From the IMG/VR virus record IMGVR_UViG_3300020576_003089, positions 11,233 through 75,232 of that record: a stretch of 64,000 bases of DNA, one strand, 5' to 3'. Position 1 is the first letter of the stretch. Each line of letters starts with the position of its first letter. The translations under genes were made by a program, and so were the position numbers. This document shows, one piece after another, positions 1 to 64,000 of this stretch. The notes beneath the pieces are model-generated. The model did no database searches. It worked only from the letters and a program-made list of their open reading frames with translations, and was not told where the DNA came from. The DNA comes from a virus. Lineage: Duplodnaviria > Caudoviricetes.

Positions 1-1566
1 TGCAAACCATGGTGCTCCTACTTCATCATTAAAGGCATAAACACCACCCATTACTACTGATGGTGGAACCCATACTGCTTTTCCTAAATTAGGACTATAT
101 GTTTGAACCCATGGATAATATGCTGCAGCATAAGTTGAAGTACTAGCTGCTGCTGCTGTTATAGCAGCTGCTGGTGTTTGACCATATGCAGTAGCATCAA
201 TTATACTAATATTATCTGCTCTATTTTCTGATAAAGCAATCACATCATCAGTAATTTGATTTAAAGGACCATCACCTAAAGTAGCTCCAGGTACTAATAA
301 TATTTTAAATTCAAATTCATCTTTATTAGATAATAAATTTAAAGCATTTTCATAATCAGAATATGTAAATCCTTGACAGTTAGTTGATGTTGAAGTTAAA
401 TTTTCATTAAATATACCATTTAAATTGGTAGCTGCTAAACCTCCTGCTAACGCACCATATGCATTCCCACTACCTGTATAAGGTAAACTACCTGATAAAG
501 CTGTATTAAATAATCCATTAGGTAATATAGAATTAGGTATTTTATTTATACTTCCAGGTTTGATTCTAATATATTGACTAGAATTAGGATAGTTACCTGC
601 TATTTGTAATATCTGATCAGTAACACTATATGTTAATTTTTGATCACCTATAACACGTCCTATATAGTTAGGTAATTGTTCATCTAATGATAAATTAGAC
701 CATGTTTCTAATACATTTTTATTAGTATCTGAATCATCTCCTCTACGAACAAGTAAAGTAAAATTACCAGTTGTATTATCTACATAATTTATTTCATATC
801 TAATATTTTTAGAAGAACCTGAAACTAATGTATTAGCACTTCCTAAAATTATACTTCCACTATTATTCATTGAATTACCCCATCCTAAACTTTCTACTAT
901 AAATGATGTAACATCAGTATTATTAGTTAAAGCACTTCCTGAAACTACTGTATTTACAGCACCTGGAACTGTTGATTTAAACATTATTGTTGATGTTAAT
1001 GAACCTGTAGCAGATGCTGATGTTCTAACATAAACTGATTTAGAATTAACTTTATTTATAACATTTGTAGCAGTTGAAGATGTTGTAGCTGCCATTGATA
1101 CATAAAATGTATTAGCTGTATCTACTAACGAGGCAGTTGTTATTTGAAAAGTGTAAGTATTACCACCAGTACTAATATCAAATGAACCTGTATTAAGTAA
1201 TGCATTTGCTAATGCTACTGATGATGATGCTAATGTTGAATTTTTATTTAAAACTGTTGATTGTGCAAAAGTATCATAACCACTTGAACCTGAAACTATT
1301 TTAGTTACAAGTAATGATTTTCCACCACCACTAAACCATTCTTTAGCAGCTATAGATGTAAAATATTCATAATAGTTACTACCACTTTGAAAAATATCTC
1401 CAAATTTAGATAGATATTCACGATATGATGTAACTACTGTAGGTACCATTGGGTTTCCTTTAACTGTTGGACCTACTATTGCTGCTCCTACTACTTTAGG
1501 ACCTTGTGTTATTAAACTTTTATCATTTTCCTGCATAAATTGACCAGGAGAAATTATTTGTTCCAT
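1..1566 (-). CDS. Contractile tail sheath protein (gp18-like), 3' end runs off the window
   Basis: Hand translation from ATG at 1566 gives MEQIISPGQFMQENDKSLITQGPKVVGAAIVGPTVKG...; later LLSNKDEFEFKILLVPG...ENRADNISIIDA and KAVWVPPSVVMGGVYAFNDEVGAPWFA, typical sheath motifs. Absent from the ORF track because there is no stop in the window. Confidence 0.93.
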   Translation of the reverse strand, partial: MEQIISPGQFMQENDKSLITQGPKVVGAAIVGPTVKGNPMVPTVVTSYREYLSKFGDIFQSGSNYYEYFTSIAAKEWFSGGGKSLLVTKIVSGSSGYDTFAQSTVLNKNSTLASSSVALANALLNTGSFDISTGGNTYTFQITTASLVDTANTFYVSMAATTSSTATNVINKVNSKSVYVRTSASATGSLTSTIMFKSTVPGAVNTVVSGSALTNNTDVTSFIVESLGWGNSMNNSGSIILGSANTLVSGSSKNIRYEINYVDNTTGNFTLLVRRGDDSDTNKNVLETWSNLSLDEQLPNYIGRVIGDQKLTYSVTDQILQIAGNYPNSSQYIRIKPGSINKIPNSILPNGLFNTALSGSLPYTGSGNAYGALAGGLAATNLNGIFNENLTSTSTNCQGFTYSDYENALNLLSNKDEFEFKILLVPGATLGDGPLNQITDDVIALSENRADNISIIDATAYGQTPAAAITAAAASTSTYAAAYYPWVQTYSPNLGKAVWVPPSVVMGGVYAFNDEVGAPWFA

Positions 1567-1622
1567 ATTTTTAATTAAATTATATTATTGTATCTATAAA
1601 TATATAAAATATTTAGCAACAA

Positions 1623-1889
1623 TTATTTAATTTCATATGTTTCTAAATTTATATTTTTATCAGAACCATATTTATTAGTTAATTCTGATATAAATTCCTT
1701 TTCTTGTTCACTTAAATTATACAACGTTGATAATAAATCTTGTTTTTTAGAATTTAATTGATTTTTTATATTATCTAAATCAAAATTAATTTTTCCTAAT
1801 TCAAAAAGCGTATTTATAAATCCATCTTGTATAAATTTTATTCTTTCTTGTTCTTGTTGTGTTAGTTTTTCCATTTTTGTAGTTTGCAT
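1623..1889 (-). CDS. Hypothetical small coiled-coil protein
   Basis: 88-aa ORF, co-oriented and closely packed with neighbours. Confidence 0.6.
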   Translation of the reverse strand: MQTTKMEKLTQQEQERIKFIQDGFINTLFELGKINFDLDNIKNQLNSKKQDLLSTLYNLSEQEKEFISELTNKYGSDKNINLETYEIK

Positions 1890-2086
1890 TTATTTTTATC
1901 TTCAGTAAATATTATTTTAGATATAGGACATTTACATTTATTACATATATGCGTATCAAATAATGTTAAATATGTATTTGATTCACATCCATTACATATT
2001 TTAATTCTTTCATTGGCTATATCTTGTTGTTCTTGAGTAGGATTAAAAGATATAACCCATGTTTTAAATATTTCAATAATATCCAT
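1862..2086 (-). CDS. Small putative Zn-binding protein
   Basis: Two Cys clusters: ICNGCES and ICNKCKCP. Confidence 0.6.
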   Translation of the reverse strand: MDIIEIFKTWVISFNPTQEQQDIANERIKICNGCESNTYLTLFDTHICNKCKCPISKIIFTEDKNKCKLQKWKN

Positions 2087-2093
2087 ATTTTAA

Positions 2094-2303
2094 TTATTTT
2101 AATAAATTGTTTATTAACTCAAGTTTAGAATTTATTAACTCAAGTTTAGAATTTATATCATTTACATATTTATCTCTTCCAAATATAAGTTGTTCTTTTT
2201 CATATTCCAAATCTGATATTAAATTATTTGGATCATATTCTTTTTCAGTTGTTGTAGTTTCTACTATTTGATTGTTTTCAATTTTGTACGTTGTGTTTTC
2301 CAT
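2094..2303 (-). CDS. Hypothetical protein
   Basis: 69-aa ORF containing a duplicated SKLELIN. Confidence 0.55.
   Translation of the reverse strand: MENTTYKIENNQIVETTTTEKEYDPNNLISDLEYEKEQLIFGRDKYVNDINSKLELINSKLELINNLLK
2110..2151. repeat. Perfect 21-bp tandem duplication
   Basis: tttattaactcaagtttagaa twice, in frame within ORF 2094..2303. Confidence 0.9.
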
Positions 2304-2313
2304 ATTTGTTTTA

Positions 2314-3783
2314 TTAATTTATTGAACGTGAAACCTCTATCCAATTAGTACCGTTATATACTAACATAAGCACATCATTTGCAGTAGTAGCAAAATCAGC
2401 AGCACCTGACAATAACATTGGTGAAGTACCTGCACCACCTGCAGTATTATTTTTTACCGTCAATACCCCTGCAAAAATTAGTATTATTTGACTTCCTGCC
2501 TGCCAATTGGTATTGGTAATAGCTGTGATCTGTGTAGTGCCTGTAATACCAAAAACATTACCTGTAGTTAGTGTAAGATTGTTAGCACTTGCTACAGTTG
2601 CATAACCCGTAGCAAGCCTATTAGTCATATTTGTATAACCGTTTGAATCAATTGTAGTCCTAAGGGTATTATTTGTATAAAGTCTTATATCTGCAGCAGC
2701 TTGAGTACCAAAACTTATTCCTCCAGATATACCAGTTCCTGTTGATACAACTGCTCCATCTTGAAATTGCATAGCTGCTGTAGTCCATCCTGTCCCCATA
2801 CACCATAATCTTAGAGCGTCTGTTCCAGATGCTCCATTTCTGATTTCTATAGATGCATAATCACCTGTTCCTGCTCCTGAATTATTAACTGCTAATATTC
2901 TTTGACCTGTTAATGCTCCATCTCCTATTGAAATTCCTCCTCCTAAAGGTTGTAAAAATATATTGGATGCTAAACCATTATTTCTTCCTTGTATTCCTAA
3001 CACAGTAGAATAAAGACCATATACTATATTTAAACCTGATGATTCATTACCCGTTGTTAAAGCATGATTAGTACTTGATAATGATAAAACATTTGCTGAT
3101 TTTGCAAATATAGTTCCATTTATTGTAGTTCCAGTGTTTATTGAAGGTGTTTTTAATATAGTTCCATCAAATGTTAAACTAGATTCACCATTTAATGAAT
3201 TTCCTCCAGTAGAAGTAACAACATAATCATTTACATTATTATTTACAGAAGCTGGTGCATATGAAGCGGATAAAATATAAGAAGCTGACACAGCATTTTG
3301 TGCGTTATTAGCGTATGAAGCAGATAATGCGTATGAAGCTGAATTAACTAGATTAGGTACTGGAGCGTAAGATGCAGATAAAGCATTACTAGCATATGAT
3401 GCTGATAATGCTGTATTAGCATATGATGCTGTTGTTGCGTATGATGCTGTTGTTGCATTAATAGCGTATGATGATGTTGTAGCATATGACGCTGATACAG
3501 TTGTTTGCGAGTTTGTTGCATATGAAGCTGATGTTGTTGTATTAGCATATGATGCTGAAGTAGTATTATTTGAATATGAAGATGATAGAGCATATGATGA
3601 TGTTAATGCATAAGACGCTGATATTGTTGGAGTTGCATTAAGAAAATATGATGCCGTTGTTGCGTATGATGCTGATATAGCTTGAGTAGCTATTCCTAAT
3701 AAAGACCCAGTAAATGATTGAGCATTTATTGTATTTAAATAAGCGTTAGATCCACTAACTATGATTTTTTTCCAGTTTGGCAT
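2314..3783 (-). CDS. SASYA-repeat fibre-like virion protein
   Basis: N-terminus MPNWKKIIVSGS (start moved to 3783, matching paralog MATWKKIIVSGS); many [ST]ASYA repeats; Gly/Thr-rich beta-type C-terminal region. Confidence 0.75.
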   Translation of the reverse strand: MPNWKKIIVSGSNAYLNTINAQSFTGSLLGIATQAISASYATTASYFLNATPTISASYALTSSYALSSSYSNNTTSASYANTTTSASYATNSQTTVSASYATTSSYAINATTASYATTASYANTALSASYASNALSASYAPVPNLVNSASYALSASYANNAQNAVSASYILSASYAPASVNNNVNDYVVTSTGGNSLNGESSLTFDGTILKTPSINTGTTINGTIFAKSANVLSLSSTNHALTTGNESSGLNIVYGLYSTVLGIQGRNNGLASNIFLQPLGGGISIGDGALTGQRILAVNNSGAGTGDYASIEIRNGASGTDALRLWCMGTGWTTAAMQFQDGAVVSTGTGISGGISFGTQAAADIRLYTNNTLRTTIDSNGYTNMTNRLATGYATVASANNLTLTTGNVFGITGTTQITAITNTNWQAGSQIILIFAGVLTVKNNTAGGAGTSPMLLSGAADFATTANDVLMLVYNGTNWIEVSRSIN

Positions 3784-3880
3784 ATATAGTACTATGATTA
3801 GATACACATTAGATGTGCCTACTTCCTTTTAAGGTCAATAATATTATTAATTATAATAAATTAAAATTGTGTTTCCAAAT

Positions 3881-4072
3881 TTATTTTGTATTTTGTATTA
3901 AAAATTGATTTTGTAATTTAACTATTATATTATAAATTATTTCTATATGTTCACCTTTAAAATCTGAAGATTTTATTAATAATAATAAGAATTTGATTTC
4001 ATCAGAATTAAATGAATTTAAATCTGCGGTATTGTTGTTAATATTGTTGTTAATTTTTGTAATAAGACTCAT
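3881..4072 (-). CDS. Small hypothetical protein in fibre cluster
   Basis: 63-aa ORF closely packed behind 4076..5041. Confidence 0.6.
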   Translation of the reverse strand: MSLITKINNNINNNTADLNSFNSDEIKFLLLLIKSSDFKGEHIEIIYNIIVKLQNQFLIQNTK

Positions 4073-4075
4073 TTA

Positions 4076-5041
4076 TTAAGAATATATAAAAATATCACCT
4101 GAAGTTGTATTTACATGCATTGTTCCTATACCATAAGTAGGAGCAGCTGAAACATCTGAAGCCGATCCTGAAATTACACCTATAAAACTTGTAGGTGTTA
4201 ATGAAGTAGCATTATAATCAGCATTTTCAGCAAGTGACCAACGTGATTTTGTTCCATCACCATTTGAATCAAAATATAAAGCATATCCTCTAGCTACACC
4301 AGCACTAGAAGAAGCTTGTACTATTATACCTCCATCATTCACTGTGAGAGATCCTGAAGATACTAAAATAAATTTATCTTCTATTAATAAATTATCTGTA
4401 TTAAATGTTGTAGTAGTACCATTAACCGTTAAATCACCTGATATAATTTGATTTCCAGTAATATTCAAAGTAGTTCCATCAAATGTTAAATTTCCTTCAC
4501 CATTAATATTTTCAGCACCTGTAGAGGTTAATATATTATTATTAACATTATTTGTAATTAAATTAGAAATATTAGAAGCGTATGAAGCTGTACCTGCATA
4601 TGAAGCAGAAGTGGTCGTACTAGCATATGATGCTGTTGAAGCATATGATGCAGAAGTGGTCGTATTAGCATATGATGCTGTTAAAGCATATGATGCCGAT
4701 ACTACAGGTGATATATTCATAGCATATGATGCTGTTGAAGCATATGATGCAGAAGTAGCATTGTTTGAATACGAAGATGTGATTGTAATATTAGCATATG
4801 AAGCAGAAGTGGTCGTACTAGCATATGATGCTGTTGAAGCATATGATGCAGAAGTAGCAATAAGTCCTGTTAAATCTGAGCCATTTCCTTGAAATGATCC
4901 ACTAAATGAACCACTTAATATAGTATTAGCGGGTGCAGGATTAATTTTTTGATTAGTACTTACGATTACTCCATTACTAGAAGTTACACTTAATAACTCA
5001 GCATTAGATCCACTGACTATAATTTTTTTCCAAGTTGCCAT
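4076..5041 (-). CDS. SASYA-repeat fibre-like virion protein
   Basis: MATWKKIIVSGS N-terminus, SASYA repeats, paralogous segment NNVNN..LTSTG..INGE..LTFDGT shared with 2314..3783. Confidence 0.75.
   Translation of the reverse strand: MATWKKIIVSGSNAELLSVTSSNGVIVSTNQKINPAPANTILSGSFSGSFQGNGSDLTGLIATSASYASTASYASTTTSASYANITITSSYSNNATSASYASTASYAMNISPVVSASYALTASYANTTTSASYASTASYASTTTSASYAGTASYASNISNLITNNVNNNILTSTGAENINGEGNLTFDGTTLNITGNQIISGDLTVNGTTTTFNTDNLLIEDKFILVSSGSLTVNDGGIIVQASSSAGVARGYALYFDSNGDGTKSRWSLAENADYNATSLTPTSFIGVISGSASDVSAAPTYGIGTMHVNTTSGDIFIYS
4596..4855. repeat. 62-bp exact direct repeat within SASYA coding repeats
   Basis: gcatatgaagcagaagtggtcgtactagcatatgatgctgttgaagcatatgatgcagaagt at 4596..4657 and 4794..4855, plus partial copies between. 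Confidence 0.85.
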
Positions 5042-5082
5042 TATTTGATTTGATTTGATTTATGTTTATAAATATACGAAAA

Positions 5083-5796
5083 TTAATTTACTCCTACAAA
5101 TATTGATGATGAAGTAAAATATAATCCTCCGTTAGGTGCATCTCCAGTTAATTCAATTGAAGAAGTTGCAAATATTATTATTCCACTTTGAGATATTTGT
5201 AATAAATTTTTATTACTAGCATCTAATACTTGAAGAGGGTTAGTAGCAGATGAAGTTATTTGAATACCTACATTATCATTAATTCTAAATGAATTTATTG
5301 AATTTTTAATTAAAAAAAAATCATTTGAAATGAATGAACTATCAGATAATATATTAGTATTATTATTGATTAAAAATATAGAACCTGTTACATTTAAGGA
5401 TCCTGTAATAATTTGGTCTCCTTTAAATATATTAGAACTGGTTAAAGCAAAATTTATATTATTAAAATATGATGAAGATAATGCAAAACCTGCATATGAT
5501 GAAGATAAAGCATAAGACGCAGAAATTGATGGAGATGGTGGAGCATATGATGCCGATACAGCATTTTGTGCATTATTTGCAAAATTAGAATATGATGAAC
5601 TTAATGCATATGATGCTGAAATAGATGGTACTGAGGGAGCTGATAAAGCATAAGATGCTGTACCTGAGAATTGTCCTATGAATGAACCTGATATAACAAA
5701 ATTAGTAATGTCATTACCATAAGATGCAGTTCCTCTAGTATTATTTCTAAATGAACCTGATAAAAAAGGATCTATTATGTTTCTACGTTTTATCAT
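5083..5796 (-). CDS. SASYA-repeat virion protein
   Basis: SASYAL/SSSYA repeats, Ser/Gly-rich, in fibre cluster. Confidence 0.7.
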   Translation of the reverse strand: MIKRRNIIDPFLSGSFRNNTRGTASYGNDITNFVISGSFIGQFSGTASYALSAPSVPSISASYALSSSYSNFANNAQNAVSASYAPPSPSISASYALSSSYAGFALSSSYFNNINFALTSSNIFKGDQIITGSLNVTGSIFLINNNTNILSDSSFISNDFFLIKNSINSFRINDNVGIQITSSATNPLQVLDASNKNLLQISQSGIIIFATSSIELTGDAPNGGLYFTSSSIFVGVN

Positions 5797-6638
5797 TATA
5801 ATGAACCTGTTGTTTCTAAATCAAATATTATTTGAGATTTTGAAAAATATCTATTTTTATCTACAGATTGTTTATTAATTGTATCGGGTATAATATAACC
5901 ATTTAAAACAATATTTAATGTTGTTTTTATAGCTCTATCTTGACCCTGTTCTACTGTTGTTGCTGTTGTAAAATTATCAATATTTACTCTGAAATTGAAT
6001 TTTTCAAAATCTCCCCAATATGAATCAGAAGCATATTCAATAGCTTCTATCAATTTATTATTTTGTTCTATATAATCAGTAAATAAAATGCAACTATATG
6101 TTAACTTTACATAATCAGGTATTACAGATAAATAATATTTTTCAGATGGAATTATATTATTTAATATAGAAAATTTATCATATGAGTTTTTAACATTAAA
6201 TTTTTCTTTAAAGGCTTGATATAAATGAGGTTTATTTGCATCTAATTTATTTCCTAAAGTTCTAACTTTTTCTACACTTTCACGTTTAAATATAATTAAT
6301 GGTACCATTAATTTACCGTTTTTATCTCTATAAAAACCATCTTTTTGAACTGATTTCCAACGTTCAGGTGAACCATAAATAACAGGAACTTCTAATCTAA
6401 CATTATTATGTATAACATTAGGTTTAATATTATTTATAAAATGTTGTAATACTGCATTATCTATATCTTGTAATCCAATTGATAAATCTTTTATTTCATC
6501 ATCTTTAACAGATATTTCATTTGCTCTAACATGAGTAAATACAGTATCAGAGTCACCCTTAGTACCTAAATAAGGTGGTTCTAAAGCAAGTTGAGTTACT
6601 TCAGATTCATTTTTTGGTATTGGTTTTAATTTTCTCAT
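5796..6638 (-). CDS. Tail completion / sheath stabilizer (T4 gp15-like)
   Basis: VPVIYGSPERW...VPLIIFKR motif; position next to neck genes. Confidence 0.7.
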   Translation of the reverse strand: MRKLKPIPKNESEVTQLALEPPYLGTKGDSDTVFTHVRANEISVKDDEIKDLSIGLQDIDNAVLQHFINNIKPNVIHNNVRLEVPVIYGSPERWKSVQKDGFYRDKNGKLMVPLIIFKRESVEKVRTLGNKLDANKPHLYQAFKEKFNVKNSYDKFSILNNIIPSEKYYLSVIPDYVKLTYSCILFTDYIEQNNKLIEAIEYASDSYWGDFEKFNFRVNIDNFTTATTVEQGQDRAIKTTLNIVLNGYIIPDTINKQSVDKNRYFSKSQIIFDLETTGSL

Positions 6639-7174
6639 AATCTTTCTTGAACAATTCCTAATTTTTCTGAACGTGTATAATGAGCTGATACTATAATTGA
6701 TAATGAATTACCAAAATTGTTTGTATTATTTGAATATGAATATGAAGGGTCTTTACCTACAAATAATTGGTTTTCTACTATTGTGTCTATTTCATAATAA
6801 TCTTCATTCCATAAAATAACATCTCCTATTTCAGGTACTATATTATATGTAAATCCTTTTCCATCCTGGTTTAATTCTGTACTTAAGCTTAATCCAGCTA
6901 AATCATCTCTTAAAAATCTAAATTTAACATCTCTATTTATATCTACACCTTCTTCACCTGAACTAGCGTTTTGTTCTCCTCTATCAATTAAACAATTTAA
7001 TAATACAGGATCATTATATGTTTTTTTACCATTGCTTTCTCCATATATATTTGAATCAGTTTGTTCTAGTGATAATTTGTAAAATCCACACTTTTGTTCA
7101 ATTATATTATTTAATAGTTCTCTATTAATATGTCTTATAAATGATATGTCTCTATTTTCTCCGTATAAACTCAT
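6635..7174 (-). CDS. Head closure / neck protein (T4 gp14-like)
   Basis: ELLNNIIEQKCGFYKL...NIYGES...GDVILW...YEI pattern; synteny gp13-gp14-gp15. Confidence 0.65.
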   Translation of the reverse strand: MSLYGENRDISFIRHINRELLNNIIEQKCGFYKLSLEQTDSNIYGESNGKKTYNDPVLLNCLIDRGEQNASSGEEGVDINRDVKFRFLRDDLAGLSLSTELNQDGKGFTYNIVPEIGDVILWNEDYYEIDTIVENQLFVGKDPSYSYSNNTNNFGNSLSIIVSAHYTRSEKLGIVQERL

Positions 7175-7533
7175 TGTTGTGTTATTATTTGAGGATGTTC
7201 ATTATTTTCAAATTTAATATATTTAAAAGGTATAAATATATTATAATATTGATCATGATTAATAAAATTATTTTTGAATTTATAAACTTTAATTAAATTT
7301 TGACAATATTTATCTTGTTTTTCTTCTTGAGAACTAATAGGACATCTAAGTACGTTTTTATAGGTATTATTTTCTTCATCTAACTCTACATATCCAACAC
7401 AACCTGTATTTTTACTAAAAAATACATCATACATTATATATTCATTTTCTATATATTCCTCTAATTTAACAGTTGCAACTGGATTAGGATTATTTATCCC
7501 TAATTCATTTAATATATTTATTAACTTTATCAA
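7171..7533 (-). CDS. LNE-leader cassette protein
   Basis: Starts MIKLINILNELGINNP; ATGA overlap with neighbour. Confidence 0.75.
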   Translation of the reverse strand: MIKLINILNELGINNPNPVATVKLEEYIENEYIMYDVFFSKNTGCVGYVELDEENNTYKNVLRCPISSQEEKQDKYCQNLIKVYKFKNNFINHDQYYNIFIPFKYIKFENNEHPQIITQQ

Positions 7534-8111
7534 TATTCTCCTACTTTTTGAATTGTTTGAAATCTTGGTAAAAATTGAACTAAACCTTCTATTTTGTCAG
7601 TTACTAATGCTACTTTTTTTATTTTCTTAATATCTTCTTCAGGTGTAGTTGTTACCATATATTTTAATTTTAATAAAGAATATTCATGTTTATCTGTTGA
7701 TTGACTATCTAAATAATCATTTTGTTCTACTGATACTACTACTACTCCTGTTATTCCTCTAATAGAATTATAAACAAATACTTTATTTACATCATTTGTT
7801 ACCTTAATTAACACTTCAATCTTATAAATAATGTGTTGAACTTCATTTAATTTACCATTATCAAATATTGCGTTTATATAATATTCAGATGTACTTAATT
7901 CTCCCCAACTAAGTCCATTATCAATTAAATCTATAATGTCTTCTTTTGATCTACAATTTTCTAAATCTGCTAATATTCCATTATAATAATCATCATTACC
8001 AATATTTGATTTTTTTTCCTTTAATATTATTTGTCTAAATTTATCCTTCCAAGTCTTAAGTAATGGATTATTTATTTCAAGTTCGTTTAATATGTTTGTT
8101 AATTTTATCAT
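7530..8111 (-). CDS. LNE-leader cassette protein with second domain after an internal LNE
   Basis: Starts MIKLTNILNELEINNP; internal GKLNEVQ separates an acidic helical module from a beta-rich domain. Confidence 0.75.
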   Translation of the reverse strand: MIKLTNILNELEINNPLLKTWKDKFRQIILKEKKSNIGNDDYYNGILADLENCRSKEDIIDLIDNGLSWGELSTSEYYINAIFDNGKLNEVQHIIYKIEVLIKVTNDVNKVFVYNSIRGITGVVVVSVEQNDYLDSQSTDKHEYSLLKLKYMVTTTPEEDIKKIKKVALVTDKIEGLVQFLPRFQTIQKVGEY

Positions 8112-9287
8112 TTAAAATATATAAAGTTGTAAAGGAATTTTATTTAACTCAGCTTGCATTGATTCAGCTTCAGCTGCTCTTTTTTCAAATTGCATTTTTC
8201 TTGAAGTTTCATCTAGATCTGCTCTTAGTTTTTCTAATAGTGCTACTTTTTCTTCTTTAGCAGATGATAATAAATCATTGCTATTTAATATTACTGAATC
8301 ACCAGGAATAGGAATAGTTTGATATTTACCTCTAATATACCCTAACATTTCTTTAGCTATTGTTAAAGTAAATTGTCTAATCCATTGTTTACCTAAATCA
8401 TTTATTTGAGAATATACAGGATTTGTATATGGAACATTTGATATATTAGTTACTAAATTAGTACCACCACTCCCACTTGCTGCATTTCCTAAATTATTAT
8501 TTGTAACATTATTTCTATCATCTTTCATTATATAATGAAAGAAATAAGTATAATCTTGTTGTGGTATTGGAAATATTCTTAATTTATTATTAACTAAATC
8601 AAATGAATATGCTGATCTTCTAACTTGATCATTAAATTCAATACCTTGCATTATCTGCATATCAAAATATACAGGCATTAAAGTAAAATTAATACCTGGA
8701 GATGTATTACCAAATCCAAAAGATCCTAATAAAGATTGTGTTCCTATACCACTATATGGATCAAAATATCTAACTAATGCTGGAGATTGTTCATAAAATA
8801 ATCTTTTAATTTCAATTGAACCTGTAATACCAGAACCAGATGCCCATAAATTATAATCATTTAAATCATAATCTTGTACACCTGCTAAAACTTGAAATGA
8901 ACCAGTATGGAATGTTATATTACCACCAGTTCCAGCTTCACTAGCATATTGTTCTGCTATTCTAATTATAGCACCCATATTAGGTGTTATAAGTTGATTA
9001 TTCCAACTAGAAGATCCTGTAATATTACCTTCCATTGAAAGGTAATTATCTCTTATTTTATATTGATATACTTCATTACTATATGTAGTTATAGCTTCTT
9101 CAAAAGCAGTATAAATATTAATATCTTGAAGTTCTACATTATGTATAGGATACCCTAAACGTTGGGCTACCCATAACGCTATCTTAGGTCCCTCTGCTTG
9201 AAATTCAAGATCAGAATCATAAAAACCAAAAGGTGTTGAGCCTGAAATAGGACCACCTGAACCAGACCATATAGGGATGTTACTCAT
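8112..9287 (-). CDS. Neck / head-tail adaptor (T4 gp13-like)
   Basis: QRLGYPIHNVELQDINIYTAFEEAITTY resembles gp13 RLGAPIINVEL; W..Q.T..IAKEMLG.IRGKY C-terminal motif. Confidence 0.85.
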   Translation of the reverse strand: MSNIPIWSGSGGPISGSTPFGFYDSDLEFQAEGPKIALWVAQRLGYPIHNVELQDINIYTAFEEAITTYSNEVYQYKIRDNYLSMEGNITGSSSWNNQLITPNMGAIIRIAEQYASEAGTGGNITFHTGSFQVLAGVQDYDLNDYNLWASGSGITGSIEIKRLFYEQSPALVRYFDPYSGIGTQSLLGSFGFGNTSPGINFTLMPVYFDMQIMQGIEFNDQVRRSAYSFDLVNNKLRIFPIPQQDYTYFFHYIMKDDRNNVTNNNLGNAASGSGGTNLVTNISNVPYTNPVYSQINDLGKQWIRQFTLTIAKEMLGYIRGKYQTIPIPGDSVILNSNDLLSSAKEEKVALLEKLRADLDETSRKMQFEKRAAEAESMQAELNKIPLQLYIF

Positions 9288-9292
9288 TTATT

Positions 9293-9300
9293 ATAAATAT
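9293..9300 (-). promoter_or_regulatory. ATATTTAT motif (candidate late promoter), representative copy
   Basis: Plus-strand ATAAATAT at 1596, 5068, 9293, 9992, 12874, 18042, 19957, 21566, 30960, 32840, 37529, 40197, 43488, 49582, 56201, 57148 and 62078, each just upstream of a minus-strand start. Confidence 0.55.
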
Positions 9301-9308
9301 TAAATTAA

Positions 9309-9974
9309 TTAATTTCCTTTGTGTTTATATTCAAAATCTAATATTTCACCAACTAATCCACTTCTATGATTTTCCTTTAATTTAACGTGTTTAATTGCTG
9401 AAATGTGTTTAGATAAATTAATAACATATTTTAAACCATTAATAGCTTCATTAGTATCTTGTTGTTCATTATCACCATTAATAACTATTTTACCTGTTTT
9501 ACCTAAACGTGTAAGTAATGCTAACATCTGATGTTTAGTTAAATTTTGTGCTTCTTCAATTATTAAAATATCATCTACTGTTTTACCTCTAACAAATTGA
9601 ACAGGCATTGCTAATAATTTTTTTTCTTCAATAAACTTGTTAATAGCAACTTCATCATACAATTTGTATAAATTTTCTACAAATGCTTCCATATATGGAT
9701 CAAATTTACCTTTTATATCACCTGGTAAAAATCCCATAGTTTCACCTACTTCAATTAATGCTCTAGTATTATAAATTTTATCTATTAATCCATCTTGTAA
9801 AAAATTAAGAGCGGCATTAGCACAAACTAATGATTTACCACTTCCTGCTTGTCCTGTTATTATTGTTATTTGATTATCTATAATTGTTCTTTTTGCTTCT
9901 TTTTGTTCTTCATTTAATTGAATTTTATATTTAATTGGATTTTGTCTAGGTTTTTTAGGTTTATCGTAAGACAT
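9309..9974 (-). CDS. phoH: PhoH-family ATPase
   Basis: GQAGSGKS P-loop, GFLPGD, RGKT, IIEEAQN, TRLG, GDNEQQD; start moved to MSYDK at 9974. Confidence 0.93.
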   Translation of the reverse strand: MSYDKPKKPRQNPIKYKIQLNEEQKEAKRTIIDNQITIITGQAGSGKSLVCANAALNFLQDGLIDKIYNTRALIEVGETMGFLPGDIKGKFDPYMEAFVENLYKLYDEVAINKFIEEKKLLAMPVQFVRGKTVDDILIIEEAQNLTKHQMLALLTRLGKTGKIVINGDNEQQDTNEAINGLKYVINLSKHISAIKHVKLKENHRSGLVGEILDFEYKHKGN

Positions 9975-10020
9975 ATAATTATTATTTTTCAATAAATATA
10001 CGAAAATTATACTATAAAAC

Positions 10021-10056
10021 AAATAAAAAGACCCAAACTTTCGTTTGGGCCTTTAT
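10021..10056 (-). terminator. Rho-independent terminator after major capsid gene
   Basis: Minus strand GGCCCAAAC-GAAA-GTTTGGGTC followed by TTTTTATTT. Confidence 0.85.
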
Positions 10057-10073
10057 TTTAAATGTTAATTAAA

Positions 10074-11690
10074 TTATACTGTTTCTAATCCTTCAACGAA
10101 GATTCTTGCATAATAATCAGGTCTGATCATTTTCTTAGCATATCTTGTCATTAACCCTTTACGAGGAGTAAATGTGTTTGGATCATATAATAATGGAGTC
10201 ATTATTAATGGCACATAAGGAGCAAATACAGCACCACATTCTAAGAATTGTGAACCTTTGTAACCCATTAATATAACATTTTCAGTCATATATGGATTTT
10301 TGTACACTTTATAACGGCTGTTTAATTGACCTATTTTTTGTACTCCAAAGTTAAATGTATCTTTTTCACCATCTCCATCAGTTGCAAAACCAGGAATTGA
10401 TTCTAATACAGTGCATATTGCTGGAGAACATACCATGAAATTAGCACCACCTCTTAATGATAATTGGTGAATTTTATTAGATACTTTTTGTAATTTAGTA
10501 CCTAATGTTGAGAACCATCCACCTTGTGCATTATAATAACCACCTGTTGTAGCTGATTGTTGAGTAAACCCAGCACCATTCCATACATTGTTATTTCTTG
10601 CTGACCAATAATCAGTAGTAAATGCATTTTGGATTAACATATCTAACAATTCTAAATCAATTTCCATTGAAATATATTGAGATAAGATACCTGTTAATTC
10701 TGCTTCAGCATCAACACTTTGATAAGCATTTAAATCTTGAGCAAATTCAGGAGTCCATTGTGCTTTTAATTTACGAGTTTTAGCAACAATTGGTTCTGAT
10801 TTTAATTGAACATTAATTTCAGGAATAACAATTGGGTTAGCTTGAGATAAAGTACCTTCATTTTCAAAATCACCACGAGCTGCTGGAGTAGGTTGAACAC
10901 TATAGAACATAGTATAGTTAGCACCTGATGGTAAAACTGTAGCTACAGATGAACCAGTTATAATAAATACAAATGTACCATTAGTATTGTTATAAGTAGT
11001 AAATTGTTGTAAAATGTCTGATGCTACTACAAATGAACCAGTTGAAGCAACAAATGATCTAACAGCGTTTGCATCCATAGAAGCAGTAATAGCATTAGCT
11101 ACAATTGTAACTTTTTTCAATGATGCCGTGTTATAAGTTGAATCATAGTTAATATCAGCCCATGTTACAGAACCTGAAGTACCAGTTAAACCTGATGCTG
11201 TAAACGGATTAATTGAATAATTAAAACGTCCTGCTTCATATAATGAAGAAGTAGCATTTATATCTGTTACATTTGTTGTAGGATTAGCACTATAAAGAGA
11301 ATCACCTGCTCTAAATGGAGATATACTATTACCATATTTAAAATCTAAGTAAAATACTAGACCTGATGGTAAGTTCATTGGTTGAACAGAAATAAATTCT
11401 TTAGCTGCTATATCACCAAATACTCTACGTACTAATGGTAATGCTACACCAGCCCAGTTTTCAGAATTATAACCACCACCACTCATACTATTTGTACCAC
11501 CACCAACGTTGGTTTCTACAATTAATTGTTTAGCTTGGTTTTCAAGTAACATTGACATTGTGTTTCTTTCAGTGTCATTTCTTATACCTTCTAAAAGGCC
11601 AGATTTAACCCATTTTGAGGCTAATCTTTTTGAGTCTTCTTGAATCACTTTAAATGTGTTTGATGATTCAAGTAATTGTTGTATATTCAT
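10074..11690 (-). CDS. Major capsid protein (T4 gp23-like)
   Basis: KW..SGLLEG, MLLENQ, LVRR.FG.IAA....SVQPMNLPSGLVF, AKTRKLKAQWTPEFAQDL, AELTGILS..I..EID, APYVPL, KGLMTRY. Confidence 0.97.
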   Translation of the reverse strand: MNIQQLLESSNTFKVIQEDSKRLASKWVKSGLLEGIRNDTERNTMSMLLENQAKQLIVETNVGGGTNSMSGGGYNSENWAGVALPLVRRVFGDIAAKEFISVQPMNLPSGLVFYLDFKYGNSISPFRAGDSLYSANPTTNVTDINATSSLYEAGRFNYSINPFTASGLTGTSGSVTWADINYDSTYNTASLKKVTIVANAITASMDANAVRSFVASTGSFVVASDILQQFTTYNNTNGTFVFIITGSSVATVLPSGANYTMFYSVQPTPAARGDFENEGTLSQANPIVIPEINVQLKSEPIVAKTRKLKAQWTPEFAQDLNAYQSVDAEAELTGILSQYISMEIDLELLDMLIQNAFTTDYWSARNNNVWNGAGFTQQSATTGGYYNAQGGWFSTLGTKLQKVSNKIHQLSLRGGANFMVCSPAICTVLESIPGFATDGDGEKDTFNFGVQKIGQLNSRYKVYKNPYMTENVILMGYKGSQFLECGAVFAPYVPLIMTPLLYDPNTFTPRKGLMTRYAKKMIRPDYYARIFVEGLETV

Positions 11691-11727
11691 TGTTTTTTAT
11701 TTATTGTTTTATTGTTATTGTTTTTTA

Positions 11728-12771
11728 TTATTTAATACCTGCTAATACTTGCATTCTTAAAAGACTATCATTAACTTCTAAAATTGGTTTTCTTTGAGAC
11801 ATTCCTGCTGGTTTTGAAGCAAATCCTAAGTTTTCTTTTATAGTTGATTTTTTATTAGGATTAACAGGATTTAATATATTAGAATTTAAAGATTCAAATA
11901 TTAATTTAACTTCTTTTACATTAGTAGCTCTATCAAATGATGAAATAACTTTTAATTTTTGTCCTTCATTTAAATTTTTAGCTTTAAATATTTTATTTAC
12001 ATAAAGTAATTTAGCGTTTAATAAATTAATTTCATTAATTTCAGTACGTAAAACTTTAACAGCTTTATATGCTTCGTTTAATTTTCTTTTTAATATTTTA
12101 TTTTCATTTAAACCAGAATTTGAAACATTTGATGGTTGAACCATATCATCTAATTCTCTTAATATTTCATCAATATCAAATTCATCTTCATCTTCACTAC
12201 CAGGCATTCCACCACCTAAATCATCTCCCATGTTATCCATTCCCATTTCTCCACCTAAATCGTCTCCCATTCCACCATCTAAATCATCTCCCATTCCTAA
12301 ATCGTCTCCCATTTCTCCACCTAAATCTTCAGTTCCAGTACTCATTTCTTGACTTACTACTGATTGAATAAGTGTTGTAAATTCTTCAACTGTTAAATTT
12401 GATAATTTTTCATCTGATTTATCATCTTCATCTTTCTCTGAACCTGTTTTTTCTTTAGGTTTAGATGGTTTTGATGGTGATTTATCATCTGATTTTTTAT
12501 CTGATTTTTTGTCTTTATCTTTGTCATCATTATCATCTTCACTTTCATTTAAATCGTCTTCTAATTCTTGTAGGATTGAAGAAAGATCTACATCTTCTTC
12601 TAATTCGTCATTTCCGAATTCATCCATTTCATTTAATTTTCTAGACATCATTTTTTCAAGTTTAGGTTTTAATGTTTCTTCCAAAGCATTTTTAGCATTT
12701 ATTAATGCAGTTTCACGAATCATTTTTGCATCAGCAATTGCATCTTGCAATACATTATTGTTTTTTGACAT
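11728..12771 (-). CDS. Prohead scaffold / core protein (T4 gp22-like)
   Basis: Directly upstream of capsid gene; acidic, low complexity, coiled-coil C-half; many [IL]xE sites; ends LLRMQVLAGIK. Confidence 0.85.
   Translation of the reverse strand: MSKNNNVLQDAIADAKMIRETALINAKNALEETLKPKLEKMMSRKLNEMDEFGNDELEEDVDLSSILQELEDDLNESEDDNDDKDKDKKSDKKSDDKSPSKPSKPKEKTGSEKDEDDKSDEKLSNLTVEEFTTLIQSVVSQEMSTGTEDLGGEMGDDLGMGDDLDGGMGDDLGGEMGMDNMGDDLGGGMPGSEDEDEFDIDEILRELDDMVQPSNVSNSGLNENKILKRKLNEAYKAVKVLRTEINEINLLNAKLLYVNKIFKAKNLNEGQKLKVISSFDRATNVKEVKLIFESLNSNILNPVNPNKKSTIKENLGFASKPAGMSQRKPILEVNDSLLRMQVLAGIK
12214..12327. repeat. Imperfect tandem repeats encoding GDDLGG(E)M
   Basis: Repeated cctaaatc[ag]tctcccat units inside the scaffold gene. 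Confidence 0.75.
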
Positions 12772-12903
12772 TTTTCCTTAATTATTTTTTTGTTGGAAAT
12801 AAGATTATTATAATCTTAATAGTATTTTTTTCTAAACCATATCATATGAGATAATGATATATTGAGGTTATTAATAAATATATAGCAAAGGTCAAAACCA
12901 TAC

Positions 12904-12932
12904 AAAAAGAAACGTTTCTTTTTAGAAACGTT
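12904..12932 (-). terminator. Putative terminator / palindrome downstream of protease and cassette
   Basis: Minus strand AAACGTTTCT-AAAA-AGAAACGTTT-CTTTTT. Confidence 0.55.
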
Positions 12933-13192
12933 TAATTATTCATTATTTGTTTTAATTCTCTGTAAATTTTTTCTAAATCTGATTGAGAAAATAAATCAAA
13001 ATCATATGTTTCTAACCAATCATCACTAATATTATATTTTTTTATATATGGTTTACATATTTTTAAATATGAATTCCAATGATTGTTCCACTTAGGTATT
13101 GATATTGAATTCCAATACTCTTTTACCTTTGCTAAATTTATATTAGGATTATTAATGTCGAGTTCAGATATAAGAGACATTAACTTTAACAT
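12932..13192 (-). CDS. LNE-leader cassette protein (SQxDL module family)
   Basis: MLKLMSLISELDINNP (start moved to 13192); ends FSQSDLEKIYRELKQ. Confidence 0.75.
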   Translation of the reverse strand: MLKLMSLISELDINNPNINLAKVKEYWNSISIPKWNNHWNSYLKICKPYIKKYNISDDWLETYDFDLFSQSDLEKIYRELKQIMNN

Positions 13193-13803
13193 AATGCACA
13201 CACACCGGTTTGGTTACAAATAATATCTGTAATTATATTATTAATTTTACTATATTTAGTATCTGAAATATGATTTAAATTTTCATTTAATTTATATTGA
13301 TAAGCATTATTTGTAGATGGGGTTGAAACTAAATCAGCACATAATAAATCAAAATCATCTTGTACTTCTACAGTATTTTCACTTACTTGTTTAACGGAAC
13401 CCATTCCTCTAGTTGATATACCTAATGGAATATTATTAGATGCAATTTCTTGTGCTATTCTGCCTGATGGAGTATTTAGTAATTCTATTTCAGCCATTAC
13501 ATTATTACCTTCCCACCATATTTTAGTAATTAAATGAGAAACATTATTTAAATTAATAACTGATGAATCGGGATGATCTAATTCACCTAATGCTGTTCTA
13601 TTTTTAACAGGGCCTTCATTATATTTATTAAATTCTCTTTCTAATATAGCTTTAGGATATTTACGACCATTTCCATTTTCAGCCTCTGCTTCCTGTATTT
13701 TACCTCTAACACGCATACGACCATTTCCTCCAGCTTTAGATTCATTTATAGTTGAATCTATACTAAAGTTAAATGGGATTGTGTCTATTAATAATTCTTT
13801 CAT
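13186..13803 (-). CDS. Prohead core protease (T4 gp21-like)
   Basis: NGNGRKYPK, ALGELDHP, VSHLI, NTPSG, GISTRGMGS, DLVSTPS. Confidence 0.95.
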   Translation of the reverse strand: MKELLIDTIPFNFSIDSTINESKAGGNGRMRVRGKIQEAEAENGNGRKYPKAILEREFNKYNEGPVKNRTALGELDHPDSSVINLNNVSHLITKIWWEGNNVMAEIELLNTPSGRIAQEIASNNIPLGISTRGMGSVKQVSENTVEVQDDFDLLCADLVSTPSTNNAYQYKLNENLNHISDTKYSKINNIITDIICNQTGVCALC

Positions 13804-15203
13804 TATTTTTTAAATAATTTTTTAATTCGTCTTTTTATTTCTTGCATCATTTCAGAAGTTATCTTAGGAGATAATACATAAAATGTTTTAACACCATCTT
13901 CACCTTCATTACTAGATTCTACTTTAATATTAAATTTTGTTTCTAATTCACTTAATATATGTGTAGGTAATTCATCCCAATAATCATATTTTAAATAAAC
14001 TTTTAGATTTTTTTCAGTTAATCTAATATTTTGACATTCATCTGGACATTTAGTATCTATAAAATTTTGTACTTGATTTAATATTCCTTCATTACTAACT
14101 TCTAGTTCATTTACATTTTGACCTTGTTCAGCTTTTCTTCTTTTATATTCTGCATTTGGGTCATTGATTGCTAATTCATTTAAACCCTTAACTTTTTTCA
14201 TTTTACCACCTGTCATATCCATTACACCTTTAATACCTTTAGCTCTAACAGCTTTATGTGTTAAATCTTTAACTTTAATTTTAGGTGTAGTTTCTTTTTT
14301 AGCTTTATTAGCAGATGCTTTATCCTTTTCTACACCTTTAGGATTTTCCATTTTGTTTAACTTATCTGTTGTATTAGACATTTTTTTATCCATTTCAACT
14401 GGTAAATCAGTGCGTTTTTTAACTTCTGGTTCTATTTTTTTAATATCTCCACCTGCTAATAATAATTTAGTATAATAATAAGAATGTTTACTTAAATTAG
14501 ATTTAACTTTTTTCATCCATTTTTCAATAGTTCCTGTTGGATCAATTGATCTTTCATAACGCATTCCTATTTGTTGTTCTAAAGGATCTACTTCGTCTTT
14601 ACCTTCAATACCATTATATTTTGAATCTGAACCATCCCATTTAGAACCCATTGGTTTAAATTTAGGTTCTTTTATTTCACGTAATGTTTCATTATCAAAA
14701 TCAATTAATTCTAAATCAGCTATATAGTCATCTTCAATATCATAATCATCATCTTTATCTATTTTCCATTCATAATCATCTTCATCTTCATCTTCTTCTG
14801 GATTTTCATTTAAATCTACCCAATTAAAATCATCTTCAACCATATCTTCATTACCATATATGTCTAAATTACGTAATATTTCTAAATCTTCTTCACTAGG
14901 TGCTGCAGGTTCAATTGAATCATTATCTATTCTTAAAGAACGTTTTGGTATTCTGAGATTATCAGTATCAAAATCTATAGGATCATCATGTTCTTCATCT
15001 CTTGGAATTGCTTCATCTAATTGACTTTCACAATTACATCCTTCAGCTATTAAACTTTTGGCTTTAAATATTTTAATTGTATCTTCGAATGTATTTACAT
15101 TAGTAATATAATTAGGAAAAGTTCTACGTGCTTCACGTAAAAAATCTTTCTTACTTATTTTACCTTCTTGTAAATCAATACATAAGTTTGTTATATTTTT
15201 CAT
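13803..15203 (-). CDS. Acidic putative prohead core/internal protein with DUF5661-like segment
   Basis: Very acidic; VDPLEQQIGMRYE...NLSKHSYYYTKL; internal LNELAINDP and VNELEVSN. Confidence 0.6.
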   Translation of the reverse strand: MKNITNLCIDLQEGKISKKDFLREARRTFPNYITNVNTFEDTIKIFKAKSLIAEGCNCESQLDEAIPRDEEHDDPIDFDTDNLRIPKRSLRIDNDSIEPAAPSEEDLEILRNLDIYGNEDMVEDDFNWVDLNENPEEDEDEDDYEWKIDKDDDYDIEDDYIADLELIDFDNETLREIKEPKFKPMGSKWDGSDSKYNGIEGKDEVDPLEQQIGMRYERSIDPTGTIEKWMKKVKSNLSKHSYYYTKLLLAGGDIKKIEPEVKKRTDLPVEMDKKMSNTTDKLNKMENPKGVEKDKASANKAKKETTPKIKVKDLTHKAVRAKGIKGVMDMTGGKMKKVKGLNELAINDPNAEYKRRKAEQGQNVNELEVSNEGILNQVQNFIDTKCPDECQNIRLTEKNLKVYLKYDYWDELPTHILSELETKFNIKVESSNEGEDGVKTFYVLSPKITSEMMQEIKRRIKKLFKK

Positions 15204-15883
15204 TAAATACTAATTTGTTTTTGAGGTGCTTGATTAAATTCGGCTACTTTAGCTTGCTCTTGAGCTGGGGTTTGTGTTTTACTAAAGCTTAATACTTTAG
15301 CCCATTCTACTGAATTAGCTTCACCTTCTTCTTCTCTACCTGTTAATTTAATATAAATACCATCTTTTTCCATTTTAATCTGATATTTTTTTCCATCTAA
15401 TGCTTTTTTAACTGCATCAAAACGTTCTTGGGGATTAACATTTTCGTTTAGCTTAATATTAGCTAATTGTTGCATTCTTTTAATTTCGTCTATTTGTTGT
15501 TTCATTTTTATTTTTATTTTATTAGCTAATTCATAATCTTCATCTTCAATAGCTTTTTCTAATTGGTTTTCTAAAGTTTCATTTTCATTTTCATCAAATC
15601 CTATAACAGGTTCATAGTTTTGAATTGAATCAAGTTCCCCAATATCGTCAAATTTATAATTATTATCTAAAAATATAATTATACCTTGATTAGTTCTTTT
15701 AATTTTTAACTTAACTGTACCACCAGGTTGTTGACTATATATAAATTTTTTATTAATAAAAACATCATCATATTCATTTACTTTAACAGCCCAAGGTACT
15801 ACATATCCATAATTATTTACAGGTAGGTTTTCTATATAATTATTCCTATTTAAATTATTACTGGGTAATTTAAGTTCTCTCAT
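15203..15883 (-). CDS. Multi-module protein with internal RMQQLA motif
   Basis: IDEIKRMQQLANIKLNE in the middle. Confidence 0.65.
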   Translation of the reverse strand: MRELKLPSNNLNRNNYIENLPVNNYGYVVPWAVKVNEYDDVFINKKFIYSQQPGGTVKLKIKRTNQGIIIFLDNNYKFDDIGELDSIQNYEPVIGFDENENETLENQLEKAIEDEDYELANKIKIKMKQQIDEIKRMQQLANIKLNENVNPQERFDAVKKALDGKKYQIKMEKDGIYIKLTGREEEGEANSVEWAKVLSFSKTQTPAQEQAKVAEFNQAPQKQISI

Positions 15884-15885
15884 TA

Positions 15886-17175
15886 TTATAATCCTTTGAT
15901 TTTATTGTTAAGTGTTTCCACTAATTCTTGTATTTTGTTAATTGATTGTTTTGTTTTATCCCAATATTGAACACCTTCTTCATTTTCACTTAATTCTTGT
16001 TTCATTCTATTCATATATTCAACAATTCTATCCACTTCTTGGAGTTTTGATTTAACTGTTTTGATACCTTTATGAAGCATTTCATTTTTACTTCTGAATT
16101 TTACTTCTTTTTTAAATTGACCATATGATGCTTCTTTTAATATCATGTTTTGAATAAGTTTATTAAGTTTTGATTCGTTTATATTATTACGTACTAACAA
16201 ATATGCTTTATATATTTGATTTTTATTATTTTCTAAATATGTTTTTAATTTTTGTATTGTACCATGTATGTTTCCTGATGTTAAATCTAAATTAAATTCT
16301 TTTGATATTAAACTAAATTTATCTGGATCTTTTACACATATTCTTAGTATATCTTGAATGCTTGGAATTTTATTTATACCTAATTCATTTATTGAATCTT
16401 GTTTAAATGAATTATAAGCACTGTTTCTCCAAGTCATTAAAATATTTCTAATATTTTTATCTTCAGGTAAAGCTGAAGCATTTGATACTTCAAACCATTT
16501 ATTTAATTCAACAGGTCTTTTATGTAGTATTGTATTTAATACTGAATCAGATGTGTTATTTGAAGCTCCAAATTCACCATGTTTATTAAGTAACATAGCT
16601 AAACGTTCAGCTGCTTTAGTTACTTCAGGTGTTTCTTCTATTTCGGATTCATATAAAGGAACATTCATGTCTTTATTCACATCAGTTTTGTTTGGATTTT
16701 GAATAACCCAACCATCACTTGATTTAGACATTATTAATGGTAAAGATAAAAAACCATTACCTAATACTTTTGTATTAGCAGCATATTTTTTAATTAAACC
16801 TCTAACTTGTTGTGGTACTCTTTCTTTTAAAAACAATGTTAATTTACCTAAACTTTGTTCTTTTGCAAATGAACTTCTACCTCTTTCAATATTATCTAAT
16901 GCTGTTTTAACTAATGGATCTATCATTAATATAGATTCACCTTTTGAATTAGTTGCTATTTTAAAATATATTTTTGGTTCTTGAGCAAATCCAAACCCAA
17001 TTGGTTTTAATAATGATTCTGGAAATTCAAATTCATTAGGAACAAAACGTCTGCCTTTTTTTAATGGTATAGCTTCTTTAAACAATTTTGGTGTTGCAGT
17101 AGTTTCTCCAGGACTAGTTATGTTCCCTTCTTCTTCAAGAATTTCTTTTAATATTTTTGCTATTATTTTACTCAT
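15886..17175 (-). CDS. Multi-module putative head-internal protein
   Basis: Amphipathic N-helix ending LKE/LEE; internal INELGINK and INESKLNKLIQNMILKEA; C-terminal coiled coil. Confidence 0.65.
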   Translation of the reverse strand: MSKIIAKILKEILEEEGNITSPGETTATPKLFKEAIPLKKGRRFVPNEFEFPESLLKPIGFGFAQEPKIYFKIATNSKGESILMIDPLVKTALDNIERGRSSFAKEQSLGKLTLFLKERVPQQVRGLIKKYAANTKVLGNGFLSLPLIMSKSSDGWVIQNPNKTDVNKDMNVPLYESEIEETPEVTKAAERLAMLLNKHGEFGASNNTSDSVLNTILHKRPVELNKWFEVSNASALPEDKNIRNILMTWRNSAYNSFKQDSINELGINKIPSIQDILRICVKDPDKFSLISKEFNLDLTSGNIHGTIQKLKTYLENNKNQIYKAYLLVRNNINESKLNKLIQNMILKEASYGQFKKEVKFRSKNEMLHKGIKTVKSKLQEVDRIVEYMNRMKQELSENEEGVQYWDKTKQSINKIQELVETLNNKIKGL

Positions 17176-18020
17176 TATTTTAAATTAGAAAGCTCTTCAA
17201 CAAGTTGATAATATTGTAATAATGATACCACATTTTCGTCTTTAACATTTTCTGTTTTTTCTAAAGGTTTAAGAAGATGAATTACCTCCGTTAACTTAAT
17301 AGAAGAAGTTTTATCATCTACCTTTTTAGAAAGTTTAAGTAATTCAGATTTTAGGTTTTTATAGTTTGAATTTACGAATTCTCTTAAATTAGAAACATTA
17401 CCTATGTTGTTAATATATTCTTTTAATATTGTTTTTTGATTATTATTTAAATTTTGATATTTGTCATTAAATTTTTCTAATAATGATCTATATGCTAATA
17501 TACGTGTATCCGAATCTAATTTTGAATATTCTTCATATATATCTTCACCTTTTTTAATATCTTTAGAACATATATGTTCTAATAATGTATTTTTATTTTC
17601 GATAAGAATATCGGGATTTATAAAATCAACAGAATTGTTAGATTCTATTAATATATAAGCAGCTGCATATTGAGGGTAATTATTTATTTTATTTTTGCAA
17701 AATAAATCTAAATTATAATTTTCTTTAATTTCTTTAATTAAATTATATTTTTCTCTACGTATAGTAGAACGATTTAATCGTTTTGATAATAATATTATAT
17801 TATCAATAACGGAGTTAGCTTTAATTTCAGATAAGTTTTTATTATTTATTAATGATTGATATAATTTATGTTCTTTAGCTAATTCAGTTTTAGAAAAATA
17901 TTTTTTAATTATATTAACAGCTGGTGAATCATTACCTGATATGGTATCGTTGGTTACTTGTCGAATTAATAATTCGAATAGTATTGCCGTATTTTTATAC
18001 TTTGAATTTTTTATTTTCAT
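17175..18020 (-). CDS. Portal-adjacent helical protein (possible prohead assembly factor)
   Basis: 281-aa helical ORF directly after portal; function not identified. Confidence 0.6.
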   Translation of the reverse strand: MKIKNSKYKNTAILFELLIRQVTNDTISGNDSPAVNIIKKYFSKTELAKEHKLYQSLINNKNLSEIKANSVIDNIILLSKRLNRSTIRREKYNLIKEIKENYNLDLFCKNKINNYPQYAAAYILIESNNSVDFINPDILIENKNTLLEHICSKDIKKGEDIYEEYSKLDSDTRILAYRSLLEKFNDKYQNLNNNQKTILKEYINNIGNVSNLREFVNSNYKNLKSELLKLSKKVDDKTSSIKLTEVIHLLKPLEKTENVKDENVVSLLQYYQLVEELSNLK

Positions 18021-18050
18021 TTGTTAAGATGTATACACTATATAAATATA

Positions 18051-19946
18051 TTAGATATTTTCTTCCTTAATATTAGATTCATTTAACAATTCTGATTCTG
18101 ATTCTTGTTCTTGTTCAAATATTAATGTTTTTTTAAATTGTGATGGCAAAGATGATTTAATTTTATAAAGTTCTTGTAATGCTTTATTACTAACTAAATC
18201 CATAGTTGAACTATTTTCACCCTTTCCTAATCTATCACGTCCTAATGGATCTTGCTGTGTGTTTATCATAGATGCTTTTTCAATAGGGCGTCCAATAGGT
18301 GATTTTTCATCATAACCAGCTGGAACATCACCATTTGTATTCATTCCTGTTCTACCCTTACCATATAATGATGCTAAATCGTGTGGTGTACCAAATGATT
18401 TACCTGAACGTAATGGATCATTCCCTTCATTTTCTATCTGAGCTAATCTAAATTCACGTTTTTTATCTTCAATAACTAAATCACGGTGTTCATCATATTG
18501 ATCTTCACTAAATTCAAACACATTGTTATAAATCCAATCAGATGGTAATAATTTACTATCTATTACATCTTTAGCTAATTGAATTTTTTCTTTCCATAAT
18601 GCTACTTTTTCTTGTTCATATACTATTGATGGAGTAGTTAATGATAATTCAAAATTAGTTAATGTAGCACCATCATATCCTTGAGTATATAAATGTATTA
18701 ATGCTATTTTATATAATTCTGATATAACTATACGTTGGATGCGTTCAATTGTACGAGCAAATCTAATATCTTCAGCAGCAAGTGTTGCTTTTCCTGTTAA
18801 ATCTTTTTCAAAACCAAAAAATGCTTTAGGCACTTTTAATGCTGATAACATTTCATCTCTTAAAAAATTAACATCCTCAATAGCATTATATTCTAATCCT
18901 TTTAATGTATCTATTTTAGTTGATTGATCATTACCTCTAACAGGGATATAAAAATCCTCCATTAAATTCATCATGTTATATTTTAAGTTATATTCACCAG
19001 TTGATTGATCTATAAAAGGTGTTTTTTTAACTTTTTGTTGTAATTTTTGCATGTATGAATCTACTTCATGTGATGGTAAATTTCCTACATTTACTGTAAA
19101 TACACGTTTTTCAGGGGCTCTAGATATACGATGTAGTAACATCGCATCTTTCATTAATGAGTATTGTTTAAATGTTTTACGAGCTCCTTCTAAATAACTT
19201 TTTCCATATGGTAAATAATTGGCATCTGCTAGTAATCTAAAATGAGCTATTTCATAATTTTGAAATTCCATTTTACCATCTCTTGAATTGCTACCTATCA
19301 TTCCTAACCCCGCTACTGCTAATGATTGAGGATCTATTCTAAATGTAGTTTTAGGTACTTTTCTAACATCAACACTATCATCTAATCCTTCTTCACGAGT
19401 CATTTCATATGTTGATAATGGCATTACATTAAATACACCAAATTTTTCTGCTATTTCTAATTTAAGATAAAAATCACCATATTTACACATATTTCTAATC
19501 CATAACCATAAATTAAATTCAATATTTAAAACATCATAAAATAAATTATATAAAATTTGTTGTACATTTTCATCACTTGATCTAATTTGTAAGATTTCTC
19601 TCATTTCATTTTTTAAAGTAGATTCATCTGCTATGATATCTAAAGCTGAACTTATAATAGGTTCAGTATCCATTACTTCATAATCAGCATATAGCTGTGT
19701 ACGAAGTGTTTGAATATTCATTGTTGGATTATATGGATTAGTAGCTCCATATTTATGTAATTTAGAAAATCTATCTACTAATGAGTTAGTTCTGACATCA
19801 CCATATGATTGAGTTTTATCAAAATCATTTACTTTTAGTTGTTTACCACCAACGTTGCGTATTACAACATTTGTACTAAATATCTTCTCTAATTTATCAA
19901 ATACACCTTGTTTAGGTTGTTCTTGATTATTTGTATTTTCTGCCAT
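18051..19946 (-). CDS. Portal protein (T4 gp20-like)
   Basis: DYEVMD.EP.ISSALDIIADE, RNMCKYGDFY, IHR.SRAPEKRVF.VNVGNLP, EDFYIPVRG, IEDVNF. Confidence 0.96.
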   Translation of the reverse strand: MAENTNNQEQPKQGVFDKLEKIFSTNVVIRNVGGKQLKVNDFDKTQSYGDVRTNSLVDRFSKLHKYGATNPYNPTMNIQTLRTQLYADYEVMDTEPIISSALDIIADESTLKNEMREILQIRSSDENVQQILYNLFYDVLNIEFNLWLWIRNMCKYGDFYLKLEIAEKFGVFNVMPLSTYEMTREEGLDDSVDVRKVPKTTFRIDPQSLAVAGLGMIGSNSRDGKMEFQNYEIAHFRLLADANYLPYGKSYLEGARKTFKQYSLMKDAMLLHRISRAPEKRVFTVNVGNLPSHEVDSYMQKLQQKVKKTPFIDQSTGEYNLKYNMMNLMEDFYIPVRGNDQSTKIDTLKGLEYNAIEDVNFLRDEMLSALKVPKAFFGFEKDLTGKATLAAEDIRFARTIERIQRIVISELYKIALIHLYTQGYDGATLTNFELSLTTPSIVYEQEKVALWKEKIQLAKDVIDSKLLPSDWIYNNVFEFSEDQYDEHRDLVIEDKKREFRLAQIENEGNDPLRSGKSFGTPHDLASLYGKGRTGMNTNGDVPAGYDEKSPIGRPIEKASMINTQQDPLGRDRLGKGENSSTMDLVSNKALQELYKIKSSLPSQFKKTLIFEQEQESESELLNESNIKEENI

Positions 19947-19968
19947 ATTATTATTAATAAATATAATT

Positions 19969-21561
19969 TTACCCTAAAAGCCATTTAATATCTTCAGCTT
20001 GACCATTTACATTCATTACATAAGGATTTGTTGTGTTTTGTAATCCTATATTATTAAAAGTTGGATATAAATCAGTATAAACGTCTTGAGTTATTCCTGA
20101 TATTGCGGCTCTTGTTAATTTTTGATGTTGTACATTAAACTTTAATGCTGTATCTCTTATGAATAATCCTATTCCTAAAGATATTACTAAATCATCATTA
20201 TAACCTGATTGAGCTTGTGCTTTACCATTATGCCAAATAAATACTCTTAGTTCTTCTAATAAACGTTTAGAATGAAATATAAAACTCTTTTCACGAATAT
20301 ACGACTCCATTTTTGAGATAACAAGAGGTCTTGTTTTTGTAGAATTTGTAAAACCTGGTATTGTTTGATCACTTTCCATTTTATCTATGTATTTATCCAT
20401 TGTCATTTCCCCATATGATCTTGGTGAAAAATACATATTTGTATATCCTCTTTCAAGAACTGTTTGAACAACATCCCAACCAATATTTGAATTCTCTATT
20501 ACTAATAAGGCATTGTTGTATTCAGTTGCTACTGAAACTAACATATGACCATATTCTCTAGTTCCTATTTGTGATTTATATTCAGCAACTTGCTCACAGG
20601 CTTCTACATCTATAACATGAAATGCTGAATAATCACCTCCATCTCCACGTGAAACGTCAGCTACAACTATATAATTTTTACTAAAATCAACATATTCCCA
20701 AATCCAAAAATCATTACCCATAAATCTACGTTCTATTGGTTCACGGATATAATTTTCTTCATAAAATGCTAATAAACCTGATTCAACAACAGTATTACCA
20801 GAACCTAAAAAGTCACAATCATATTCTTGTGCAAATTCACGTATACTCATGTTGTTTTTTTCTTCTTGATACCATTTTTCATCTCTATCAGGATGTAAAT
20901 TCCATTTTAATTCAATTTTATGAAAATCATTGGGTTTAGGTAAATCATTATACATCCTATGAAACCAATTACCAATTCCATTTGGTGAAGATAATGCTAT
21001 AATAGATCCTCCGGTTGCAATTGTTGGTTTAATTGAAGTATAAATTTTATCAATACCTTCAATAAACGCTGCCTCATCAATAATTAACAATGATACAGCG
21101 TAAGAACGACCTGTATCACTAGATGCTGATGTTGCTATAATTTGAGAACCATTTGCTAATTGTAAAGATAATTTATTATTTGATAAAGGTTTTTTATTAC
21201 CTTTTAACCAACTTGGTAAATTTTGGAACATAAATTGTACCTTATCAACCATTCCTTTAGCTGTTTCTTGTTTAGTAGCTATACATAACACGGTTTTATC
21301 TTTTTGAAATAACATAGTATGTAAAGCATAACCAGCTGCTAAAGTGGATATACCTAACTGTCTAGATTTATTAATTATATTATATCTATTAGTTTTAAAA
21401 TCATGTAATACATTTTCCTGAAATGGATATAAATTAAATAACATACGCCCTTTTTTAGGGTGTGATATATAACAATATTTTTTCATAAAATGTATAGGAT
21501 CTAAAGCACATTTAATATATTCTTGCTTTATTACTTCCTTTATTTGATCATTATTAGTCAT
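19969..21561 (-). CDS. terL: Terminase large subunit (T4 gp17-like)
   Basis: KSRQLGIST Walker A, LIIDEAAF Walker B, SSPNG, VVADVSRG, NDDLV; start moved to MTNND at 21561. Confidence 0.97.
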   Translation of the reverse strand: MTNNDQIKEVIKQEYIKCALDPIHFMKKYCYISHPKKGRMLFNLYPFQENVLHDFKTNRYNIINKSRQLGISTLAAGYALHTMLFQKDKTVLCIATKQETAKGMVDKVQFMFQNLPSWLKGNKKPLSNNKLSLQLANGSQIIATSASSDTGRSYAVSLLIIDEAAFIEGIDKIYTSIKPTIATGGSIIALSSPNGIGNWFHRMYNDLPKPNDFHKIELKWNLHPDRDEKWYQEEKNNMSIREFAQEYDCDFLGSGNTVVESGLLAFYEENYIREPIERRFMGNDFWIWEYVDFSKNYIVVADVSRGDGGDYSAFHVIDVEACEQVAEYKSQIGTREYGHMLVSVATEYNNALLVIENSNIGWDVVQTVLERGYTNMYFSPRSYGEMTMDKYIDKMESDQTIPGFTNSTKTRPLVISKMESYIREKSFIFHSKRLLEELRVFIWHNGKAQAQSGYNDDLVISLGIGLFIRDTALKFNVQHQKLTRAAISGITQDVYTDLYPTFNNIGLQNTTNPYVMNVNGQAEDIKWLLG

Positions 21562-21591
21562 ATATATAAATATATACAAGAAATTTTAAGC

Positions 21592-21620
21592 AGAAAGAAA
21601 CCCATACTTTCGTATGGGTT
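21592..21620 (-). terminator. Rho-independent terminator upstream of terL
   Basis: Minus strand AACCCATAC-GAAA-GTATGGGTT-TCTTTCT. Confidence 0.8.
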
Positions 21621-21641
21621 AAGTAATTTTAATTAATTATT

Positions 21642-21998
21642 TTATAAGTTAGTTCCAGTTGGTTCATAATAATAAAGATCTTTTCCATTTATATTTATTT
21701 TACTCCAATCAGCTAAATCAGCATCTTGAATATCTTGTTCTGTAGGTTCATGATCTATTAAACAAATTGAATCTACTGCTTCACCTATCCAAACTTGACC
21801 ATTTTCACCTTGAAATACTTCTTCATATCTCATATCCTCAGGATATTCATCTTCACCTATTATTTCATTTACAATTTTTTTTCTATTCAGTTTTATGAAA
21901 TTTAATAAATCTCTAGGATCATTAATAGTTATTTCGTTTAATGGACGAATACCTGCTAATTGCTGCATTCTATGTATTTCGTTTATTTGTTTTTTCAT
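21642..21998 (-). CDS. Cassette protein with RMQQLAGI and LNE leader
   Basis: MKKQINEIHRMQQLAGIRPLNEITINDP. Confidence 0.75.
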   Translation of the reverse strand: MKKQINEIHRMQQLAGIRPLNEITINDPRDLLNFIKLNRKKIVNEIIGEDEYPEDMRYEEVFQGENGQVWIGEAVDSICLIDHEPTEQDIQDADLADWSKININGKDLYYYEPTGTNL

Positions 21999-22000
21999 TT

Positions 22001-22369
22001 TTATTGTTTTATAATTAAAAATACAGCTAATACACCTAATAATGCTGAAGTTGATGTACCTAATATACGTCCTTTAATTTTAAGTAGTTTTTGTTTATTA
22101 ATTAATTTTTTGTTTATTTTTTCTAAATTATTAATTTCTTGCTTATAATTTATTTCTTTAGATTCATATAAATCAATTATTTGATCTTTAACAATAACTT
22201 TATTATTAGTTAATATTAAAGCATTATTTAAATATTTAACTTCATTAATTAATGAATCTTTTTGAATTAATTCAACTATAACTTTTTTAGCTATTGAATC
22301 TGGTAAATATGTTTGTGCTTTTGAATTTAAAAACATTAACATAGTTAGTAATGTTAATATATATTTCAT
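22001..22369 (-). CDS. Secreted/membrane coiled-coil protein, possibly spanin-like
   Basis: Signal peptide ending SKA|QT, coiled coil, C-terminal hydrophobic helix. Confidence 0.5.
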   Translation of the reverse strand: MKYILTLLTMLMFLNSKAQTYLPDSIAKKVIVELIQKDSLINEVKYLNNALILTNNKVIVKDQIIDLYESKEINYKQEINNLEKINKKLINKQKLLKIKGRILGTSTSALLGVLAVFLIIKQ

Positions 22370-22788
22370 ATTGATTTATTTACTGATGATTGAATATGTC
22401 CATTTGATAACTTTTCACATTTAATTTGAATTATTAATACTTGATCTTTTACAGATGACAACCTATCAACTATATTATTATAAGATAAAACCATATCCAT
22501 ATATATAATAAAATCATGATCCATATATTCATCATTTTCATTTTTCTTAGGCACATATCCTGATAAATATAATGGATTTTTTAATAAACCTTCTATTTGT
22601 TTTGTTAAATTTCTATCAAATAAAATTATAGTTATATTACCTACATAATTAGTTCTCATATTTTGAGAATATTGAGCTAAAAACCCATTAATTATTCCTA
22701 ATATATTATAATTATTTAACCACCATTTAACATTTTTTTCTATAGGTTCGTTTAATGATTCTTTAATTAAATTTAATAACTTTATCAT
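22366..22788 (-). CDS. Cassette protein with variant leader
   Basis: MIKLLNLIKESLNEP. Confidence 0.65.
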   Translation of the reverse strand: MIKLLNLIKESLNEPIEKNVKWWLNNYNILGIINGFLAQYSQNMRTNYVGNITIILFDRNLTKQIEGLLKNPLYLSGYVPKKNENDEYMDHDFIIYMDMVLSYNNIVDRLSSVKDQVLIIQIKCEKLSNGHIQSSVNKSI

Positions 22789-23102
22789 TGGTAGCGTTGT
22801 TTAAAAAATGAATCAATTTGATATGGTAAATATGTTGGTACTTCCTTTATTCTATCTTTATACACAACCCTATCTTTATAAATTATAACTGAAGCTATAT
22901 CTAATCTGCGATCTAATTCGTCTATTTCAAGTCTATGATATTGAACCATAGAATCTAACATTTTATTTTGATTTCTAAGAATAACGTTTTCAGTAGTTAG
23001 CTGTTGAACTTTTTTAGTTAAATCTTGTCTAGGCCAAAATATAAGTAATATTATTCCTAATATTGCTAAACCTAATAATATGTAAGGAAGTTTTTGTTTC
23101 AT
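22785..23102 (-). CDS. Membrane-anchored coiled-coil protein, possibly Rz/i-spanin-like
   Basis: N-terminal TM (YILLGLAILGIILLIFW) followed by coiled coil. Confidence 0.5.
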   Translation of the reverse strand: MKQKLPYILLGLAILGIILLIFWPRQDLTKKVQQLTTENVILRNQNKMLDSMVQYHRLEIDELDRRLDIASVIIYKDRVVYKDRIKEVPTYLPYQIDSFFKQRYQ

Positions 23103-23106
23103 TTAT

Positions 23107-23739
23107 TTAAATTATACTCCAAGTACCTGGTTCTGTTAAATTTTCTCTTAATTTATCTATTACTTCTTGTTTTTTTAACGCTGGAATAACATTTCCTGAT
23201 TTATTTAATTTAAAAATATTTAAAAATTCATTACCATCTTCATGTGATAAAGTTGGGTAAGCATATAAAGTATATCCATCGTTTTCTATTTTTATACATC
23301 CCATATCATGGGTTTTACTATAATCAACCAGATAATTAGCTAATTGAGGTCCATTATCAATATCATTAGTATCACCATTATTAATATTATAATATCCTGG
23401 TTTTATTTCCTTATATAAATCAACATCCCAACCATTATCATCAAATTCTTCTATTTTTACTTCTAAACTATTAAAACTATTTATATTAAAATTATCATAC
23501 CATTTATTAAATTTATTTAAATTAAATTTATCTAAATCAAACCCACTTATTATATCAGAAATATAATCATAATATCCTGCTCCTCCTGATCCTACTCCTC
23601 CTAATAATCCTTCATCAAATGAAATTCCAATTTCACCTAATTTAGTACCAATATCTGATAAATCATTTGGATCATTTAAGTCTAATTCATTTAATTTAAT
23701 TCCTGCAAGTTGTTGCATTCTGCGTATTTCGTTCATCAT
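23107..23739 (-). CDS. Cassette protein with RMQQLAGI and LNE leader
   Basis: MMNEIRRMQQLAGIKLNELDLNDP. Confidence 0.75.
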   Translation of the reverse strand: MMNEIRRMQQLAGIKLNELDLNDPNDLSDIGTKLGEIGISFDEGLLGGVGSGGAGYYDYISDIISGFDLDKFNLNKFNKWYDNFNINSFNSLEVKIEEFDDNGWDVDLYKEIKPGYYNINNGDTNDIDNGPQLANYLVDYSKTHDMGCIKIENDGYTLYAYPTLSHEDGNEFLNIFKLNKSGNVIPALKKQEVIDKLRENLTEPGTWSII

Positions 23740-23740
23740 G

Positions 23741-24835
23741 TTATTTTATTATACCTGCTCTTAATTTAAATTTTCTTATTAATGATTCATCTAATGTATC
23801 TTCAATATCATCTTCATCAAATTCAAATTCATCTTCAAAACTAAATTTATCATTATCTGATGTATTAGATTGTTTATAAGGTATATCACCTACTGCTTTA
23901 ATTATTTTATTATATAAGTTTTTTAAATGTCCTGGTAGTTTATGTTCTAACATTTCAATAATTGCACGTTGTACATCTAATTCTTCTTGTTTAATTAAAC
24001 TTGCATATTCATCTACTAAAACATCAACTTTTGAACCTGAATTCAAAACACGATTTCTTTCTTGAGAATAATAATTATCACTTACATCATCTTCATTAAT
24101 TGATTTTTTTACTTTAACACGAGACTGTAATTGACTATTAATTATTTTTTGAAGTAATCTATCATGTGTAAAGAAAAATTCTGCTGCTTTACTTCTAGCA
24201 TTAGAAGGAGCTATATATTGGTGTTTTGGTAAATCTGGTTCTACTTCATCGGGTTCGTCAAATTCATCCTTATCTTTACCTTTTGAAACATTAAAATATT
24301 GAGACAATTCATTATCTGAATCTCTTTCATAATCGTTTTCATCTTCTAAGTCTTTCTTCTCATTATCAAATCTATTTCTAGGTTTTGTTAAGGCTTCACC
24401 TGAAATAGGTTCAATTATTCCATATGGTTCTAGTACATCTTTTACAACTGGATTAAACATTTGTTGTCTACCAAATTTAGGATCACCTTTCATTTCCCCA
24501 TATGCTTTAGCTATATCTAATATTTGCCATTCTGGATTTTCACCTGCATAATCCAATATAAATTTAACAGTTTTACTATTTTGTACTTTATCAGGAGCTG
24601 CTAATAATTTTGCTCTCCAATCGTCTGCTAATTTATATTTTGAAGGGATTCTAGCCATTTCATCTAAATCTGCTTCTTTTAATTTGCGTCCTTGTGTTGT
24701 AGTTGCTGTTTTTATATTTGGATCGGTACGTAATGAATTTGAATCTGGTTCATTATTTACATATGTGGTTTTGCCCGTTTTATCGGTAACCATTGTTCCT
24801 TCTACTAATTTAGATAATATATCTAGTGTTCTCAT
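23741..24835 (-). CDS. Acidic putative head-internal protein with C-terminal scaffold-like tail
   Basis: Ends LDESLIRKFKLRAGIIK; internal LDEMAR and INEDD. Confidence 0.6.
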   Translation of the reverse strand: MRTLDILSKLVEGTMVTDKTGKTTYVNNEPDSNSLRTDPNIKTATTTQGRKLKEADLDEMARIPSKYKLADDWRAKLLAAPDKVQNSKTVKFILDYAGENPEWQILDIAKAYGEMKGDPKFGRQQMFNPVVKDVLEPYGIIEPISGEALTKPRNRFDNEKKDLEDENDYERDSDNELSQYFNVSKGKDKDEFDEPDEVEPDLPKHQYIAPSNARSKAAEFFFTHDRLLQKIINSQLQSRVKVKKSINEDDVSDNYYSQERNRVLNSGSKVDVLVDEYASLIKQEELDVQRAIIEMLEHKLPGHLKNLYNKIIKAVGDIPYKQSNTSDNDKFSFEDEFEFDEDDIEDTLDESLIRKFKLRAGIIK

Positions 24836-24837
24836 TC

Positions 24838-25374
24838 TTAATTTTTAAAATGTGCTAATAAATATTGCTCAATTTGAGAAATACGCTGTTCTATTGTTCC
24901 TTCTATTTTTAATAAATGTTTTGGTGGATATTCATCTAATATTAGATTAATTACATTATCAATTTTATCACGATAATCTGAATTAGTTTCTCGAACACCA
25001 TTATTTTCAATTTCTACACCTTTAGGTGAAACATATATAATTAAATCATAATCATTACGAAGTTCCATTACTAAATTAGTATATAATTCTTTTTGTTTTT
25101 GAGACATTGTTTGTGAGCTTAATGTGAATGCACATACGTCAAAGCACGTTCTATCTGTTATGATATTTTTATTCATTAATTCCAAGCTGCGTTCAGCAGC
25201 AAATACCAATTGACCTTTTAAAGTCGAATCTGTATTTAATGCTATACCTTGATCTCGTAAATATTTACTACGTTCTGTAGCGGTCTTATATTCTTTAAAT
25301 TGCTCTAACTTAGCTAATTCATTTACAAGTGTTGTTTTTCCACATGATATGGTTCCTGTTAATCCTATTTTCAT
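24838..25374 (-). CDS. AAA_28 / NadR-like P-loop kinase
   Basis: IGLTGTISCGKTTL, ERS, IITDR, YDLIIY. Confidence 0.8.
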   Translation of the reverse strand: MKIGLTGTISCGKTTLVNELAKLEQFKEYKTATERSKYLRDQGIALNTDSTLKGQLVFAAERSLELMNKNIITDRTCFDVCAFTLSSQTMSQKQKELYTNLVMELRNDYDLIIYVSPKGVEIENNGVRETNSDYRDKIDNVINLILDEYPPKHLLKIEGTIEQRISQIEQYLLAHFKN

Positions 25375-25508
25375 ATTAATCCTAAATTTTTATTACTCTT
25401 ATTTTTACATGAACTTTTATATTGATGTTTTCTAGCTGAAAAGTTTATAGATTGACCAATATATACTTTATTACTTGGACTCGTTATTTTATAAATTCCT
25501 ATGTTCAT
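25371..25508 (-). pseudogene. Truncated GIY-YIG homing endonuclease (45 aa)
   Basis: Hand translation MNIGIYKITSPSNKVYIGQSINFSARKHQY...LGLI*; ends before the catalytic Glu. Confidence 0.8.
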
Positions 25509-25756
25509 ATTAATTTTAACATTCGTGCACGCTGATATGAAACCATCTTACCATTTTGGGGATTTAAAAACTGTCGTTTTGTTAATGGTATATTAGATTG
25601 TTCTTTAACAATAATTTCATCTTGATGTTTATATCCTTTTGGATATATCACTTCTACTTCATAAGGTCCTGATGTACTTTTTGCTGGATCATATTTCCAA
25701 ACATCTATTGTTCCATCACTATTTGTGTATGAGAAATTTCCAGTTCTATTTATCAT
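25505..25756 (-). CDS. Hypothetical protein
   Basis: 83-aa ORF in tight operon. Confidence 0.6.
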   Translation of the reverse strand: MINRTGNFSYTNSDGTIDVWKYDPAKSTSGPYEVEVIYPKGYKHQDEIIVKEQSNIPLTKRQFLNPQNGKMVSYQRARMLKLI

Positions 25757-25943
25757 TTACTTCACTTTTTTTCTGTAACCATTCTTCTTTTGACATTTTA
25801 ATACCAAATAAATAATATTCAGCTTTTGTCTTATCACCTTCAGGTATATAAGCAGGAAATGTCCAACTATGTAATTTATTAATACCGTTTATTTTAATGA
25901 AATGACATACCGTTTTATTAGATGTTTTAACTTTATTATCCAT
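25746..25943 (-). CDS. Small protein with HxxxxPA...EYYL.G motif
   Basis: HSWTFPAYIPEGDKTKAEYYLFGIKMSKEEW. Confidence 0.6.
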   Translation of the reverse strand: MDNKVKTSNKTVCHFIKINGINKLHSWTFPAYIPEGDKTKAEYYLFGIKMSKEEWLQKKSEVNDK

Positions 25944-25970
25944 CTTTATAAGTTTTTATAAAATTACATT

Positions 25971-25983
25971 AAGAATTTTGACT
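25971..25983 (-). promoter_or_regulatory. AGTCAAAATTCTT element (candidate early/middle promoter)
   Basis: Same 13-mer at 35507 and 38314, 12-mer variant at 45953, each about 17-32 bp upstream of a non-structural gene. Confidence 0.6.
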
Positions 25984-25992
25984 TTACACAAA

Positions 25993-27960
25993 TTAGTTTA
26001 ATATATCTTTAAAATTAGATAATGAATATTTTATTTCGTTTATTTTATTTCTATTAATAAAACTGAATTCTACTTTACTTGGGTTTAATATTCTACTATC
26101 TTCTTCAACATTAGAAGGATAACCTGATATAATATTGTCACCACCATTTATTTTAGTTTCTTCTCCATTAATATATTTAAAAATATTTCCATTATCATCA
26201 GATAAAACCCATTTATAATACCCACCATCATCACCAGATAATGCTAAAGGAATTAATACAAAATCACCTTCAGGTAATGTGATTAAAAAGGGCATAGCAT
26301 ATTTAATAAAAATATAAGATGCATCATTTTTATCACCATATTTTTTAATAAATGATATTATTATTTTTCTTTCTTGAGATGGTAAATCTTTCCATAATTG
26401 ATATGTAATAGGAACTGGAGTTATTTTTGCCTCAGGCATGTTAGTAACTTTCTCTAGTTCTTTTTCAGATAAATTTTTAACTAAATTATAATCCCAGTTA
26501 GAATACAATTTATAAATTATGTTATATAATACTTTAGTTTTTTCATCTTCTATATACTTAGAAGCATATTTTGGAATATATGAAAATGTTTTTACCATAT
26601 TATTCACATATTTTGCGGCTGCATCTTCTCCAAAATATTTTAAAGCATATTCAAATGTGATATCTTTTTTCTCAAATAATTCAAAATATTTCAATTTATA
26701 AAATTCATCTAAAAATTGAATAAATGGTAAAGGTAATAAATCATTTACTTCCTTAATATCATTGTTTTTCTCATAAGAAACTAAATTTATTTTAAATTTA
26801 CGATCAGCATATCTTTTAGCTAAACTTTTTATTACTTCTCCATCAGAATTTTTTAAATCATCCATACTAGGTTTAAATCCTGAATTAATAGCTAATTGTT
26901 TTTGTTCTTTAGTACAAATTTTAAACATACCATTATCAAAAAATCCTACATCACTAGCTCTTTTTTGAATATACGCATTTTTTACTTCATTTGAAGCTTT
27001 AGCAAACGAATTTAAATTAAATCTACCATTAGAAGCAATATTTTCAATTTCTTCTGATTCAGGTGGTGCTATATATACAAATAAATTTTTTAAATCCTTA
27101 AGTTTATTCCATGCTTTTATACCACTTTCTTTACCATATTTAATCATATGTTTTCCAACTTCATCCCATGAAATTCCTTGTTTATTTCCATCATTTTCAT
27201 GACCTGTTCCATATTCATTAACAGCATCAGTAACACCAAATTTACCATTTTCAAACACGTGTATTACAAAGAAGTGATACCAATTTTTAAATTGAGGTTT
27301 TTTAGCTTCAGGATCATTCCATGTTTCAGCAGATTGTTCTGAATCAGCAACATAATAAAAAGTTCTGTATAAAGCACCTTGACCTGATTCACCACCAAAT
27401 CTATATCTAAAATATCTATTTATTCCTGGGTTTTTATCACCTATACAAAAATTATAATATTTATTTTCTCCATTTGTCCCTTTATATTTGTAAGCATAAT
27501 TTAATCTAATACATGCTTCTTTATTAGAACCTTCATAAACATATAATCCATTTCCACTATAAATTTTACTTACACCCGTAATATTTAATAAATGGGCATC
27601 CTGAACTGTATAAAAATCTTTAGATGATTTTTCTGCTTTTGTACCATATGAATCAAATAATATCTCCATATCCTTCCAAGTATATTTCATTATATCTTGA
27701 GGATTTTCTTGTCTTAATGGTTTTTCACCCATTCTTAGTTTCTTATCAGGGTCAGGAGGCATAAATTTAGGTGATAATGTTAAAGTTTTTGCTTGAATTC
27801 TTTTAACAATATTACTTTTAATTCTATCAAAATTATCTATAGCAGCACGCATTACTTCTTCAGTAACGGTACCTTTAGTTTCTTTAGTCCATTCTGCTAT
27901 TTTAAGTTTGATTACTTTATCTGAAAATTCTTTTAAATTCAGTAATTCTAATAATTTCAT
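25993..27960 (-). CDS. Large hypothetical protein with variant leader
   Basis: MKLLELLNLKEF; 655 aa; ends KINEIKYSLSNFKDILN. Confidence 0.7.
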   Translation of the reverse strand: MKLLELLNLKEFSDKVIKLKIAEWTKETKGTVTEEVMRAAIDNFDRIKSNIVKRIQAKTLTLSPKFMPPDPDKKLRMGEKPLRQENPQDIMKYTWKDMEILFDSYGTKAEKSSKDFYTVQDAHLLNITGVSKIYSGNGLYVYEGSNKEACIRLNYAYKYKGTNGENKYYNFCIGDKNPGINRYFRYRFGGESGQGALYRTFYYVADSEQSAETWNDPEAKKPQFKNWYHFFVIHVFENGKFGVTDAVNEYGTGHENDGNKQGISWDEVGKHMIKYGKESGIKAWNKLKDLKNLFVYIAPPESEEIENIASNGRFNLNSFAKASNEVKNAYIQKRASDVGFFDNGMFKICTKEQKQLAINSGFKPSMDDLKNSDGEVIKSLAKRYADRKFKINLVSYEKNNDIKEVNDLLPLPFIQFLDEFYKLKYFELFEKKDITFEYALKYFGEDAAAKYVNNMVKTFSYIPKYASKYIEDEKTKVLYNIIYKLYSNWDYNLVKNLSEKELEKVTNMPEAKITPVPITYQLWKDLPSQERKIIISFIKKYGDKNDASYIFIKYAMPFLITLPEGDFVLIPLALSGDDGGYYKWVLSDDNGNIFKYINGEETKINGGDNIISGYPSNVEEDSRILNPSKVEFSFINRNKINEIKYSLSNFKDILN

Positions 27961-27969
27961 TTATTTTAT

Positions 27970-28368
27970 TTATTTATAATTGTTTTTAAAATATAAAGTA
28001 ATATAAGGAGTATTTAATTTATATTTAAATCTAAATTTATCAGCTGCTTTTTTAAATATTTCTATTAAATCATCCTCATAATCCTTATATATCCAATGAA
28101 TAAAGTGAATCCCACTAATTTTTATTCTTCTCATAGAATTACCATTTTTTAATTTATATATATCATTATAATAATCTATTTTACCATAAGTGTTTTGATG
28201 ACCATTTAAACTTTGAATAAATTTATTTAATTGTTGAGGTGGAATAGGAAATTCTTTTAATATTTCATTTGTACAATAAATTAAAAATAATTTTAATTTA
28301 TCTTTATCATAAATATCAGAATTAGGATTAATTACTTCTAACTCATTCAGTAATTCTAATAATTTCAT
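27970..28368 (-). CDS. LNE-leader cassette protein
   Basis: MKLLELLNELEVINP. Confidence 0.75.
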   Translation of the reverse strand: MKLLELLNELEVINPNSDIYDKDKLKLFLIYCTNEILKEFPIPPQQLNKFIQSLNGHQNTYGKIDYYNDIYKLKNGNSMRRIKISGIHFIHWIYKDYEDDLIEIFKKAADKFRFKYKLNTPYITLYFKNNYK

Positions 28369-28372
28369 TTAT

Positions 28373-29467
28373 TTATTTTTTACAAACGTTAACAATTGTT
28401 ATGGCTTTTTCATCAAATATTATTCTAACTGAACCATTTGAATGGGTATTACCATCTATTCCTGATCTTAATAAAAATAAAGAAGCATCTTTAGGTGCAT
28501 TAGTTGAACCTTGATTTTTAAAATAATTTTCAATTTTATTGTATACATCAAAACCACTTAATGATGTTGTAAATTGAAAATTGTGATTTTCTTGTTTTGC
28601 TCTATTATTTATTTTATTAATCTGATTTTGAGGTACTCTATTATCTAAATCTAAATATTCATATTCTGATGGTTTTTTACCTTTATGTAATAATACAGTA
28701 TAAACATATTTCATTGGTTCTGTTTGAATCTCCATCCCTTTAATGATATCAATAAATCTTTTATATTCTTTTATTAAAGGTATATCATCTGGGTCTTCAT
28801 CTTCTTCTAATATTTCTATCATATCCTCAGCATATTCAATAAATTCATCTACTGTTTGTAATTTAGATGGTAATCTTTCAAATACTATACAATCATATTC
28901 AAATGCTAATTCATGTGGGTTTTTACCTTGAAAAAGTATCATTTTTTTACCACTATTACTCCCAACTCCAGCATAACCATTGGCCATATTAACGTCTTTA
29001 GCAAAATACAAACCCCATCCATACATTTGCATACCTGCACCTAAACCTATAGCTGCTGTTCTATAACATTTAAAATAATTAGAACCACCACCATAAAATG
29101 TTTCTTCCTCAGTTATAGGTTGTTTATTGTTATTTAATTTTTCTTGAATTTTAAATTTATCTTTCAAAATTTGTCTTAATTCTATTTGTTTATTCTTAGG
29201 TAATGATTTTATTTGTTGTAATATATGAGATATTGGTTTTTGGTCGTTATTAGAAGTTATTAACCATATATGGTTAGATCCATGTTGTTTAATGTAAAAT
29301 GGATAAGGTCTTTTTTTTAATCCTCTAACTGATAAACTACTCCATCTATTATCATCTTTTAACCTTTGAATTATTTCATTGAATTGGTTATCATTATCTA
29401 CTCGTATAGGTATTTTTATAGGAGGTTTATTAATTTCTAATTCTAATAAGTTTGTTAAATTAATCAT
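28373..29467 (-). CDS. Cassette protein with ADP-ribosyltransferase-like domain (ART-PolyVal type)
   Basis: MINLTNLLELEINKP leader; FKCYRTAAIGLGAGMQMYGWGLYFAKDVNMANGY matches the IGxGEGxQxYGWGLYF pattern; C-terminal LLRSGIDG...VRIIFD. Confidence 0.6.
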   Translation of the reverse strand: MINLTNLLELEINKPPIKIPIRVDNDNQFNEIIQRLKDDNRWSSLSVRGLKKRPYPFYIKQHGSNHIWLITSNNDQKPISHILQQIKSLPKNKQIELRQILKDKFKIQEKLNNNKQPITEEETFYGGGSNYFKCYRTAAIGLGAGMQMYGWGLYFAKDVNMANGYAGVGSNSGKKMILFQGKNPHELAFEYDCIVFERLPSKLQTVDEFIEYAEDMIEILEEDEDPDDIPLIKEYKRFIDIIKGMEIQTEPMKYVYTVLLHKGKKPSEYEYLDLDNRVPQNQINKINNRAKQENHNFQFTTSLSGFDVYNKIENYFKNQGSTNAPKDASLFLLRSGIDGNTHSNGSVRIIFDEKAITIVNVCKK

Positions 29468-29472
29468 GTTTC

Positions 29473-30525
29473 TTAATCCAGATCTTCTAAACCTGTGTCA
29501 TCTTTTTTTAAATCATTATTAATATCATTCATAATATTCTGAGCCCAACGTTTTTGATTTGGTGTCAATTTATTATTAATAGCATTTTCAATAAATATTA
29601 AAAATTCTTCATCTTGCATTTTATATATTTCAACAAATAATAATTCTCTTACTCTAGGATCGTCATAATTTGATTCATTATATAAATTACTTACTGCATC
29701 ATAAATAAATTTACCATATTGCATATCATGAGGTTCATTACTTAATTGATCTACGTTTCTTACTACATTTTGATTTTGTTCTTTATCTGTTCCAAATCCT
29801 TGTAATGATAGTAATTCATATAAACCCTTAACAATTTCATGAACTAACATAGGAAAACATATAGCTCGTGCTACAATTGTTATTTTAATTGGTTCTGGTT
29901 CATCAAATCTATTTTTTTCTTCTTCATCTTCTCCTACTTTAACATAAACTTTACCACCTTCAGTTTTTCTACCTAGACTTAACATTGCTAGCATCATTGC
30001 TATTGCATTTTCATCATCAAATATTCCAAAAACTCTTTTAATTAAACCATTATAATCATTAACTAAATTTTGATCTAATTTATCCAAATTATCTCTAAAT
30101 AATAGAAATGCAAACGCTCCTCTAATTGAGGAACCTTGAGTAATAGCATTTATTACTCTACGTTTTTTATCTGATGGTAATTCTTCCCATGATTCCTTAG
30201 GTGGAATTTTAGGTGGTTCAGGCATACCTGCATTAACATCAGTTACTATTTTAGCATCAATTTCAACTCCAGCATATTTTATAATTGGATATGCTTGATG
30301 AACTATATCTACAGCTGTTTGTTCTAAACTAGGAATATGTGACTTTTCAAAAACCATTACTTTTTGTAAAAGAGCAACCATATCACGTTGAGAACTATTA
30401 AGATTAATAGTTTTACCTAAATCAATTAAACTCTGTTTAGATTGACCCTTTAATAAATTTAATGTTTCTGGTTTAAATATTTTCTCATAATTAACTTCTT
30501 CTTTAATTATTTTTTTATTTCTCAT
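29473..30525 (-). CDS. Hypothetical helical protein
   Basis: 350 aa; KRRVINAITQG, FPMLVHEIVKG. Confidence 0.65.
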   Translation of the reverse strand: MRNKKIIKEEVNYEKIFKPETLNLLKGQSKQSLIDLGKTINLNSSQRDMVALLQKVMVFEKSHIPSLEQTAVDIVHQAYPIIKYAGVEIDAKIVTDVNAGMPEPPKIPPKESWEELPSDKKRRVINAITQGSSIRGAFAFLLFRDNLDKLDQNLVNDYNGLIKRVFGIFDDENAIAMMLAMLSLGRKTEGGKVYVKVGEDEEEKNRFDEPEPIKITIVARAICFPMLVHEIVKGLYELLSLQGFGTDKEQNQNVVRNVDQLSNEPHDMQYGKFIYDAVSNLYNESNYDDPRVRELLFVEIYKMQDEEFLIFIENAINNKLTPNQKRWAQNIMNDINNDLKKDDTGLEDLD

Positions 30526-30944
30526 TATTTAGTTAGTGATTTAAAACGATTTTCAATTTTGTTAATTATTTCTTTCTCTTTACCTGCCTTAGGTGCAGTT
30601 TCAGGAGCAGTTTTTGGTGGAGTTAATGGTCTACGTGGGCCTGGTTTAGTTGAGGGTTTACCAGGTGCTATTGATGGACTAGGACTAGTACCAGGTGATG
30701 GTGCTGGAGCTGGGTTATTTTCATTCATATGATCACTAGTGTATTTAGCTAAAATAGATGTGCATATATTAGCAAATTCATCCATTTTGATACCATATTC
30801 ACCTTTAAGTGATGTAAATAAACCTTTTAAACCATTTAAAACTTCTGCTTTTACTTCGTTTGGATCGGGAGCTGCTTCTAAGTTTTCTTTTATTACTTGT
30901 TTAACTATATTCTTAATTGAATTAGCTAATTTTTTTTTATCCAT
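30525..30944 (-). CDS. Protein with amphipathic IKE leader and Pro-rich linker
   Basis: IKNIVKQVIKENLE; MNENNPAPAPSPGTSPSPS. Confidence 0.65.
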   Translation of the reverse strand: MDKKKLANSIKNIVKQVIKENLEAAPDPNEVKAEVLNGLKGLFTSLKGEYGIKMDEFANICTSILAKYTSDHMNENNPAPAPSPGTSPSPSIAPGKPSTKPGPRRPLTPPKTAPETAPKAGKEKEIINKIENRFKSLTK

Positions 30945-30986
30945 TAGTATAATTTATATATAAATATTAAACAAAATCAAAAGATG

Positions 30987-31079
30987 TTACTTATTGTATT
31001 TCCAAATATAACCATATGCTGTTTTTTGTAATCCAATCAAACATTTTCGTATAGTTTCACCACTAGTATTAGCTAATTC
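30987..31079 (-). pseudogene. C-terminal (NUMOD1-type) remnant of a homing endonuclease
   Basis: Hand translation ELANTSGETIRKCLIGLQKTAYGYIWKYNK*, no start codon; resembles the tails of 31982.. (CQGKRQSTLGYKWKY) and 45249.. (KGKQKQAGGFIWKY). Confidence 0.75.
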
Positions 31080-32001
31080 TAAGAATCGAAGAAGCCACAT
31101 AAATTCCATGTGCACCACTTACTGTTATACCTCTTGCTGATAGAGCATCTCCAACAAAATAAACATTTGGGTAATCAATTAATGATAAGTTATTATAATT
31201 TACTAATGGTTCAGGTGATAAATATTTTACTTCGGGTATATATATTCCCCAATCATCACCAAATTCAAATATTTTATTCATTTGATCAATAAAATTAAGA
31301 ATATAATCAGCATATTCTTTTCCTAATGATTGTTCTAAAGCTGCTTGTCCATTTCCAATTTCAAAACAAGATACTCTATTTCCTTCTGATGTTAATGATG
31401 GTTTACGAGATGGAGAAAAATAATATCCTACTCTTTTATCTTTTCTTAACCATGAATCGTCAGAGAAATGTGATTGTATTGCTTGACATTTACTTACAGC
31501 TTCTCTACACCACTCAAATGGATTTTCAATACCTTTAATCTCCATTAATATACCAAAATTGGTCATATCATTTCTAAATTCTTCACCTTTCTTAGCATGA
31601 CCATTATATGAAATATCACCATATGTCTCTTCTACTGCAACATAAGCGGCGTTATTATTAGTGCAAAATGTACGAATACTTACACTATTTTCTTCTTGTT
31701 TTTGTTTTTCAATTTGGTCTAAATCTAATCCTGTAGTGTTATTGAATTCTTTTTTATATTCTTCTCTAGTCTTACCTTCAGGGTATTCAAATTTTAAAGG
31801 GTAATGTTTTTGGTATAATTTAAAGTCATAACTAATATCAATTAATTTTTGAAAATATTTTTGTGGGCTTTCAAATCTCACCCCAATCTGGGCTGCGCGA
31901 GCTTCAGTAGGGAGATTTTTTTCTTTCATAATTTTTTGAGTTAAATCCATACCAGCTTTACCAGTACCATAAATTAAAGTATCAAATTTTATTTTTCTCA
32001 T
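31069..32001 (-). CDS. FAD-dependent oxidoreductase (COG2509-like), C-terminal piece
   Basis: DTLIYGTGKAG, QIGVRFE, IRTFCTNN, YFVGDALSARGITVSGAHG (second FAD-binding motif); lacks the N-terminal GxGxxG. Confidence 0.85.
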   Translation of the reverse strand: MRKIKFDTLIYGTGKAGMDLTQKIMKEKNLPTEARAAQIGVRFESPQKYFQKLIDISYDFKLYQKHYPLKFEYPEGKTREEYKKEFNNTTGLDLDQIEKQKQEENSVSIRTFCTNNNAAYVAVEETYGDISYNGHAKKGEEFRNDMTNFGILMEIKGIENPFEWCREAVSKCQAIQSHFSDDSWLRKDKRVGYYFSPSRKPSLTSEGNRVSCFEIGNGQAALEQSLGKEYADYILNFIDQMNKIFEFGDDWGIYIPEVKYLSPEPLVNYNNLSLIDYPNVYFVGDALSARGITVSGAHGIYVASSILRIS

Positions 32002-32737
32002 ATTGATTGTTTTTATATTTCCATTTATAACCTAAAGTTGATTGTCTTTTTCCTTGACAACAAAGACATATACTTCCATTACTTTTTAATCCGGTTGTAT
32101 TTTCAAATTCTTGAACAGAATCCCATTCTCTAATAAAATTATCTTCTAAATCATATTGTAATATAGGTTTTCTTCTTTTTTGTGAAACCATTTGATTTCT
32201 ATAAGTCCAATCTATATTTCGTTTTTTAAAAGCCTCACTTTTCTTTTTTCTAGTTTCATCAGAATCTTTTATACCTAATCTAACTTTTTTACCTAACATA
32301 GACTTACTTTTTTTATCACATGTCTCTTTAGATTGTTTTTTACCTTTATTAAGTGATATATGACCTTTTAATCCTTCAGATATTTTTCTTTTAGATTCTT
32401 CAGAATGTTTCATTCCTGTGGTGCCAGATTTAACACCACATTCTGCTATATTAGCTAATATATAACCTTTATTTCGCAACTCTAATTCTGTTTCTCTTTC
32501 TTTTAATAATGCTTCTTCTTCACTTAATCCTTCAAATAATATCTCAGATTCAAATACACCATCATTTTTATTTACAATATTATGCCAGTATTGATTTCTA
32601 CCGTATGTTCTAATTTCTCTTCCAGGTACTCCTTTTCCAACATAAAATGGTTCATTTATATCAGGTCGTATATGGATATAAACTATAAAATTATTGTTTT
32701 GTTTTCTTTTCGTGATATTTTTGTTTAAGTTTTTCAT
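31982..32737 (-). mobile_element. GIY-YIG homing endonuclease with NUMOD3/NUMOD1-type DNA-binding repeats
   Basis: IVYIH...FYVGKG...R; HSEESKRKISEGLKG; KPILQYDLEDNFIREWDS; ORF track start 32803, alternative Met 32737. Confidence 0.85.
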
Positions 32738-32834
32738 CGATTTTTTCTTTATTAGACCAGTAATATTTCTTACTATATTCTCGTTGTTTGAGAATACGTT
32801 CATCTTCTGTTTGGTATTTTTTGATACGTCCCAT
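32691..32834 (-). CDS. Unannotated 47-aa basic protein upstream of the endonuclease
   Basis: Hand translation MGRIKKYQTEDERILKQREYSKKYYWSNKEKIDEKLKQKYHEKKTKQ*; ATATTTAT motif 6 nt upstream. Confidence 0.7.
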   Translation of the reverse strand: MGRIKKYQTEDERILKQREYSKKYYWSNKEKIDEKLKQKYHEKKTKQ

Positions 32835-32875
32835 CGATTATAAATATTACAGATCTAAGAAAAAATCTAAGAAAA

Positions 32876-33403
32876 TTAATTATGTTTTGAAATTTTAATT
32901 ATTTCATTAGGTTTAATATCTAAAACATAACATCCATAAAAACTTAAATTTTTATTTTTTAAATCAATTAATTCAGAAACATCCTGTAATGTTGGGTTAG
33001 ATTTAAATTCAATCATTTCATCAAATTTATCAAAATCTTCTACACCAAATTCTTCAGGATCATAATCATCTAAATCTATAAAAACTTCATTTAATGGTTT
33101 TTTGAATTTAATATTAATATAAGGTATATCTCCTCCTTCATCACTCATAGTATCTATCATTTCAAATCTTACTCTTTGGGTAGGAATAGCAGGTTTACTA
33201 GATGATTTAAAATTTTGCTGTGTTGCTTTTAAACCATTTTTAAATTCAGGTTTCCATACAGTATATCCTGTATCTCCTCCTCTTTCAAAATCATCTTGAG
33301 ATTGAAGAAAAGAAGTGTTTAATTCAATAGTTAGAGTGTTATCTTTATTTAATGCCTTATTAATTTCCTCTTTAATGATTTGTTTTAATTCAGATTTTCT
33401 CAT
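32876..33403 (-). CDS. Cassette protein with KSELKQIIKEE leader
   Basis: MRKSELKQIIKEEINKALN; internal PLNEV. Confidence 0.7.
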   Translation of the reverse strand: MRKSELKQIIKEEINKALNKDNTLTIELNTSFLQSQDDFERGGDTGYTVWKPEFKNGLKATQQNFKSSSKPAIPTQRVRFEMIDTMSDEGGDIPYINIKFKKPLNEVFIDLDDYDPEEFGVEDFDKFDEMIEFKSNPTLQDVSELIDLKNKNLSFYGCYVLDIKPNEIIKISKHN

Positions 33404-33450
33404 ATTTTTATCTAATTTTTATATTTGTTTATTCTTTGTCTAAGAAAAAA

Positions 33451-33918
33451 TTAAACTATTTTTAAAATATATTTTGGTTCTAAATACCCTGGTTTATTAG
33501 AAATAATTCTTTCTTCTGCTAATTCAGATCCTCCTAAAGAATCAATTTTAACTCCTACTTGCTTAAACCATTCATCACTTGGTTTATCTATATATGTAGA
33601 AGCTTGGATAGGAACAATTTTATATTTTTCTGATATTTTATTACCATCTAAAACAATTAGCGTTTTATGTTTCCAATTTTGTTTTTTTCTTGTAGTAGAT
33701 ATAAAATATTCATTTGATATTTCTTCTTGAGGTTCACTAAATTTTAATCCTTTATCTAAAATATTTTTTATATTTTTAATATTAGTATAATGATATAATA
33801 ATCCAATTTGTTTTCCTTCATTTAAGAAATCATCATCTTTATTAATTTTGTTTTCTGTAGTAATCCCTGCTAGTTTTTGTAGTCTTTTGATAATTCCTTC
33901 GTTTAGTTGTTTTTTCAT
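33451..33918 (-). CDS. ADP-ribosyltransferase-fold-like protein with scaffold-mimic leader
   Basis: KRLQKLAGI...FLNEGKQIGLLYHYTNIKNIKNILDKGL...FISTTR...IVLDG...EERII. Confidence 0.55.
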   Translation of the reverse strand: MKKQLNEGIIKRLQKLAGITTENKINKDDDFLNEGKQIGLLYHYTNIKNIKNILDKGLKFSEPQEEISNEYFISTTRKKQNWKHKTLIVLDGNKISEKYKIVPIQASTYIDKPSDEWFKQVGVKIDSLGGSELAEERIISNKPGYLEPKYILKIV

Positions 33919-33921
33919 ATT

Positions 33922-34386
33922 TTATTTTTGAATTTCAAATTTAATTTTTTTATTATTTAGTAATTTGATGAGATTTTCATCTGGTTTATGGAGGATAGCT
34001 TTAGTAATAGTTGTTATAGGAATATTACCTTGTATAGAAATAGTTCCTCCTTCGTAACTTCTATTAGCTTGGGTCATTTTATTTTTTATCTTATTGCTAT
34101 CTATCACAAATGTAACATCCAAATCTCCTAATCCATAAAAATTATTATTATCATGTGGAAAATCAGAAACATATACAAATTTACCATAATTTGGATCTTC
34201 ATACCAATCTTCAGGATTTTGGTTTGTTGATTTTAATATGTTTTCATAAGTTTTAATTTCACCACTTTTCAAAATGTTTAAAGCATTTTGTATATCTGTT
34301 GAATGATAAACTAAATTACCTTTTTGGTATTCTTTATCTTCTTTAAGTATTCCAGCTAATTTTTGCCATCTTTTAAATTCTTTCAT
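33922..34386 (-). CDS. ADP-ribosyltransferase-fold-like protein with scaffold-mimic leader
   Basis: KRWQKLAGILKED...LVYHSTDIQNALNILKSGEI...FVYVS...VTFVID. Confidence 0.5.
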   Translation of the reverse strand: MKEFKRWQKLAGILKEDKEYQKGNLVYHSTDIQNALNILKSGEIKTYENILKSTNQNPEDWYEDPNYGKFVYVSDFPHDNNNFYGLGDLDVTFVIDSNKIKNKMTQANRSYEGGTISIQGNIPITTITKAILHKPDENLIKLLNNKKIKFEIQK

Positions 34387-34392
34387 ATTATA

Positions 34393-34911
34393 TTAATCTT
34401 TAATTATTATTTCATTGTTTTCAAAATCTACATCTTCTACCTCAGTTTCCCATTCAAATTTAACACCTTTATCTAATAAATACTCATACCAAGCAACTGC
34501 TATAAGAGAAAGATAATTGCTTCCTATATGCCAAACAGGAAATAATCTTAATCCAAAATACGGTTTAATGAATTCTGGTTCATCTATTGGATTGGAGCAG
34601 AATATTTCTTCTGGTTTAGGATGGAAACGTTTGAAATTATTGATTACTTGATCCATTAACTCCATAGCTTTTTCTTCACCACAGTATTTACTTAATTGTC
34701 CTCCAATTGCAGTGTGATATGTTAATTTACCGTCGCTCCATCCACCTGCACCTAACATACCTTCCATTACTTCTTCAGGTTTACGTTTGTAAGGATCATT
34801 TCCTTTATCTATAATGGTAATTAATTCACCTGGATATCCGTTATCTACTAATTTAGTAGCAGCATTTATACCTGCTACTCCAGCTCCTACTATTACTATT
34901 TTTTTATTCAT
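34393..34911 (-). CDS. FAD-dependent oxidoreductase (COG2509-like), N-terminal piece
   Basis: KIVIVGAGVAGINAA Rossmann motif, GMLGAGGWSDGKL, ends KFEWETEVEDVDFENNEIIIKD*. Confidence 0.88.
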   Translation of the reverse strand: MNKKIVIVGAGVAGINAATKLVDNGYPGELITIIDKGNDPYKRKPEEVMEGMLGAGGWSDGKLTYHTAIGGQLSKYCGEEKAMELMDQVINNFKRFHPKPEEIFCSNPIDEPEFIKPYFGLRLFPVWHIGSNYLSLIAVAWYEYLLDKGVKFEWETEVEDVDFENNEIIIKD

Positions 34912-35138
34912 TTATTGTTTAAATTTAAGAGATTTTGTTCAAGTTCTTTTATTACTTCTTCATATTGTTTACTTGTAATATCCATTGCTTCATCTGTTTG
35001 TCCTTTATCAGCAAAATCTTTACATAATTTAGCTAAATCAATTGCTGCTATTAAATTATCTTTTTTAGATAACATTCCTTTATATGGATTATGGTTTGAT
35101 GATTTCAACATCAATTCTATTATTTCTTTATTTTTCAT
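34908..35138 (-). CDS. Hypothetical protein
   Basis: 76-aa ORF with ATGA overlaps. Confidence 0.6.
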   Translation of the reverse strand: MKNKEIIELMLKSSNHNPYKGMLSKKDNLIAAIDLAKLCKDFADKGQTDEAMDITSKQYEEVIKELEQNLLNLNNK

Positions 35139-35490
35139 TTAATCTTTCTTTAATACGTTGTTCAATTATTTCTCTATCTTGTTGTGTTGGTTGATAATCA
35201 TTCATTAAATTATTAGGTATATTATCCCAAGCATTACCATAATAAGATACATTGAAACCTCTATCAAGACATTCTTTATAAAGTTCTTCATACCTGTTTT
35301 TTAAATATCCTAATTTGTTATAGAAAAATTTTACATGACCTTTTCCTAATGTGAATTGATTTGGGATATCTACTATTTTAGCTCTACCACTTGAAATAGT
35401 ATTAGGAATACGTTTAATTTCTCTATGTTCAGCCATTAAATGTCTGTTTGTTAATTCTCTAGGTTTAATACCTACATTGATTCTTGTCAT
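35128..35490 (-). CDS. denV: Pyrimidine-dimer DNA glycosylase / endonuclease V
   Basis: MTRIN, HLMAEHREIKRI, FTLGKGHVKFFYNKL.YL..RY. Confidence 0.93.
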   Translation of the reverse strand: MTRINVGIKPRELTNRHLMAEHREIKRIPNTISSGRAKIVDIPNQFTLGKGHVKFFYNKLGYLKNRYEELYKECLDRGFNVSYYGNAWDNIPNNLMNDYQPTQQDREIIEQRIKERLNEK

Positions 35491-35506
35491 TCTATAAAAG
35501 TAAGAA

Positions 35507-35519
35507 AAGAATTTTGACT
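35507..35519 (-). promoter_or_regulatory. AGTCAAAATTCTT element upstream of denV
   Basis: Exact copy, followed by TACTTTTA before the ATG. Confidence 0.6.
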
Positions 35520-35572
35520 TTTAACAACCTGTTTCTCGTACTATTATTTTTGACCTTTAATTTCTGTAATTT

Positions 35573-35849
35573 TCATTCTGAACCTGGACCTTCCATCCAT
35601 TCATTTTCATCTATTAATGATAAATTGTCAGATATAACTAAACCTCCACAATCATCTTCACTTCTCGTTATAATTATTTTAATATAATCTTCTCCATCAT
35701 CATTTTCTTCATCTCGGATTTGCCAATCTAATTCATCACTATTAGGATTTAAAATTCCAAAACCTGTTTTATTCATAATGAGTTCAAGATTTAATCTAAC
35801 CCAACTTTCACTAAATCCTGGTTTATTTACTTCTAATTCGTTTAATCAT
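35573..35849 (-). pseudogene. Frameshifted LNE-leader cassette
   Basis: ATG ATT AAA at 35849 is out of frame with TTA AAC GAA TTA GAA GTA AAT AAA CCA (LNELEVNKP), which runs in frame into ORF 35573..35776. Confidence 0.65.
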
Positions 35850-36720
35850 TTAAATCAGGTTCTGTCCATTTAATTATAATACTACCATATTCATCCGTTG
35901 AAACTTTAACTCTTTCTATAAGAGCTTCATGATCATTAAAAATTAATTTCTTTCCTTTTAAAAAGTTAAAGATTTTATTATATTCTTCTATTTGTTCATC
36001 ATCATCCCATAAATGATCTTCATTAAACTCATATTCAATATTTTTATCTTCTCCCATCATGTTATCTTCATAATATACATCTATAACGTTTCGGATATAT
36101 TTTTCAACTTCAGAACGAGTTAAAGGGTGATTTACTTCTAATTCATCTATTAGATCTTCGTCATCTTCCCATTTTTCATCATCATCATCATCGTCATCCC
36201 AATCATCTGATATTTCTAGCATTATTTCATATGCTCTTTTCAAAGCTAAATTTATTGAAGAATATTTTATAGGTTCTTTTATTGCGTTTCCAAAAGCATA
36301 ATATGCTTCTATTGTAAATCCATTTTCTTTTTTAATAATTTTAACATCATCTGTATGATTTTCATCATGACCATCCATAGGTGCTGAAAACCAATAAACA
36401 ATATCTTCTTTAATATCTTCAGGTTCTAATATAATTTCATCCCATCCTTCAGGAATTTTAACATTAGGATTACTTATTTCTAATTCGTTTAGTTGAATAC
36501 ATGCTAATTGTTGCATTCTTTTGATTTCATCAATTCCTGCTTTTTCTAAACGTGAATAATATTTAGGATCTTCTGCTAAATGATCTAATGCTATTTCTTT
36601 AGCAATTATTGAACTATTGGTATGTTCCATTTCATGTTTTATACCTTTTTTAAGTTCATTGTGGTCTACATTTTTAGGATTTAATTTATCTCCTTTTCCA
36701 CCTCGTAATTTATTTAACAT
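35842..36720 (-). CDS. DUF5661-like domain plus LNE-linked modules (polyprotein)
   Basis: GGKGDK...ELKKGIKHEMEH...EIALDHLAEDPKYYSRL; IDEIKRMQQLACIQLNELEISNP; LIDELEVNHP. Confidence 0.7.
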   Translation of the reverse strand: MLNKLRGGKGDKLNPKNVDHNELKKGIKHEMEHTNSSIIAKEIALDHLAEDPKYYSRLEKAGIDEIKRMQQLACIQLNELEISNPNVKIPEGWDEIILEPEDIKEDIVYWFSAPMDGHDENHTDDVKIIKKENGFTIEAYYAFGNAIKEPIKYSSINLALKRAYEIMLEISDDWDDDDDDDEKWEDDEDLIDELEVNHPLTRSEVEKYIRNVIDVYYEDNMMGEDKNIEYEFNEDHLWDDDEQIEEYNKIFNFLKGKKLIFNDHEALIERVKVSTDEYGSIIIKWTEPDLND

Positions 36721-37246
36721 TATATGTTCTGTTTCCTATTTTAAGTTTTTGAATAGTTGTCCAATTTATCATTCTATATCCTTTAGTTTGAACATCATAT
36801 ACGGGAATTAATCCTTTTTCCTCTGGGTTGTATGGCAATTCACCGCCCTTAAGGTAGGCTTTCACACCTAAACGAGCATTCATCATACGTAATGTACCAT
36901 CTTTTTTAATAAACCAAACAGTAAAGAATTTACCTTTAGTTGATTTAATCATATTTTTAGCATCAATAGGTGAAATATCTTTTACCTGTTCTGGTTCATC
37001 ATCTTCAGGTGTATCTAAATCAAATTCAGGTTCTAATGGTGAATTAATATCAATAGTTCCGGCACCGGTTGGATCTATTGGTTTTAACTCAGGTTCTTCC
37101 TGATTATCAGCACTTGTATCCATATTAGTATCATCAAGACCTGGAATTGGTTTAGCTAAATCTAATTCGTCTTTGTCTTTATCATCTAAATTAGGTTCAT
37201 CTAATTCATTAAGTATTTGACGTACTATTTTTAATAATTTAATCAT
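36710..37246 (-). CDS. Variant-leader protein with C-terminal SH3/WYL-like beta barrel
   Basis: MIKLLKIVRQILNELDEP; FFTVWFIKKDGTLRMM...VYDVQTKGYRMIN. Confidence 0.6.
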   Translation of the reverse strand: MIKLLKIVRQILNELDEPNLDDKDKDELDLAKPIPGLDDTNMDTSADNQEEPELKPIDPTGAGTIDINSPLEPEFDLDTPEDDEPEQVKDISPIDAKNMIKSTKGKFFTVWFIKKDGTLRMMNARLGVKAYLKGGELPYNPEEKGLIPVYDVQTKGYRMINWTTIQKLKIGNRTYNVK

Positions 37247-37523
37247 TACTGTATTTTAAATGTTCTTTAAAAGCTTTAATTAAATCCTGTTTTAATATAA
37301 ACATATCATCTTCACTAGAACCATGATCATTCCATGATTCAACCATCTCTTTTATATCTTCTTCATTGTTTGGGAATAATGGTAATAAATGTTTTAATAT
37401 TATATCTTCGCTTATCCATATAAATTCATATCCACCATTTTCATCTATTTCTTTAAATCCAATTTGAATCAAATTTGGATCTTTAATTTCTAATTCATTT
37501 AATATGTCTAATAATTTGATCAT
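37239..37523 (-). CDS. LNE-leader cassette protein
   Basis: MIKLLDILNELEIKDP. Confidence 0.75.
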   Translation of the reverse strand: MIKLLDILNELEIKDPNLIQIGFKEIDENGGYEFIWISEDIILKHLLPLFPNNEEDIKEMVESWNDHGSSEDDMFILKQDLIKAFKEHLKYSND

Positions 37524-37535
37524 TAATTATAAATA

Positions 37536-38282
37536 TCACTTATCTTTGTTCTTATAAGTGGTTTCACTAACAGTATGGTATTTACCACAACCATTACATT
37601 GTAATTGCACACGTTTTAAACCAGCTGCTGATATACGAGTAGTTGCTATTTTCATTTTCTTTGAACCACATTCAGGACAATCAACTTTATCACCACCATT
37701 TAACATACCATGATGAGTTTTAGATGTAATGTAATTAGCCAATTTTAGATATACTTTTTCTAATAAAATTACATCTTGTTTACAGTATTTAATCATATAA
37801 TTTAATGATTTTTCATCATTTTCTAACACAATTTTTTTCCATAAATCAAATGATGTTGAATTTTTACTACCTAATCCTAAAAAATTAGCGATATAATTTA
37901 AAGTATTACTTTGAAATTTAAATTTAGACCTTGCTGCTTTTAAAGTATCTAATGTTGTGTATGATGGAAACATTGGAATACCATGAAATAAACATCTAGT
38001 TTTAATCCAAGGTAAATCGAATTTATCTCCATTGTGTCCTATTAATTCATCTGCTTCATTTGCTATTTTTACAAATTGTTGAAGCATTGTCTTATCATTT
38101 TGATTTTTATCCCAAACTATTGAATGAACTTGTTTTTCACCTCTCCATTTATAACAAATACATATAATACGTCTTTCTTGAATAATGTTGTCGTAGGGTA
38201 TATTTTGTTTGTAACCTGCTTGCCAAAACAAACCGATGTTAGGACAGGTTTCAATATCAAAAAATAATTGTTTTACTTTCAT
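37536..38282 (-). CDS. RNase H-like (DnaQ/PolB-type) 3'-5' exonuclease with C-terminal Zn ribbon
   Basis: FFDIET, GHNGDKFDLPWI, YCKQDV; CPECGS...CNGCG. Confidence 0.85.
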   Translation of the reverse strand: MKVKQLFFDIETCPNIGLFWQAGYKQNIPYDNIIQERRIICICYKWRGEKQVHSIVWDKNQNDKTMLQQFVKIANEADELIGHNGDKFDLPWIKTRCLFHGIPMFPSYTTLDTLKAARSKFKFQSNTLNYIANFLGLGSKNSTSFDLWKKIVLENDEKSLNYMIKYCKQDVILLEKVYLKLANYITSKTHHGMLNGGDKVDCPECGSKKMKIATTRISAAGLKRVQLQCNGCGKYHTVSETTYKNKDK

Positions 38283-38313
38283 GTAAATTTTTTTAGTTAA
38301 TATAAGATAATAT

Positions 38314-38326
38314 AAGAATTTTGACT
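38314..38326 (-). promoter_or_regulatory. AGTCAAAATTCTT element upstream of exonuclease
   Basis: Exact copy. Confidence 0.6.
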
Positions 38327-38537
38327 AGAATTTCAAGTCGTCAAAATTATCTGATTTATCCATATAAAATACATCTTTAACACCTTTACTATTCTTAAGA
38401 TGAATTTCAACATCTTCTTCAGTGCGTTTTATATTATATATAGTTATTTTTTCACCTTTTTTAAAGGTACCTATGTTTCCAGCTAATTTAAAGGTTTCAC
38501 CTTGTGTTATTTTAGCTTCATTTAAAAATTGTATCAT
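38325..38537 (-). CDS. Small protein with short LNE leader
   Basis: MIQFLNEAKI; beta-rich, SH3-like size. Confidence 0.6.
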   Translation of the reverse strand: MIQFLNEAKITQGETFKLAGNIGTFKKGEKITIYNIKRTEEDVEIHLKNSKGVKDVFYMDKSDNFDDLKF

Positions 38538-39142
38538 TATTGAGGATTTTGTGCTCTAGATTGAGCTAGTAATTCTTCGTCTTCTTCAGGAGTATTAGCT
38601 GGGATTTCACTATCACCATCTAATGGAGTATCACTAGGTTGAGCCGGTTCAGGTCCTCCACCATCAGGGAAGTTACCTCCACTAAAACTACCACCACTTC
38701 CTCCACCTAAATCATTTGATAAACCTTGATCATATTGTGCTTGTTGTTGTTGAGCAATATTAGGATCAGGCTTACTTAATAATAATAGATCTGCTATTGA
38801 TTGAGATGCTCTTTCTAGTTCTCCTATATTAGCAGGATAATATTTTTTACCTGAAATTCTTATTCTAAATTTATTTGAACCAATGTATGTTATATCAAAT
38901 TCTTGTCCATTAATTAATTCAATATTGAATACAGTTGGTTTTGGAGCTATAATTCTAATTGAAGCTATAAATCTACCAAATGCAGGAGACATTAAGTCAT
39001 CCATTAACTCTTTTAATTTAGGAAATCTATAAATTAAAAAAATCGCCTTTTCTGCTGATTTTTCCTTTTCTTCTTGTTCCTTTAGAGTTTTTTGGACTGC
39101 TTTTTTAATATATGCTTCTAATATTAGTTTTTTATTAGTCAT
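38537..39142 (-). CDS. Hypothetical protein with ILE/LKE leader and Gly/acidic tail
   Basis: Start moved to MTNKKLILEAY at 39142 to give a normal overlap. Confidence 0.6.
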   Translation of the reverse strand: MTNKKLILEAYIKKAVQKTLKEQEEKEKSAEKAIFLIYRFPKLKELMDDLMSPAFGRFIASIRIIAPKPTVFNIELINGQEFDITYIGSNKFRIRISGKKYYPANIGELERASQSIADLLLLSKPDPNIAQQQQAQYDQGLSNDLGGGSGGSFSGGNFPDGGGPEPAQPSDTPLDGDSEIPANTPEEDEELLAQSRAQNPQ

Positions 39143-39539
39143 TTTGTTGATTATCTTGTAAATCTTCTTGTCCAACTTCATGAGTTAAACCCATTAATTC
39201 TTTAATTTTACTTGTTTCAGAAGTAATTTTATTTCTTAATAATGAAATTTGATTATCAAGTTTTTGTTCTAATGCTACTCCTTTAGATTTAATTAAATCT
39301 AATTCTTTAGCAAATCTAGCTAAATCAGCAAATTCAACTTCAGTAGTTGCTGTTTTTTCAGCAAATTTAGCAGTTGATATTTCTATTTTCATTTGTTCTA
39401 AAGCAGCTAAATTCTTTTTTAAATCAATTAATTTACCTGAACTTTTTGGAAGTTTTTCAGTTTTTTCTTTCTTTTTAGCTTTTTCTTTTTGAACAGCTTC
39501 TAATATTAATTTAACTGCTAATTCTTTTGTTATTTTCAT
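39135..39539 (-). CDS. Coiled-coil hypothetical protein
   Basis: MKITKELAVKLILEAVQKE; helical. Confidence 0.6.
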   Translation of the reverse strand: MKITKELAVKLILEAVQKEKAKKKEKTEKLPKSSGKLIDLKKNLAALEQMKIEISTAKFAEKTATTEVEFADLARFAKELDLIKSKGVALEQKLDNQISLLRNKITSETSKIKELMGLTHEVGQEDLQDNQQND

Positions 39540-39540
39540 T

Positions 39541-40179
39541 TTATTTTAATTTTGCTATTGTACCATAACTACCAATATATTCACCTTTAGAATTCTTTTT
39601 ATGGAAGGCTATACCATGTACTTTTATTGAATTTTCTCCTGATGTAAATGTATATATTTCATCAAATATTCTATTTTCAATCACTGAATTTTCCCATGCT
39701 TCTGAAATACGTCTTGTATCTTCATGTGATATACAAGATATCCATCCATTTCCTAACATTTCTGATTCTACTCTTTTTACTAATTTACACATAGATGGGG
39801 AAGCATATGTTATTTCACCTTGCTTTCCACTTATCCAAAATGCAATTTGTTGCATATTAAGAGATATTCTATGGGTATCTTCTAAACTATCTACTTTATC
39901 ACCAATAACATTAACATTAGATTCAATTAATTTTATATTTTTTTCTACTCTATTAATACTATCACGCAATGAACTACCTCCATTAGGTAATACTTCTTTT
40001 AAAACTCTATCTAGTTTTAATAGAGCGTCTTGCATTCGCTCAGAATTTTGTATTCTACTTTCTACTACTTTTTTTCTTCTTAATATTGCTGGTTTAATTA
40101 CTTTTTTCCATAAAATACCAACTGTTGATAATATGGTTATTATTGATATAATTATACCTAATATTTCTGATAAATCCAT
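39541..40179 (-). CDS. Membrane protein with PNGGSSLRD motif and C-terminal PAS domain (holin-like)
   Basis: N-terminal TM helix; LPNGGSSLRD; AFWISGKQGEITYASPSMCKL...MLGNGWISCISHED...W, a PAS-fold pattern. Confidence 0.6.
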   Translation of the reverse strand: MDLSEILGIIISIITILSTVGILWKKVIKPAILRRKKVVESRIQNSERMQDALLKLDRVLKEVLPNGGSSLRDSINRVEKNIKLIESNVNVIGDKVDSLEDTHRISLNMQQIAFWISGKQGEITYASPSMCKLVKRVESEMLGNGWISCISHEDTRRISEAWENSVIENRIFDEIYTFTSGENSIKVHGIAFHKKNSKGEYIGSYGTIAKLK

Positions 40180-40203
40180 ATATAAAGATGTTTATAATAA
40201 ATA

Positions 40204-40791
40204 TTACATACCCATTTTTTCTTTAATTTCCTTAACTCCTTCTCTAAATTGTTGAATTATTTTTTCTTTATCTATATTACCACCCATAATCTGTTCAATA
40301 TCACCATGTTCAGTTACATATGAATTATTATATCCATTAATAAATGTATCAAAAAATGCATTTTCTAAATCTTTTAAATAACCATTAACATTATCTTCTT
40401 TGATTTTACGTTGATATTCATCATATTTACCATCTCGCTTAAGTTCAGTTTCAAATTGAATAACGCAATCTAAACACATTTTATGAATACTATATAGTTT
40501 CTTATTTGAAGTTGAAGTACTCATTGGTTTATCACATTTAGGACATACTAAAGGTAATATAATTAATTGTTTTAATTCGTCAAATTTAGTCAAGGTTTGT
40601 TTTATTCCGTTTTGGAATATCCATTGTTTACCATTTTCCTCCCAAATTTCACCTTCTTTACGTTCTGTTATAGTATGGTTATAACCTACTTGCGTAGTAG
40701 TTTTATCATTTGTTTTTTTAGAAACAATATTACGCATTCGTTGCACATCACGTTTATTGAATTCTTTAATCAATTTTGAATCATTCGTCAT
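40204..40791 (-). CDS. Hypothetical protein with Zn finger
   Basis: KEGEIWEENGKQW; CPKC...CLDC; start moved to MTNDS at 40791. Confidence 0.65.
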   Translation of the reverse strand: MTNDSKLIKEFNKRDVQRMRNIVSKKTNDKTTTQVGYNHTITERKEGEIWEENGKQWIFQNGIKQTLTKFDELKQLIILPLVCPKCDKPMSTSTSNKKLYSIHKMCLDCVIQFETELKRDGKYDEYQRKIKEDNVNGYLKDLENAFFDTFINGYNNSYVTEHGDIEQIMGGNIDKEKIIQQFREGVKEIKEKMGM

Positions 40792-43483
40792 CTGAAAATA
40801 GTTTTTTAGGTATTTCATTGTTAATTGTTAATATTTTATTTACATCATTAGGATCATACATTACAATGTATTGACCTGATTGTTTTTCTTCTACTGCTTT
40901 ACGTGTTCTATGATTACCATCTATAAGTATTAATTCATTTTTATCATTTTCATCTTTAAAATTAGCTATTAACCCTAAAGGTTCATTATAATTTATATTA
41001 ATTTGATTATATTTTTTAGGATTAGCTTCTGAAAATTCAGGATGTGATAAAAAATGCATCACTTCAGGTGAATATGTTTTTATTTTAGTTTTTATATCAC
41101 CTTGTTTTATTAAGTTATATGCTTTAGATACATCAAATTTATAGCGACCATGATATGCTGAAAATGTTTCATTTTCTCTTTGTGATTCGTTAATATTAAC
41201 ATATTTTTTAACTAATTGTTTCATTTCACTATAAAAATTATTTAAATCTTGTTTAGATAATATTTTTAATCTTCTAGTTTCTAAATCTAAATTATATTTT
41301 TCACAATATTTATTTCTTATTTCTTCATATTCTTCCCAACCTTTACTATTACTTGCAAACTCCTTCCAATTCGAATAAATATTTTCATCATAATAATCAT
41401 ATATTTCTTCCCAAGATGGGTTAGGATTATTTATTTCAAGTTCATTAATTTTACTTTCAACTAGTTGAGTATAATATTCAGGATGCAATTTACCCCACTT
41501 TCTCATAACTAAACCTGCAAATGCGTTAGCTTCATTTTCATGTGGAGAACCATCTTCACCACTATTATCAGTTAATTCCTTATTTATATTTTGATGTAAA
41601 TGTTTCCATTCATGAGCAAGACTTCTCCAAGAATCCATTAAGTTTCTACCTTTAATATAAACTGTTATTTCATTATTATTTGGATCAAAATGAGCAAAAC
41701 TTGTAGTTTTAGACTTATCTTTAGTTAATTTAATGTTATATTTTTCTTTAATTGGTAATTCTTGTTGTAAGAATTTTATAAATTCTTTAAATGAATCTTT
41801 AATTGATTTTTTAGATTCATTTAATTTTTTATTTTTATTATTGTTATTAATATCTATTAACCCACTAGCATCATATCCCAATTCATTATTAGTAAAAAAT
41901 AAACCTCCATCTTCTAATTCATATTTTTCTATTCTATCAACATCAAAAATTATTACTTTACCTGTATGAGCAAAGGTATATAAATTTATAGTTCTAATTT
42001 TAATTTTATCTCCTATTTTAATATCATTAGGATTAAAATTAGGTATATATTTTGTAAAATCCCATTGTTTAGATGGTTTATTTATTCCTAATTCGTTTAA
42101 TTTTTTAATATTTTTAATATCAAACATTGATTCAATTTCATTAAAATCAATTAATCTTTTATCAAATTGTTTAGTAATTAAATTTTGGAATTTAATAAAG
42201 TCTACATTAAAATCAACAAATGTTGTTTTATAGTAATATAATATTCCTTCAGTTATACCTTCCCATAATATTAAAATAGGACTTAATGGATACCAATCGA
42301 CATATTCAAAATTTCCTATTATATATTCTAAGTCAATATATTTGAATAATTTGGGATTTATTTTAGCAAAATCTTTAAATAGTTGTTCTAATTCATCAAG
42401 ATTATTAATTGTTTTTTCATTCCATTGTTCTGGAATCTTTATATGAAATTTTAATGGTTCATTTATTTCTAACTCATTAATATCTTTTTTTTCTAAATCT
42501 TCTAAACATATTTTAGATTCATCCCACCATTTATTTACTATATCAATATGTCTTGTTTCATAAAAATTATGTAAATTTTCAAAAAACCATCTTAAAAGTA
42601 TTATTTTACTTGCTTTATCAATAGTTAAAGGAAATCTTATACCACCTGTTTCAGACATGTTTCTATTGTTTAATCTACCAATTTCTTTTTGTAATTTAAG
42701 ATTTATATTTTCAAAATAATTGGATAATTTTATAAAACCTTCCTCACTAGTTATATAATCAGGTTTAGTTGGTTTAACTATAGGAATGTATTTTTTTGGT
42801 TTTAATACTTCCAGTTCATTAATAGCATTAGATTTACGAATTTCTTCATCCTCATTATATGGGATACGTTCTCCACTTACATAATCTTCAAATGCTATAT
42901 CATCACTGTTTGGTATAGAAACACATTTCCAACCATTAGACCAATACCATCCTTCTTCTCCACCTATGGTTTCATCATCAGGTTCATATATTTTTTGCAA
43001 ATATTTATTTTCTTTCCAATTATCACCAGTCCACCATAATTTAATATCATATGTTTTACCTACTTGAGGTTTGCGTGGATTATTAATTTGTAGTTCGTTT
43101 AGTTCATTTTTATTTTTATATAATTTTAATCCAGCAAAAAATGAATATAAATCACTATAATTACATTTATATATAAATTCAAATCTATCATAAGCTATAT
43201 AAAAATGTTTATCATTCCAAACATCTATATAATCATTAATATTAGTTCCTTCTTCTTTATGTATTTGTTCTAATATTTCATGGAAAGCATTCTCAACATC
43301 ATCAAATGAATTAAATTGATTATATTCTACTAAAGGTAATAATTCATTATATAATTTATTCCATTTTTGACGTTCTAAATCAGGTTTAGGTTTATTAATC
43401 TGCAATTCATTTATTTCATCAGCTTCAAGAATTTGTTCCTTATGTAATTGTTTTGACCACCAGTCTTTACTAAATAATTTCAT
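40781..43483 (-). CDS. 900-aa polyprotein of LNE-linked modules including zincin peptidase and ParB/Srx-like domains
   Basis: Six [IL]NEL[EQG][IV]xxP linkers plus LNES and INES; AHEWKHLHQ...ENEAN; LIDGNHR. Confidence 0.8.
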   Translation of the reverse strand: MKLFSKDWWSKQLHKEQILEADEINELQINKPKPDLERQKWNKLYNELLPLVEYNQFNSFDDVENAFHEILEQIHKEEGTNINDYIDVWNDKHFYIAYDRFEFIYKCNYSDLYSFFAGLKLYKNKNELNELQINNPRKPQVGKTYDIKLWWTGDNWKENKYLQKIYEPDDETIGGEEGWYWSNGWKCVSIPNSDDIAFEDYVSGERIPYNEDEEIRKSNAINELEVLKPKKYIPIVKPTKPDYITSEEGFIKLSNYFENINLKLQKEIGRLNNRNMSETGGIRFPLTIDKASKIILLRWFFENLHNFYETRHIDIVNKWWDESKICLEDLEKKDINELEINEPLKFHIKIPEQWNEKTINNLDELEQLFKDFAKINPKLFKYIDLEYIIGNFEYVDWYPLSPILILWEGITEGILYYYKTTFVDFNVDFIKFQNLITKQFDKRLIDFNEIESMFDIKNIKKLNELGINKPSKQWDFTKYIPNFNPNDIKIGDKIKIRTINLYTFAHTGKVIIFDVDRIEKYELEDGGLFFTNNELGYDASGLIDINNNNKNKKLNESKKSIKDSFKEFIKFLQQELPIKEKYNIKLTKDKSKTTSFAHFDPNNNEITVYIKGRNLMDSWRSLAHEWKHLHQNINKELTDNSGEDGSPHENEANAFAGLVMRKWGKLHPEYYTQLVESKINELEINNPNPSWEEIYDYYDENIYSNWKEFASNSKGWEEYEEIRNKYCEKYNLDLETRRLKILSKQDLNNFYSEMKQLVKKYVNINESQRENETFSAYHGRYKFDVSKAYNLIKQGDIKTKIKTYSPEVMHFLSHPEFSEANPKKYNQININYNEPLGLIANFKDENDKNELILIDGNHRTRKAVEEKQSGQYIVMYDPNDVNKILTINNEIPKKLFSDDE

Positions 43484-43494
43484 ACGTATAAATA

Positions 43495-44265
43495 TTATTC
43501 TATTTTAATAGATGTTGGGTATTGTAATATTATAGGTTTGTCATTAGGATTTTCTAAACGATATATATCATACACCTTAGTAAATATATCAAAGTTTTTT
43601 TCTATTTCATCTATTATTTTGATTTGCCATCCTTTACCTTGCCATTCCTTTTCAGTACGAGTAGCTGCTTTTAACCATAAAATTCCAGTTTTAATTACTT
43701 TTACATCATGTGTTTCATTCCATGCTGTCGCATATGCTGCTAATTGTAATTCATATGTGGTATGCAATGAATTAGAAGTTTTAATATCTAATAACCATAA
43801 TTCATCTTTTATTTCAACTATTAAATCAGCAGTACCTGCAAATTCATATTTATCACTAAATAAATGATACTCAGTTGCTATTAATTTAGGTTTATAACGA
43901 TTCCAAAATTCAGCAAATCTTAAAATCATTTTCCAAACATCTAAATTATATTTAATGTTACCTATATTATCTATCCAATGTATTTCTTCACCTTTAATAA
44001 AACGTTCACAAGCATCATGTACTTGTCTACCTTCATCAGCGGCTTGAGCTGCTATAATTTCAGAATTAAAACCATTAGCTTTAATCCAATCTTCGAAAAA
44101 TCTACCTTTAGGAAAATAATTTAATATGGTTGATACTGATGGATAATATTCATTATTTCTTTTATAGAAACGTTGATCAAAAACATTTAATTGTTTTGAA
44201 TCTTCACTATATTCAACTGTTCTTTTTATGTGTGTGTTATGTAGGATATTTTGTCCTTTATTCAT
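43495..44265 (-). CDS. PD-(D/E)XK exonuclease (Cas4/AddB-like)
   Basis: YPSVSTIL, GRQVH, AGTADLI, LLDIKTS, QLAAYA. Confidence 0.85.
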   Translation of the reverse strand: MNKGQNILHNTHIKRTVEYSEDSKQLNVFDQRFYKRNNEYYPSVSTILNYFPKGRFFEDWIKANGFNSEIIAAQAADEGRQVHDACERFIKGEEIHWIDNIGNIKYNLDVWKMILRFAEFWNRYKPKLIATEYHLFSDKYEFAGTADLIVEIKDELWLLDIKTSNSLHTTYELQLAAYATAWNETHDVKVIKTGILWLKAATRTEKEWQGKGWQIKIIDEIEKNFDIFTKVYDIYRLENPNDKPIILQYPTSIKIE

Positions 44266-44302
44266 AAATTCAAAATTTCTCCAATATACATTAAAATTTT
44301 TA

Positions 44303-45256
44303 TTAAATCAAATTTAATTTTAATTGCATAAGTTTGGAAAAATCTAGTTGTTTTGTTTTTTCTAAGATACTTAAAAATCGACTATAACCAATTTCATTAA
44401 TATCTTTACCATCAATTTCAACTAAATATACTTCTTTTCCCATATCCATCAATTTTTCAGCATATCTAATTGAAGATTTAATTGCGTCTGGATCTAAACA
44501 TATATATATTTTATCTACTGATGATTCAGCTAATTTTTCCATTAATGCATTATTAATTATTTTACCAAACAATGGTATAACATTGCGTTTTATTGTTAGG
44601 GCATCGAATATACCTTCTACCAATATTATTGGTGCATCCCAATTAATGAATAGTTCTAAACCTATAACTTTAGATGATATAGGTGGGTTTTTATATTTGG
44701 GAAATACATCTTCTTTAAATGATCTAGCTACAAAATAATTTAATTTACCTTTAGCATCATATGATGGTATAATTATTCTACCTGAATATTTACCACTTTC
44801 ACAAAATCCTATATTATATTTTAGAATATCATCTTTTGTTATATGACGTTTTTTAAGATATTGTATTGCTCTTCGAGCTTCTAGTTGAACTACTTTATTT
44901 AAATTACTTATATCAACGAGTGAAACATATTCTTCTGGTAGTTTAATTTGTTCTTCAGGAGCTTGTTGTTTTTTAGAACCTGGTCTTAAAATTAATTTTA
45001 ATTCATTGTTTTTATCAGGTGCAACTTCTAACTTTTTGAATAATGATTTGACTGTTTTGCCTTTTGTTTCTAAACATGTCCAACAGTGCCATGGATTTTC
45101 TCCTTTTTCATTAGTTTCTAAATTTATTTCTAATTTTCTTTTATGATGATTACATATAGGGCAATGATAAGAATAATTACCATTAGAAGTATATTTCCCT
45201 TCTTCACCTAAAACACGATTTAATAAATCTAATAATGTGTTATTTATATTAAGCAT
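44303..45256 (-). CDS. DNA primase (Zn finger + TOPRIM)
   Basis: CPICNH...WHCWTC; RIIIP; KYKNP; LVEGIFDA; CLDPDA. Confidence 0.92.
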   Translation of the reverse strand: MLNINNTLLDLLNRVLGEEGKYTSNGNYSYHCPICNHHKRKLEINLETNEKGENPWHCWTCLETKGKTVKSLFKKLEVAPDKNNELKLILRPGSKKQQAPEEQIKLPEEYVSLVDISNLNKVVQLEARRAIQYLKKRHITKDDILKYNIGFCESGKYSGRIIIPSYDAKGKLNYFVARSFKEDVFPKYKNPPISSKVIGLELFINWDAPIILVEGIFDALTIKRNVIPLFGKIINNALMEKLAESSVDKIYICLDPDAIKSSIRYAEKLMDMGKEVYLVEIDGKDINEIGYSRFLSILEKTKQLDFSKLMQLKLNLI

Positions 45257-45935
45257 ATTTCCAAATAAACCCTCCTGCTTGTTTTTGTTTACCCTTCAAA
45301 AATGAATTAATATCTCCTTTTACATATTTAGATGCTTCACTTATAGATTCCCATTCTTTGATAAAATTACCTTCTAAATCATATTGATTTACTTTTTTTC
45401 TTAAACATTCTTTACCTCCACTAGTATCCCATGTTACTTTTCTACCTTTTAAACCTTTGGATATATTGTTTTTCCATTTATCATCTATCCATGTTCTATC
45501 CATGGTTTGATATGAATTTTTATGGTTTATTTTATGATTTTCATCAAATGGTTTAGGTTTACCTTTATGTATTTTACTCATTTTTTCCTTAGTAAATTCA
45601 TTATGTTTAAAACCTAATCTACTTTTACTAAGTTTTAACTTTGATTCTTCAGTAAAAAATGAAGGTCCACCTCCACCATTATTTTTATTAATAACATCAA
45701 ATCCCCATTGTTTAAATTGCTCAATCCAATATGTTTCTAGTGGTTTCCAATCTTTTTTATCTAATGAATCAATTTCGTCTATATAATCATATGTTATTTC
45801 ATTACCATATGTTGTTTTGTGATTAATAAATCTACAATTTTTAGTTTTACCTATGTAGACTTTATTTGGATCTCCGTAACAATTAGTTACTAAATATATT
45901 TTTGTAGAGTATAATAATATAGAATTTTCTTTCAT
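45249..45935 (-). mobile_element. GIY-YIG homing endonuclease (NUMOD3/NUMOD1-type)
   Basis: IYLVTN...VYIGKT...R; ETYWIEQF; N...GG; KKVNQYDLEGNFIKEWESISEA. Confidence 0.85.
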
Positions 45936-45949
45936 TTACACAAGATAAA

Positions 45950-46408
45950 TTAAAGATTTTGACTTAAATCTTTTGTAAATATTTTTCCTAAAATGTTACT
46001 ATTAATGAATAAATCAGGTTTTTCTAATACTTCATAAACACACAAATATTTTAATTCAAAGTAAGTGAGCTCTTTTGAAGAACGAGCAAGTTTGAGTAAA
46101 TAACGTTCATAAATTGATTTATCAGGATTATTTTTAATTACATCAGCACTACCATAATATGTTTTCCAATCAGATTCAGCTATTACTTGTTTTTTAGAAG
46201 CCTTTCTACCTCTAGTAATAGGTAATGCTTTAATTTCTTTTTTACCTAATTTAATATTTCGGTTAGTTTTGAAATTTTTCTTACCAATATACATTTTACC
46301 TGAAACTGTATCTTTAACTAAATAAATAAATCCATACCATTCATCTATATTGAATGATTCATTATTTATTAATTCGTCTTCTATTTTATTTAAATTCAAT
46401 ATATCCAT
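45950..46408 (-). CDS. Short GIY-YIG-family nuclease
   Basis: GFIYLVKD...MYIGKKNF...ESDWKTYYGS...FELKY...NSNILG. Confidence 0.75.
   Translation of the reverse strand: MDILNLNKIEDELINNESFNIDEWYGFIYLVKDTVSGKMYIGKKNFKTNRNIKLGKKEIKALPITRGRKASKKQVIAESDWKTYYGSADVIKNNPDKSIYERYLLKLARSSKELTYFELKYLCVYEVLEKPDLFINSNILGKIFTKDLSQNL
45953..45964 (-). promoter_or_regulatory. AGTCAAAATCTT element upstream of endonuclease-primase island
   Basis: One-base-shorter variant; overlaps the last codons of 45950..46408. Confidence 0.5.
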
Positions 46409-46724
46409 CTTCTATATATGTATCCATATTCTCAAACATATCATTTGCAGTACTTTTATCCATTTTTTCTAAATTTTGTATAATTTCATCTTTAGAAAGT
46501 TTTATTTTATTGAATAATGGATTAAACCCATACCAACTATTTAATATATCTGATATAACCCATTCTTCTGAATCCTGTAATTCCCCTAAACTAAAGTTAT
46601 ATTTTTCTAATAATTTTTCTAATATATTTACATCATTTATTACATCTATTCCTTTTTGAGTTAAATTATATTGCTTAGGATTATTGATTCCTAATTCATT
46701 TAATATTTTTTGTAGTTTAATCAT
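46386..46724 (-). CDS. LNE-leader cassette protein
   Basis: MIKLQKILNELGINNP. Confidence 0.75.
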   Translation of the reverse strand: MIKLQKILNELGINNPKQYNLTQKGIDVINDVNILEKLLEKYNFSLGELQDSEEWVISDILNSWYGFNPLFNKIKLSKDEIIQNLEKMDKSTANDMFENMDTYIEDGYIEFK

Positions 46725-47668
46725 TATGTATCATATTTAATAATTATGTTTGTATCAAGTTCGGGTGAAATATAAATAGATTGTCCCATTTTAGCAACAG
46801 CTAATAATTCGTTATTATCATTATATAAACCTACTCCAGTTATATAAGGTGAAAATGATGAACCTGTAGCAAAATCTAAAACTGTTCCATCAGCACTTCC
46901 TGATTTTAGTAACGTTGGATTATAACTTAAATTAAAATTTTCAGCTTTTATTTTACAGTAAATATAATTTTCATATGTATTCCATTCATTTTTAAAAGAA
47001 TAAACTAATGAACCTGTTAAAGGCATTGGAAATAAGTTTTGATATAGTTGATTTGTAACTATACATAATCCAAAAGCATAAAAAATATTTCCTACAGGAA
47101 TACCTGAACCACTTGAATATTGTTCAACATAATTATAATCCCAATAACCTCCTGAAACATATAATGCACCTGATAATGCGTACTTATAATCTAATAAATT
47201 ACCATAACCATCATCTAATATATAATAATCTGATGATGATACTATAAATGATTTAGGTAATACTTGGTTTCCATAAATGTCTTTATCTATATAAATAGAT
47301 TTTATAGTTTGCCCATCATTTGTAGGAAAATAATTATCAAATAATGGGTTTTCATTATAATTAAAATATGAACTAGTATTTCTATAATTAGAAGCTGAAA
47401 TATAATATAATGAATTTATTCTATCTTGAGGATAAGGTAAATTTAAATTATTATATTGATGATAAAACAATTGGTTTATTTTATTATATTCTAATTGTTC
47501 TACACCAGTAATAGTTCCACTAATAAATAAACTAGAAGTACAAATTCCTGTATAACATTTAATATATTCATCATAAGATGAAGCTGTATAAGCAAATGAC
47601 CATTGCTTATTAGATACAATATTATCCTGATATATATCAGATTTATTTATTTGTTTAAATACTGACAT
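46724..47668 (-). CDS. Baseplate/tail structural protein
   Basis: C-terminal PYITGVGLYNDNNELLAVAK shared with neighbour. Confidence 0.65.
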   Translation of the reverse strand: MSVFKQINKSDIYQDNIVSNKQWSFAYTASSYDEYIKCYTGICTSSLFISGTITGVEQLEYNKINQLFYHQYNNLNLPYPQDRINSLYYISASNYRNTSSYFNYNENPLFDNYFPTNDGQTIKSIYIDKDIYGNQVLPKSFIVSSSDYYILDDGYGNLLDYKYALSGALYVSGGYWDYNYVEQYSSGSGIPVGNIFYAFGLCIVTNQLYQNLFPMPLTGSLVYSFKNEWNTYENYIYCKIKAENFNLSYNPTLLKSGSADGTVLDFATGSSFSPYITGVGLYNDNNELLAVAKMGQSIYISPELDTNIIIKYDT

Positions 47669-47677
47669 TTATTAGTT

Positions 47678-48634
47678 TTAAAAACTTAATTTGGTTCTTA
47701 TAAGTTGTTCTTTGGTAAAGTCTTTTAATAATGGTCTAGACAATTTAGCAACAGCTAATAATTCGTTATTATCATTATATAAACCTACAGATGTAATATA
47801 TGTTTGAGGACTATTTACTAAAGTACTATAAATTATACTTCCATTATCATCTATAATAGATGGATTAGTAGTATAATTAAATTCACTATTTTTTACTCTT
47901 GTAAAGAAATATCGAGATGATACAGTTTCTTGTGATTGTAATGTAAACCCAGCTCCTGCTTTTATAGCATTAAATATTAACTTAGCATTATCCGTTAAAG
48001 TATTACTAGTTCTATTTGGCGTTAAAGTAATTACTGAATCTATTAAAGAACAATCTAATAATATTATATCTAAATCAGGAAATAAATATCCAAATGATGT
48101 ACCTGTTAAAGCACCTGTTTGAACTATGTTATAATATCTATTTTCTCCTATAAAGTTAGTAGTTGAAGTTACAGAACTATCATCTGTTAAAGCTAAACTA
48201 AAGGTAGATGTTAATTGTAATCTTAATGAACCAGGATATATGCTCTCTTTATATCTAGATCTTGAAAAATTTATTACATAAAAATCTTCAGATGTTGTAC
48301 CAGTTCCATTATTAAATACAAAATTTTGTGTTTCTGTACCAAATATTAAATTTCTATATTCACCATATATTACTCTAGAGGGTGAATTAGTTGTTGAAGC
48401 TACAGCATTAATTGCAGCAGAACCTGAACCACTAACATGAGCATATTGTAAGCTAAATTGAATTTCTGAACCTGTTAAAGCAGATCCAGTTTGGTAAACA
48501 TTTACATTATATTCTGTATAAGTAGAAGATGTAAAAAATGTAGTTAATGGATTAACATTATTAGCCCACATAGATGTTACTACTGCTTCTGAACTAACTA
48601 CTGAATCTTCGGGTGTGTATCTTGAAAAACTCAT
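47678..48634 (-). CDS. Baseplate/tail structural protein (paralog)
   Basis: C-terminal TYITSVGLYNDNNELLAVAKLS; Ser/Thr/Gly-rich. Confidence 0.65.
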   Translation of the reverse strand: MSFSRYTPEDSVVSSEAVVTSMWANNVNPLTTFFTSSTYTEYNVNVYQTGSALTGSEIQFSLQYAHVSGSGSAAINAVASTTNSPSRVIYGEYRNLIFGTETQNFVFNNGTGTTSEDFYVINFSRSRYKESIYPGSLRLQLTSTFSLALTDDSSVTSTTNFIGENRYYNIVQTGALTGTSFGYLFPDLDIILLDCSLIDSVITLTPNRTSNTLTDNAKLIFNAIKAGAGFTLQSQETVSSRYFFTRVKNSEFNYTTNPSIIDDNGSIIYSTLVNSPQTYITSVGLYNDNNELLAVAKLSRPLLKDFTKEQLIRTKLSF

Positions 48635-48642
48635 ATTTTTTA

Positions 48643-49302
48643 TTATATTTTTTGAATATTTAAAGGAATGGTGATGCGGGCGCCGCTTGATCTACCTATA
48701 GCTGTAATAGTAGTTGTTAATAATGTACCAGGAGTTAATGAAGGAAACAATGTATCTATTGTAGTACCTGTCAATGTAAATGAAGTTCCTACTGCTGATA
48801 ATGATAATACTGTTCCTGATGTTTGATTTAACCCATCTATAACAGGTAAATTATTTATTCCAGTTCCTGCAAATGTTGATAATAATCTACCATCAGCAGC
48901 TGTTAATATATAACCACTTGATTCATATGTACTTGTTGAACCTAAATAATTTAATGTTTGAGGTGTAATAGTTAATGAAGCACCTTGTTTTAATATTATT
49001 GAAGTATAACCTAAACTAATTACAGGTAATTTACTTGTTCCACGAGGTAAAGTAACTAACTTATAACGCATTATTTGTGATTCATTAGGTATAGCTTCTA
49101 ATATAGGTGTATTTTCTATAGCTTCACCATAATAAGCTGAACCACTTGGGTGTGTTGGATTATATAATGTGTAATCTATTTCATCATCTGCTAATGCAAA
49201 TTGGGTTATACGAAATGATCCATCATTACGAGCTAAAAGTTCACGACCTCTTTTTGTAAGAATAGCGTCTATACTAATAGTTTGATTATTTAAAATTGCC
49301 AT
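48643..49302 (-). CDS. Baseplate wedge / tail-collar-like protein
   Basis: ILTKRGRELLA...ITQFALADDEIDY. Confidence 0.6.
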   Translation of the reverse strand: MAILNNQTISIDAILTKRGRELLARNDGSFRITQFALADDEIDYTLYNPTHPSGSAYYGEAIENTPILEAIPNESQIMRYKLVTLPRGTSKLPVISLGYTSIILKQGASLTITPQTLNYLGSTSTYESSGYILTAADGRLLSTFAGTGINNLPVIDGLNQTSGTVLSLSAVGTSFTLTGTTIDTLFPSLTPGTLLTTTITAIGRSSGARITIPLNIQKI

Positions 49303-49327
49303 GTTGTTTTATATTATTTAAATTAAT

Positions 49328-49561
49328 TTAAGAATAAAATATTGCTGCTCCAGCTGATATAGATGCACTAGTTATAAGCAAATTAATATTTACACCTGAA
49401 CCAAATGTTAAAGGACTAGTACTAGTAGCTAATACGGTACCATTACCATCTTTTAATCCAGTAAATGTAATAGCTTGGGCTACTATACATCCTAAAAACG
49501 AGCCTGTAACTGAACCAGAACCACTTATTGATGTTCCTCCTATTTTATTTATTAAAGCCAT
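49328..49561 (-). CDS. Small virion-like beta protein
   Basis: 77 aa, Gly/Ser/Thr-rich, in baseplate cluster. Confidence 0.55.
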   Translation of the reverse strand: MALINKIGGTSISGSGSVTGSFLGCIVAQAITFTGLKDGNGTVLATSTSPLTFGSGVNINLLITSASISAGAAIFYS

Positions 49562-49619
49562 TTTAATTGTTATTTATATTGATAAATATACGAAACTTAA
49601 ATCTGTTTTCCAAGTTATA

Positions 49620-49904
49620 TTAAACTTTATATTTATTATATAATTCTAACATATTTTTATAAAACTTATATAACTCACTTCCTTTTATATTTTTAATAAC
49701 ATAGGGTATACTAGTGTTGGATTTAGATATATTATTGTTAATTTGAGTAATATAATATAAATCTTTTAATTTATTATACCCTATAGTACCCCTATAAAAT
49801 CCTCTATTATTTATAATTGTTTCATATAATTTTAAAGCTTTATTAATATTATAAATAGGTTCATTTATATCCAATTCATTAATTAATTGTGTTAGTTTTA
49901 TCAT
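49620..49904 (-). CDS. LNE-leader cassette protein
   Basis: MIKLTQLINELDINEP. Confidence 0.75.
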   Translation of the reverse strand: MIKLTQLINELDINEPIYNINKALKLYETIINNRGFYRGTIGYNKLKDLYYITQINNNISKSNTSIPYVIKNIKGSELYKFYKNMLELYNKYKV

Positions 49905-52900
49905 ATTAGATTTTGAGATTTAAGATTTTTAATAATATCACCTGATTTAACTTTTAATTTTTCATTAACATATTGTGGATATACTATACCTTGATTTTCT
50001 GAATCTGAGAAATTAGTAGATTTTAATAATATAGATGTTTCATCTGGTACTATTTTTTGTACAGCATAATATGGTATGTATTTTTTATCATCTGTATTAT
50101 AAGGTAAACCTGTAGTAAAATTAGGTAAATCTTGATCAACAACTATAGTTAAATAATTATCACCTAAAAAAGGTGTAAAATATACATTTATTATATTATA
50201 TTCTTTAAATATGTATGTTCTATCATGATATTGAGTATTTGCAGATAATCCAATAGCATAATCAATAGGATATACTAAAAATTTATCTCCTTTATCTATT
50301 GTAAAATTAGTATAATTAATATCAAATACATTTGTATTTAAATTAGTATTATATCTAAATGTTCCATAATTATCTGATATAAGTTTAGGAAACACTACTA
50401 TTCTATTAGAACCTGCTGCTTTCCAAGGTAATGAACCTGAATTTTGATAATAATTAGTAAACCCATTAGGAAATAACCATTCTTCACCGGTAGCATATCC
50501 AGTTGACATATATATAGAACCACCATGTTTACAATAATTTGTTTCATGTGTTCCTTGTAAACTAAAACTAGAAGAATCAATATTTAAACCAAATATTGGA
50601 TGAGGACTACCTCCTAATACAAAATCATATGATGCAACTGCATATGAAGATGGTCCAGGTGAACTAGCACTTATTTGAATATTAGCTAATAATTCAGAAT
50701 TACCATTTACTAATTTATGATATTTTGTAGTAGGATAAACTGAATGAGATACAAATACAAATAAATTTGATGTTACTACATAAGGTAGTAAATCATTAGT
50801 TATACTACTACCTGTAATAGAATGTAATACTCCATTTTGATATATAGTATATGAAGCAAGATATATTCCTGTTATACTAGCGGAAGTTATTAAATCATAT
50901 GATGCACTAACTATAGTATCACTAGCATTTGGTAATTCAAAATTCTGATAACCTGAACTACCTAAATTATACAATACTGTATCTATACCATATCCTCCTT
51001 TATATATTTCTATATTAGTATTACTAGGTTTAATTGAACCTGAACTATCAAAATAAGATATAGTAATATTTTCTCCAGATTTAAAAATATTTTGTATATC
51101 AACAATATTATTATTTTGATTATTTAAATCTAAAACATTATTTTGTTCATTAATTAAATATTTTAATTTTAATTGAGAGACATTAGCTAATAATAATGAA
51201 GATTGTTTAATATTAGTAAAATATGAAACATTATTTTTAATAATATCTATTGTAGATGATTTACCAAATGAAGTATCTCCATCTGTATATGTATTATATA
51301 AGGCACTAATTAATTTAGTTCCATTATATCTAGATCTATTTAAACCTGTATCATAATAATTCGAATCTTGTATTTCAGTTGGTACTAATATATTTTGAGA
51401 TGAATATGGTTGTATTTCTATTTTTCTTCTAACATTAGATAATCTACTAGCTGATATATTATTTAATAATACGTTATAATCAGAATGTTGGAATAAAGAT
51501 AAATTTAAAGAACTTGATAAAGCGTAAGGATTAAAATTATTGGGGATAAAAAATTCACCATATAAATCTTTATTACTACCTGATATTTCACCATTATAAT
51601 ATGGTTCTTTAGTATTTTGTAAATAATAATAAAAATTATCATAATCACTATTTAATGAAGCTGTACTATATGATGCTTCATACATAGTTTGATTATCAAT
51701 GTTTGGAAGATTTCTTTTCCATTTTATTCTTTCTAAAGCTTGTTGTTTTATAATAATACCCTCACTTAAATTAGATTTAAATGGTAAATAATCTTTTACC
51801 ATTTTAAATAAAGTATTATCAAAACATTGAGATAATTCTATAAATCCTCTTATATCATACTTAGTTGTAAAACTAGATGATATAGCTGATGCTCTTATTT
51901 GATCTAAAGAATAATATGAACTTGATATTTCATATCTAGGATCTCCCAAATAATCATCAATACTAAAATTAGGATTAGAAGATGTAATTGAAGCTGAAAT
52001 TATTAAATCTATAGGATATTGAGGTGAAAATGCTATATCTACTCTGCTATCATCATTTTTATAATTTTCATATACATCGTCTGCTAATTTAATTTTTGGG
52101 TGTAATATAGACCCATAACTAGCTGTATATACAGAATTATCAATAATTCTTATTTTATTTGAACTATAATCTAATAATGATGCTTCAGTATTTGAATTAC
52201 CTCCGTATTCTTTAATATTTAAAATACTACCTGTAATGCCAAAAGTTGTAATTAATTCTTGAATAGTTTTATATGAACCCTTCCCTTTAAATAATAGTGG
52301 AATATTATGATATATTCTTTTATACAACTCAGCAATTAATTGTTGAGATGATAAAACTCCATTATTACCAATAATATAATTATATAAATCATCATCTTCC
52401 TTTGTATTATATAATTTAATACCTAGGTCTTGTAAAGCAAAAAATACTAAATCTTTTGAAATACCATTATCAACATTATTATAACTTTTGTAATAATCAG
52501 TAATTGATTTTATATAAATCCAAATATTATCAAAATAATGACCTATCATATCAATAAAATTAATATATGGTTCATTATTTTCATCTATTGCAATGTATTC
52601 AGGAATAGCATCTGATAATTTATTAGGATTATTATTATCATAATATATAGATGAATCAATACTACTTGAAAACCATGTTAATGTATTTATTGAACCTGTA
52701 GATTCTAAAACATATGGTGGATTTATATTAGATTTAGGCCATGTTGATGAACCTGAATTAAAATATAAATAATTTTCATATCCATCAAATTTAATTATAA
52801 TATCATTAATACTAGATGAATATTGACCTACTTGTACTAATATATTTGGTTGGATACTTCCACTATATTGAGTTATAAATGTATTATAATCTTCAATTTG

Positions 52901-53815
52901 TTTAATTTTATTATAAAAATTATTTAAACGTTTTTCAGCAGAACTAAATCTAATAAAATTTTCATAACTACTACTATAATTAACATTTATTTCTATTTCA
53001 GCTAAATTTATTTTATTTAAAATAGATTGAATAGATGAACCACTATAATTAGATAATAATGAGTTAGTAGATTCATACTTAGTAGGAGTAGTATTTTTTA
53101 TATCTAATTCAAGGTCAAAATTAGGACCTCTTAAGTTAGGTAAAGGATCAGCTAAAGTTTCACTAGTTAATATTAAATCAAAAATTGTAGAATTTGATAT
53201 TTCTTCTACAATACATAATGTACTATTTATATTTATATCATTAGATAAAGGTTCATATAATTTTACTAATATAAATCCATTATCCCAAGCAATATTTGTT
53301 ATTAATTTTACATTATTATTACCAAAATTTAATAAATATGGTTTTAAATAAGGTACTAAATTTTTATCATTATTTAATTTATTAAATTGATCTTGTAAAT
53401 TATTTATATTAACAGAAGATATTTTTAATTCAGTTCTGTCAGGTGATATTTCTTTTATAAATAATTCTAAATCTTGAGGATTTGAAATCCATTTTTTAAA
53501 AAAATTATATTGAGTTTTAAATTCACCAATTTCATAATATTGTTGTAAATCAAATAATGGATTTATTTCTAATGTTGAATATGTAGAATTATTGTTTAAT
53601 GAAGAACCTTGAGATGGTAACTTATATAAATTATAATTATAATCTAAATTTAATAAATTTAAAGCAGCATCATATATAATATATTCAATATAATCTACAT
53701 TTGGATTAAAATTATTAATTACATTTTGAGTACCAATTAGTAATACATCATTTTGATTAAAACGATTTATATCATTTGATAATTCTATATTTCCTTTAAA
53801 TATTATTTGTGGCAT
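49901..53815 (-). CDS. Large baseplate wedge protein (gp7/P2 gpI-like domain)
   Basis: 1304 aa; FIDMIGHYFD...RIYHNIPLLFKGKGS...ELITTFGI...IKEYGG. Confidence 0.65.
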   Translation of the reverse strand: MPQIIFKGNIELSNDINRFNQNDVLLIGTQNVINNFNPNVDYIEYIIYDAALNLLNLDYNYNLYKLPSQGSSLNNNSTYSTLEINPLFDLQQYYEIGEFKTQYNFFKKWISNPQDLELFIKEISPDRTELKISSVNINNLQDQFNKLNNDKNLVPYLKPYLLNFGNNNVKLITNIAWDNGFILVKLYEPLSNDININSTLCIVEEISNSTIFDLILTSETLADPLPNLRGPNFDLELDIKNTTPTKYESTNSLLSNYSGSSIQSILNKINLAEIEINVNYSSSYENFIRFSSAEKRLNNFYNKIKQIEDYNTFITQYSGSIQPNILVQVGQYSSSINDIIIKFDGYENYLYFNSGSSTWPKSNINPPYVLESTGSINTLTWFSSSIDSSIYYDNNNPNKLSDAIPEYIAIDENNEPYINFIDMIGHYFDNIWIYIKSITDYYKSYNNVDNGISKDLVFFALQDLGIKLYNTKEDDDLYNYIIGNNGVLSSQQLIAELYKRIYHNIPLLFKGKGSYKTIQELITTFGITGSILNIKEYGGNSNTEASLLDYSSNKIRIIDNSVYTASYGSILHPKIKLADDVYENYKNDDSRVDIAFSPQYPIDLIISASITSSNPNFSIDDYLGDPRYEISSSYYSLDQIRASAISSSFTTKYDIRGFIELSQCFDNTLFKMVKDYLPFKSNLSEGIIIKQQALERIKWKRNLPNIDNQTMYEASYSTASLNSDYDNFYYYLQNTKEPYYNGEISGSNKDLYGEFFIPNNFNPYALSSSLNLSLFQHSDYNVLLNNISASRLSNVRRKIEIQPYSSQNILVPTEIQDSNYYDTGLNRSRYNGTKLISALYNTYTDGDTSFGKSSTIDIIKNNVSYFTNIKQSSLLLANVSQLKLKYLINEQNNVLDLNNQNNNIVDIQNIFKSGENITISYFDSSGSIKPSNTNIEIYKGGYGIDTVLYNLGSSGYQNFELPNASDTIVSASYDLITSASITGIYLASYTIYQNGVLHSITGSSITNDLLPYVVTSNLFVFVSHSVYPTTKYHKLVNGNSELLANIQISASSPGPSSYAVASYDFVLGGSPHPIFGLNIDSSSFSLQGTHETNYCKHGGSIYMSTGYATGEEWLFPNGFTNYYQNSGSLPWKAAGSNRIVVFPKLISDNYGTFRYNTNLNTNVFDINYTNFTIDKGDKFLVYPIDYAIGLSANTQYHDRTYIFKEYNIINVYFTPFLGDNYLTIVVDQDLPNFTTGLPYNTDDKKYIPYYAVQKIVPDETSILLKSTNFSDSENQGIVYPQYVNEKLKVKSGDIIKNLKSQNLI

Positions 53816-54368
53816 ATTTTTTAACTAATTGTTTCATTTCATTATATAATTTGTTTAAATCTGATTGAGATAATTTTTGGTAATCATCTTTATACTTTGG
53901 GTTAGAAATATTATATTTATTTCTTATTTTTACATATCCTTCCCAACCTTTAGTACTTACACCAAATTCATTGTAATTATCCCAAATGTTTTGGATAAAA
54001 TAATCATATACTTCTTCAGCAGTTTTATTAGGATTATCAATTTCTAATTCAGCTAATACATCATCATCATTATCTGGATTGTATGGTAAATTGTATTTTT
54101 TAACTAATTGTTTTAATTCTCTATAAAATTTATTTAAATCGGGTTGAGATAATTTTTTAAAATTAGTTTTATCAAGACCATAGAACCATTGTTTTTGTGA
54201 ATAATAATTTTCAATCTTTTCATATTCTTCCCAACCTTTACTACCAGCACCAAATTCATTGTCATTATACAATATATTATTTCTATAATAATCATATACT
54301 TCTTCCCAAGATGGATTAGGATTGTTTATCTCAAGTTCGTTGATTATATTTAATAGTTTAATTTGCAT
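53796..54368 (-). CDS. LNE-leader protein with two tandem paralogous SQxDL modules
   Basis: IINELEINNP and LAELEIDNP, each followed by EEVYDY...KGWE.Y...LSQ.DLNK.Y.E.KQLVKKY. Confidence 0.8.
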   Translation of the reverse strand: MQIKLLNIINELEINNPNPSWEEVYDYYRNNILYNDNEFGAGSKGWEEYEKIENYYSQKQWFYGLDKTNFKKLSQPDLNKFYRELKQLVKKYNLPYNPDNDDDVLAELEIDNPNKTAEEVYDYFIQNIWDNYNEFGVSTKGWEGYVKIRNKYNISNPKYKDDYQKLSQSDLNKLYNEMKQLVKKYATNNI

Positions 54369-54705
54369 TTTTTACTTCGGTATTTAAATCAGATAATGTT
54401 TTTGCATCTTCTAACATTTGAATTTTAAGACTTGTTATTTCATCTAATAATGCTTGAACAGATTCATCATCTGCTAATTTAACTCCTAGATATTCTATAG
54501 TTTTATTTAAAATATAATTATGTGAATTAGTATCTCCTTCTTTTTGAATTTGATAAAATAATTCATCATAATATTCAAAAAATTTATCTATTGTAATAAT
54601 ATTAACATCTTGAATATTTTGTTGATTAAATGTTTTAAATTCAGTATCAATTACTTTAGAGTAATTATTTCCTAATGTTTGTGTTTGTATTTTAATGTTA
54701 CTCAT
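54358..54705 (-). CDS. Hypothetical structural protein
   Basis: 115 aa in baseplate cluster. Confidence 0.55.
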   Translation of the reverse strand: MSNIKIQTQTLGNNYSKVIDTEFKTFNQQNIQDVNIITIDKFFEYYDELFYQIQKEGDTNSHNYILNKTIEYLGVKLADDESVQALLDEITSLKIQMLEDAKTLSDLNTEVKNAN

Positions 54706-55012
54706 ATTGTTTTCTTAATTTAAGTAATTTTAACATTTGTGTATAAAGTGGAGTTACATCTTTTATAGGATAAATTGAAAAATCACCATTAAAATAAAGT
54801 CTATTAAATTTATATTGATTATGAAATGTATAAAGGTCCTGTATAAATTCATTATATAAAAAAATCCATTCATTTCTTTGATCATTATTCCATCCTCCAC
54901 CAATATCAAAATTACTTCTTTTAGTTAATTCTTTCCAAGCTTTATTAATAATTTTATAATTTATAGGATTATTAATTTCCAACTCATTAATTAATTGTGT
55001 TAATTTTATCAT
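54698..55012 (-). CDS. LNE-leader cassette protein
   Basis: MIKLTQLINELEINNP. Confidence 0.75.
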   Translation of the reverse strand: MIKLTQLINELEINNPINYKIINKAWKELTKRSNFDIGGGWNNDQRNEWIFLYNEFIQDLYTFHNQYKFNRLYFNGDFSIYPIKDVTPLYTQMLKLLKLRKQYE

Positions 55013-56178
55013 CTAACTACTTTGAATATGTTGTTATTGTCAAATACTATTGTTTCTCCATTTATTATTACTTTGATTAATATCTTATAATATCTCTCAG
55101 GCTCAAGTCCTGAGCAATACACATCAAAATAATTTTCATCAGTTACACTTATTCTTGTATAAGAAGTATCATAATCTATAACCATTTCTTCAGTATTATA
55201 ATCTTTTATAGCCCAATAAGAAGATGTAGGTAATAATTTATTATTTAAATATACAGAAGATGTTTGAAAAGACCTAATGGGATATTTATCTCTAACATTA
55301 ACTTTAAAACGTTGAACTGAATCTTGTTGATATTCACCTTTATTATTAGATATATTAACAACTACGTTGCTACCAGTAATTACAGAGCCTGTATTTGGGT
55401 TGTAAATAACATCAACCCATCTTATTTCTAAACATGGTGGGTATATCGTATGAGTATTAGATGTAAAATAGTTGGTTTCATATGTAGAACCACTTGTAAA
55501 TTCAACTTTTTGTTTCAATAAAGTACCTTGATTTTCATATAAATTACTTAACCATGATTTAACTTGATGAGTTATATTTAATTCTATATCTTTAGAATCT
55601 GAATGTGTAAATGATTGAGAAGTTGCAAAATATATTGCTCCTGTAGCCCAATTAAAGTGATCCCACCATGTTCCTCCTCCAGCAGTAGAACCTGTTTGAT
55701 ATGATGAACTAGGATATAAATAGTCATTAGGACCAACCTGTACTGAATTGTAAAAGGGCGGTGTGTACCATAATGAACCACTTAAATTATCTCTCCATTT
55801 CCAACTAACTCCATTAGTTGTTTCAGGGTCATTTGCTAATCTACCAGTACCCATTTCCCAACTCGATGATATTGGATAACATATTACATCATATTCCAAT
55901 GGTATTTCAGATGCTTTAGCTAAATATAATTTTAAATAAGCTGAATATGGGATATTACTTAAACTAGCACTAATGCTACCACTTGCTATATTATTTGATC
56001 TAAATAGTGTTTGAATTTCATTTAAGTCAAACTTTACTAATGTTCTAGATACTTCATATGTGTCATCTACTGAATGATATAGACTAATATCCGTTATTTC
56101 ATCTAATCCTGTATTTTTATCAGGATAATATGAATATAATGTTGATGTTTTAGTTGGGAAGAATTTATATATAGCCAT
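55009..56178 (-). CDS. Virion structural protein (DNRLRE-like beta domain)
   Basis: STLYS..PDKNTGLDE...SRTLVKFDL...AYLKLY...W..GTG. Confidence 0.55.
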   Translation of the reverse strand: MAIYKFFPTKTSTLYSYYPDKNTGLDEITDISLYHSVDDTYEVSRTLVKFDLNEIQTLFRSNNIASGSISASLSNIPYSAYLKLYLAKASEIPLEYDVICYPISSSWEMGTGRLANDPETTNGVSWKWRDNLSGSLWYTPPFYNSVQVGPNDYLYPSSSYQTGSTAGGGTWWDHFNWATGAIYFATSQSFTHSDSKDIELNITHQVKSWLSNLYENQGTLLKQKVEFTSGSTYETNYFTSNTHTIYPPCLEIRWVDVIYNPNTGSVITGSNVVVNISNNKGEYQQDSVQRFKVNVRDKYPIRSFQTSSVYLNNKLLPTSSYWAIKDYNTEEMVIDYDTSYTRISVTDENYFDVYCSGLEPERYYKILIKVIINGETIVFDNNNIFKVVR

Positions 56179-56207
56179 AATAATATGTATGTTAATACAT
56201 ATAAATA

Positions 56208-56606
56208 TTAAAACTTATGGCTATTTAAAGCTAAATCTTCACATTCTTCTTCTGTTAAACCCCATACATCACCTTCATCATAAATATAATCGGTATCAAA
56301 TAATGCTGTAACGAATGAACCAGATGATCCGTATGGTAAATCCTCTTTATCTATACCTTTAATCCAATTCTTAAAATTAGACCAATTCATAAATTCTTCA
56401 TTTGCTTTACCCAATTTACTAAGTTCTTTAATTATTATATCAGCTAAACCATTGAAATATTTTTTAGCATATCTTTGTTGAATTAATGGATCTAATTTAT
56501 TTAAAATATGGTAATAGTTTTTAACATATTTAATAAACCCTTCTTTAGTGGGTTCGTTTGGATTTTTTACTTCTAACTCATTTAATAATTGTAATAGTTT
56601 AATCAT
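56208..56606 (-). CDS. LNE-leader cassette protein
   Basis: MIKLLQLLNELEVKNP. Confidence 0.75.
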   Translation of the reverse strand: MIKLLQLLNELEVKNPNEPTKEGFIKYVKNYYHILNKLDPLIQQRYAKKYFNGLADIIIKELSKLGKANEEFMNWSNFKNWIKGIDKEDLPYGSSGSFVTALFDTDYIYDEGDVWGLTEEECEDLALNSHKF

Positions 56607-57133
56607 TAAGATATAAATAATTGTGCTTCTGCCTTACGTCTACGTACTAAACCATTTAAAACTTTACCACCACCTTTAATAACTGATGATTTCCAATACT
56701 CCACCAATTTATTTTCTGGCATTAAATTAGATAAATATTTACGAATATTTTCAAATATTTTATATGGAGGTTTACCTGTACCACAGTTATAAACAAATGA
56801 AACTAATGCTCCTTGTTGGTTTTCATTTAATTTATTCCAATATACTTCAATTAATGTATTTTTAGCTATATTACCATATTTAACTAAATCTTCACTTAAT
56901 GCAACGGTAGCTTCAGCTTCGGTTTTTATTGTTCTAATTGAATTAGCATAAGCTTCATTTTTTGAACCTTTTAAAAATTGTTTTGTTCTAGGATCAATCA
57001 TGGCACGACCATAACCTTCTGTCCATATTCCAATTGGGTCTAATTTTGGTTGTAATCCTACTTGTTTTAAATCTCCATCATGTAATGATTCAAATGATTT
57101 GATTAAGTCTAATGTTGCTTTGTTGAATATCAT
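56606..57133 (-). CDS. GH24 phage lysozyme
   Basis: LIKSFES...DPIGIWTEGYG...ALVSFVYNCG...LVRRRKAE. Confidence 0.92.
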   Translation of the reverse strand: MIFNKATLDLIKSFESLHDGDLKQVGLQPKLDPIGIWTEGYGRAMIDPRTKQFLKGSKNEAYANSIRTIKTEAEATVALSEDLVKYGNIAKNTLIEVYWNKLNENQQGALVSFVYNCGTGKPPYKIFENIRKYLSNLMPENKLVEYWKSSVIKGGGKVLNGLVRRRKAEAQLFIS

Positions 57134-57170
57134 AATTATTGTTTTTAATAAATATTAAGAAGATATTAGT

Positions 57171-57473
57171 TTAATCATTTTCAATTAAATTTTGTCTAAT
57201 AAGATTAATATGAGCTCCTAATTCTTTTATATCTTTAACAGTTTGTGCTAAGTCTTTAGTTATTTTTTTAGCTAAGTTTTTAACATGTTCATTAGATGCT
57301 CCTTTAAATTTAGTCATATTACTATATACCTTATATATATTATTCATGTCTTTATTAAAACTTTCCATGTTGTATACTGTATTGGAAATTTTACCAGTAA
57401 TTGGGTCTACTTCATCAGGACCTAAAACATGTCCTTGTTTTATAAAATCATCTATGTTTAATTTATTTGCCAT
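57171..57473 (-). CDS. Hypothetical protein
   Basis: 100-aa ORF; ends LIEND. Confidence 0.6.
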   Translation of the reverse strand: MANKLNIDDFIKQGHVLGPDEVDPITGKISNTVYNMESFNKDMNNIYKVYSNMTKFKGASNEHVKNLAKKITKDLAQTVKDIKELGAHINLIRQNLIEND

Positions 57474-57951
57474 ATGTATCTAATTGTTTTAATTCTTTAT
57501 ATAATTTATTTAAGTCTTGTTGGGATAAATTCTTTACAAATGATGGTATACTTCCACCCTTAAGATTATACTTAAGATTATATTTTGGATCGTTATCATA
57601 TTTTTTAAATACTTTTTCATATAATTCATCCCAATGATAATCCTGTCTTAAATAACAATACATAGCCCAAACTCTCTTCCAATCTTTGTTTGGATTTTCA
57701 ACTTCTAATTCATTAATTTCTTCTTTATAAGGTTTAATCCATTTATTTTTTAAATAATATTTTTTGTTTACACCTATATTTCCTGTATTTGTTTTAAAAT
57801 ATATACTCCCAGTATTCGAATATTCATTTTCAAATTCTAGAATTTCCCATTTATTCCATGTATCATTCCATACTTTATATTTATTACCTGGTATTAATTT
57901 ATTTGGTTCGTTTATACCCAATTCATTAAGTAATTGTGTTAATTTAATCAT
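57463..57951 (-). CDS. LNE-leader protein with two modules
   Basis: MIKLTQLLNELGINEP (start moved to 57951); INELEVENP; second module ends LSQQDLNKLYKELKQL. Confidence 0.8.
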   Translation of the reverse strand: MIKLTQLLNELGINEPNKLIPGNKYKVWNDTWNKWEILEFENEYSNTGSIYFKTNTGNIGVNKKYYLKNKWIKPYKEEINELEVENPNKDWKRVWAMYCYLRQDYHWDELYEKVFKKYDNDPKYNLKYNLKGGSIPSFVKNLSQQDLNKLYKELKQLDTYGK

Positions 57952-59768
57952 ATTGATGAACAACGTCCTTTAATATCATCATCCATATATTTAATTTCAA
58001 ATATGCTAGGATCTAATGATGGATAAACAATATTATTTCTAGTAGCTGCAACTATATCATAACCATATTGTGAATAAGTACCACCTTGTTTATTAATAAT
58101 TTTAATGTTTTGTACTGATTGTACTTCTCTTACTTTAAGTAATAGTGAATATATATCTGCTATTACTATAGGTTGACCAATACTCCATTTATCGATTGAA
58201 AAATATTCTTTTAACGCGTTTATACAACTGTTTATAGCTTGTCTATTAGATACTTGAGGAATTGAAATAATGTCAAATTCAACGCCTATATTAATTGTAA
58301 AAGCATTTTTAATATTAATTGCATCAGTAGCCATTCTATAATTATTAAGATATGTTACTAAATTTTGTTTTAATGTAGTAGAAGCTTGGGTTAAATTTTT
58401 ATTTGAATCATAGCCTAATATATATAAATCAATTGCATTATAATTTATACTATTATCAGATAATACTTGATTTGTATTTTCTAAATAACATTTAGAAATA
58501 ACTCCTAATTCACTAGGCATTGATAATGTTCTATTAATATAATCTTCTTTAGTAACAACTCTATTTTGAGATGAAAATGAGTTTAATGTATTTAATCTAA
58601 TTTCATTAACAGTGTCAGCACCTCGTCCTCCTGTTGAAGGTTCATTATTATTAAATATTAAATTAGTAAATAAATTTTGTTGTAAAGGGTCATTTATATC
58701 TTTAACTATATTATTAAATGATACATCTGAGTTACTTAATGTAAATGATTTTTGATTTATATTATTTGAAGCAATATTTGAAACTATTCCTCCTCCTACT
58801 AAATATGTTACTGTTAAAGTCATATTTGATGGAGCTACACCATATTCTTGAGCTATAAATGTATTTGCTTTATTATAATTATTAGTAGGATTAAAAATAT
58901 GAGGATTAATACCTAATTGAGCTGTATTTGGATTAGGTAATAATACTGAATCAGAAGATACTGAAGTGCCTGAACCAAATTGTAATTGTAAAGTTTCATT
59001 ATCAATAAATCTACTAACAAATCTACGAGGTGTATGTAAATAACTTAACACATATGGGGCTGAACCACTATCAGCACTATTGTTTAATGAGTTAATATTA
59101 ATAAAACTTTGAGCTAAATATGGAACTTCATACCAAGTATCATCATTACTATCTGTAACTTCTAATATTTGCAATATGTTAGAATCAGCTATATTAACAC
59201 TATCAAATTTTACTGGAGATGTAAATGTAAAAGTTGCTGTTTTTATTTCAGCTGAAATTGCTTTAACCTTAGTTTCTAATAAAAAATAATTTGCATCATA
59301 ATAACTAGAAGTTGTATTATAAATATTAGTAAAATCAATATTTTCAGTAGTAATAAAATTAATTCCATTAGTACTATTTATTGAAACATTTGGATTAATT
59401 TTAAAAGCATAATCATAATCTGGTAATAATGAACCAGAAACAGTCTTATTAGGTACTAATTGAAATACACTTAATTCAGTATTTGAGGCATAAGACATTT
59501 TAGGTCTATAACCTAATGTATATGCTATATTAACTATATTGTTTAATTCTTTAGTATAAGTTAGTTGATTTTCTTGTGTTTGTGTATCTAAATAAAACGA
59601 TAAATTATCACCAACATAAGATGCTAATTCTATAAACATCATTCCTATTGATGCTTCTGAATAATCATTGTATGATGCAGGAAAGTATGTTTTAGCATAA
59701 TCCTGCAATGAGCTACGAAAAGATTCGAAATTACGGTTAAGATATGTTATATTTCTAATATTATTCAT
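57948..59768 (-). CDS. Baseplate wedge protein (T4 gp6 / baseplate J-like)
   Basis: FESFRSSL...ELASYVGDNLSFYLD; TGGRGADTVNEIR; QNRVVTKEDY. Confidence 0.88.
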   Translation of the reverse strand: MNNIRNITYLNRNFESFRSSLQDYAKTYFPASYNDYSEASIGMMFIELASYVGDNLSFYLDTQTQENQLTYTKELNNIVNIAYTLGYRPKMSYASNTELSVFQLVPNKTVSGSLLPDYDYAFKINPNVSINSTNGINFITTENIDFTNIYNTTSSYYDANYFLLETKVKAISAEIKTATFTFTSPVKFDSVNIADSNILQILEVTDSNDDTWYEVPYLAQSFININSLNNSADSGSAPYVLSYLHTPRRFVSRFIDNETLQLQFGSGTSVSSDSVLLPNPNTAQLGINPHIFNPTNNYNKANTFIAQEYGVAPSNMTLTVTYLVGGGIVSNIASNNINQKSFTLSNSDVSFNNIVKDINDPLQQNLFTNLIFNNNEPSTGGRGADTVNEIRLNTLNSFSSQNRVVTKEDYINRTLSMPSELGVISKCYLENTNQVLSDNSINYNAIDLYILGYDSNKNLTQASTTLKQNLVTYLNNYRMATDAINIKNAFTINIGVEFDIISIPQVSNRQAINSCINALKEYFSIDKWSIGQPIVIADIYSLLLKVREVQSVQNIKIINKQGGTYSQYGYDIVAATRNNIVYPSLDPSIFEIKYMDDDIKGRCSSI

Positions 59769-59804
59769 TTATCCCTAATTCATTTAATATGTCTAATAAT
59801 TTTA

Positions 59805-60218
59805 TCATTGTTCAAAATTAATTGAAATATTATCATTTTCCTGTGTTAATTTAATACTATAATCAAGTAAAAACGTTAACATATTATTATCAGGGTTAGA
59901 TGATATTTCTATTTTATTAATAACTATATCAGGAAAATAAGCTTTAACTAAAAATTTAATATCCTCTACAGTTGTTTCATAATTATCATCAATTAATTGA
60001 TTAAATAATTGTTTTCTAAGGTCAGTTCCAAAATTTGGATTAAATAATCTTTCACCTTTATTAGTTAATAATAAATTAATTAAATTATATTTAATCTGTT
60101 CTTTATGACTATATGTAGTTCTGAACGCTGATGGAACACTAAAAGGAATAGCTATACCCACTCCAATATTTGGATTTAACACATTTGGATTAACTTGAAA
60201 TGTTTGTGTTATGGGCAT
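59805..60218 (-). CDS. Baseplate gp25-like sheath initiator
   Basis: QIKYNLINLLLTNKGERLFNPNFGTDL. Confidence 0.9.
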   Translation of the reverse strand: MPITQTFQVNPNVLNPNIGVGIAIPFSVPSAFRTTYSHKEQIKYNLINLLLTNKGERLFNPNFGTDLRKQLFNQLIDDNYETTVEDIKFLVKAYFPDIVINKIEISSNPDNNMLTFLLDYSIKLTQENDNISINFEQ

Positions 60219-61744
60219 TATTTTATTATTTTATATTTTAATAAAAAATTGATAGTTACATCTATACTACTACTATCCTTTAATAATTCTAATAATCTAT
60301 CTTCAATATATTTTTTATTAAATTTTTTATTTATAGGTAAATTTAATGTTTCAATAGCTGATATAAACATTTTAAACATTGATGGATTATCATTACTTTC
60401 TTTTTTTAATGCTTCTAAATCCCAATCTTCTTTTTTATTTCCAATATAAAAAGGTTTATTTACTCCTAATTCATTAATCAATTTAGTAATTTCATTATCA
60501 TTATCTATAGGTTCTATTTTTTTATTAGTTTGTTTTTTTAAATATGATTCTATATTCCATATTATACTACTATCTAATCTAGAACCTATTTTTAACTTTT
60601 CTTCTCCTTTTAAATTAAGTTCTTTTTTTCTAAAACTTACATTTATACCATTAATAGGTTGATCTAATGTTAATACACATTTATTAATATATGTATATAA
60701 TTTATCATTCCATGAATATTTTCTTTCTTCTGTATTATCATATTTAATATTACCTTTATTATATATTTTATTTTGATTTTTATCTATCATATCAAAATAT
60801 ACAACATTATTTCTTAAACCAGTTATTTTAAATTCAATTGATCCATATGAGGGTAATGAATCAGATACTTGTTTATTATTTACTCTTTTATCTTTTTGAT
60901 TATTTATATTTATATCTTTAAAATATATAATTTTTTGACTAGGTGTTAACACACACCAAGTTGTACCATTACTATAAAATATTAAATTATCAATTTTTAA
61001 ATAAATAAAATAACCTGTACTTAATATATAGCCACCTCCTCGATAAGATGAATATATGTTAGATTCTAAATTAGATTTAAAAAAAGCTCCTGATATTAAA
61101 CGCATATTTTTTAATTCTATTTTTAATGAATTACATATGAGTTTTATTTTATTATGAGCCATTCTTCCTATATAATAATCATCTGTATAATCATTTAATT
61201 CATCTGTGGTAATATCTTTAGTAATTATATATGATCTATTAGGTTTAATAAACTTATTTAATAAATTACCGTATCTACCTTTATTAAATTTTATTATTCT
61301 TTCTAAATTTGAAATAAAAGTAGATCTATCTATATCATCAGGTAAGGTCCAAGATCCTATATTTCTTTTATGAGCAATTTGATCTAAGGATGTTATTGAA
61401 GGATTATTAATTCCTAATTCGTTTATTATAGGACGACTTTTAGTAAAACCATCAAAATTAACATATTTTCCATCAAATTTAACTTCTTTATCTTCTACTT
61501 TAAAGGGTATATTATGTCTTTTTAAATATTCTATAGCTGCTCTAGCTTCTATACTATCTGTTCCTTCTGGGTATCTTGTATAAAATTTATCATTGGGTGC
61601 ATACCAATAACCACCATAATGAAAATTATGGTAATCTTTTTCATCATCTTTAAAATAAAACCATGACTCATTTTGTTTATAAGGTTTTATTTTATTAGGA
61701 TTATTGATTTCCAATTCTGATATGAGAGACATTAATTTAACCAT
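60218..61744 (-). CDS. Three-module LNE-linked polyprotein
   Basis: MVKLMSLISELEINNP; IINELGINNP; LINELGVNKP. Confidence 0.78.
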   Translation of the reverse strand: MVKLMSLISELEINNPNKIKPYKQNESWFYFKDDEKDYHNFHYGGYWYAPNDKFYTRYPEGTDSIEARAAIEYLKRHNIPFKVEDKEVKFDGKYVNFDGFTKSRPIINELGINNPSITSLDQIAHKRNIGSWTLPDDIDRSTFISNLERIIKFNKGRYGNLLNKFIKPNRSYIITKDITTDELNDYTDDYYIGRMAHNKIKLICNSLKIELKNMRLISGAFFKSNLESNIYSSYRGGGYILSTGYFIYLKIDNLIFYSNGTTWCVLTPSQKIIYFKDININNQKDKRVNNKQVSDSLPSYGSIEFKITGLRNNVVYFDMIDKNQNKIYNKGNIKYDNTEERKYSWNDKLYTYINKCVLTLDQPINGINVSFRKKELNLKGEEKLKIGSRLDSSIIWNIESYLKKQTNKKIEPIDNDNEITKLINELGVNKPFYIGNKKEDWDLEALKKESNDNPSMFKMFISAIETLNLPINKKFNKKYIEDRLLELLKDSSSIDVTINFLLKYKIIK

Positions 61745-62072
61745 AGTTCTTGAGACCTGCTAATTCTTGTGGTGTTAAACTTTTAGCTGAATCTGCTATA
61801 AATGATAAATATGGATTTTCATTTTCAACTGGTAATTCAACTGAAGATTGTTGTTCTGGTAAACCAAATAATTCAGACATTTTATTTTTCATATTATTAC
61901 GAACTTCTCTAATTTCTTCAGGTGCTGCCTGATTTCGAAATAAAGGTTTCATATCTTCAGTTATAACAGGTGTAGAACGTTGTTGATATTCCATCAATAC
62001 TAATGGTAATTCTTCACGCATCGCTTCTTTAACACATTGTTTTATTAATTTTTTGAATATTTCTGATTTCAT
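61737..62072 (-). CDS. Hypothetical protein with amphipathic VKE leader
   Basis: MKSEIFKKLIKQCVKEAMREE. Confidence 0.6.
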   Translation of the reverse strand: MKSEIFKKLIKQCVKEAMREELPLVLMEYQQRSTPVITEDMKPLFRNQAAPEEIREVRNNMKNKMSELFGLPEQQSSVELPVENENPYLSFIADSAKSLTPQELAGLKNYG

Positions 62073-62084
62073 TATATATAAATA

Positions 62085-62987
62085 TTAAGGTTTTAAATTA
62101 TTTTGTTCAATTTGAAAAATAAGTTGATCAATTAACACTTGAGTATCTAATGTAAAAGATACATCGGTTTTAAGTACTTCAACATTATTGGTATCTATAG
62201 CTACAGCATAGTGACGTTTAAATCCGCTAACTATTGGTGATCCAGGTGTTGTTTCCTCTTTAATAGCAAATTTAAATCCATTATATGTTACCGGAGATAA
62301 TCCAATTTGAACTTGTTGTTTTAAAATATCTTCAAATTCTGGTAATGTTTGTGTTTGATTACTTTGTTGAATTATTTTATTTTCAATTTTATTTTCAATC
62401 AATTTAATTTGAGATTTTAGTTCTACCAAATCTACTTTAATTTGATTTAATTCAGCTTCTATTAAATTAATTGTAGATTTAAATGCTGTAATAGTTTTGT
62501 TAGCTTTTTCTAATAAACTACTAAGAGTATTAATCAACCCAGCAGTAACACCAGGTGTTAATGTGGGTAATGGAAGAGCTTTTAATGTTATTGTTATAGT
62601 TTGAAAAATAGTTACAACTGTTTTTAATTGATTTAAAATTTTATTAATAGAATCTATTTTCTTTTCAACTGAATTTATTTGATTTAATAAAGCATTTTTA
62701 CGATTAATTAAACTTTGTTTATCCCCAATTTGAGTATTATTAAAATTATCTATATCATCATTTAATTGTTCAATATCATTGTCTAAATTAGAAAATATAT
62801 TTCCTATATCAACTATTTTTTGAAGCATCAATTCAGATGCCATAGGTAAAAATAACAAAGCTGGATCCTTACCTAAACTTTTTAATCGTTTGGTTTTAGC
62901 TTTTTGTTTATCTTTATTAATTTTTTTAATAAAGTTTTTATTTTTTAAAGTCTGTTTTGCTAGTGCTATATCTTGTAGTTTAGTCAT
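62085..62987 (-). CDS. Coiled-coil hypothetical, probably virion-associated
   Basis: 300 aa with long heptad stretches. Confidence 0.6.
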   Translation of the reverse strand: MTKLQDIALAKQTLKNKNFIKKINKDKQKAKTKRLKSLGKDPALLFLPMASELMLQKIVDIGNIFSNLDNDIEQLNDDIDNFNNTQIGDKQSLINRKNALLNQINSVEKKIDSINKILNQLKTVVTIFQTITITLKALPLPTLTPGVTAGLINTLSSLLEKANKTITAFKSTINLIEAELNQIKVDLVELKSQIKLIENKIENKIIQQSNQTQTLPEFEDILKQQVQIGLSPVTYNGFKFAIKEETTPGSPIVSGFKRHYAVAIDTNNVEVLKTDVSFTLDTQVLIDQLIFQIEQNNLKP

Positions 62988-63994
62988 TATACATCATAAG
63001 TTATGTAATAAAATTTTAAACCCTTTATATTAAATTCTTTAATATCTATTATTTCATCATCATTAATATTAAAATATTTCTCATCAATTGAAGCTTCCCA
63101 ACCTATCTCAAATTCAGAAAAATTTAAATATACTACATTTGCTTCTTTTTCCCCACTCCAATCACCTAATTCAAATTTTATATCTGTTTCAGGATTAAAA
63201 TTATCATAATATGATAAGACTAAGTCTCCATATCGTTTTTTTAATAATGTATTCCAAACTTCTGTTTTATTTTTATTTAATTTGTAAAACAAATTAGAAT
63301 TAGGTTCAGGTTTATTTATTTCTAATTCATTTATACGATCACCATGATCATAATTAGATATAACTTCTTCTAAAACTTCTTCTATAAAGGGTTCTACAAT
63401 AATTGGAGCATACATATCATCAAAATTATTATCCCATCTAAAAAATGATTTAATTCCTTCATCTATATCATAAATTGGCCAATTATATTTTTTAATATAT
63501 TGATATATATCCTTTTTTATTTTACTTATATTTACATTTTCAAAATATTTTTTCCATAATTTATTTTTAACATCTTTTAACATGTTCAAATTAAAATATT
63601 CTTCAGCCATATCATCATCAAATTGATCATGATCAAATTGATCATCATTATACATTATATTTTTAATATTATCATAATATTCAGGTAAATATTGCCATAT
63701 ATCTTCATCAATATTAGTAACATGTTTTTCTAACCATTGAATAAAATATTCATTAAAATACATATTAATTTCTTTCATAATGTTAGAATCAAATTGGAAA
63801 TGTTTATTTATTTCTAATTCATTTAAACTAACAAAATTTTTAAAGTCATCTAATAAGTGATGGTAAGTTAAATATTCATAGTTTTCAGGTTCTATTTCTA
63901 TTGTTTTAATATATTCTTGAATTTTATTTTGATGTTGTGGAAATTTATCTAATAATATTTGTCCTATTTCATTCATTTCAACAAATCTATTCAT
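62987..63994 (-). CDS. LNE-linked multi-module protein, possibly 5'-truncated by the window
   Basis: SLNELEINK and RINELEINKP; frame stays open to base 64000. Confidence 0.7.
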   Translation of the reverse strand: MNRFVEMNEIGQILLDKFPQHQNKIQEYIKTIEIEPENYEYLTYHHLLDDFKNFVSLNELEINKHFQFDSNIMKEINMYFNEYFIQWLEKHVTNIDEDIWQYLPEYYDNIKNIMYNDDQFDHDQFDDDMAEEYFNLNMLKDVKNKLWKKYFENVNISKIKKDIYQYIKKYNWPIYDIDEGIKSFFRWDNNFDDMYAPIIVEPFIEEVLEEVISNYDHGDRINELEINKPEPNSNLFYKLNKNKTEVWNTLLKKRYGDLVLSYYDNFNPETDIKFELGDWSGEKEANVVYLNFSEFEIGWEASIDEKYFNINDDEIIDIKEFNIKGLKFYYITYDV

Positions 63995-64000
63995 TGATTC

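Follow-up and report, generated by a model that had tools for sequence, protein, structure and literature searches.

A shared leader and junction motif in an uncultured T4-like phage, a candidate tag for capsid targeting and processing

In bacteriophage T4, a handful of proteins bear a short N-terminal tag, and some of them disarm host defences on injection. The T4 internal proteins IPI, IPII and IPIII carry a capsid targeting sequence (CTS) that is removed by the prohead protease gp21, as are the propeptides of Alt (PMC9026906, PMC3012670), and mutagenesis linked positions 4 and 7 of the tag with targeting and positions 8 and 10 with processing (PMC9026906). In the giant phages phiKZ, 201phi2-1 and SPN3US, a diverged gp21-like protease cleaves numerous head proteins after a Glu residue, some of them at several sites (PMC9026906, PMC10052503). 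A third related class, the polyvalent proteins of Iyer et al. 2017, combines 2 to 15 distinct domains in one phage polypeptide (PMC5512222). Our literature search found no description of leader families of this kind outside T4 and the giant phages.

The locus described here was analyzed over a stretch of 64,000 nucleotides (positions 11,233 to 75,232 of IMG/VR record IMGVR_UViG_3300020576_003089), hereafter the window, which comes from a T4-like phage of freshwater and wastewater origin that has not been cultured. Its leader resembles the T4 CTS as an N-terminal tag of about 10 residues with an L/I-x-E end, hydrophobic positions 4 and 7 and cut-site residues 8 and 10, and the two phages share the protease family (S77) and a T4-like head gene order. 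As in T4, the cargo is small, diverse and fast-changing, and only the tag is conserved (PMC9026906, PMC3012670). The likeness between the two tags is one of pattern only; 10 residues are too few for a homology test. In contrast to the handful of tagged proteins in T4, dozens of tagged modules are present here, the cut-site half is reused inside proteins to give polyproteins, six further conserved residues follow the putative cut, tag, scaffold and protease all have a fixed Asn at P2, and several tag families coexist. The giant phages differ in having S/A-x-E or A-x-E sites and mostly long propeptides (111-254 residues), for which no shared portable leader has been described. Polyvalent proteins are likewise multi-module, lie among late genes and are believed to travel with the DNA before being processed into units (PMC5512222). 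In the window, however, a single uniform junction links the modules and corresponds to the site of the head protease, and the signature domains of polyvalent proteins were undetected here by Pfam, a zincin being suggested by HExxH only.

Distribution and form of the motif

The first-pass annotation had described a window-wide family of open reading frames that share a leader, mostly of 10 residues and ending in [LI]-x-E, with further copies serving as internal linkers. Family, leader form and linkers are all borne out: the window contains 12 canonical N-terminal leaders, four variant leaders and one orphan stub, together with at least 16 internal copies (16 strict and a few weaker ones, the earlier estimate being about 19). 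All genes of the window lie on the minus strand and start at the higher of the coordinates given below; the open reading frame coordinates of the first-pass annotation are the low ends.

Canonical leaders open the genes 7171..7533 (with a TTG start), 7530..8111, 27970..28368 (a 9-residue form of the tag), 37239..37523, 46386..46724 (with an orthologue in L027), 54698..55012 and 56208..56606, the last adjoining a lysozyme gene. Gene 12932..13192, composed of leader and domain A, lies between the protease and scaffold genes, and its start overlaps the end of the protease gene. The starts of 49620..49904 and 57463..57951 overlap, as ATGA, the stops of an upstream 1304-aa gene and of a baseplate gp6-like gene, respectively. 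Canonical leaders are also found in proteins with internal junctions, namely 57463..57951 (one), the 508-aa product of 60218..61744 (two, with three modules) and 53796..54368 (leader, domain A, a weak junction and a second domain A). The variant leaders belong to 22366..22788 (I-K-E at residues 8-10), 25993..27960 (a 655-aa protein), 28373..29467 (a short form with an L-L-E end, then the usual six residues) and 36710..37246 (a WYL_2 domain protein). The orphan stub at 59766..59810, 15 codons followed by a stop, overlaps the start of the gp6-like gene.

Among the other junction-bearing genes, 40781..43483 encodes a polyprotein of 900 aa that contains six internal junctions and no fewer than six modules, the last of which is opened by domain A. 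The DUF5661 protein of 35842..36720 has two junctions, the first after a Q-Q-L-A-C-I motif, and 35573..35845, a junction plus module, is split from this preceding gene by a stop and a frame shift at an 8-nt tandem duplication within the junction at 35845. An R-M-Q-Q-L-A-G-I leader opens both 23107..23739, where a junction follows directly, and 21642..21998, where a junction-like site follows. Single sites occur in a 466-aa acidic protein beside the protease (13803..15203, one junction) and in a 429-aa head-module protein (15886..17175, one junction-like site and an [LI]-x-E excess), and the 335-aa product of 62987..63994 has one strict and one weaker junction.

The motif consists of two parts. 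Residues 1-7 (M-I-K-L-x-x-I/L) occur at N-termini only, whereas residues 8-16, [LI]-N-E followed by L-[EG]-[IV]-N-[NK]-P, are common to leaders and internal junctions. All leaders have E10 (100%), and 99% have L or I at position 8; among N-terminal copies, position 4 is L in 99% and position 7 is I or L in every case (100%). In internal copies, positions 1-7 are at background information content while positions 8-16 are conserved. Conservation of the six residues that follow the putative cut equals that of the cut site. For the leader, a short amphipathic helix followed by an Asn-Pro cap is predicted, and in an AlphaFold model of the 53796..54368 protein both leader and junction have pLDDT values below 50 between confident helical domains.

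The check proposed in the first-pass annotation, a leader HMM, was combined with a six-frame regular expression search of the window, and every match fell in the coding frame of a minus-strand gene. The leader profile gave 71 hits among 1.84 billion proteins, with the best match beginning at residues 1-3 in 68 and at residues 21, 75 and 90 in the remaining three. A tblastn search with a 190-aa leader protein against 50,697 phage records returned no match, and the leader is carried by no isolate. On the 75-kb contig, a degenerate DNA pattern for the nine-residue core matched 23 times on the coding strand and never on the opposite strand, and a reversed control pattern gave no match. Where pairs of copies have identical residues, their codons differ at 36.8%, compared with 29.1% expected from genome codon usage; synonymous sites within the motif are saturated, and the flanks are at background identity. 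It is the peptide that is conserved, not the DNA.

Prohead protease, scaffold and the putative cut site

A gp21-like protease had been proposed in the window, and its identity was confirmed. Gene 13186..13803 encodes a prohead protease of the T4 gp21 family that matches Pfam Peptidase_S77 (PF03420, E 2.4e-27) and phrog_207 (head maturation protease) and aligns to the T4 gp21 structure PDB 5JBL (E 7.6e-15). In this alignment it has His and Ser at two positions that are Ala in the crystallised T4 protein. We take these two to be the catalytic residues, as in the T4 enzyme. The protease itself contains I-N-E at residues 19-21 and L-N-E at residues 172-174. Nearby lie a gp23-like major capsid protein (10074..11690), 57% identical to that of Flavobacterium phage immuto (vB_FspM_immuto), the nearest isolate, and a scaffold protein (11728..12771) that shares 50% identity with its immuto counterpart, contains six [LI]-N-E sites and has a C-terminal R-M-Q-x-L-A-G-I motif.

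The prohead scaffold is the classic substrate of gp21-family proteases. In the window scaffold, [LI]-N-E occurs six times against 0.51 expected (about 12-fold, p<5e-5), and the scaffold of a diverged relative that has the leader (L032) also contains six against 0.56 expected (p=5e-5); the scaffold of immuto, a phage without this leader, has one against 0.52 expected (p=0.41), a comparison that spans three lineages of which two are related. At three matching scaffold sites and the N-terminal protease site, the residues Q, Q, T and T of immuto correspond to N here, and the immuto scaffold shows no Asn preference at P2. The system predicts the specificity of the protease as P2 = Asn. Because the end of the leader peptide resembles the site of the phage's own head protease, the tagged proteins are probably loaded into the capsid and clipped. 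The processing half without the targeting half is also what would be expected of cut sites within polyproteins.

The first-pass annotation had further suggested that LEINNP, the segment after the cut, might serve protease recognition. This idea is weakened: LEINNP follows [LI]-N-E at none of the six scaffold sites and neither of the two protease sites, and part of it is lost in diverged relatives. The scaffold sites indicate that it is dispensable for protease recognition in general.

Modules and cassette turnover

The payloads of the 12 canonical leaders show no BLAST similarity to one another apart from a domain A subfamily, domain A being a real family and the most common leader partner. 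Single-linkage clustering of profile-hit payloads was uninformative, because shared junctions and domain A collapsed it to one cluster. Modules have a median length of 110 residues, and half of them are acidic. Searches of about 30 tagged or neighbouring proteins with Pfam and PHROGs yielded DUF5661 and WYL_2 as the only cargo families and no match for the 900-aa protein. The domain A model had no Foldseek match at E <2 in PDB or BFVD, and the ESM Atlas gave no usable family for two modules, only a weak Peptidase_M78 lead. An HExxH motif is present in two junction-bearing proteins, at residue 624 (module 5) of the 900-aa protein and in the DUF5661 module. With at least six modules in the 900-aa protein and three in the 508-aa protein, these products have the multi-domain composition of polyvalent proteins.

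The same payload can stand behind either form of the motif. That of 7530..8111 follows an N-terminal leader here and domain A plus an internal junction in L028, and P0074 and P0102 share payloads with modules of 35842..36720 and 40781..43483, an N-terminal leader on one side corresponding to an internal junction on the other. Cassettes turn over at junctions between conserved structural genes. The window and the relative L012 share a block of 98% identity that breaks off about 50 nt inside gene 7171..7533, where the payload is swapped directly after the leader; L025 carries a full 126-aa cassette at the position of the stub 59766-59810; and in a DNA contig of run X4 the 6638/6652 gene junction is interrupted by an insert of 704 nt. 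Many cassettes lie between tail and baseplate genes, and some cargo genes adjoin primase and exonuclease genes, away from the late structural genes. Contigs from RNA libraries cover two leader genes; such contigs cannot show transcription or timing.

The cargo is accessory. The motif is absent from every protein with an assigned role in tail, neck, capsid shell, packaging or replication, and immuto homologues were found for 3 of 26 motif proteins (all partial) versus 38 of 68 other proteins (p=1.3e-4).

A candidate targeting and processing tag and alternative readings

The most probable explanation, in our assessment, is a T4-type capsid-targeting and processing tag that has been extended to dozens of cargo modules and polyproteins. 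We infer core binding, cutting, packaging and ejection as follows. Residues 1-7 would most likely bind the prohead core and so incorporate the protein into the procapsid. Cleavage after the Glu of residues 8-10 ([LI]-N-E) would fall to the T4 gp21-type prohead protease that the phage itself encodes, and residues 11-16 would remain on the mature module as a flexible start, probably as a hinge and helix cap. Internal copies, comprising residues 8-16, would be cut sites at which polyproteins are split into modules inside the head. If the T4 internal proteins and Alt are a guide, the fast-evolving cargo would then be ejected along with the DNA.

The comparison with T4 made in the first-pass annotation is supported in part: leader length, the [LI]-x-E end, the S77 protease, the scaffold enrichment, the agreement at positions 4, 7, 8 and 10 and the internal reuse of the processing half speak for it. 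Counted against it are the conservation of the six post-cut residues, which cutting alone leaves unexplained, the position of several cargo genes beside replication genes instead of late genes, the two junction-bearing proteins with HExxH, and the acidic half of the modules, as opposed to the basic T4 IPII and IPIII. A broader version of the same idea is conceivable though doubtful. The junction would be a portable cut joint that moves modules between stand-alone genes and polyproteins, the six retained residues would be a second, post-cut signal (for DNA retention, portal exit order or the next host cell), and, with R-M-Q-x-L-A-G-I as a mimic of the scaffold tail, the whole would amount to a cargo system with several addresses, far more elaborate than its T4 counterpart.

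Conservation of the post-cut residues as strong as that of the cut site would also suit an uncut docking helix and hinge, which tethers variable small domains to one shared partner (for example a chaperone, an oligomer hub or a site on the virion surface) and serves as a standard linker in multi-domain proteins. The predicted amphipathic helix with its Asn-Pro cap and the many cassettes between tail and baseplate genes fit this alternative, which we nevertheless regard as unlikely: it accounts neither for a core that coincides with the tripeptide over-represented in the scaffold and found at both ends of the protease, nor for internal copies that lack the hydrophobic positions 1-7.

Given the two HExxH motifs, another protease could be the cutter. 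The tag might be recognised by a zincin-type peptidase borne by the cargo, a domain that has been proposed to process polyvalent proteins (PMC5512222) and to which the Peptidase_M78 lead may point, or by a RiPP-like modifying enzyme in the missing half of the genome, the contig being 47% complete. This appears quite improbable, as most tagged proteins have no peptidase module, the contig at this completeness has no radical-SAM gene and the enrichment in the scaffold links the tripeptide with the head protease.

That the leader is the mere conserved N-terminus of one old paralogous family, with no function of its own, would agree with domain A as a true family and the commonest leader partner. 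We judge it very improbable, because most payloads lack similarity to one another, the leader is under purifying selection while synonymous sites are saturated, and the same junction lies between unrelated modules. Hardly tenable is a DNA-level element, a recombination handle or mobile cassette end with incidental translation: exchange breakpoints at or just past the leader (as in 7171..7533), the leader stub, the 8-nt duplication and the 704-nt insert would suit it, but saturated synonymous sites, background flanks and an in-frame pattern on the coding strand only largely refute it as the primary function, and recombination at leaders more plausibly follows as a side effect of the conserved peptide.

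Further candidates were discarded. An N-degron, in which the Leu exposed by the cut would be recognised by ClpS, was dropped on two grounds: the Bacteroides control genome has no ClpS, and a second residue that is acidic fits such a degron poorly. Ribosome skipping of the 2A type, with its C-terminal N-P-G-P, was rejected because the motif ends in N-[NK]-P and then varies, with no conserved Gly-Pro, and N-terminal copies offer only 16 residues of nascent chain. Self-cleavage of the N-P-T-H type was dropped because the residue before Pro is not an invariant Asn.

If the targeting and processing tag is real, an abundant phage lineage of fresh water and wastewater devotes about one fifth of its coding capacity to tagged cargo, and the shuffling of this cargo as cassettes and polyproteins would point to a large unexplored pool of injected early effectors. 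The short tag and short cleavable joint might also find use in loading foreign proteins into capsids. As analogous leader families occur in the cultured phage immuto, the idea is open to bench test now.

Immuto has no leader with the LEINNP junction. It possesses several N-terminal leader families, each with [LI]-x-E at or near the end of its conserved part, and leaders of the R-M-Q-x-L-A-G-I and M-K-K-S-x-L types are shared with the window phage. Virion proteomics is mentioned in none of the titles and abstracts that a search for immuto papers listed, and these leader families, recognised in the present analysis, are unannotated in the immuto record. Immuto also carries a tagged gene of its own between protease and scaffold, in the same position as 12932..13192.

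The host phage and the leader inventory

The source phage, a distantly T4-like myovirus, is represented by a 75,232-bp IMG/VR contig with a rated completeness of 47%, and the window takes up most of this contig. In its major capsid protein the phage shares 57% identity with its nearest isolate, Flavobacterium phage vB_FspM_immuto (immuto), 48% with Microcystis phage Mel-JY01 and 37% with Rhodothermus phage RM378. The window and immuto agree in gene order from terminase through portal, protease, scaffold, capsid protein and PhoH to the gp13-like neck protein; further along the window come a lysozyme gene and genes for gp6-like and gp25-like baseplate proteins. Near-identical copies of the head-region DNA turn up in runs from aquatic, riverine, sludge and wastewater sources (20 matching entries spread over 13 studies; half or more of the sampled words are present in just 9 of the entries, and four runs were aligned).

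All long ORFs of the window are carried on the minus strand, and the coordinates in the first-pass annotation are their low ends. Its claim of a window-wide family of leaders, approximately M-I-K-L-x-x-[IL]-[LI]-N-E followed by L-[EG]-[IV]-N-[NK]-P, was borne out by a six-frame regular-expression search and by a scan with the leader HMM it had proposed. Both confined the motif to coding frames of minus-strand genes, with 12 canonical N-terminal leaders, 4 variants that each keep [LI]-x-E in the first 14 residues, and 16 strict internal copies (junctions) plus a few weaker ones. Searched as a degenerate DNA pattern across the 75-kb contig, the nine-residue core matched 23 times on the coding strand and not once on the opposite strand, and the reversed control pattern gave no match. 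All 12 leader genes are tightly coupled to their neighbors, overlapping the upstream stop or beginning within 12 nt of it. An orphan stub at 59766-59810 consists of the leader alone (15 codons, then a stop); it overlaps the gp6-like baseplate gene where that gene starts, and corresponds to a full 126-aa cassette in the related phage L025.

Motif anatomy and predicted processing by the head protease

Motif copies from the window phage and its relatives were pooled, counting only distinct sequences (88 N-terminal, 66 internal). Over positions 1-7 the N-terminal set is strongly conserved (M, I, K and L, followed by T/I/L, Q/N/D and I/L), and the internal set is at background (0.3-0.9 bits); positions 8-16, which the search pattern partly fixed, are common to both. 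Mutagenesis of the T4 capsid-targeting tag assigned targeting to residues 4 and 7 and processing to residues 8 and 10 (PMC9026906), and the conserved L4, I/L7, L/I8 and E10 of the leader are their counterparts. An AlphaFold model of 53796..54368, built from 16 sequences, had a mean pLDDT of 76.6 and two confident helical domains, with values below 50 for the leader (residues 1-16) and junction (residues 96-111), which in this model look like exposed, flexible segments. The modelled domain had no match in PDB or BFVD.

The gp21-like protease named in the first-pass annotation is indeed present, as ORF 13186..13803 matches Peptidase_S77 and aligns to T4 gp21, an enzyme that cleaves after L/I-x-E and fragments the scaffold (PMC9026906). 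The window phage scaffold (11728..12771) contains six [LI]-N-E sites against 0.51 expected from shuffles (p<5e-5), and that of L032, a diverged relative with the leader, contains six against 0.56 (p=5e-5); the scaffold of leaderless immuto contains one against 0.52 (p=0.41). At three matching scaffold sites and the N-terminal protease site, P2 is N in the window phage versus Q, Q, T and T in immuto, and the protease itself carries such a site towards each end, I-N-E on the N-terminal side and L-N-E on the C-terminal side. The leader tripeptide is therefore the one fixed in the known protease substrates of this lineage. This sharing, seen across three lineages of which two are related, constitutes the strongest evidence for the predicted cutting. 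The six conserved residues after the predicted cut, which had been suggested as a protease recognition signal, are not a general protease requirement, because the scaffold sites lack them.

An enzyme other than the head protease possibly acts on the tag. Half of the genome is missing from the contig, and HExxH motifs occur in two junction proteins, namely module 5 of a 900-aa polyprotein with six junctions (40781-43483, residue 624) and a DUF5661 module (35842-36720, residue 29), both possibly small zincin peptidases; the contig carries no radical-SAM gene. An uncut docking helix, by comparison, explains neither the match to the scaffold sites nor why internal copies have lost positions 1-7.

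Putative cargo modules and selection on the peptide

Simple paralogy does not fit the leader, since the payloads behind it are mostly unrelated to each other by BLAST. The exception is domain A, a helical domain of ~85 residues that is the commonest first module and has its own junction at its end. In the window, the payload of 7530..8111 follows a leader of its own; in the relative L028 it sits behind domain A and a junction. Modules of 35842..36720 and the 900-aa protein also stand alone with N-terminal leaders in database proteins (P0074, P0102). Such interchange of leader and junction is expected of a cut site, because both routes would yield an identical mature module. Acidic modules make up half of the cargo modules.

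Codon usage and flanking sequence refute a DNA-level element as the primary origin of the repeat. Among the contig's 12 canonical leaders, of which 9 are in the window and 3 lie upstream, 36.8% of same-residue codon pairs differed in codon versus 29.1% expected under independent draws from genome usage, so synonymous sites are saturated; nucleotide identity is 0.73 within the leader versus background values in the adjoining 30 nt, 0.34 upstream and 0.38 downstream. On the same grounds, the repeat cannot be put down to a promoter, an RNA element or recent gene conversion. Selection acts on the leader peptide. Readings of the motif as 2A-like skipping, Asn-Pro self-cleavage or a ClpS degron were dropped.

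Cassettes vary among relatives at the same boundaries between conserved genes. Exchange right behind the leader is seen in gene 7171..7533, where a block of 98% identity with the relative L012 stops after ~50 nt. In another population, a 5.3-kb DNA contig of run X4, an aquatic metagenome, has an insert of 704 nt at window 6638-6652, where gene 5796..6638 meets gene 6635..7174. The same contig has a 110-letter stretch replaced at 7957-8065, just downstream of the 7530..8111 leader. The motif proteins are accessory in nature: homologues in immuto exist for 3 of 26 of them, partial at best, versus 38 of 68 other proteins (p=1.3e-4), and the motif is absent from every protein with a tail, neck, capsid-shell, packaging or replication assignment. 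GIY-YIG-like homing endonuclease genes or remnants, recognized by N-terminal motifs, lie near cargo cassettes (45249-45935, 45950-46408, 31982-32803 and 25371-25508; L028 2145-2891) and may add to the mobility of the cassettes. An 8-nt tandem duplication (TTAAATGA / TTAAACGA) within a junction at 35819-35860 introduces a stop after gene 35842..36720 and leaves the next module, 35573..35845, out of frame; the cause could be a gene that has split, gene decay or a faulty assembly.

Distribution and other leader families

The leader is restricted to a narrow clade. None was found in immuto, and it occurs in one further IMG/VR contig and nine short contigs in JGI metagenomes. Domain A had 47 relatives among 5.8 billion proteins, and the leader profile matched 71 clusters among 1.84 billion representatives, the best match beginning at residues 1-3 in 68 of the 71. 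In diverged relatives, the tag is reduced to nine residues ending L-L-E, with Pro partly lost; the window capsid protein (10074-11690) begins M-N-I-Q-Q-L-L-E, resembling this short variant. Literature searches on capsid-targeting tags and prohead-protease propeptides yielded no published description of such leader families beyond T4 and the giant phages.

A general leader habit extends more widely than the tag of the window phage, because immuto has shared leaders of other kinds, whose conserved part in each case has an [LI]-x-E at its end or close to it; one of them is on the gene between protease and scaffold. M-E-N-F-D-L-K-K-F-L-V-E, on five genes, is a family of immuto's own, and a third, M-K/R-K-S-x-L-x-x-I-I-K-E, is common to the window phage (32876-33403) and immuto (102294, 102880, 113188 and 123355; L029 and W01 coordinates). 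The scaffold at 11728-12771 ends in R-M-Q-V-L-A-G-I-K, and R-x-Q-x-L-A-G-I opens or precedes several cargo modules (23107-23739, 21642-21998, 33451-33918, 33922-34386 and 35842-36720), in three cases directly before a junction. It looks like a second address mimicking the scaffold tail, and is also found in the immuto scaffold and two immuto proteins.

What the first reader, a model, noticed from the sequence alone, without database searches (positions are those of the whole stretch)
11728..36720. Second targeting motif RMQQLAGI copies the scaffold C-terminus
Seen: the scaffold ends ...SLLRMQVLAGIK*. The same helix occurs in seven other ORFs: EIKRMQQLANIKLNE (15203), EIHRMQQLAGIRPLNE (21642), EIRRMQQLAGIKLNE (23107), C-terminal LIRKFKLRAGIIK* (23741), IIKRLQKLAGITTE (33451), FKRWQKLAGILKE (33922) and EIKRMQQLACIQLNE (35842). 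N-terminal and internal copies are followed within a few residues by a predicted xxE cleavage site. Established: scaffold C-terminal helices bind coat protein in P22 and herpesviruses. Inference: cargo proteins use a scaffold-mimicking coat-binding tag to enter the prohead, and the tag is then clipped off.
Basis: partly seen in the sequence, partly recalled or inferred. Interest (0 to 1): 0.86.

Follow-up and report, generated by a model that had tools for sequence, protein, structure and literature searches.

The report
Scaffold-tail peptide reused as cargo tag
In this uncultured T4-like phage, seven unrelated proteins carry the short helix that ends the head-scaffolding protein, usually followed by a head-protease cutting site, so it is probably a clip-off label that loads them into the capsid; no experiment shows this yet.

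Summary
The 75-kb contig holds exactly eight copies of R-[MWF]-Q-x-L-A-G-I, all in real minus-strand ORFs at the sites named. A motif profile scores them 14.7-25.4 bits against 4.3 for the next best hit, and 200 shuffles gave none.

One copy is the extreme C-terminus of the gp22-like scaffold, between the S77 protease and gp23-like capsid genes. That tail is kept in 145 of 150 diverged scaffold homologues and in most of 80 related viral contigs. T4 gp22 lacks it.

The other copies are a portable module. The carriers share nothing else. In an unbiased scan of viral contigs, 35 of 112 exact copies are N-terminal tags, and 33 of those are followed by [ILVMT]-x-E. In relatives, tagged ORFs often lie between the protease and scaffold genes. 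Orthologues of one cargo, an ADP-ribosyltransferase fold, swap this tag for two other leaders at the same L-x-E junction.

A protease-removed prohead-targeting tag is the best reading. Binding to the capsid protein, packaging and cleavage are all untested.

The scan has already found this on other genomes (e1-5750153, e1-5705091, e1-5740886, e1-5784616). This contig is an expanded case: seven tags, against none to two in the relatives checked.

The parts
11728..12771 (-). gp22-like prohead scaffolding protein (347 aa, acidic)
   Evidence: It lies between the S77 protease and gp23-like capsid genes, as in the T4 order 21-22-23. Its C-terminal 160 aa have 2936 homologous clusters. Direct similarity to T4 gp22 is not significant.
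11731..11769 (-). Scaffold C-terminal tail copy of the motif, the last 13 residues
   Evidence: HMM score 17.5 bits. The tail motif is present in 145 of 150 homologues. An I-x-E site lies 7 residues upstream of the invariant Arg.
15452..15490 (-). Internal copy in ORF 15203-15883 (226 aa), followed by K-L-N-E
   Evidence: 24.0 bits. The ORF lies between the portal and protease genes.
21945..21983 (-). N-terminal tag of ORF 21642-21998 (118 aa), with the invariant Arg at residue 10
   Evidence: 25.1 bits. It has the same layout as the tags in relatives.
23695..23733 (-). N-terminal tag of ORF 23107-23739 (210 aa), followed by the L-N-E-L-D-L-N-D-P junction
   Evidence: 25.4 bits. Its cargo homologues P0177, P0194 and P0251 are also tagged.
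23747..23785 (-). Degenerate C-terminal copy ending ORF 23741-24835 (364 aa, acidic C-terminal region)
   Evidence: 14.7 bits, the weakest of the eight. No homologue was found in the fetched loci or the Atlas.
33856..33894 (-). N-terminal tag of ORF 33451-33918 (155 aa), an ADP-ribosyltransferase-fold cargo
   Evidence: 19.2 bits. AF2 predicts the tag as an isolated helix (residues 3-16), then a disordered linker, then a domain with Z 11.0 to the Tpt1/KptA ART lobe. Orthologues swap the leader.
34345..34383 (-). N-terminal tag of ORF 33922-34386 (154 aa), followed by L-K-E
   Evidence: 21.3 bits. Similarity to ORF 33451 extends a little beyond the tag.
36493..36531 (-). Internal copy in ORF 35842-36720 (292 aa), after a DUF5661 domain and followed by the L-N-E-L-E-I-S-N-P junction
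   Evidence: 24.5 bits. DUF5661 covers residues 16-60, E 3e-12.
13186..13803 (-). Prohead protease, T4 gp21 type (Peptidase_S77)
   Evidence: Pfam PF03420, E 2.4e-27; PHROG 207, E 1.3e-52.
10074..11690 (-). Major capsid protein, gp23 type, with an N-terminal propeptide and an inferred cut after E59
   Evidence: Pfam Gp23, E 3.9e-74. BLASTP aligns L-I-V-E59 with T4 F-L-T-E65. E59 is invariant in 40 of 40 relatives.

Best explanation
The motif is a short amphipathic helix with a small hydrophobic 'hook' (phi-x-R-[MWF]-Q-x-L-A-G-I-[IK]-K). In this far-T4 clade it forms the conserved C-terminal docking tail of the gp22-like scaffolding protein. Copies at the N-terminus, or at internal module boundaries, of unrelated proteins act as prohead-targeting propeptides. 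They attach the cargo to whatever receptor holds the scaffold tail. That receptor is most likely the inner face or N-arm of the gp23-like capsid protein; the scaffold core is the alternative. After assembly the gp21-type S77 protease cuts at the [ILV]-x-E site directly after the tag, and at I-x-E just before the scaffold tail. This frees the mature cargo inside the head, to be delivered with the DNA. Shown here: the shared motif, its conservation, its modularity, the flanking site pattern, the head-module position in relatives, and leader swapping on orthologous cargo. Inferred: binding, the identity of the receptor, cleavage, packaging and delivery.
For: (1) The contig holds eight copies and no near-misses.
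(2) The scaffold tail motif is present in 145 of 150 homologues that are no more than 50% identical to each other, always 0-5 residues from the C-terminus. It is also present in immuto and Mel-JY01.
(3) Tails (n=68) and tags (n=17) conserve the same positions: R, M/W/F, Q, L, A, G, I.
(4) In a DNA-pattern scan that ends at the motif, 112 unique copies comprised 74 tails, 35 N-terminal tags and 3 internal copies. Of the 35 N-terminal tags, 33 are followed by [ILVMT]-x-E.
(5) A profile search found 2167 tagged proteins at E<=10. Most have the Arg at about residue 10, and some are multi-tag polyproteins.
(6) In relatives, tagged ORFs lie between the protease and scaffold genes (L010, L016, L029, L042, L061, L069) or next to the portal gene (L023). 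A 798-aa polyprotein with two internal tags sits between the S77 protease and the scaffold.
(7) The genome encodes an S77 protease. The capsid-protein site aligned with the T4 gp23 cut is [LI]-[VI]-x-E, invariant in 40 of 40 relatives. The scaffold has I-x-E 7 residues before the tail.
(8) Orthologues of cargo 33451 carry three interchangeable leaders, all ending L-x-E just before the same mature start.
(9) AF2 predicts the tag as a separate helix on a disordered linker. The cargo domain has an ART fold (Z 11.0), which recalls the packaged, gp21-processed ART Alt of T4 (PMC9026906).
(10) Precedents: T4 CTS propeptides load diverse proteins into the core (PMC3012670, PMC9026906). The 80alpha scaffold binds the capsid protein through a C-terminal helix plus an R-I-I-K hook, which SaPI1 CpmB copies (PMC5644958; 80alpha tail read).
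Against: There is no proteomic, structural or genetic evidence for any member, and only two cultured phages (immuto, Mel-JY01) carry the tail. T4 itself shows no such mimicry: the gp22 tail and the CTS are unrelated. Tags do not co-vary with the tail of the same genome. L029 and L069 have variant scaffold tails but canonical tags. About 27 of 94 minus-strand ORFs in the contig carry this tag or the M-I-K-L leader. That would be a very large cargo list for a phage of about 150 kb, and it leaves room for a function other than packaging. The carriers are mostly acidic, unlike the basic internal proteins of T4. The 23741 copy is degenerate.
Confidence: 0.55

Rival explanations
1. The tag has the same targeting role but a different receptor. 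The helix binds the scaffolding core itself (tail to scaffold body, or tail to tail) or another core component such as the portal or protease, as is assumed for the T4 CTS, and does not bind the capsid protein.
For: The T4 literature describes CTS propeptides as having affinity for the core (PMC9026906; PMC3012670). Nothing here identifies the receptor. The covariation scan between tail and capsid-protein columns gave only noise.
Against: An extreme C-terminal helix plus hook is the capsid-binding element in 80alpha (PMC5644958), and in P22 and herpesviruses by established knowledge. By T4 stoichiometry, only the capsid protein is abundant enough to hold every scaffold tail plus several cargo species; this is an inference.
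Confidence: 0.2
2. The helix is a substrate-recognition (exosite) element for the S77 protease. It marks proteins to be cut next to it and plays no part in loading.
For: Every non-C-terminal copy is next to an [ILV]-x-E site, and the scaffold tail has I-x-E 7 residues upstream.
Against: The capsid protein is inferred to be cut at an aligned site that has no such helix nearby. In orthologues the M-I-K-L and K-S-E-L-K leaders replace the tag at the same junction, so cutting there does not seem to need this helix. T4 gp21 needs only the short site (PMC9026906).
Confidence: 0.07
3. The shared leader is mainly a product of cassette shuffling. Recombination at conserved 5' coding sequences spreads small genes, and the peptide has some function unrelated to the head, such as an oligomerisation helix or an expression element. 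On this view the resemblance to the scaffold tail reflects one old exchange.
For: Leaders are swapped between orthologues. Nearly a third of the ORFs in the contig carry one of the leaders. Many tagged genes lie outside the head module, for example next to gp32.
Against: The same positions are conserved in tails and tags across contigs whose capsid proteins are only 53-76% identical to the window's, and codons vary synonymously between the window's own copies. Internal and C-terminal copies exist, so this is not a translation-start effect. The tag is tightly coupled to the protease-type site.
Confidence: 0.1

Closest known systems
Phage T4 capsid targeting sequence (CTS) on the internal proteins IPI-III, and the propeptides of Alt, removed by gp21
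   Same: Both are short N-terminal propeptides on otherwise unrelated proteins. Both end in the prohead-protease site ([LI]-x-E), and the genome has a gp21-type S77 protease. The cargo includes an ART-fold enzyme, as Alt is. Sources: PMC3012670, PMC9026906.
   Different: There is no sequence similarity to the T4 CTS, whose sequence was verified in the T4 genome. The tag is about 20 residues with a conserved 8-residue core, where the CTS is 10 residues. Here the tag is a copy of the scaffold's own C-terminal tail, which is not the case in T4. Copies also occur internally and at C-termini.
Staphylococcus phage 80alpha scaffold C-terminal helix-and-hook (R-I-I-K) and its copy in SaPI1 CpmB
   Same: A short amphipathic helix followed by a hydrophobic/basic hook at the extreme C-terminus of the scaffold. 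The 80alpha tail ends ...Q-K-R-I-I-K-N, and the consensus here ends ...Q-K-L-A-G-I-I-K. A second protein carries the same peptide to use the same site on the capsid protein (PMC5644958).
   Different: CpmB is an alternative scaffold encoded by a satellite, not cargo. Its copy is C-terminal and is not described as being clipped off. Here the copies are mostly N-terminal propeptides on many enzyme-like proteins of the phage itself. Binding to the capsid protein is unproven here.
Encapsulin cargo-loading peptides, and engineered P22 scaffold-fusion encapsulation
   Same: A short terminal peptide directs unrelated cargo into an HK97-fold shell. The P22 nanotechnology fuses cargo to the scaffold's coat-binding end (PMC9962691). 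This is an analogy of mechanism only.
   Different: The consensus peptides and shells differ, and those systems have no protease removal. This is not a membership claim.
Processed head and inner-body proteins of phiKZ/SPN3US-type giant phages
   Same: Many head proteins carry propeptides that the prohead protease removes (PMC5694885, PMC7411985).
   Different: Those phages use a different cleavage motif and different phage groups are involved. No scaffold-tail mimicry is described there.

Membership tests
T4-type capsid targeting propeptide (CTS) system | A short shared N-terminal peptide on otherwise unrelated proteins | tested here: met
   The carriers share only the tag. Of 144 motif occurrences in the top 120 profile hits, 111 are N-terminal. 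35 N-terminal tags were found in the unbiased scan.
T4-type capsid targeting propeptide (CTS) system | The peptide ends in the consensus site of the prohead protease ([LI]-x-E) | tested here: met
   33 of 35 N-terminal tags are followed by [ILVMT]-x-E. The same pattern occurs at the capsid-protein site aligned with the T4 gp23 cut, and before the scaffold tail. Actual cleavage has not been observed.
T4-type capsid targeting propeptide (CTS) system | The genome encodes a gp21-type (S77) prohead protease within a gp20-gp21-gp22-gp23 head module | tested here: met
   Pfam PF03420, E 2.4e-27; Gp23, E 3.9e-74; gene order.
T4-type capsid targeting propeptide (CTS) system | Sequence similarity to the T4 CTS (M-K-T-Y-Q-E-F-I-A-E) | tested here: not met
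   The T4 CTS was verified in the T4 genome and has no resemblance to the R-M-Q-x-L-A-G-I core. The tag may work like a CTS, but it is not homologous to it.
T4-type capsid targeting propeptide (CTS) system | Cargo is found in virions with the propeptide removed; the tag is sufficient to package a reporter | not testable with these tools
   This needs virion proteomics or reporter fusions in a cultured member such as immuto.
Scaffold C-terminal capsid-binding helix (80alpha SP / CpmB, P22 gp8 type) | A conserved short helix (plus hook) at the extreme C-terminus of the scaffolding protein | tested here: met
   145 of 150 homologues have the motif 0-5 residues from the end. AF2 predicts the homologous tag region as helical.
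Scaffold C-terminal capsid-binding helix (80alpha SP / CpmB, P22 gp8 type) | A second protein carries a homologous peptide | tested here: met
   Seven further carriers in the window, and the same conservation profile in tails and tags.
Scaffold C-terminal capsid-binding helix (80alpha SP / CpmB, P22 gp8 type) | The peptide binds the major capsid protein at a defined site | not testable with these tools
   There is no structure or binding assay; see Tried and rejected for the co-fold attempt.
ADP-ribosyltransferase fold (cargo 33451 only) | ART-fold core with a conserved H...[ST]-T-T...E-E-R pattern | tested here: met
   VIA Z 11.0, rmsd 1.9 A over 81 residues, to the Tpt1/KptA NAD lobe. All other top rows are ARTs such as DarT, pertussis S1 and scabin. 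Conserved columns are listed. Activity and target are untested.

The most novel reading that the evidence does not exclude
The tag docks cargo on the capsid-protein site that normally holds the scaffold tail. Cargo and scaffold would then compete for a fixed number of sites, and the protease would release both. On this reading the lineage has expanded the system so that about a quarter or more of the genes in this contig (7 with this tag, about 20 with the interchangeable M-I-K-L leader) encode proteins delivered with the DNA. That would be an injected arsenal that includes an ART-fold enzyme. It would also give a concrete, testable receptor for CTS-type loading, which is still undefined in T4.
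Probability: 0.3. Interest if true: 0.78.

Novelty: new variant of a known kind. Interest (0 to 1): 0.62.

Why it matters
How T4-type heads select the proteins they package is known only as 'a short N-terminal CTS with affinity for the core'. No receptor has been defined. Here the tag is recognisably the scaffold's own conserved docking tail, which points to a specific receptor that can be tested. The tag is abundant in environmental T4-like phages: thousands of tagged proteins, and about one third of exact motif copies in a viral-contig scan. The carriers would therefore form a catalogue of candidate injected effectors, among them an ADP-ribosyltransferase-fold protein. The peptide could also serve as a natural, portable label for loading foreign proteins into capsids. 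None of this is proven, and the scan has already reported the same phenomenon on other genomes, so this window adds an expanded example and some new comparative evidence, not a first sighting.

Tried and rejected
1. Co-fold of the capsid protein (alignment A3) with the last 46 residues of the scaffold (alignment A2): score 0.00, no verdict. This is not evidence either way.
2. Mutual-information scan between scaffold-tail columns and capsid-protein columns in 76 paired loci: the top pairs were scattered and there was no phylogenetic control, so it is inconclusive.
3. Co-variation of tag and tail within genomes: the core is nearly invariant, and tags prefer M whatever the tail uses (M, W or F), so the test could not discriminate.
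4. PHROG, Pfam and PADLOC scans of the carriers gave nothing except DUF5661 in ORF 35842 and a weak DarT hit for ORF 33451.
5. Word-index search with residues 1-40 of ORF 23107: only the self-hit. tblastn of a 27-residue tag against cultured phages: no match, but it also missed the known immuto tag, so it is not sensitive enough.
6. Literature search for the motif strings: 0 papers. Papers that mention immuto are on other topics, and there were no papers on Mel-JY01.
7. BLASTP of the scaffold against T4 gp22: not significant, E 0.31. The scaffold assignment therefore rests on synteny, composition and the large homologue family.
8. Search for a T4 late-promoter motif upstream of tagged genes: no clear pattern.
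9. ESM Atlas search for ORF 23741: nothing useful.
10. Chance and a DNA-level repeat were both rejected.
11. An attempt to search the whole 169-kb metagenome record behind L096 for the scaffold tail failed because that record is not held.
Full report
WHAT THE WINDOW IS

The window is 64 kb of a 75,232-bp viral contig with about 25% G+C. Nearly all genes are on the minus strand.

The finding's span contains a T4-type head module:
- large terminase, 19969-21579
- portal, 18051-19946
- four ORFs of unknown function
- an S77 (gp21-type) prohead protease, 13186-13803 (Pfam E 2.4e-27)
- an acidic 347-aa protein, 11728-12771
- a gp23-type major capsid protein, 10074-11690 (Pfam E 3.9e-74)

I call the 347-aa protein the scaffold for three reasons. 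It sits where T4 gene 22 sits. It has an acidic, helical composition. Its C-terminal 160 residues belong to a family of 2936 clusters. Direct similarity to T4 gp22 is not significant.

The nearest deposited phages by capsid-protein identity are Flavobacterium phage immuto (57%), Microcystis phage Mel-JY01 (48%), an uncultured 484-kb phage record (LR756508), and Rhodothermus phage RM378 (37%). No near-identical DNA is present among deposited phages.

THE OBSERVATION

A 13-residue HMM built from the eight scores them at 14.7-25.4 bits across the whole contig, and the next best segment in any frame scores 4.3 bits. In 200 shuffles of the contig the pattern never occurred. Codons differ synonymously between copies, so the repeat is maintained at the peptide level.

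Positions of the copies:
- C-terminal in the scaffold and in ORF 23741. The 23741 copy is the weakest and has R where the others have L.
- N-terminal in ORFs 21642, 23107, 33451 and 33922.
- Internal in ORF 15203 (residue 136 of 226) and ORF 35842 (residue 68 of 292, after a DUF5661 domain).

All six non-C-terminal copies are followed within a few residues by [ILT]-x-E. Three continue into the L-N-E-L-[ED]-[IL]-x-[ND]-P junction that marks the other leader family of this contig, and a fourth (ORF 15203) stops at L-N-E. Apart from the tag region the carriers are unrelated to each other. Only ORFs 33451 and 33922 show similarity that extends slightly beyond the tag.

IS THE SCAFFOLD TAIL CONSERVED?

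Yes, very strongly. The immuto and Mel-JY01 scaffolds end with the same motif. In 80 related IMG/VR loci fetched through the capsid protein (53-76% identity), the ORF just upstream of the capsid gene ends with the motif in most of them.

Among the best 150 representatives of the scaffold family, each representing a cluster formed at 50% identity, 145 carry R-[MWF]-Q-x-L-A-[GN]-[IL] within 0-5 residues of the C-terminus. T4 gp22 has no such tail. Among deposited phages only immuto, Mel-JY01 and LR756508 have this scaffold type.

In the scaffold alignment an I-x-E triplet (I in 49 of 50 sequences, E in 47 of 50) lies seven residues before the invariant Arg of the tail.

ARE THE TAGS A GENERAL FEATURE?

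Yes. Relatives have small ORFs that begin M-K-x-Q-[IL]-N-E-[IV]-[KR]-R-M-Q-x-L-A-G-[IL]-[IL]-x-E, with the Arg at residue 10. Immuto has one such ORF, gene 188.

Tails (n=68) and tags (n=17) conserve the same positions.

A profile of 15 tags, searched against 5.8 billion proteins, gave 2167 hits at E<=10 among the 8000 candidates scored. In the top 120 there were 111 N-terminal and 33 internal copies. These include polyproteins with two or three tags, and a few fusions to an NT5C nucleotidase domain.

That profile included the residues after the motif, so I also ran an unbiased DNA-pattern scan of IMG/VR that ends at the motif's last residue. Of the 35 N-terminal tags, 33 are followed by [ILVMT]-x-E within five residues.

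The relatives checked genome-wide or nearly so, 135-190 kb in length, have the tail plus no or one further copy of the searched form, and the 80 loci around the capsid gene hold at most two tags. The seven extra copies in this 75-kb contig are therefore an expansion.

CONTEXT

In relatives the tagged ORFs often lie inside the head module:
- between the protease and scaffold genes in L010, L016 (two ORFs), L029, L042, L061 (two ORFs) and L069
- near the portal in L023
- just before the terminase in L013

A 798-aa protein with two internal tags occupies the protease-scaffold interval on another contig. It begins with the other leader type, M-I-K-L-L-D-I-L-E-E.

Other tagged genes sit at conserved positions elsewhere, for example just upstream of gp32, or near a flavoprotein gene upstream of the terminase. 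In the window, ORF 15203 lies between the portal and protease genes, and ORFs 21642-23741 lie directly upstream of the terminase.

PROTEASE LOGIC

BLASTP aligns the window's capsid-protein segment L-I-V-E59 with T4 gp23 F-L-T-E65. By established knowledge, E65 is the gp21 maturation cut. In 40 relatives this site is [LI]-[VI]-x-E with E invariant.

The tags, the scaffold tail and the capsid protein therefore all show the pattern that T4 gp21 cuts. Cleavage itself is inferred.

LEADER SWAPPING

This is the most informative new result. Homologues of the mature part of ORF 33451 (36 proteins at E<=0.001) all share the same mature start (G-K-Q-V-G-x-L-Y-H-Y-T) but carry one of three leaders:
- the tag studied here (2 proteins)
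- the 10-residue M-I-K-L-I-D-L-L-N-E leader (the majority)
- an M-K-K-S-E-L-K-Q-...-L-N-E leader

Each leader ends in L-x-E immediately before the mature start. The leaders therefore behave as exchangeable propeptides joined at the putative cleavage site.

AF2 predicts the tag as an isolated helix (residues 3-16), then a disordered linker, then a confident domain. That domain matches the NAD-binding ART lobe of Tpt1/KptA (Z 11.0, rmsd 1.9 A over 81 residues), followed by DarT and the toxin ARTs. This confirms the ART-like reading of another first-stage note. It also recalls T4 Alt, an ART that is packaged and processed by gp21 (PMC9026906).

COMPARISON WITH KNOWN SYSTEMS

T4 internal proteins carry 10-19-residue N-terminal propeptides (CTS). 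These load diverse proteins into the scaffolding core and are removed by gp21 (PMC3012670, PMC9026906). The T4 CTS sequence is present twice in the T4 genome. It resembles neither the tag studied here nor the T4 gp22 tail. This system therefore works like a CTS but is not homologous to it.

The closest structural precedent for the tail is phage 80alpha. Its scaffold's last 16 residues form an 11-residue amphipathic helix plus a 5-residue hook containing R-I-I-K. They bind beside the N-arm helix of the capsid protein, and the satellite protein CpmB copies this element to occupy the same site (PMC5644958). The 80alpha tail, read from the genome, ends Q-K-R-I-I-K-N. The consensus here ends Q-K-L-A-G-I-I-K. 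This resemblance is a lead, not a test.

WHAT REMAINS OPEN

The receptor is unknown: it could be the capsid protein, the scaffold core or another core component. Cleavage, presence in virions and delivery are also untested.

Three points count against a simple picture:
- Tags do not track variant scaffold tails in L029 and L069.
- About 27 of 94 minus-strand ORFs carry one of the leaders, which would be a very large cargo list.
- Most carriers are acidic.

The co-fold attempt gave no verdict and the covariation scan was noise. Neither is evidence.

VERDICT

- Observation: confirmed.
- Interpretation: partly supported.
- Best explanation (0.55): a prohead-targeting, protease-removed tag that copies the scaffold's docking tail. 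Within it, I put capsid-protein binding specifically at about 0.3-0.4 overall.
- Novelty: a new variant of a known kind, namely CTS-type loading combined with CpmB-type mimicry of the scaffold tail. I found no paper describing it.

The same scan has already reported this on other genomes (e1-5750153, e1-5705091, e1-5740886, e1-5784616). Those notes are not independent evidence. This window contributes the largest expansion seen here, the leader-swap evidence, the unbiased census and the 80alpha comparison.

Noticed in passing
window 33451-33918 (-): The mature domain (residues 36-155) has an ADP-ribosyltransferase fold closest to the NAD lobe of Tpt1/KptA (Z 11.0), followed by DarT. It lacks the N-terminal RNA-binding lobe of Tpt1. 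Conserved columns are H43, S74-T75-T76-R77 and E135-E136-R137.
   Followed up: yes
whole contig; e.g. window 7530-8111, 27970-28368, 37239-37523, 46386-46724, 53796-54368, 56208-56606, 60218-61744: About 20 ORFs begin with M-I-K-L-x-Q-L-[IL]-N-E-L-[EG]-I-N-N-P. The 900-aa ORF 40781-43483 has six internal copies of that junction. This leader is interchangeable with the scaffold-tail tag on orthologous cargo.
   Followed up: partly
window 10074-11690 (-), N-terminus: The capsid-protein N-terminus (M-x-x-x-Q-L-L-E-S; L6 invariant, L7 and E8 at least 90% conserved in 40 relatives) loosely resembles the M-I-K-L-x-Q-L-L-N-E leader. If this is real, one leader type would copy the capsid propeptide end and the other the scaffold tail. 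It rests on a 4-5 residue resemblance only and was not tested.
   Followed up: no
window 23739-23746: The degenerate C-terminal copy of ORF 23741 ends one base before the start codon of ORF 23107, which opens with a canonical N-terminal tag. The two copies are adjacent across a gene boundary, which could be a split polyprotein.
   Followed up: no
window 35842-36720 (-), residues 16-60; L095 7522-9378; L098 2200-4185: The DUF5661 domain contains an H-E-x-x-H string in the window protein. In some relatives DUF5661 sits in a 618-661-aa protein, directly upstream of the S77 protease gene in L095 but elsewhere in L098. It may be a head-associated domain.
   Followed up: partly
L001 18731-19972 (immuto26A_204): The scaffolding protein of the cultured phage immuto is annotated as 'DNA polymerase phi-like protein', probably because of its acidic low-complexity region. 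It ends with the scaffold tail motif.
   Followed up: yes
window 31069-32001 and 34393-34911 (-): Relatives have one intact 462-466-aa gene with faint Pyr_redox (flavoprotein) Pfam hits at the syntenic place, next to a tagged small ORF. This fits the other note that the window's gene is split by an insert carrying an endonuclease-like ORF and three leader-bearing genes.
   Followed up: partly
window, upstream of 17175-18020, the portal, the terminase, 30525-30944 and 37239-37523: A T-A-T-T-T-A-T-A-like string recurs 10-30 bases upstream of several start codons and could be a promoter element. No statistics were done.
   Followed up: no

Follow-up and report, generated by a model that had tools for sequence, protein, structure and literature searches.

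In the 64,000-nucleotide stretch of viral DNA analysed here (the window), a flavoprotein that is a single chain in most of its relatives is encoded by two separate ORFs. We consider it probable (about 0.8) that in a large tailed phage, a single-chain FAD gene of the VP0956/COG2509 type was broken by a free-standing, Seg-like homing endonuclease gene (HEG), that the two chains co-fold, and that the broken allele spreads by homing. The observations that carry this reading are the anatomy of the locus, its ancestry, the recurrence of the break, its mosaic flanks and the purifying selection acting on it (Table 1).

Table 1. Features of the split flavoprotein locus, in window coordinates.
Feature	Position	Strand	Description
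N-half of split FAD flavoprotein	34393-34911	-	172 aa; GAGVAG dinucleotide-binding motif
C-half of split flavoprotein	31069-32001	-	310 aa; start MRKIKFDTLIYGTGKAG
HEG-A, free-standing homing endonuclease gene	31982-32803	-	273 aa; NUMOD3/NUMOD1, phrog_314
47-aa ORF	32691-32834	-	phrog_17714, E 1e-4; overlaps 5' end of endonuclease ORF
Cargo gene 3	32876-33403	-	175 aa; leader MRKSELKQIIKEE
Cargo gene 2	33451-33918	-	155 aa; weakly ART-like; KRLQKLAGI motif
Cargo gene 1	33922-34386	-	154 aa; weakly ART-like; N-terminal KRWQKLAGI motif
76-aa ORF	34908-35138	-	overlaps N-half start
denV	35128-35490	-	upstream gene, same block
13-mer AGTCAAAATTCTT	35507-35519	-	upstream of denV
N-half variant tract (YLSLIAVAWYEYLL region)	34465-34539	-	DNA identity to alleles
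Junction-proximal C-half tract	31808-32019	-	candidate co-conversion or immunity tract

The first-pass annotation had proposed a split FAD oxidoreductase gene, and every ORF that it listed was found in place. Both halves share a match to phrog_12409 'dehydrogenase', a phage family profile of 422 positions, of which the N-half covers 2-157 and the C-half 347-418. When aligned to an intact 456-aa homolog (L001:2419-3789), residues 5-171 of the N-half correspond to residues 6-186 and residues 7-306 of the C-half to residues 195-453, so that the halves are complementary, with no loss and no duplication at the break point. Rather than deriving from different paralogs, the halves together fit one protein, and alignment confirms them as the N- and C-parts of a single VP0956/COG2509-type FAD protein. 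The COG2509-like assignment stood as well: the model of a fused relative finds its best structural match in VP0956 of Vibrio parahaemolyticus (PDB 3nlc; Foldseek E 2.5e-21, TM 0.68), which carries the same name that JGI gives to the relatives, COG2509 'uncharacterized FAD-dependent dehydrogenase'. Unlike the protein described here, VP0956 is a single chain of 534 aa, and the two are 20% identical.

The N-half ends with the first strand of a beta-hairpin (...NNEIIIKD*), while the C-half opens with the second (MRKIKFD), continues with the LIYGTGKAG strand and carries the FVGDALSARG FAD motif at its C-terminal end. In an AF2 model of the fused allele L012 (pLDDT 95.8), the break maps to residues 171-175, the turn that connects strand 167-170 to strand 176-178, and the loop of this hairpin varies widely in length and sequence among fused alleles. 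Judged from this model, the break lies where a hypervariable beta-hairpin of the FAD domain turns. Added together, the halves amount to 482 aa compared with 425-479 aa for fused forms, an excess that comes only from a unique 41-aa in-frame insertion inside the window's C-half, distant from the junction.

A single fused ORF of 425-479 aa is present in 60 of 73 related viral contigs, and the homologs are thus not normally two genes. There are more than 8,000 full-length close relatives in the database, the distant homologs (25-43% identity) are all single chains, and so is 3nlc, the closest solved structure. On this comparison, the fused form is ancestral. The same break is found in 13 of the 73 contigs with inserts of 369-1,236 nt, and the stop and start codons that delimit it are conserved across the split alleles.

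The N-half stop and the C-half start lie 2,391 nt apart with five ORFs between them, which bears out the 2.4-kb insert with three cargo genes and an endonuclease described at first. The last 20 nt of the HEG-A ORF overlap the start of the C-half, exactly the overlap claimed. Many HEG-A homologs start at Met23. The GIY-YIG identification of this gene stood in part: its product has an N-terminal GIY-YIG-like module (VYIH..FYVGKG..R..E..N), a NUMOD3 score of 28.5 bits (cut-off 20.4), a sub-threshold NUMOD1 and a match to phrog_314 'homing endonuclease', but the Pfam GIY-YIG model does not recognise it. The AF2 model of HEG-A is poor (pLDDT 53.7). We infer that HEG-A is a Seg-like homing endonuclease, with both activity and target predicted. 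The leader reported for cargo gene 3 is present, whereas the ART-like label of cargo genes 1 and 2 stands on weak matches only (Pfam E 0.014-0.06, atlas scores 0.84-0.89).

The genes between 35490 and 29473 lie close together on the same strand as a single block, and no terminator-like sites were predicted in the scanned part (30900-35800). Each half had also been placed behind its own promoter motif. The 13-mer at 35507 does occur in three exact copies in the window, but the motif at 32840 is a mere TATAAT-like hexamer 5 nt ahead of an ATG, and a consensus promoter scan gave 37 sites against 34.8 expected, which is chance level; separate promoters for the two halves are neither demonstrated nor needed. 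The C-half start lies in an A-rich context that lacks a Shine-Dalgarno sequence, like every other gene of the region, and is therefore normal for this phage.

The content of the gap changes from one allele to another. HEG-A lies within the gap in the window, L011 and L013, and directly upstream of the C-half in L005, L044, L054 and L075. A second gene, HEG-B, which matches Pfam GIY-YIG at E 7e-4 and is weakly similar to HEG-A in profile comparison (hhalign probability 7.9%, E 0.004), occupies the gap in L003, L035, L066 and L073, with a decayed copy in L041. The window's insert is the largest version seen, and in its exact five-gene form it is absent from every other contig examined; its sub-modules nevertheless recur at the same position in other contigs. 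The protein sequence of the 47-aa ORF is identical in L011 and L013, and cargo gene 1 shares 90-91% DNA identity with a gene that L033 and L066 carry within this split. Relatives of cargo gene 2 (31-39% identity) adjoin the flavoprotein gene in L004 and L003, and cargo gene 3 is 86% identical at the DNA level to an L033 gene located outside the split gene. The insert combines an ART-like gene known from inserts of the HEG-B type with two more cargo genes and with a module made up of the 47-aa ORF and HEG-A. This turnover, with two HEG families in the gap, the HEG lost in some alleles and varying cargo, is newly found here.

Far from the junction, split alleles are 93-99% identical to different fused alleles, while near it they resemble each other. 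For instance, L010 matches the fused L051 at 92-99% identity outside a tract that reaches about 60 nt to the 5' side of the junction and about 200 nt to its 3' side, in which identity drops to 52-80%, and the same mosaic pattern is found in L021/L065, L011/L082 and L035/L077. The longer diverged tract is on the side on which each HEG type sits. With the distal columns, the split alleles need nine changes and a single clade is rejected (p-AU 4e-9); with 94 junction-proximal columns (loop excluded), two changes suffice and a single clade is not rejected (p 0.56). In the window, the N-half variant tract has 91% DNA identity to split allele L041 as opposed to 65-76% to the other four alleles compared, and the C-half tract has 88% to split allele L003 as opposed to 71-76% to other relatives. 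As far as the alignments go, this is the co-conversion signature of homing, although mosaic flanks could also be produced by ordinary homologous recombination between co-infecting phages, with no endonuclease cleavage. The lateral spread of the broken allele into many related phages that these identities point to is also newly found here.

The sequences of both halves bear the marks of purifying selection. dN/dS is 0.06-0.30 for the N-half and 0.15-0.25 for the C-half and is low also within an all-split clade, a test weakened because the split alleles differ by a dS near saturation and part of this divergence may predate the split in each background. The window's N-half keeps all invariant columns (alignment A2), and the C-half likewise (A3). 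With FAD, complex prediction of the two halves scored 0.90, compared with 0.46 for the best of three controls; of 80 solved complexes, 58 score at least this high, as do 2 of 110 mismatched pairs. Split-gene halves, however, tend to pass through likeness to solved single-chain folds, so that the score speaks for likeness rather than binding, and the predictor may simply recall single-chain flavoproteins. The runs agreed in at least 98% of contacts, with partner pLDDT of at least 87. In the predicted complex, strand 5-8 of the N-half is paired with residues 9-11 of the C-half, helix 13-21 of the N-half lies against C-half helix 295-303, and the hairpin strands 166-172 and 1-16 are in contact. 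From this model we infer two-chain assembly and FAD binding.

Could the two ORFs instead be the not-yet-decayed remnants of a dispensable gene killed by the endonuclease? The enzyme is accessory, HEG insertions can inactivate genes, and the 41-aa insertion in the window's C-half is odd. We find this unlikely, as in 12 split alleles with dS of 0.7-2.0 both halves are open and keep every family-invariant residue, dN/dS is low, the new start codon (MRKIK/MKKIK) is conserved, and among 466 stand-alone N-half clusters in the database, about 75 of the best 120 end at one codon position, that of this break. Slightly less probable still is that the halves no longer cooperate, with a separate role for one or both, or with one alone in use. 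The N-half (83-88% protein identity to relatives) does look more conserved than the C-half, but the lower identity of the latter arises in part because its 41-aa insertion is counted as gaps. Moreover, neither half would be an autonomous domain, since in the model the Rossmann sheet, C-terminal helix and FAD motifs interdigitate between the chains, and both halves are kept together in all 13 split loci in which both ends are visible.

The other reading offered by the first-pass annotation was a large self-splicing intron (group I or II), here with five ORFs, whose removal from the mRNA would restore one frame. Phage introns often bear GIY-YIG endonuclease genes, and an annotated relative of the catalytic module is named 'intron associated endonuclease'. 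This option did not hold up and is very improbable: a permissive Rfam scan of 30500-35600 found no intron, the gap is coding from wall to wall (non-coding gaps of at most 47 nt), related split alleles have unrelated inserts down to 369 nt with a single ORF, and an in-frame stop and new ATG are conserved at the break. An assembly chimera, or a mis-assembly of two paralogous fragments, would be conceivable for a metagenome-derived viral contig whose exact insert composition is unique among the loci examined. It is just as improbable, because the same break recurs in 13 contigs assembled independently from many samples, and in protein clusters numbering in the hundreds; in addition, the insert's sub-modules recur in place elsewhere, and the halves do not overlap. 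Least credible of all is a 'fractured gene' with a split intein, in which trans-splicing ligates the halves (Dassa et al., 2009, PMC2677866). The N-half end and the C-half start lie directly in host-protein sequence, lacking the extra intein pieces of ~100 aa and ~35 aa; a domain search found no Hint/intein domain in the ORFs at the locus, and there is no Cys, Ser or Thr at the +1 position.

A two-chain enzyme, the option for which the first-pass annotation had drawn on Aeh1, is the reading with which the fused ancestor, the clean loop break, the HEG in the gap, purifying selection and predicted co-folding agree. A free-standing Seg-like HEG would have inserted into the hairpin turn of the FAD-binding domain. 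The first hairpin strand would thereby be followed by a stop codon and the second preceded by a new Met, so that the gene would yield two polypeptides, probably translated from a single polycistronic mRNA. With neither RNA nor protein splicing involved, the chains would co-fold into the usual enzyme, and both would contribute to its Rossmann sheet and FAD site. Together with 25-200 nt of the coding sequence on either side, the broken allele would have entered five or more different backgrounds with a fused gene, through double-strand-break repair (homing with co-conversion). The opened gap would then act as an intergenic slot, in which two HEG families, HEG loss and small accessory genes come and go.

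The closest precedent is the 'genes-in-pieces' ribonucleotide reductase (RNR) of Aeromonas phage Aeh1, nrdA-a/mobE/nrdA-b (Friedrich et al., 2007; Crona et al., 2011, PMC3045599; reviewed in PMC2988022). There too, a free-standing HEG inside a conserved enzyme gene leaves two ORFs with their own stop and start and short new terminal sequences at the break, and a two-chain enzyme is formed without RNA or protein splicing, as we propose from modeling here. Unlike in Aeh1, where an HNH endonuclease interrupts the essential RNR, the interrupted gene here encodes an accessory flavoprotein, and the endonuclease is of the GIY-YIG/Seg-like kind and has NUMOD motifs. The break is in a variable surface hairpin with up to four extra genes in the gap, it is common to two unrelated HEG families and to versions that lack an HEG, and many natural alleles point to lateral spread in which the flanks were co-converted. 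In T4 (topoisomerase genes 39/60 with mobA) and in Aeromonas phage 25 (a seg insertion at gene 43), too, genes that relatives have in one piece are split into cistrons at a free-standing HEG site (PMC2988022), although these are essential replication genes of cultured phages, and nothing comparable to the 50-nt translational bypass of T4 gene 60 is seen here. The T-even SegA-G endonucleases, known for intronless homing and marker exclusion (PMC2988022), are also free-standing GIY-YIG-type enzymes with NUMOD modules, ORFs overlapping a neighbouring gene and co-converted flanks, but their genes normally lie between genes rather than inside one, and cleavage and target are predicted here. As in HEG islands, where nuclease genes are found at genetic-exchange boundaries (Barth, Dunham & Seed, 2023, PMC10448857), HEGs lie within or beside conserved genes of phages and delimit recombinant tracts, and neighbouring genes are possibly mobilised along with them; in contrast, the unit exchanged here is a small one of 0.4-2.4 kb, with flanks of 25-200 nt, and lies inside one gene. 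The split flavoprotein is a clear new example of the known genes-in-pieces phenomenon, of the Aeh1 nrdA/mobE kind.

Every ORF listed in the first-pass annotation is present at its coordinates, and the proposal that two of them form one COG2509-like flavoprotein holds. The N-terminal piece (N-half) opens with a GAGVAG dinucleotide-binding sequence and gives generic FAD/NAD Rossmann matches, and at its N-terminus a Pyr_redox_2 match of 27.9 bits against a cut-off of 26.1. The C-terminal piece (C-half) is without any Pfam match. Both halves match phrog_12409 'dehydrogenase' (422 profile positions), the N-half over positions 2-157 and the C-half over 347-418. A tblastn search against GenBank phages returned records in which the two halves align side by side in a single frame. 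The intact homolog in MT836509 is a 456-aa ORF, and alignment places N-half residues 5-171 on its residues 6-186 and C-half residues 7-306 on its residues 195-453. Judged by this alignment, the halves are complementary, non-overlapping parts and the break is clean. From viral contigs, 80 related loci were retrieved (handles beginning with L), and both parts are visible in 73; the flavoprotein is a single ORF (fused) in 60 of these and two ORFs (split) in 13. Fused proteins are 425-479 aa long, near-full-length relatives number more than 8,000 (JGI name 'uncharacterized FAD-dependent dehydrogenase'), and homologs as distant as 25-43% identity are single chains. The fused form is therefore the ancestral state, and the concern that homologs are normally two genes does not apply.

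An AF2 model of the fused protein from L012 (pLDDT 95.8, pTM 0.91) puts the break at residues 171-175, the turn that joins strands 167-170 and 176-178. Among fused alleles the length and sequence of this hairpin loop are hypervariable, and the codons LIFAVGKSGIDF lie on the C side of the hairpin. The best solved match to the model is VP0956 (3nlc; E 2.5e-21, TM 0.68), a structural-genomics protein, followed by HI0933-like and other GR2-type flavoproteins. By its N-terminal GxGxxG fold and the predicted 3nlc-like overall fold, the protein is a flavoprotein of the VP0956/COG2509 type, a family for which no characterised member was found. The window's C-half also carries a 41-aa in-frame insertion; none of the 66 aligned relatives has it, and neither the rest of the window nor the 80 loci contain a match to it.

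A break of this kind could be an assembly chimera, or it could be bridged by splicing at the level of RNA or protein. The chimera is rejected, as the identical break recurs in 13 independent contigs. Stand-alone proteins of N-half size form 466 clusters, and of the best 120 about 75 stop at the break site, with tails such as ...GEVILKD, ...EFKTN and ...EYKPIEDKK, some on contigs longer than 100 kb. The spliced intron allowed for by the first-pass annotation is not supported either. A permissive Rfam scan (E up to 10) of 30500-35600 found no group I or group II core, or any other intron family, and gave three chance-level matches. Non-coding gaps in the insert are at most 47 nt, and the inserts of relatives have no common sequence, the shortest being 369 nt with one ORF. 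In the 'fractured gene' layout, the N- and C-pieces of a split intein sit at the ends of the gene halves (Dassa et al., 2009; PMC2677866). Here no Hint domain was found, and the junction has no spare length for an intein, with the halves ending and beginning in host-protein sequence; that layout is therefore excluded. On the evidence of these searches, continuity appears to be restored by neither intron nor intein.

Further break points, suggested by longer stand-alone N-terminal forms (239-290 aa), were considered and dropped. The two that were fetched, L083 and L084, are truncated flavoprotein forms (239 aa and 281 aa) from one sample (3300075516). The next ORF in L083 (203 aa) overlaps the end of the truncated gene, and in L084 a 55-aa ORF comes shortly before the contig end. 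For L083 at least, a frameshift or an assembly error is a likelier reading than another split site.

Judged by their substitution patterns, both halves are maintained by selection. Every family-invariant residue is kept in split alleles, and pairwise dN/dS (Nei-Gojobori) among them ranges over 0.06-0.30 (N-half) and 0.11-0.25 (C-half); these ranges include the all-split clade L003/L073/L041/L066 and are rough because dS is high (0.7-2.0). In complex prediction, with FAD along unscored, the best of three controls reached 0.46 and the two halves 0.90. Of 80 solved complexes 58 attained that mark, and of 110 mismatched pairs 2 did. Between runs at least 98% of contacts are shared, and partner pLDDT is 87 or higher. 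In the model, N-half strand 5-8 pairs with C-half 9-11, the hairpin strands touch, and the first helix of the N-half (13-21) packs on the C-terminal helix of the C-half (295-303); the Rossmann domain would thus be made from both chains, neither half being autonomous. This pass is given little weight, as likeness to single-chain structures can be enough for two halves of one fold, and what the prediction shows is compatibility, not binding. Together with the dN/dS values and the kept residues, it lends indirect support to the likely solution, in which two polypeptides would assemble into an active enzyme.

The gap between the halves spans 2,391 nt and holds five ORFs, the last of which encodes a 273-aa protein (HEG-A). 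It had been described as a GIY-YIG endonuclease overlapping the C-half; the 20-nt overlap and the homing endonuclease match (phrog_314 'homing endonuclease', E 9e-16) stand, and the class becomes GIY-YIG-like, a putative membership. HEG-A matches NUMOD3 (28.5 bits, cut-off 20.4) and, under the cut-off of 22.8, NUMOD1 (19.1 bits). Across 20 homologs VYIH, FYVGKG, an Arg, KEREIE and LANI are invariant, in GIY-YIG order. In its catalytic part HEG-A shares 39% identity (E 3e-23) with a 'GIY-YIG nuclease domain' endonuclease of Curvibacter phage P26059A, and among other homologs the annotation is homing, Seg-like or intron-associated endonuclease. There was no match to Pfam PF01541 even at E 10 and none in NCBIfam, phmmer and profile searches of PDB sequences were both empty, and the AF2 model (pLDDT 53.7) was too poor for a fold search. 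Many HEG-A homologs start at the equivalent of Met23, so that the annotated HEG-A start is provisional and the overlapping 47-aa ORF a candidate gene.

A second endonuclease family, HEG-B, occupies the 5' end of the gap in the split loci L003, L035, L066 and L073, where it overlaps the N-half stop. It aligns to positions 3-78 of the 78 in PF01541 with E 6.5e-4 to 1.2e-3, at 19.5-20.4 bits against a cut-off of 22.6, and hhalign relates it only weakly to HEG-A (probability 7.9%). In the window, L011 and L013, HEG-A occupies the 3' end of the gap; in L005, L044, L054 and L075, whose contigs stop before the N-half, it immediately precedes the C-half. The gaps of L008, L009, L010 and L021 have small genes only and no HEG. 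In L041, HEG-B is in two pieces (110 aa and 80 aa) beside intact flavoprotein halves, which by its sequence is a case of HEG decay that followed the split. In six loci a distant HEG-A relative (27-42% identity) adjoins the flavoprotein gene, directly upstream or downstream. Counting these and the gap HEGs, the flavoprotein gene is therefore flanked or invaded by endonucleases at three positions.

The junction motifs common to split alleles (...ILKD* and MRKIKFD...) were first read as the mark of a single old split. That reading was overturned by comparing trees from alignment columns far from the junction (distal) and near it (proximal). Split alleles are scattered in the whole-protein tree, with 6 changes, 5 of them forced by well-supported branches. 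The distal columns require 9 changes, and a single clade costs 424 log-likelihood units (p-AU 4e-9), whereas in 94 proximal columns, with the loop removed, 2 changes suffice and one clade is not rejected (p 0.56). The DNA has the same character: split L010 and fused L051 are 92-99% identical except close to the junction, where identity falls to 52-80% over about 60 nt on the 5' side and about 200 nt on the 3' side, and this near-junction stretch of L010 is 86-97% identical to other split alleles. The pairs L021/L065, L011/L082 and L035/L077 follow the same pattern, and junction-proximal tracts common to split alleles occur in at least five backgrounds. These comparisons of sequence showed that the junction block has, by all appearances, moved between backgrounds. 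Such incongruence is the footprint that homing would be expected to leave when flanks are co-converted, a process described for T-even endonucleases (PMC2988022), although the mosaic flanks are also compatible with plain homologous recombination, which stays a live alternative. For homing, in which a HEG would be expected to cleave fused alleles and so promote its own spread, this footprint of shared proximal tracts is indirect evidence. At HEG-A-type junctions the C side has the longer diverged flank and at HEG-B-type junctions the N side, which fits cleavage or immunity sites beside each HEG, a link that we infer.

The window derives from a 75-kb viral contig (estimated 47% complete, about 26% G+C) and has genes for a major head protein, portal, large terminase and baseplate wedge proteins; the largest related contigs are 150-170 kb long. 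In near and distant DNA searches of the region against GenBank phages, denV was the sole match. All genes from 35490 to 29473 lie on one strand, the stops and starts of denV, a 76-aa ORF and the N-half overlap in series, and no terminator is predicted within 30900-35800. One polycistronic message is the simplest reading for this block. Separate promoters had been suggested for the halves. The 13-mer on which this partly rested, AGTCAAAATTCTT, is real and has three exact copies, one of them 16 nt from the denV ATG, which makes it a possible promoter or regulatory element serving gene blocks. The separate promoters are not borne out: a sigma-70 scan was at chance level, and so no promoter claim is made. 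A Shine-Dalgarno sequence is absent at all 14 gene starts examined in 29473-36720, where every leader is A/T-rich, and this suggests a host not reliant on SD-led initiation.

Features of the split locus and related loci (coordinates without a locus handle are those of the window)
Feature	Coordinates	Strand	Remark
N-half	34393-34911	-	172 aa
C-half	31069-32001	-	310 aa
41-aa in-frame C-half insertion (HYPLKFEYPEG...KQEENS)	31684-31806	-	between YDFKLYQK and VSIRTFC
HEG-A	31982-32803	-	
47-aa ORF	32691-32834	-	overlaps first 38 codons of HEG-A ORF (32737-32803 named), other frame
Cargo 1	33922-34386		
Cargo 2	33451-33918		
Cargo 3	32876-33403		
13-mer AGTCAAAATTCTT	25971, 35507, 38314 (exact); 45952 (variant)	-	one copy just upstream of denV
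Leader M[RK]K[ST]ELxQIIKEEI	33403; L008:1544, L008:2017, L009:7595, L011:6898, L021:879	- (window)	
Motif R[MLW]Q[KQ]LA[GC]I	34371, 33885, 23721, 21971; 36519	-	N-terminal; at 36519 internal (292-aa ORF 35842-36720)
HEG-A distant relatives	L018:7265-7462, L025:6833-7444, L028:6833-7444, L032:6836-7456, L041:6377-6592, L049:8820-9419		fused except L041 (split)
HEG-B in two pieces	L041:7087-7757		
Truncated flavoprotein forms	L083:4001-5297, L084:4001-5010		

By its mixed affinities, the window's insert is composite. Cargo 1 has 90-91% DNA identity to a gene beside the C-half in L033 and L066, which are of the HEG-B type, and cargo 3 is 86% identical to an L033 gene outside the split. The module of the 47-aa ORF and HEG-A is 78% identical to L011/L013, and its visible parts in L005, L044 and L054 are at 92-94%. 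Over its first 200 nt or so, the C-half of the window shares 88% identity with L003 and 71-76% with other relatives. Cargo 1 and cargo 2 have weak ART matches (PARP, E 0.014; Tox-ART-HYD1, 0.016; 2CompART, 0.059), and their nearest named atlas clusters (PARP/DarT, Arr, Tox-ART-HYD1) score 0.84-0.89, where 0.9 is the lead level. Unrelated small cargo genes of the gaps have nearly the same first 13-15 residues, the leader M[RK]K[ST]ELxQIIKEEI, and differ outside it; possible roles of this leader are as a targeting or processing signal (I-x-E type site) or as a handle for recombination. A further motif, R[MLW]Q[KQ]LA[GC]I, stands at the N-terminus of both ART-like cargo genes and of two other ORFs.

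It is possible, though we would put the probability at only about 0.3, that the broken gene is a portable landing pad, kept and spread as a site of cargo exchange and not merely tolerated. The two conserved halves would then serve as homology arms, and either HEG would drive copying of the gap content into naive phages. Leader-tagged accessory genes, including those for putative ART-like enzymes that may be packaged or injected, would hitch-hike between phages. If this is true, the split persists and spreads because of cargo exchange.

The closest known system is nrdA-a/mobE/nrdA-b of Aeh1, with which the present case shares its layout and probably its solution, two chains and no splicing. The present case differs in the type of endonuclease and in the host gene, and the break here lies inside a Rossmann domain; here, too, cargo accumulates and there is a rich allele series with lateral spread. 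Other known cases are T4 39/60-mobA and the seg insertion at gene 43 of phage 25. To our knowledge, few natural enzyme genes are split by a free-standing HEG and yet used as two chains, and the known ones are essential replication genes of cultured phages. The host gene here is an accessory flavoprotein, broken within its FAD-binding Rossmann domain. Related phages carry fused alleles alongside split ones, the latter with a HEG of either family or with none, and therefore the steps of insertion, co-conversion of 25-200 nt flanks, HEG loss and cargo turnover can be read from sequence. The series offers a test bed for split-protein assembly of flavoproteins with two dinucleotide-binding domains, for the target specificity of two Seg-like HEGs, and for whether HEGs ferry passenger genes.

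Follow-up and report, generated by a model that had tools for sequence, protein, structure and literature searches.

A linker-joined, multi-module gene of an uncultured T4-like phage as a candidate capsid cargo polyprotein

Anatomy of the 900-residue gene and its setting

The open reading frame at 40781..43483 (minus strand) in the 64,000-nt window, meaning the whole stretch of DNA that was analyzed, has an ATG start and no internal stops. An exonuclease gene ends 11 nt ahead of its start, and the island to which both belong, made up of endonuclease, primase and exonuclease genes, is located outside the head cluster. The source phage is an uncultured freshwater relative of T4, of a lineage present in riverine or wastewater samples. 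A motif scan of the 900-aa ORF identified six copies of (I/L)NE-L-x-(I/V)-x-x-P, starting at residues 24, 128, 221, 335, 462 and 679, and two (I/L)NE-S junctions, starting at residues 554 and 764. In total, (I/L)NE was observed nine times, compared to 1.0 expected from composition (Poisson p ~1e-6). The preliminary description of this DNA had listed these eight junctions, all of which were found where it placed them, and had proposed about eight small domains of roughly 85-130 aa. This agreed with our results: the gene is real and carries eight modules of distinct types, and splitting at the linkers yields pieces of 26, 104, 93, 114, 127, 92, 125, 85 and 134 aa, the modules thus measuring 85-134 aa with masses of 10.6-15.7 kDa. 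The features are given below.

40781..43483, minus strand: multi-module ORF, 900 aa, 107.7 kDa (ORF call; orthologues P0002-P0007)
43406..43483, minus strand: N-terminal 26-residue peptide ending in I-N-E, candidate propeptide or targeting peptide (kept in 6/6 orthologues)
43388..43414, minus strand: linker 1, residues 24-32 (motif scan)
43094..43405, minus strand: unit 2, residues 27-130, module type M, helical in the model
43076..43102, minus strand: linker 2, residues 128-136 (motif scan)
42815..43093, minus strand: unit 3, residues 131-223, module type E (module comparison of orthologues)
42797..42823, minus strand: linker 3, residues 221-229 (motif scan)
42473..42814, minus strand: unit 4, residues 224-337, module type F (module comparison of orthologues)
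42455..42481, minus strand: linker 4, residues 335-343 (motif scan)
42092..42472, minus strand: unit 5, residues 338-464, module type H, helical, pLDDT 66-80 in part
42074..42100, minus strand: linker 5, residues 462-470 (motif scan)
41816..42091, minus strand: unit 6, residues 465-556, module type G, which opens P0007 as its first module
41813..41824, minus strand: short junction L-N-E-S, residues 554-557, downstream of an N/K-rich stretch
41441..41815, minus strand: unit 7, residues 557-681, predicted zincin-like metallopeptidase, HExxH plus downstream E
41423..41449, minus strand: linker 6, residues 679-687, pLDDT <50, flanked by two confidently modelled units
41186..41440, minus strand: unit 8, residues 682-766, module type A, the most widespread module
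41183..41194, minus strand: short junction I-N-E-S, residues 764-767 (motif scan)
40784..41185, minus strand: unit 9, residues 767-900, predicted ParB/Srx-like domain, invariant D-G-N-x-R

Family searches and structure models of the units

The per-unit searches that had been proposed as a check were productive in part, as units 7 and 9 obtained weak Foldseek matches and no unit matched a significant Pfam or PHROGs family; unit 7 gave a sub-threshold M78 match only, unit 2 (residues 27-130) gave none, and no family of T4 IPI-III or Alt matched any unit in either collection. A profile of 12 homologues had no match among PDB sequences, and an ESM Atlas search with units 5 and 8 returned no usable match. 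The AlphaFold model of the whole ORF was poor (mean pLDDT 45, pTM 0.26) and is unfit for judging most linkers or annotating units 2-6. Residues 672-687, located between confidently modelled neighbouring units, had pLDDT <50.

In unit 7, residues H624, E625, H628 and E649/E651 are invariant in 12 homologues, and the model places strands at 583-609 followed by helices at 615-633 and 647-666. All top Foldseek rows were zincins, as weak matches (E 0.19 or more), and unit 7 alone scored 19.5 bits (E 8.7e-4) against the Peptidase_M78/IrrE-like family (Pfam PF06114), for which the gathering cut-off is 22. The preliminary description's assignment of a zincin to this unit was therefore upheld: with an HExxH helix and a Glu on the next helix, unit 7 is, as predicted from sequence and model, a zincin-like MPTase.

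The last unit had been described as ParB/Srx-like, and here as well the assignment stood. Across 20 homologues, the D-G-N-H-R motif of unit 9 shows little or no variation, and D89, G90, N91 and R93 are invariant. The unit was modelled with pLDDT 87.6, and a structure search of 48,161 chains returned 11 with Z of 2 or more, all of the ParB/Srx superfamily, the best being a sulfiredoxin (Z 5.6, rmsd 3.5 over 82 residues); the top Foldseek rows, also weak, belong to the same superfamily. Its modelled alpha+beta fold, with the conserved Arg in a D-G-x-H-R loop, makes unit 9 a predicted member of that superfamily. The domain family is small, with 19 clusters among 1.84 billion representatives. The DdrB-like ParB clade, named for phage P1 DdrB, is marked by an Asp/Asn at the end of strand 2 and by a Tyr-bearing extra helix.

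Taken by its sequence-defined modules, the ORF has the domain make-up of a polyvalent protein, a term used for polypeptides with 2-15 functionally unrelated domains. The preliminary description had named zincin, ParB-like and ART domains as typical of such proteins; the theme is apt, although an ART domain was not found in ORF 40781..43483. The C-terminal module of orthologue P0007 appears ART-like by motif and has no Pfam match.

The linker peptide and module exchange

The 75-kb contig has 33 copies of the linker peptide, every one of them encoded by the coding strand and in the coding frame. Its core pattern has 25 occurrences in the window, of which 24 fall on the coding strand, versus 0-1 in 20 shuffles. 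P3 is I or L and P1 is E in 33/33 contig copies, under a motif pattern that also permitted V and M at P3, and the same residues are found at 8/8 junctions of the 900-aa ORF. P2 is variable on the contig (N, S, A, D or L). No other (I/L)xE tripeptide in the proteome is as enriched as (I/L)NE (69 observed versus 27 expected). Scans with the linker DNA pattern gave no match in IMG/VR and, in genome contigs, single chance matches only with no hint of a host.

Seventeen of the 33 copies constitute an N-terminal leader of roughly 10 residues on small genes, hydrophobic at positions 4 and 7, with I/L at position 8 and E at position 10 (E10 in 13/17). In the T4 CTS, positions 4 and 7 serve targeting and positions 8 and 10 serve processing (PMC9026906). 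An Asp at position 10 of that sequence prevents processing and leaves targeting intact. The N-terminal peptide of the 900-aa polyprotein is unlike this common leader, being 23-26 residues long, conserved, and ending in (I/L)NE; because of this difference, a targeting role for it is a guess. The smaller examples pointed out at 35842, 53796, 57463, 60218 and 62987 are indeed multi-module ORFs with the same linker, including the following.

53796..54368, minus strand: leader plus two tandem A modules, paralogues of unit 8

With 62% and 52% identity to unit 8 (residues 682-766), these two modules confirm the paralogy noticed earlier.

The N-terminal peptide and the zincin recur in all of the orthologues P0002-P0007 (6/6) and the last domain in 5/6, the peptide being conserved although the module following it varies. 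A comparison of module order in related genomes, another suggested check, revealed that the order differs among these orthologues: between the conserved ends, modules are permuted, swapped and duplicated, always at a linker, and the type E module of unit 3, for example, is also present in P0002, P0004 and P0007 at other positions. Amongst the metagenome contig break points listed, 15 of 21 are no more than 35 nt away from a linker, a zone that makes up 27.6% of the ORF (p 4e-5), and in one contig exactly unit 8 is replaced, by 527 nt. Such free order implies that the modules need not have each other. Two Imm5 immunity-protein modules in one orthologue fit counter-defence cargo. A cluster look-up linked the homologues to no named cultured phage.

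The coincidence of exchange break points with the repeat could also arise if the repeat were a translated DNA-level element, for example a cassette for regulation or recombination, or a stretch that was recently duplicated. This explanation is already contradicted by the strand and frame of all 33 copies and by the codon data, and we consider it extremely improbable. Synonymous codon diversity at conserved linker positions equals or exceeds the genome-wide diversity, with Leu encoded by six codons, AAC making up 33% of Asn codons (12% genome-wide) and both common Pro codons present. As the linker codons vary freely, selection acts on the peptide and not on the DNA.

Internal linkers retain (I/L)NE-L-x-(I/V) in orthologues that are just 35-42% identical overall, and the upstream leader residues are gone, so the internal copies themselves are under selection. 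This retention, as well as the free module order, argues against an uncut polyvalent protein, acting in the cytoplasm or the virion, in which the repeat would be a flexible, recombination-prone joint derived from the leaders of fused cassettes; a mere joint would also leave the concentration of (I/L)NE in the scaffold and protease (see below) unexplained. An uncut protein would nevertheless suit the location of the gene in a replication-gene island and the linker-less relatives, in which the zincin and the last domain remain one protein. Conservation, moreover, runs six residues downstream of the proposed cut, where the T4 rule requires none, so that the motif may act in another way besides, or instead of, being cut. 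N4 virion RNA polymerase, a polyvalent protein, is packaged unprocessed (PMC5512222). On balance, we regard the uncut protein as rather improbable.

In Flavobacterium phage immuto, the nearest cultured relative, the positional orthologue consists of NMNAT plus zincin and has its place among replication genes, and so does a zincin that stands alone in cyanophage S-SRM01. These locations suggest that the conserved core acts early and in the cytoplasm. Neither the coding strand nor the regions ahead of leader genes showed an excess of the T4 late-promoter motif TATAAATA, and a scan for sigma-70 promoters and terminators around the 900-aa gene gave chance-level results.

By itself, L/I-x-E is a loose pattern, with about one expected per 80 residues. 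For this reason, (I/L)xE at the junctions of distant homologues was dropped as support, and only the rarer (I/L)NE cases there are noteworthy.

The head protease and proposed processing

Two genes for head proteins carry the same tripeptide.

11728..12771, minus strand: head scaffolding protein with six (I/L)NE sites (motif count, family search)
13186..13803, minus strand: T4 gp21-type prohead protease, the proposed cutter, with (I/L)NE at residues 19 and 172 (Pfam, PHROG, T4 gp21 alignment)

In T4, gp21 cuts the scaffold and protease proteins. The protease encoded here matched Peptidase_S77 (PF03420, E 2.4e-27, above cut-off) and PHROG 207 (E 1e-52), is 33% identical to T4 gp21, and has its core flanked by (I/L)NE, one near either end. 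The scaffold contains six (I/L)NE versus 0.39 expected (15-fold, p 3.5e-6), and I-V-E59 of the capsid protein aligns with the L-T-E65 cut site of T4 gp23. T4 gp21 cuts after L/I-X-E (PMC9026906), and the free P2 of the linkers corresponds to the freedom that this rule allows. T4 gp21 is active in the prohead; the recombinant form of phiKZ gp175 functions in vitro. Phage immuto has no linker motif and no (I/L)NE excess, and was consequently rejected as an experimental proxy for a linker phage. At the homologous scaffold and protease sites its P2 is Q or T, compared to N here, which, together with its lack of linkers, indicates that head-core sites and linkers share a lineage-specific P2.

The preliminary description had proposed a capsid-packaged polyprotein cut into separate effectors. 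Its module anatomy held, and cleavage inside the capsid is the best-supported reading of the sequence: an S77 protease is encoded nearby, the linker fits L/I-x-E, the tripeptide recurs in the scaffold and at the protease termini, the 10-residue leaders resemble the CTS, and modules are exchanged exactly at the linker. We thus assign a probability of about 0.5 to the 900-aa ORF being a capsid cargo polyprotein of a T4-like phage that is cut by the head protease. The polyprotein would be built into the prohead core, where the gp21-type serine protease would cut after the Glu of each (I/L)-x-E junction; the eight released proteins (10.6-15.7 kDa) would stay in the head, enter the next host with the DNA and probably act there in counter-defence. 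The ~17 leader genes would represent a single-module version, whose 10-residue leader would be clipped off in the manner of the T4 capsid targeting sequence. Since all modules share the junction, in-frame recombination there could swap, permute and duplicate them.

The location of the gene in a primase-exonuclease island, and of the zincin among replication genes in linker-less relatives, leaves room for the uncut protein and also for processing by the polyprotein's own zincin or another non-head protease, before packaging or after injection. The HExxH...E site of unit 7 is intact and invariant in 12 homologues, and zincin folds head the structure search; MPTase autoprocessing was proposed by Iyer et al. 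2017, and phage P1 DdrB, combining ParB-like and MPTase domains, is processed prior to packaging (both PMC5512222). However, lineages devoid of the linker motif (immuto, P0010-12 and P0025-28) conserve the zincin just as well, ~25 other motif-bearing proteins have no zincin, and the head protease is favoured by the enrichment of the motif in scaffold and protease as well as by its fit to the gp21 rule. We therefore consider cutting by the zincin or another non-head protease unlikely.

Relation to known systems and implications

Cleavage by the head protease would place the modules alongside T4 IPI, IPII, IPIII and Alt (PMC9026906, PMC3012670). Both phages encode a gp21-family protease, the junctions obey L/I-x-E, the stand-alone leaders share the length of ~10 residues with hydrophobic positions 4 and 7, I/L at 8 and E at 10, and the payloads are diverse and fast-changing, some seemingly directed at counter-defence. 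The resemblance is functional only, as there is no sequence homology. In contrast to the T4 proteins, a single ORF here strings together many modules and has sites within it, the motif continues for six residues beyond the proposed cut, the N-terminal peptide is unlike the common leader, the gene lies outside the head cluster, and the system is known from sequence alone.

Polyvalent proteins (Iyer, Burroughs, Anand, de Souza and Aravind 2017, PMC5512222) likewise unite many unrelated domains in one phage polypeptide, including a zincin-like MPTase hub with a ParB/Srx-type domain as in P1 DdrB, and their delivery with DNA and processing into units have been predicted. The modules described here differ in being very small (85-134 aa) and in having the same linker peptide at every junction, a peptide that doubles as a single-gene leader and fits the rule of the head protease rather than a zincin site; the word "linker" does not occur in PMC5512222. 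In phiKZ, 201phi2-1 and SPN3US, many head-internal proteins are also cut after Glu by a gp21 homologue, at several sites each (inner-body/ejection proteins; gp175/gp245 cut at S/A-x-E; PMC9026906, PMC5694885), but there propeptides are removed from paralogous structural or ejection proteins, with no chains of unrelated portable modules and no single fixed linker. No published description of such a linker-joined phage module polyprotein was found.

Polyprotein processing, a hallmark of RNA viruses, is to our knowledge not a described strategy of tailed phages. We tentatively propose, with somewhat less than even confidence, that in a low-GC freshwater T4-like clade the head protease may have become a polyprotein processor, and the 9-residue peptide a capsid address, cut site and recombination joint in one, giving a combinatorial injected arsenal. 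Leu is a destabilising N-terminal residue in bacteria; speculatively, processed products that all start with Leu could time destruction of the cargo in the host. If this is confirmed, T4-like phages would carry a capsid cargo whose size and modularity far exceed those of the few T4 internal proteins, and the leader/linker combined with the head protease rule would provide a simple sequence criterion by which injected early effectors, and likely anti-defence proteins as well, could be sought in uncultured phages. The linker would in that case also offer a natural, portable tag with which foreign proteins could be loaded into phage heads, a use that the T4 CTS already serves.

Putative polyprotein ORF and linker motif

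The window belongs to a 75.2 kb contig of ~25% G+C with every gene on the minus strand, and its source is a distant T4-like myovirus. Strong PHROG matches were obtained for the capsid protein, portal, large terminase and head-maturation protease, the last of which falls in Pfam Peptidase_S77 (E 2.4e-27) and is 33% identical to T4 gp21. Among cultured phages, Flavobacterium phage immuto is the closest relative (57% identity in the capsid protein), and near-identical DNA was found in metagenomes of riverine, aquatic, wastewater and sludge origin. Features referred to below are:

40781-43483 (-), putative polyprotein ORF
13186-13803 (-), head protease
11728-12771 (-), scaffold
18051-19946 (-), portal
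15886-17175 (-), unannotated 429-aa head-cluster protein

The ORF of the preliminary description is real (900 codons), and its linkers lie at the residues named there, six being of the form (I/L)NE-L-x-(I/V)-x-x-P and two of the form (I/L)NE-S. Eight units of 85-134 aa (10.6-15.7 kDa) result, preceded by an N-terminal peptide of 26 residues. The linker pattern is far above chance, with 25 copies in the window versus 0-1 in shuffles, and the ORF itself holds nine (I/L)NE (1.0 expected). The whole-ORF model was poor (mean pLDDT 45, pTM 0.26) and allowed judgement of a single linker, that between units 7 and 8, which was unstructured.

Across the contig the motif occurs 33 times, always on the coding strand and, except for the copy at 35845, in frame with its own ORF (32/33). 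Seventeen copies form the N-terminal leader of small genes, 13 of them having Glu at position 10, and the other 16 are internal junctions in the polyprotein ORF and in smaller multi-module ORFs, namely those already proposed at 35842, 53796, 57463, 60218 and 62987. No description of a uniform junction peptide doubling as a leader was found in the literature searched. Codon variety at the conserved residues is at least that of the whole genome: six codons are used for Leu, AAC makes up 33% of Asn codons versus 12% genome-wide, and both Pro codons are present. Selection is thus on the peptide; a DNA-level repeat was rejected on the same ground, and a DNA-level element is very improbable.

The exceptional copy (in the region 35776-35860, -) is out of frame with ORF 35842-36720 and sits just past its stop; the DNA resembles an 8-nt tandem duplication within the L-N-E codons. 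Such a duplication would shift the frame and sever a downstream module of ~88 codons, leaving only an internal ATG at 35776; a recent gene split and a programmed frameshift are possible explanations, as is an assembly error. Additionally, an ORF listed from ATG 7434 (window 7171-7533, -) most likely starts at TTG 7533, which gives it a complete leader.

Head protease as the predicted cutter

We consider the ORF a putative capsid cargo polyprotein, predicted from its sequence to be cut by the head protease, with a probability of about 0.5. T4 gp21 cleaves after L/I-X-E; in the T4 capsid targeting sequence, ten residues long, positions 4 and 7 serve targeting and processing depends on 8 and 10 (PMC9026906). 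I/L at P3 and E at P1 are common to all 33 motif copies, with P2 variable, and the stand-alone leaders, like the T4 sequence, are hydrophobic at 4 and 7 with I/L at 8 and E at 10. Among the (I/L)xE tripeptides of the proteome, (I/L)NE is the most enriched (69 versus 27 expected), and it clusters at places where cuts are to be expected from T4 biology, namely in the scaffold (6 versus 0.39 expected, p 3.5e-6) and once at each end of the head protease. The six (I/L)NE-S are found in the scaffold, the protease, the neighbouring head-cluster protein, the portal C-terminus and, twice, the polyprotein ORF. I-V-E59 of the capsid protein aligns with the T4 gp23 cut site L-T-E65. In immuto the linker motif is absent and (I/L)NE is not in excess; Q or T takes the place of the present phage's N at the homologous immuto sites in scaffold and protease, which suggests, from three sites only, a lineage-specific P2 common to head-core sites and linkers. 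Altogether, the head protease is the likely cutter of the linkers.

The portal carries L-N-E-S ten residues from its C-terminus, and the 429-aa head-cluster protein has a full linker-like site at residue 262 and I-N-E-S at 332, making both candidates for processing. An 806-aa tape-measure-like protein upstream of the window (ORF -4915..-2495, -) has three (I/L)NE (0.9 expected), one in a linker-like context.

The predicted polyprotein would act in the manner of the T4 internal proteins and Alt; it is not homologous to the internal proteins. Its architecture fits the definition of polyvalent proteins (PMC5512222), and that it acts as one, uncut, is a possible but rather unlikely reading. Two further observations call for caution: the N-terminal peptide is unlike the common leader, and conservation extends six residues past the proposed cut, further than the T4 rule demands.

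Identity and exchange of the units

The zincin motif reported for unit 7 held up, HExxH and the downstream Glu being invariant in 12 homologues. Its match to Peptidase_M78 was sub-threshold; in its model two helices come after strands, and the top Foldseek neighbours, though weak, were all zincins (IrrE, selecase, Wss1). Cutting by this zincin, or by another protease, is improbable beside the predicted cutting by the head protease. The ParB/Srx-like assignment of unit 9 was borne out by 11 chains at Z >=2 among 48,161, all of that superfamily, with sulfiredoxin best (Z 5.6). Modelled with 20 homologues, unit 9 reached pLDDT 87.6; its D-G-N-x-R loop is invariant, and its family is a rare one, with 19 clusters in 1.84 billion representatives. 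Units 2-6 and 8 had no Pfam or PHROG match, nor did the ESM Atlas return a usable hit for units 5 and 8. Unit 8 has two paralogous copies at 53796, as claimed earlier, and others at 12932, 57463 and upstream of the window; it is the commonest module, and other low-GC contigs carry it in tandem arrays.

The N-terminal peptide and zincin unit recur in all six orthologues, which come from other metagenomes and are 35-82% identical across the aligned part, and the last domain recurs in five of them; the modules between these anchors vary.

Module maps of the polyprotein ORF and six orthologues (types lettered by BLAST)
ORF 40781-43483: B-M-E-F-H-G-C-A-D
Orthologue: B-N-E-F-H-G-C-A-I-D
Orthologue: B-A-F-J-H-C-A-D
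Orthologue: B-E-F-J-O-G-C-A-D
Orthologue: B-K-K-C-D
Orthologue: B-A-A-I-C-L-D
Orthologue: B-G-P-E-C-A-L-I-Q

When module order was compared across these seven proteins, as had been proposed, all changes coincided with linkers. When metagenome contigs were aligned to the ORF, the stretches up to 35 nt from a linker, which make up 27.6% of its length, contained 15 of the 21 listed break points (p 4e-5), and one contig had exactly unit 8 (41197-41423) exchanged for 527 other bases. DNA-level break points thus agree with protein-level exchange at the linkers, and the modules are portable.

Pfam assigns both variable modules of the 606-aa orthologue P0005 to the Imm5 polymorphic-toxin immunity domain (E 1.7e-13), which hints that modules may neutralise host toxins. 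In orthologue P0007, a 208-aa C-terminal module (L005:12053-12676) stands in place of the ParB-like domain; a Pfam search gave no match for it, and its R ... S-x-S ... E-x-E pattern recalls ADP-ribosyltransferases, T4 Alt among them. Two proteins from other large phages that combine a zincin with an Fe-Mn superoxide dismutase (P0018 and P0021) are near-identical through the dismutase domain to a K-K-K-L-N-E junction and unrelated beyond, so (I/L)NE junctions may mark module swaps beyond this clade.

Gene neighbourhood

The polyprotein ORF begins 11 nt after the exonuclease gene, within an endonuclease-primase-exonuclease island, and in all orthologue loci fetched the gene lies downstream of primase and exonuclease genes. 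No promoter or terminator signal setting it apart within its island was found. The immuto positional orthologue is a fused NMNAT-zincin protein (gp088), and the zincin-NMNAT pairing recurs in Synechococcus phage S-SRM01, where a 132-aa homologue of the zincin unit stands alone beside a cytidyltransferase gene among replication genes. These two cases suggest that the conserved core may act early in the cytoplasm and that linker-bearing modules may have been grafted onto it.

The island is bounded by a recurring 13-mer, AGTCAAAATTCTT (one variant), at window 25971, 35507, 38314 and 45952 (-), ahead of non-structural gene blocks; its support is modest, with four matches versus 1.24 expected and four reached in 2/100 shuffles.
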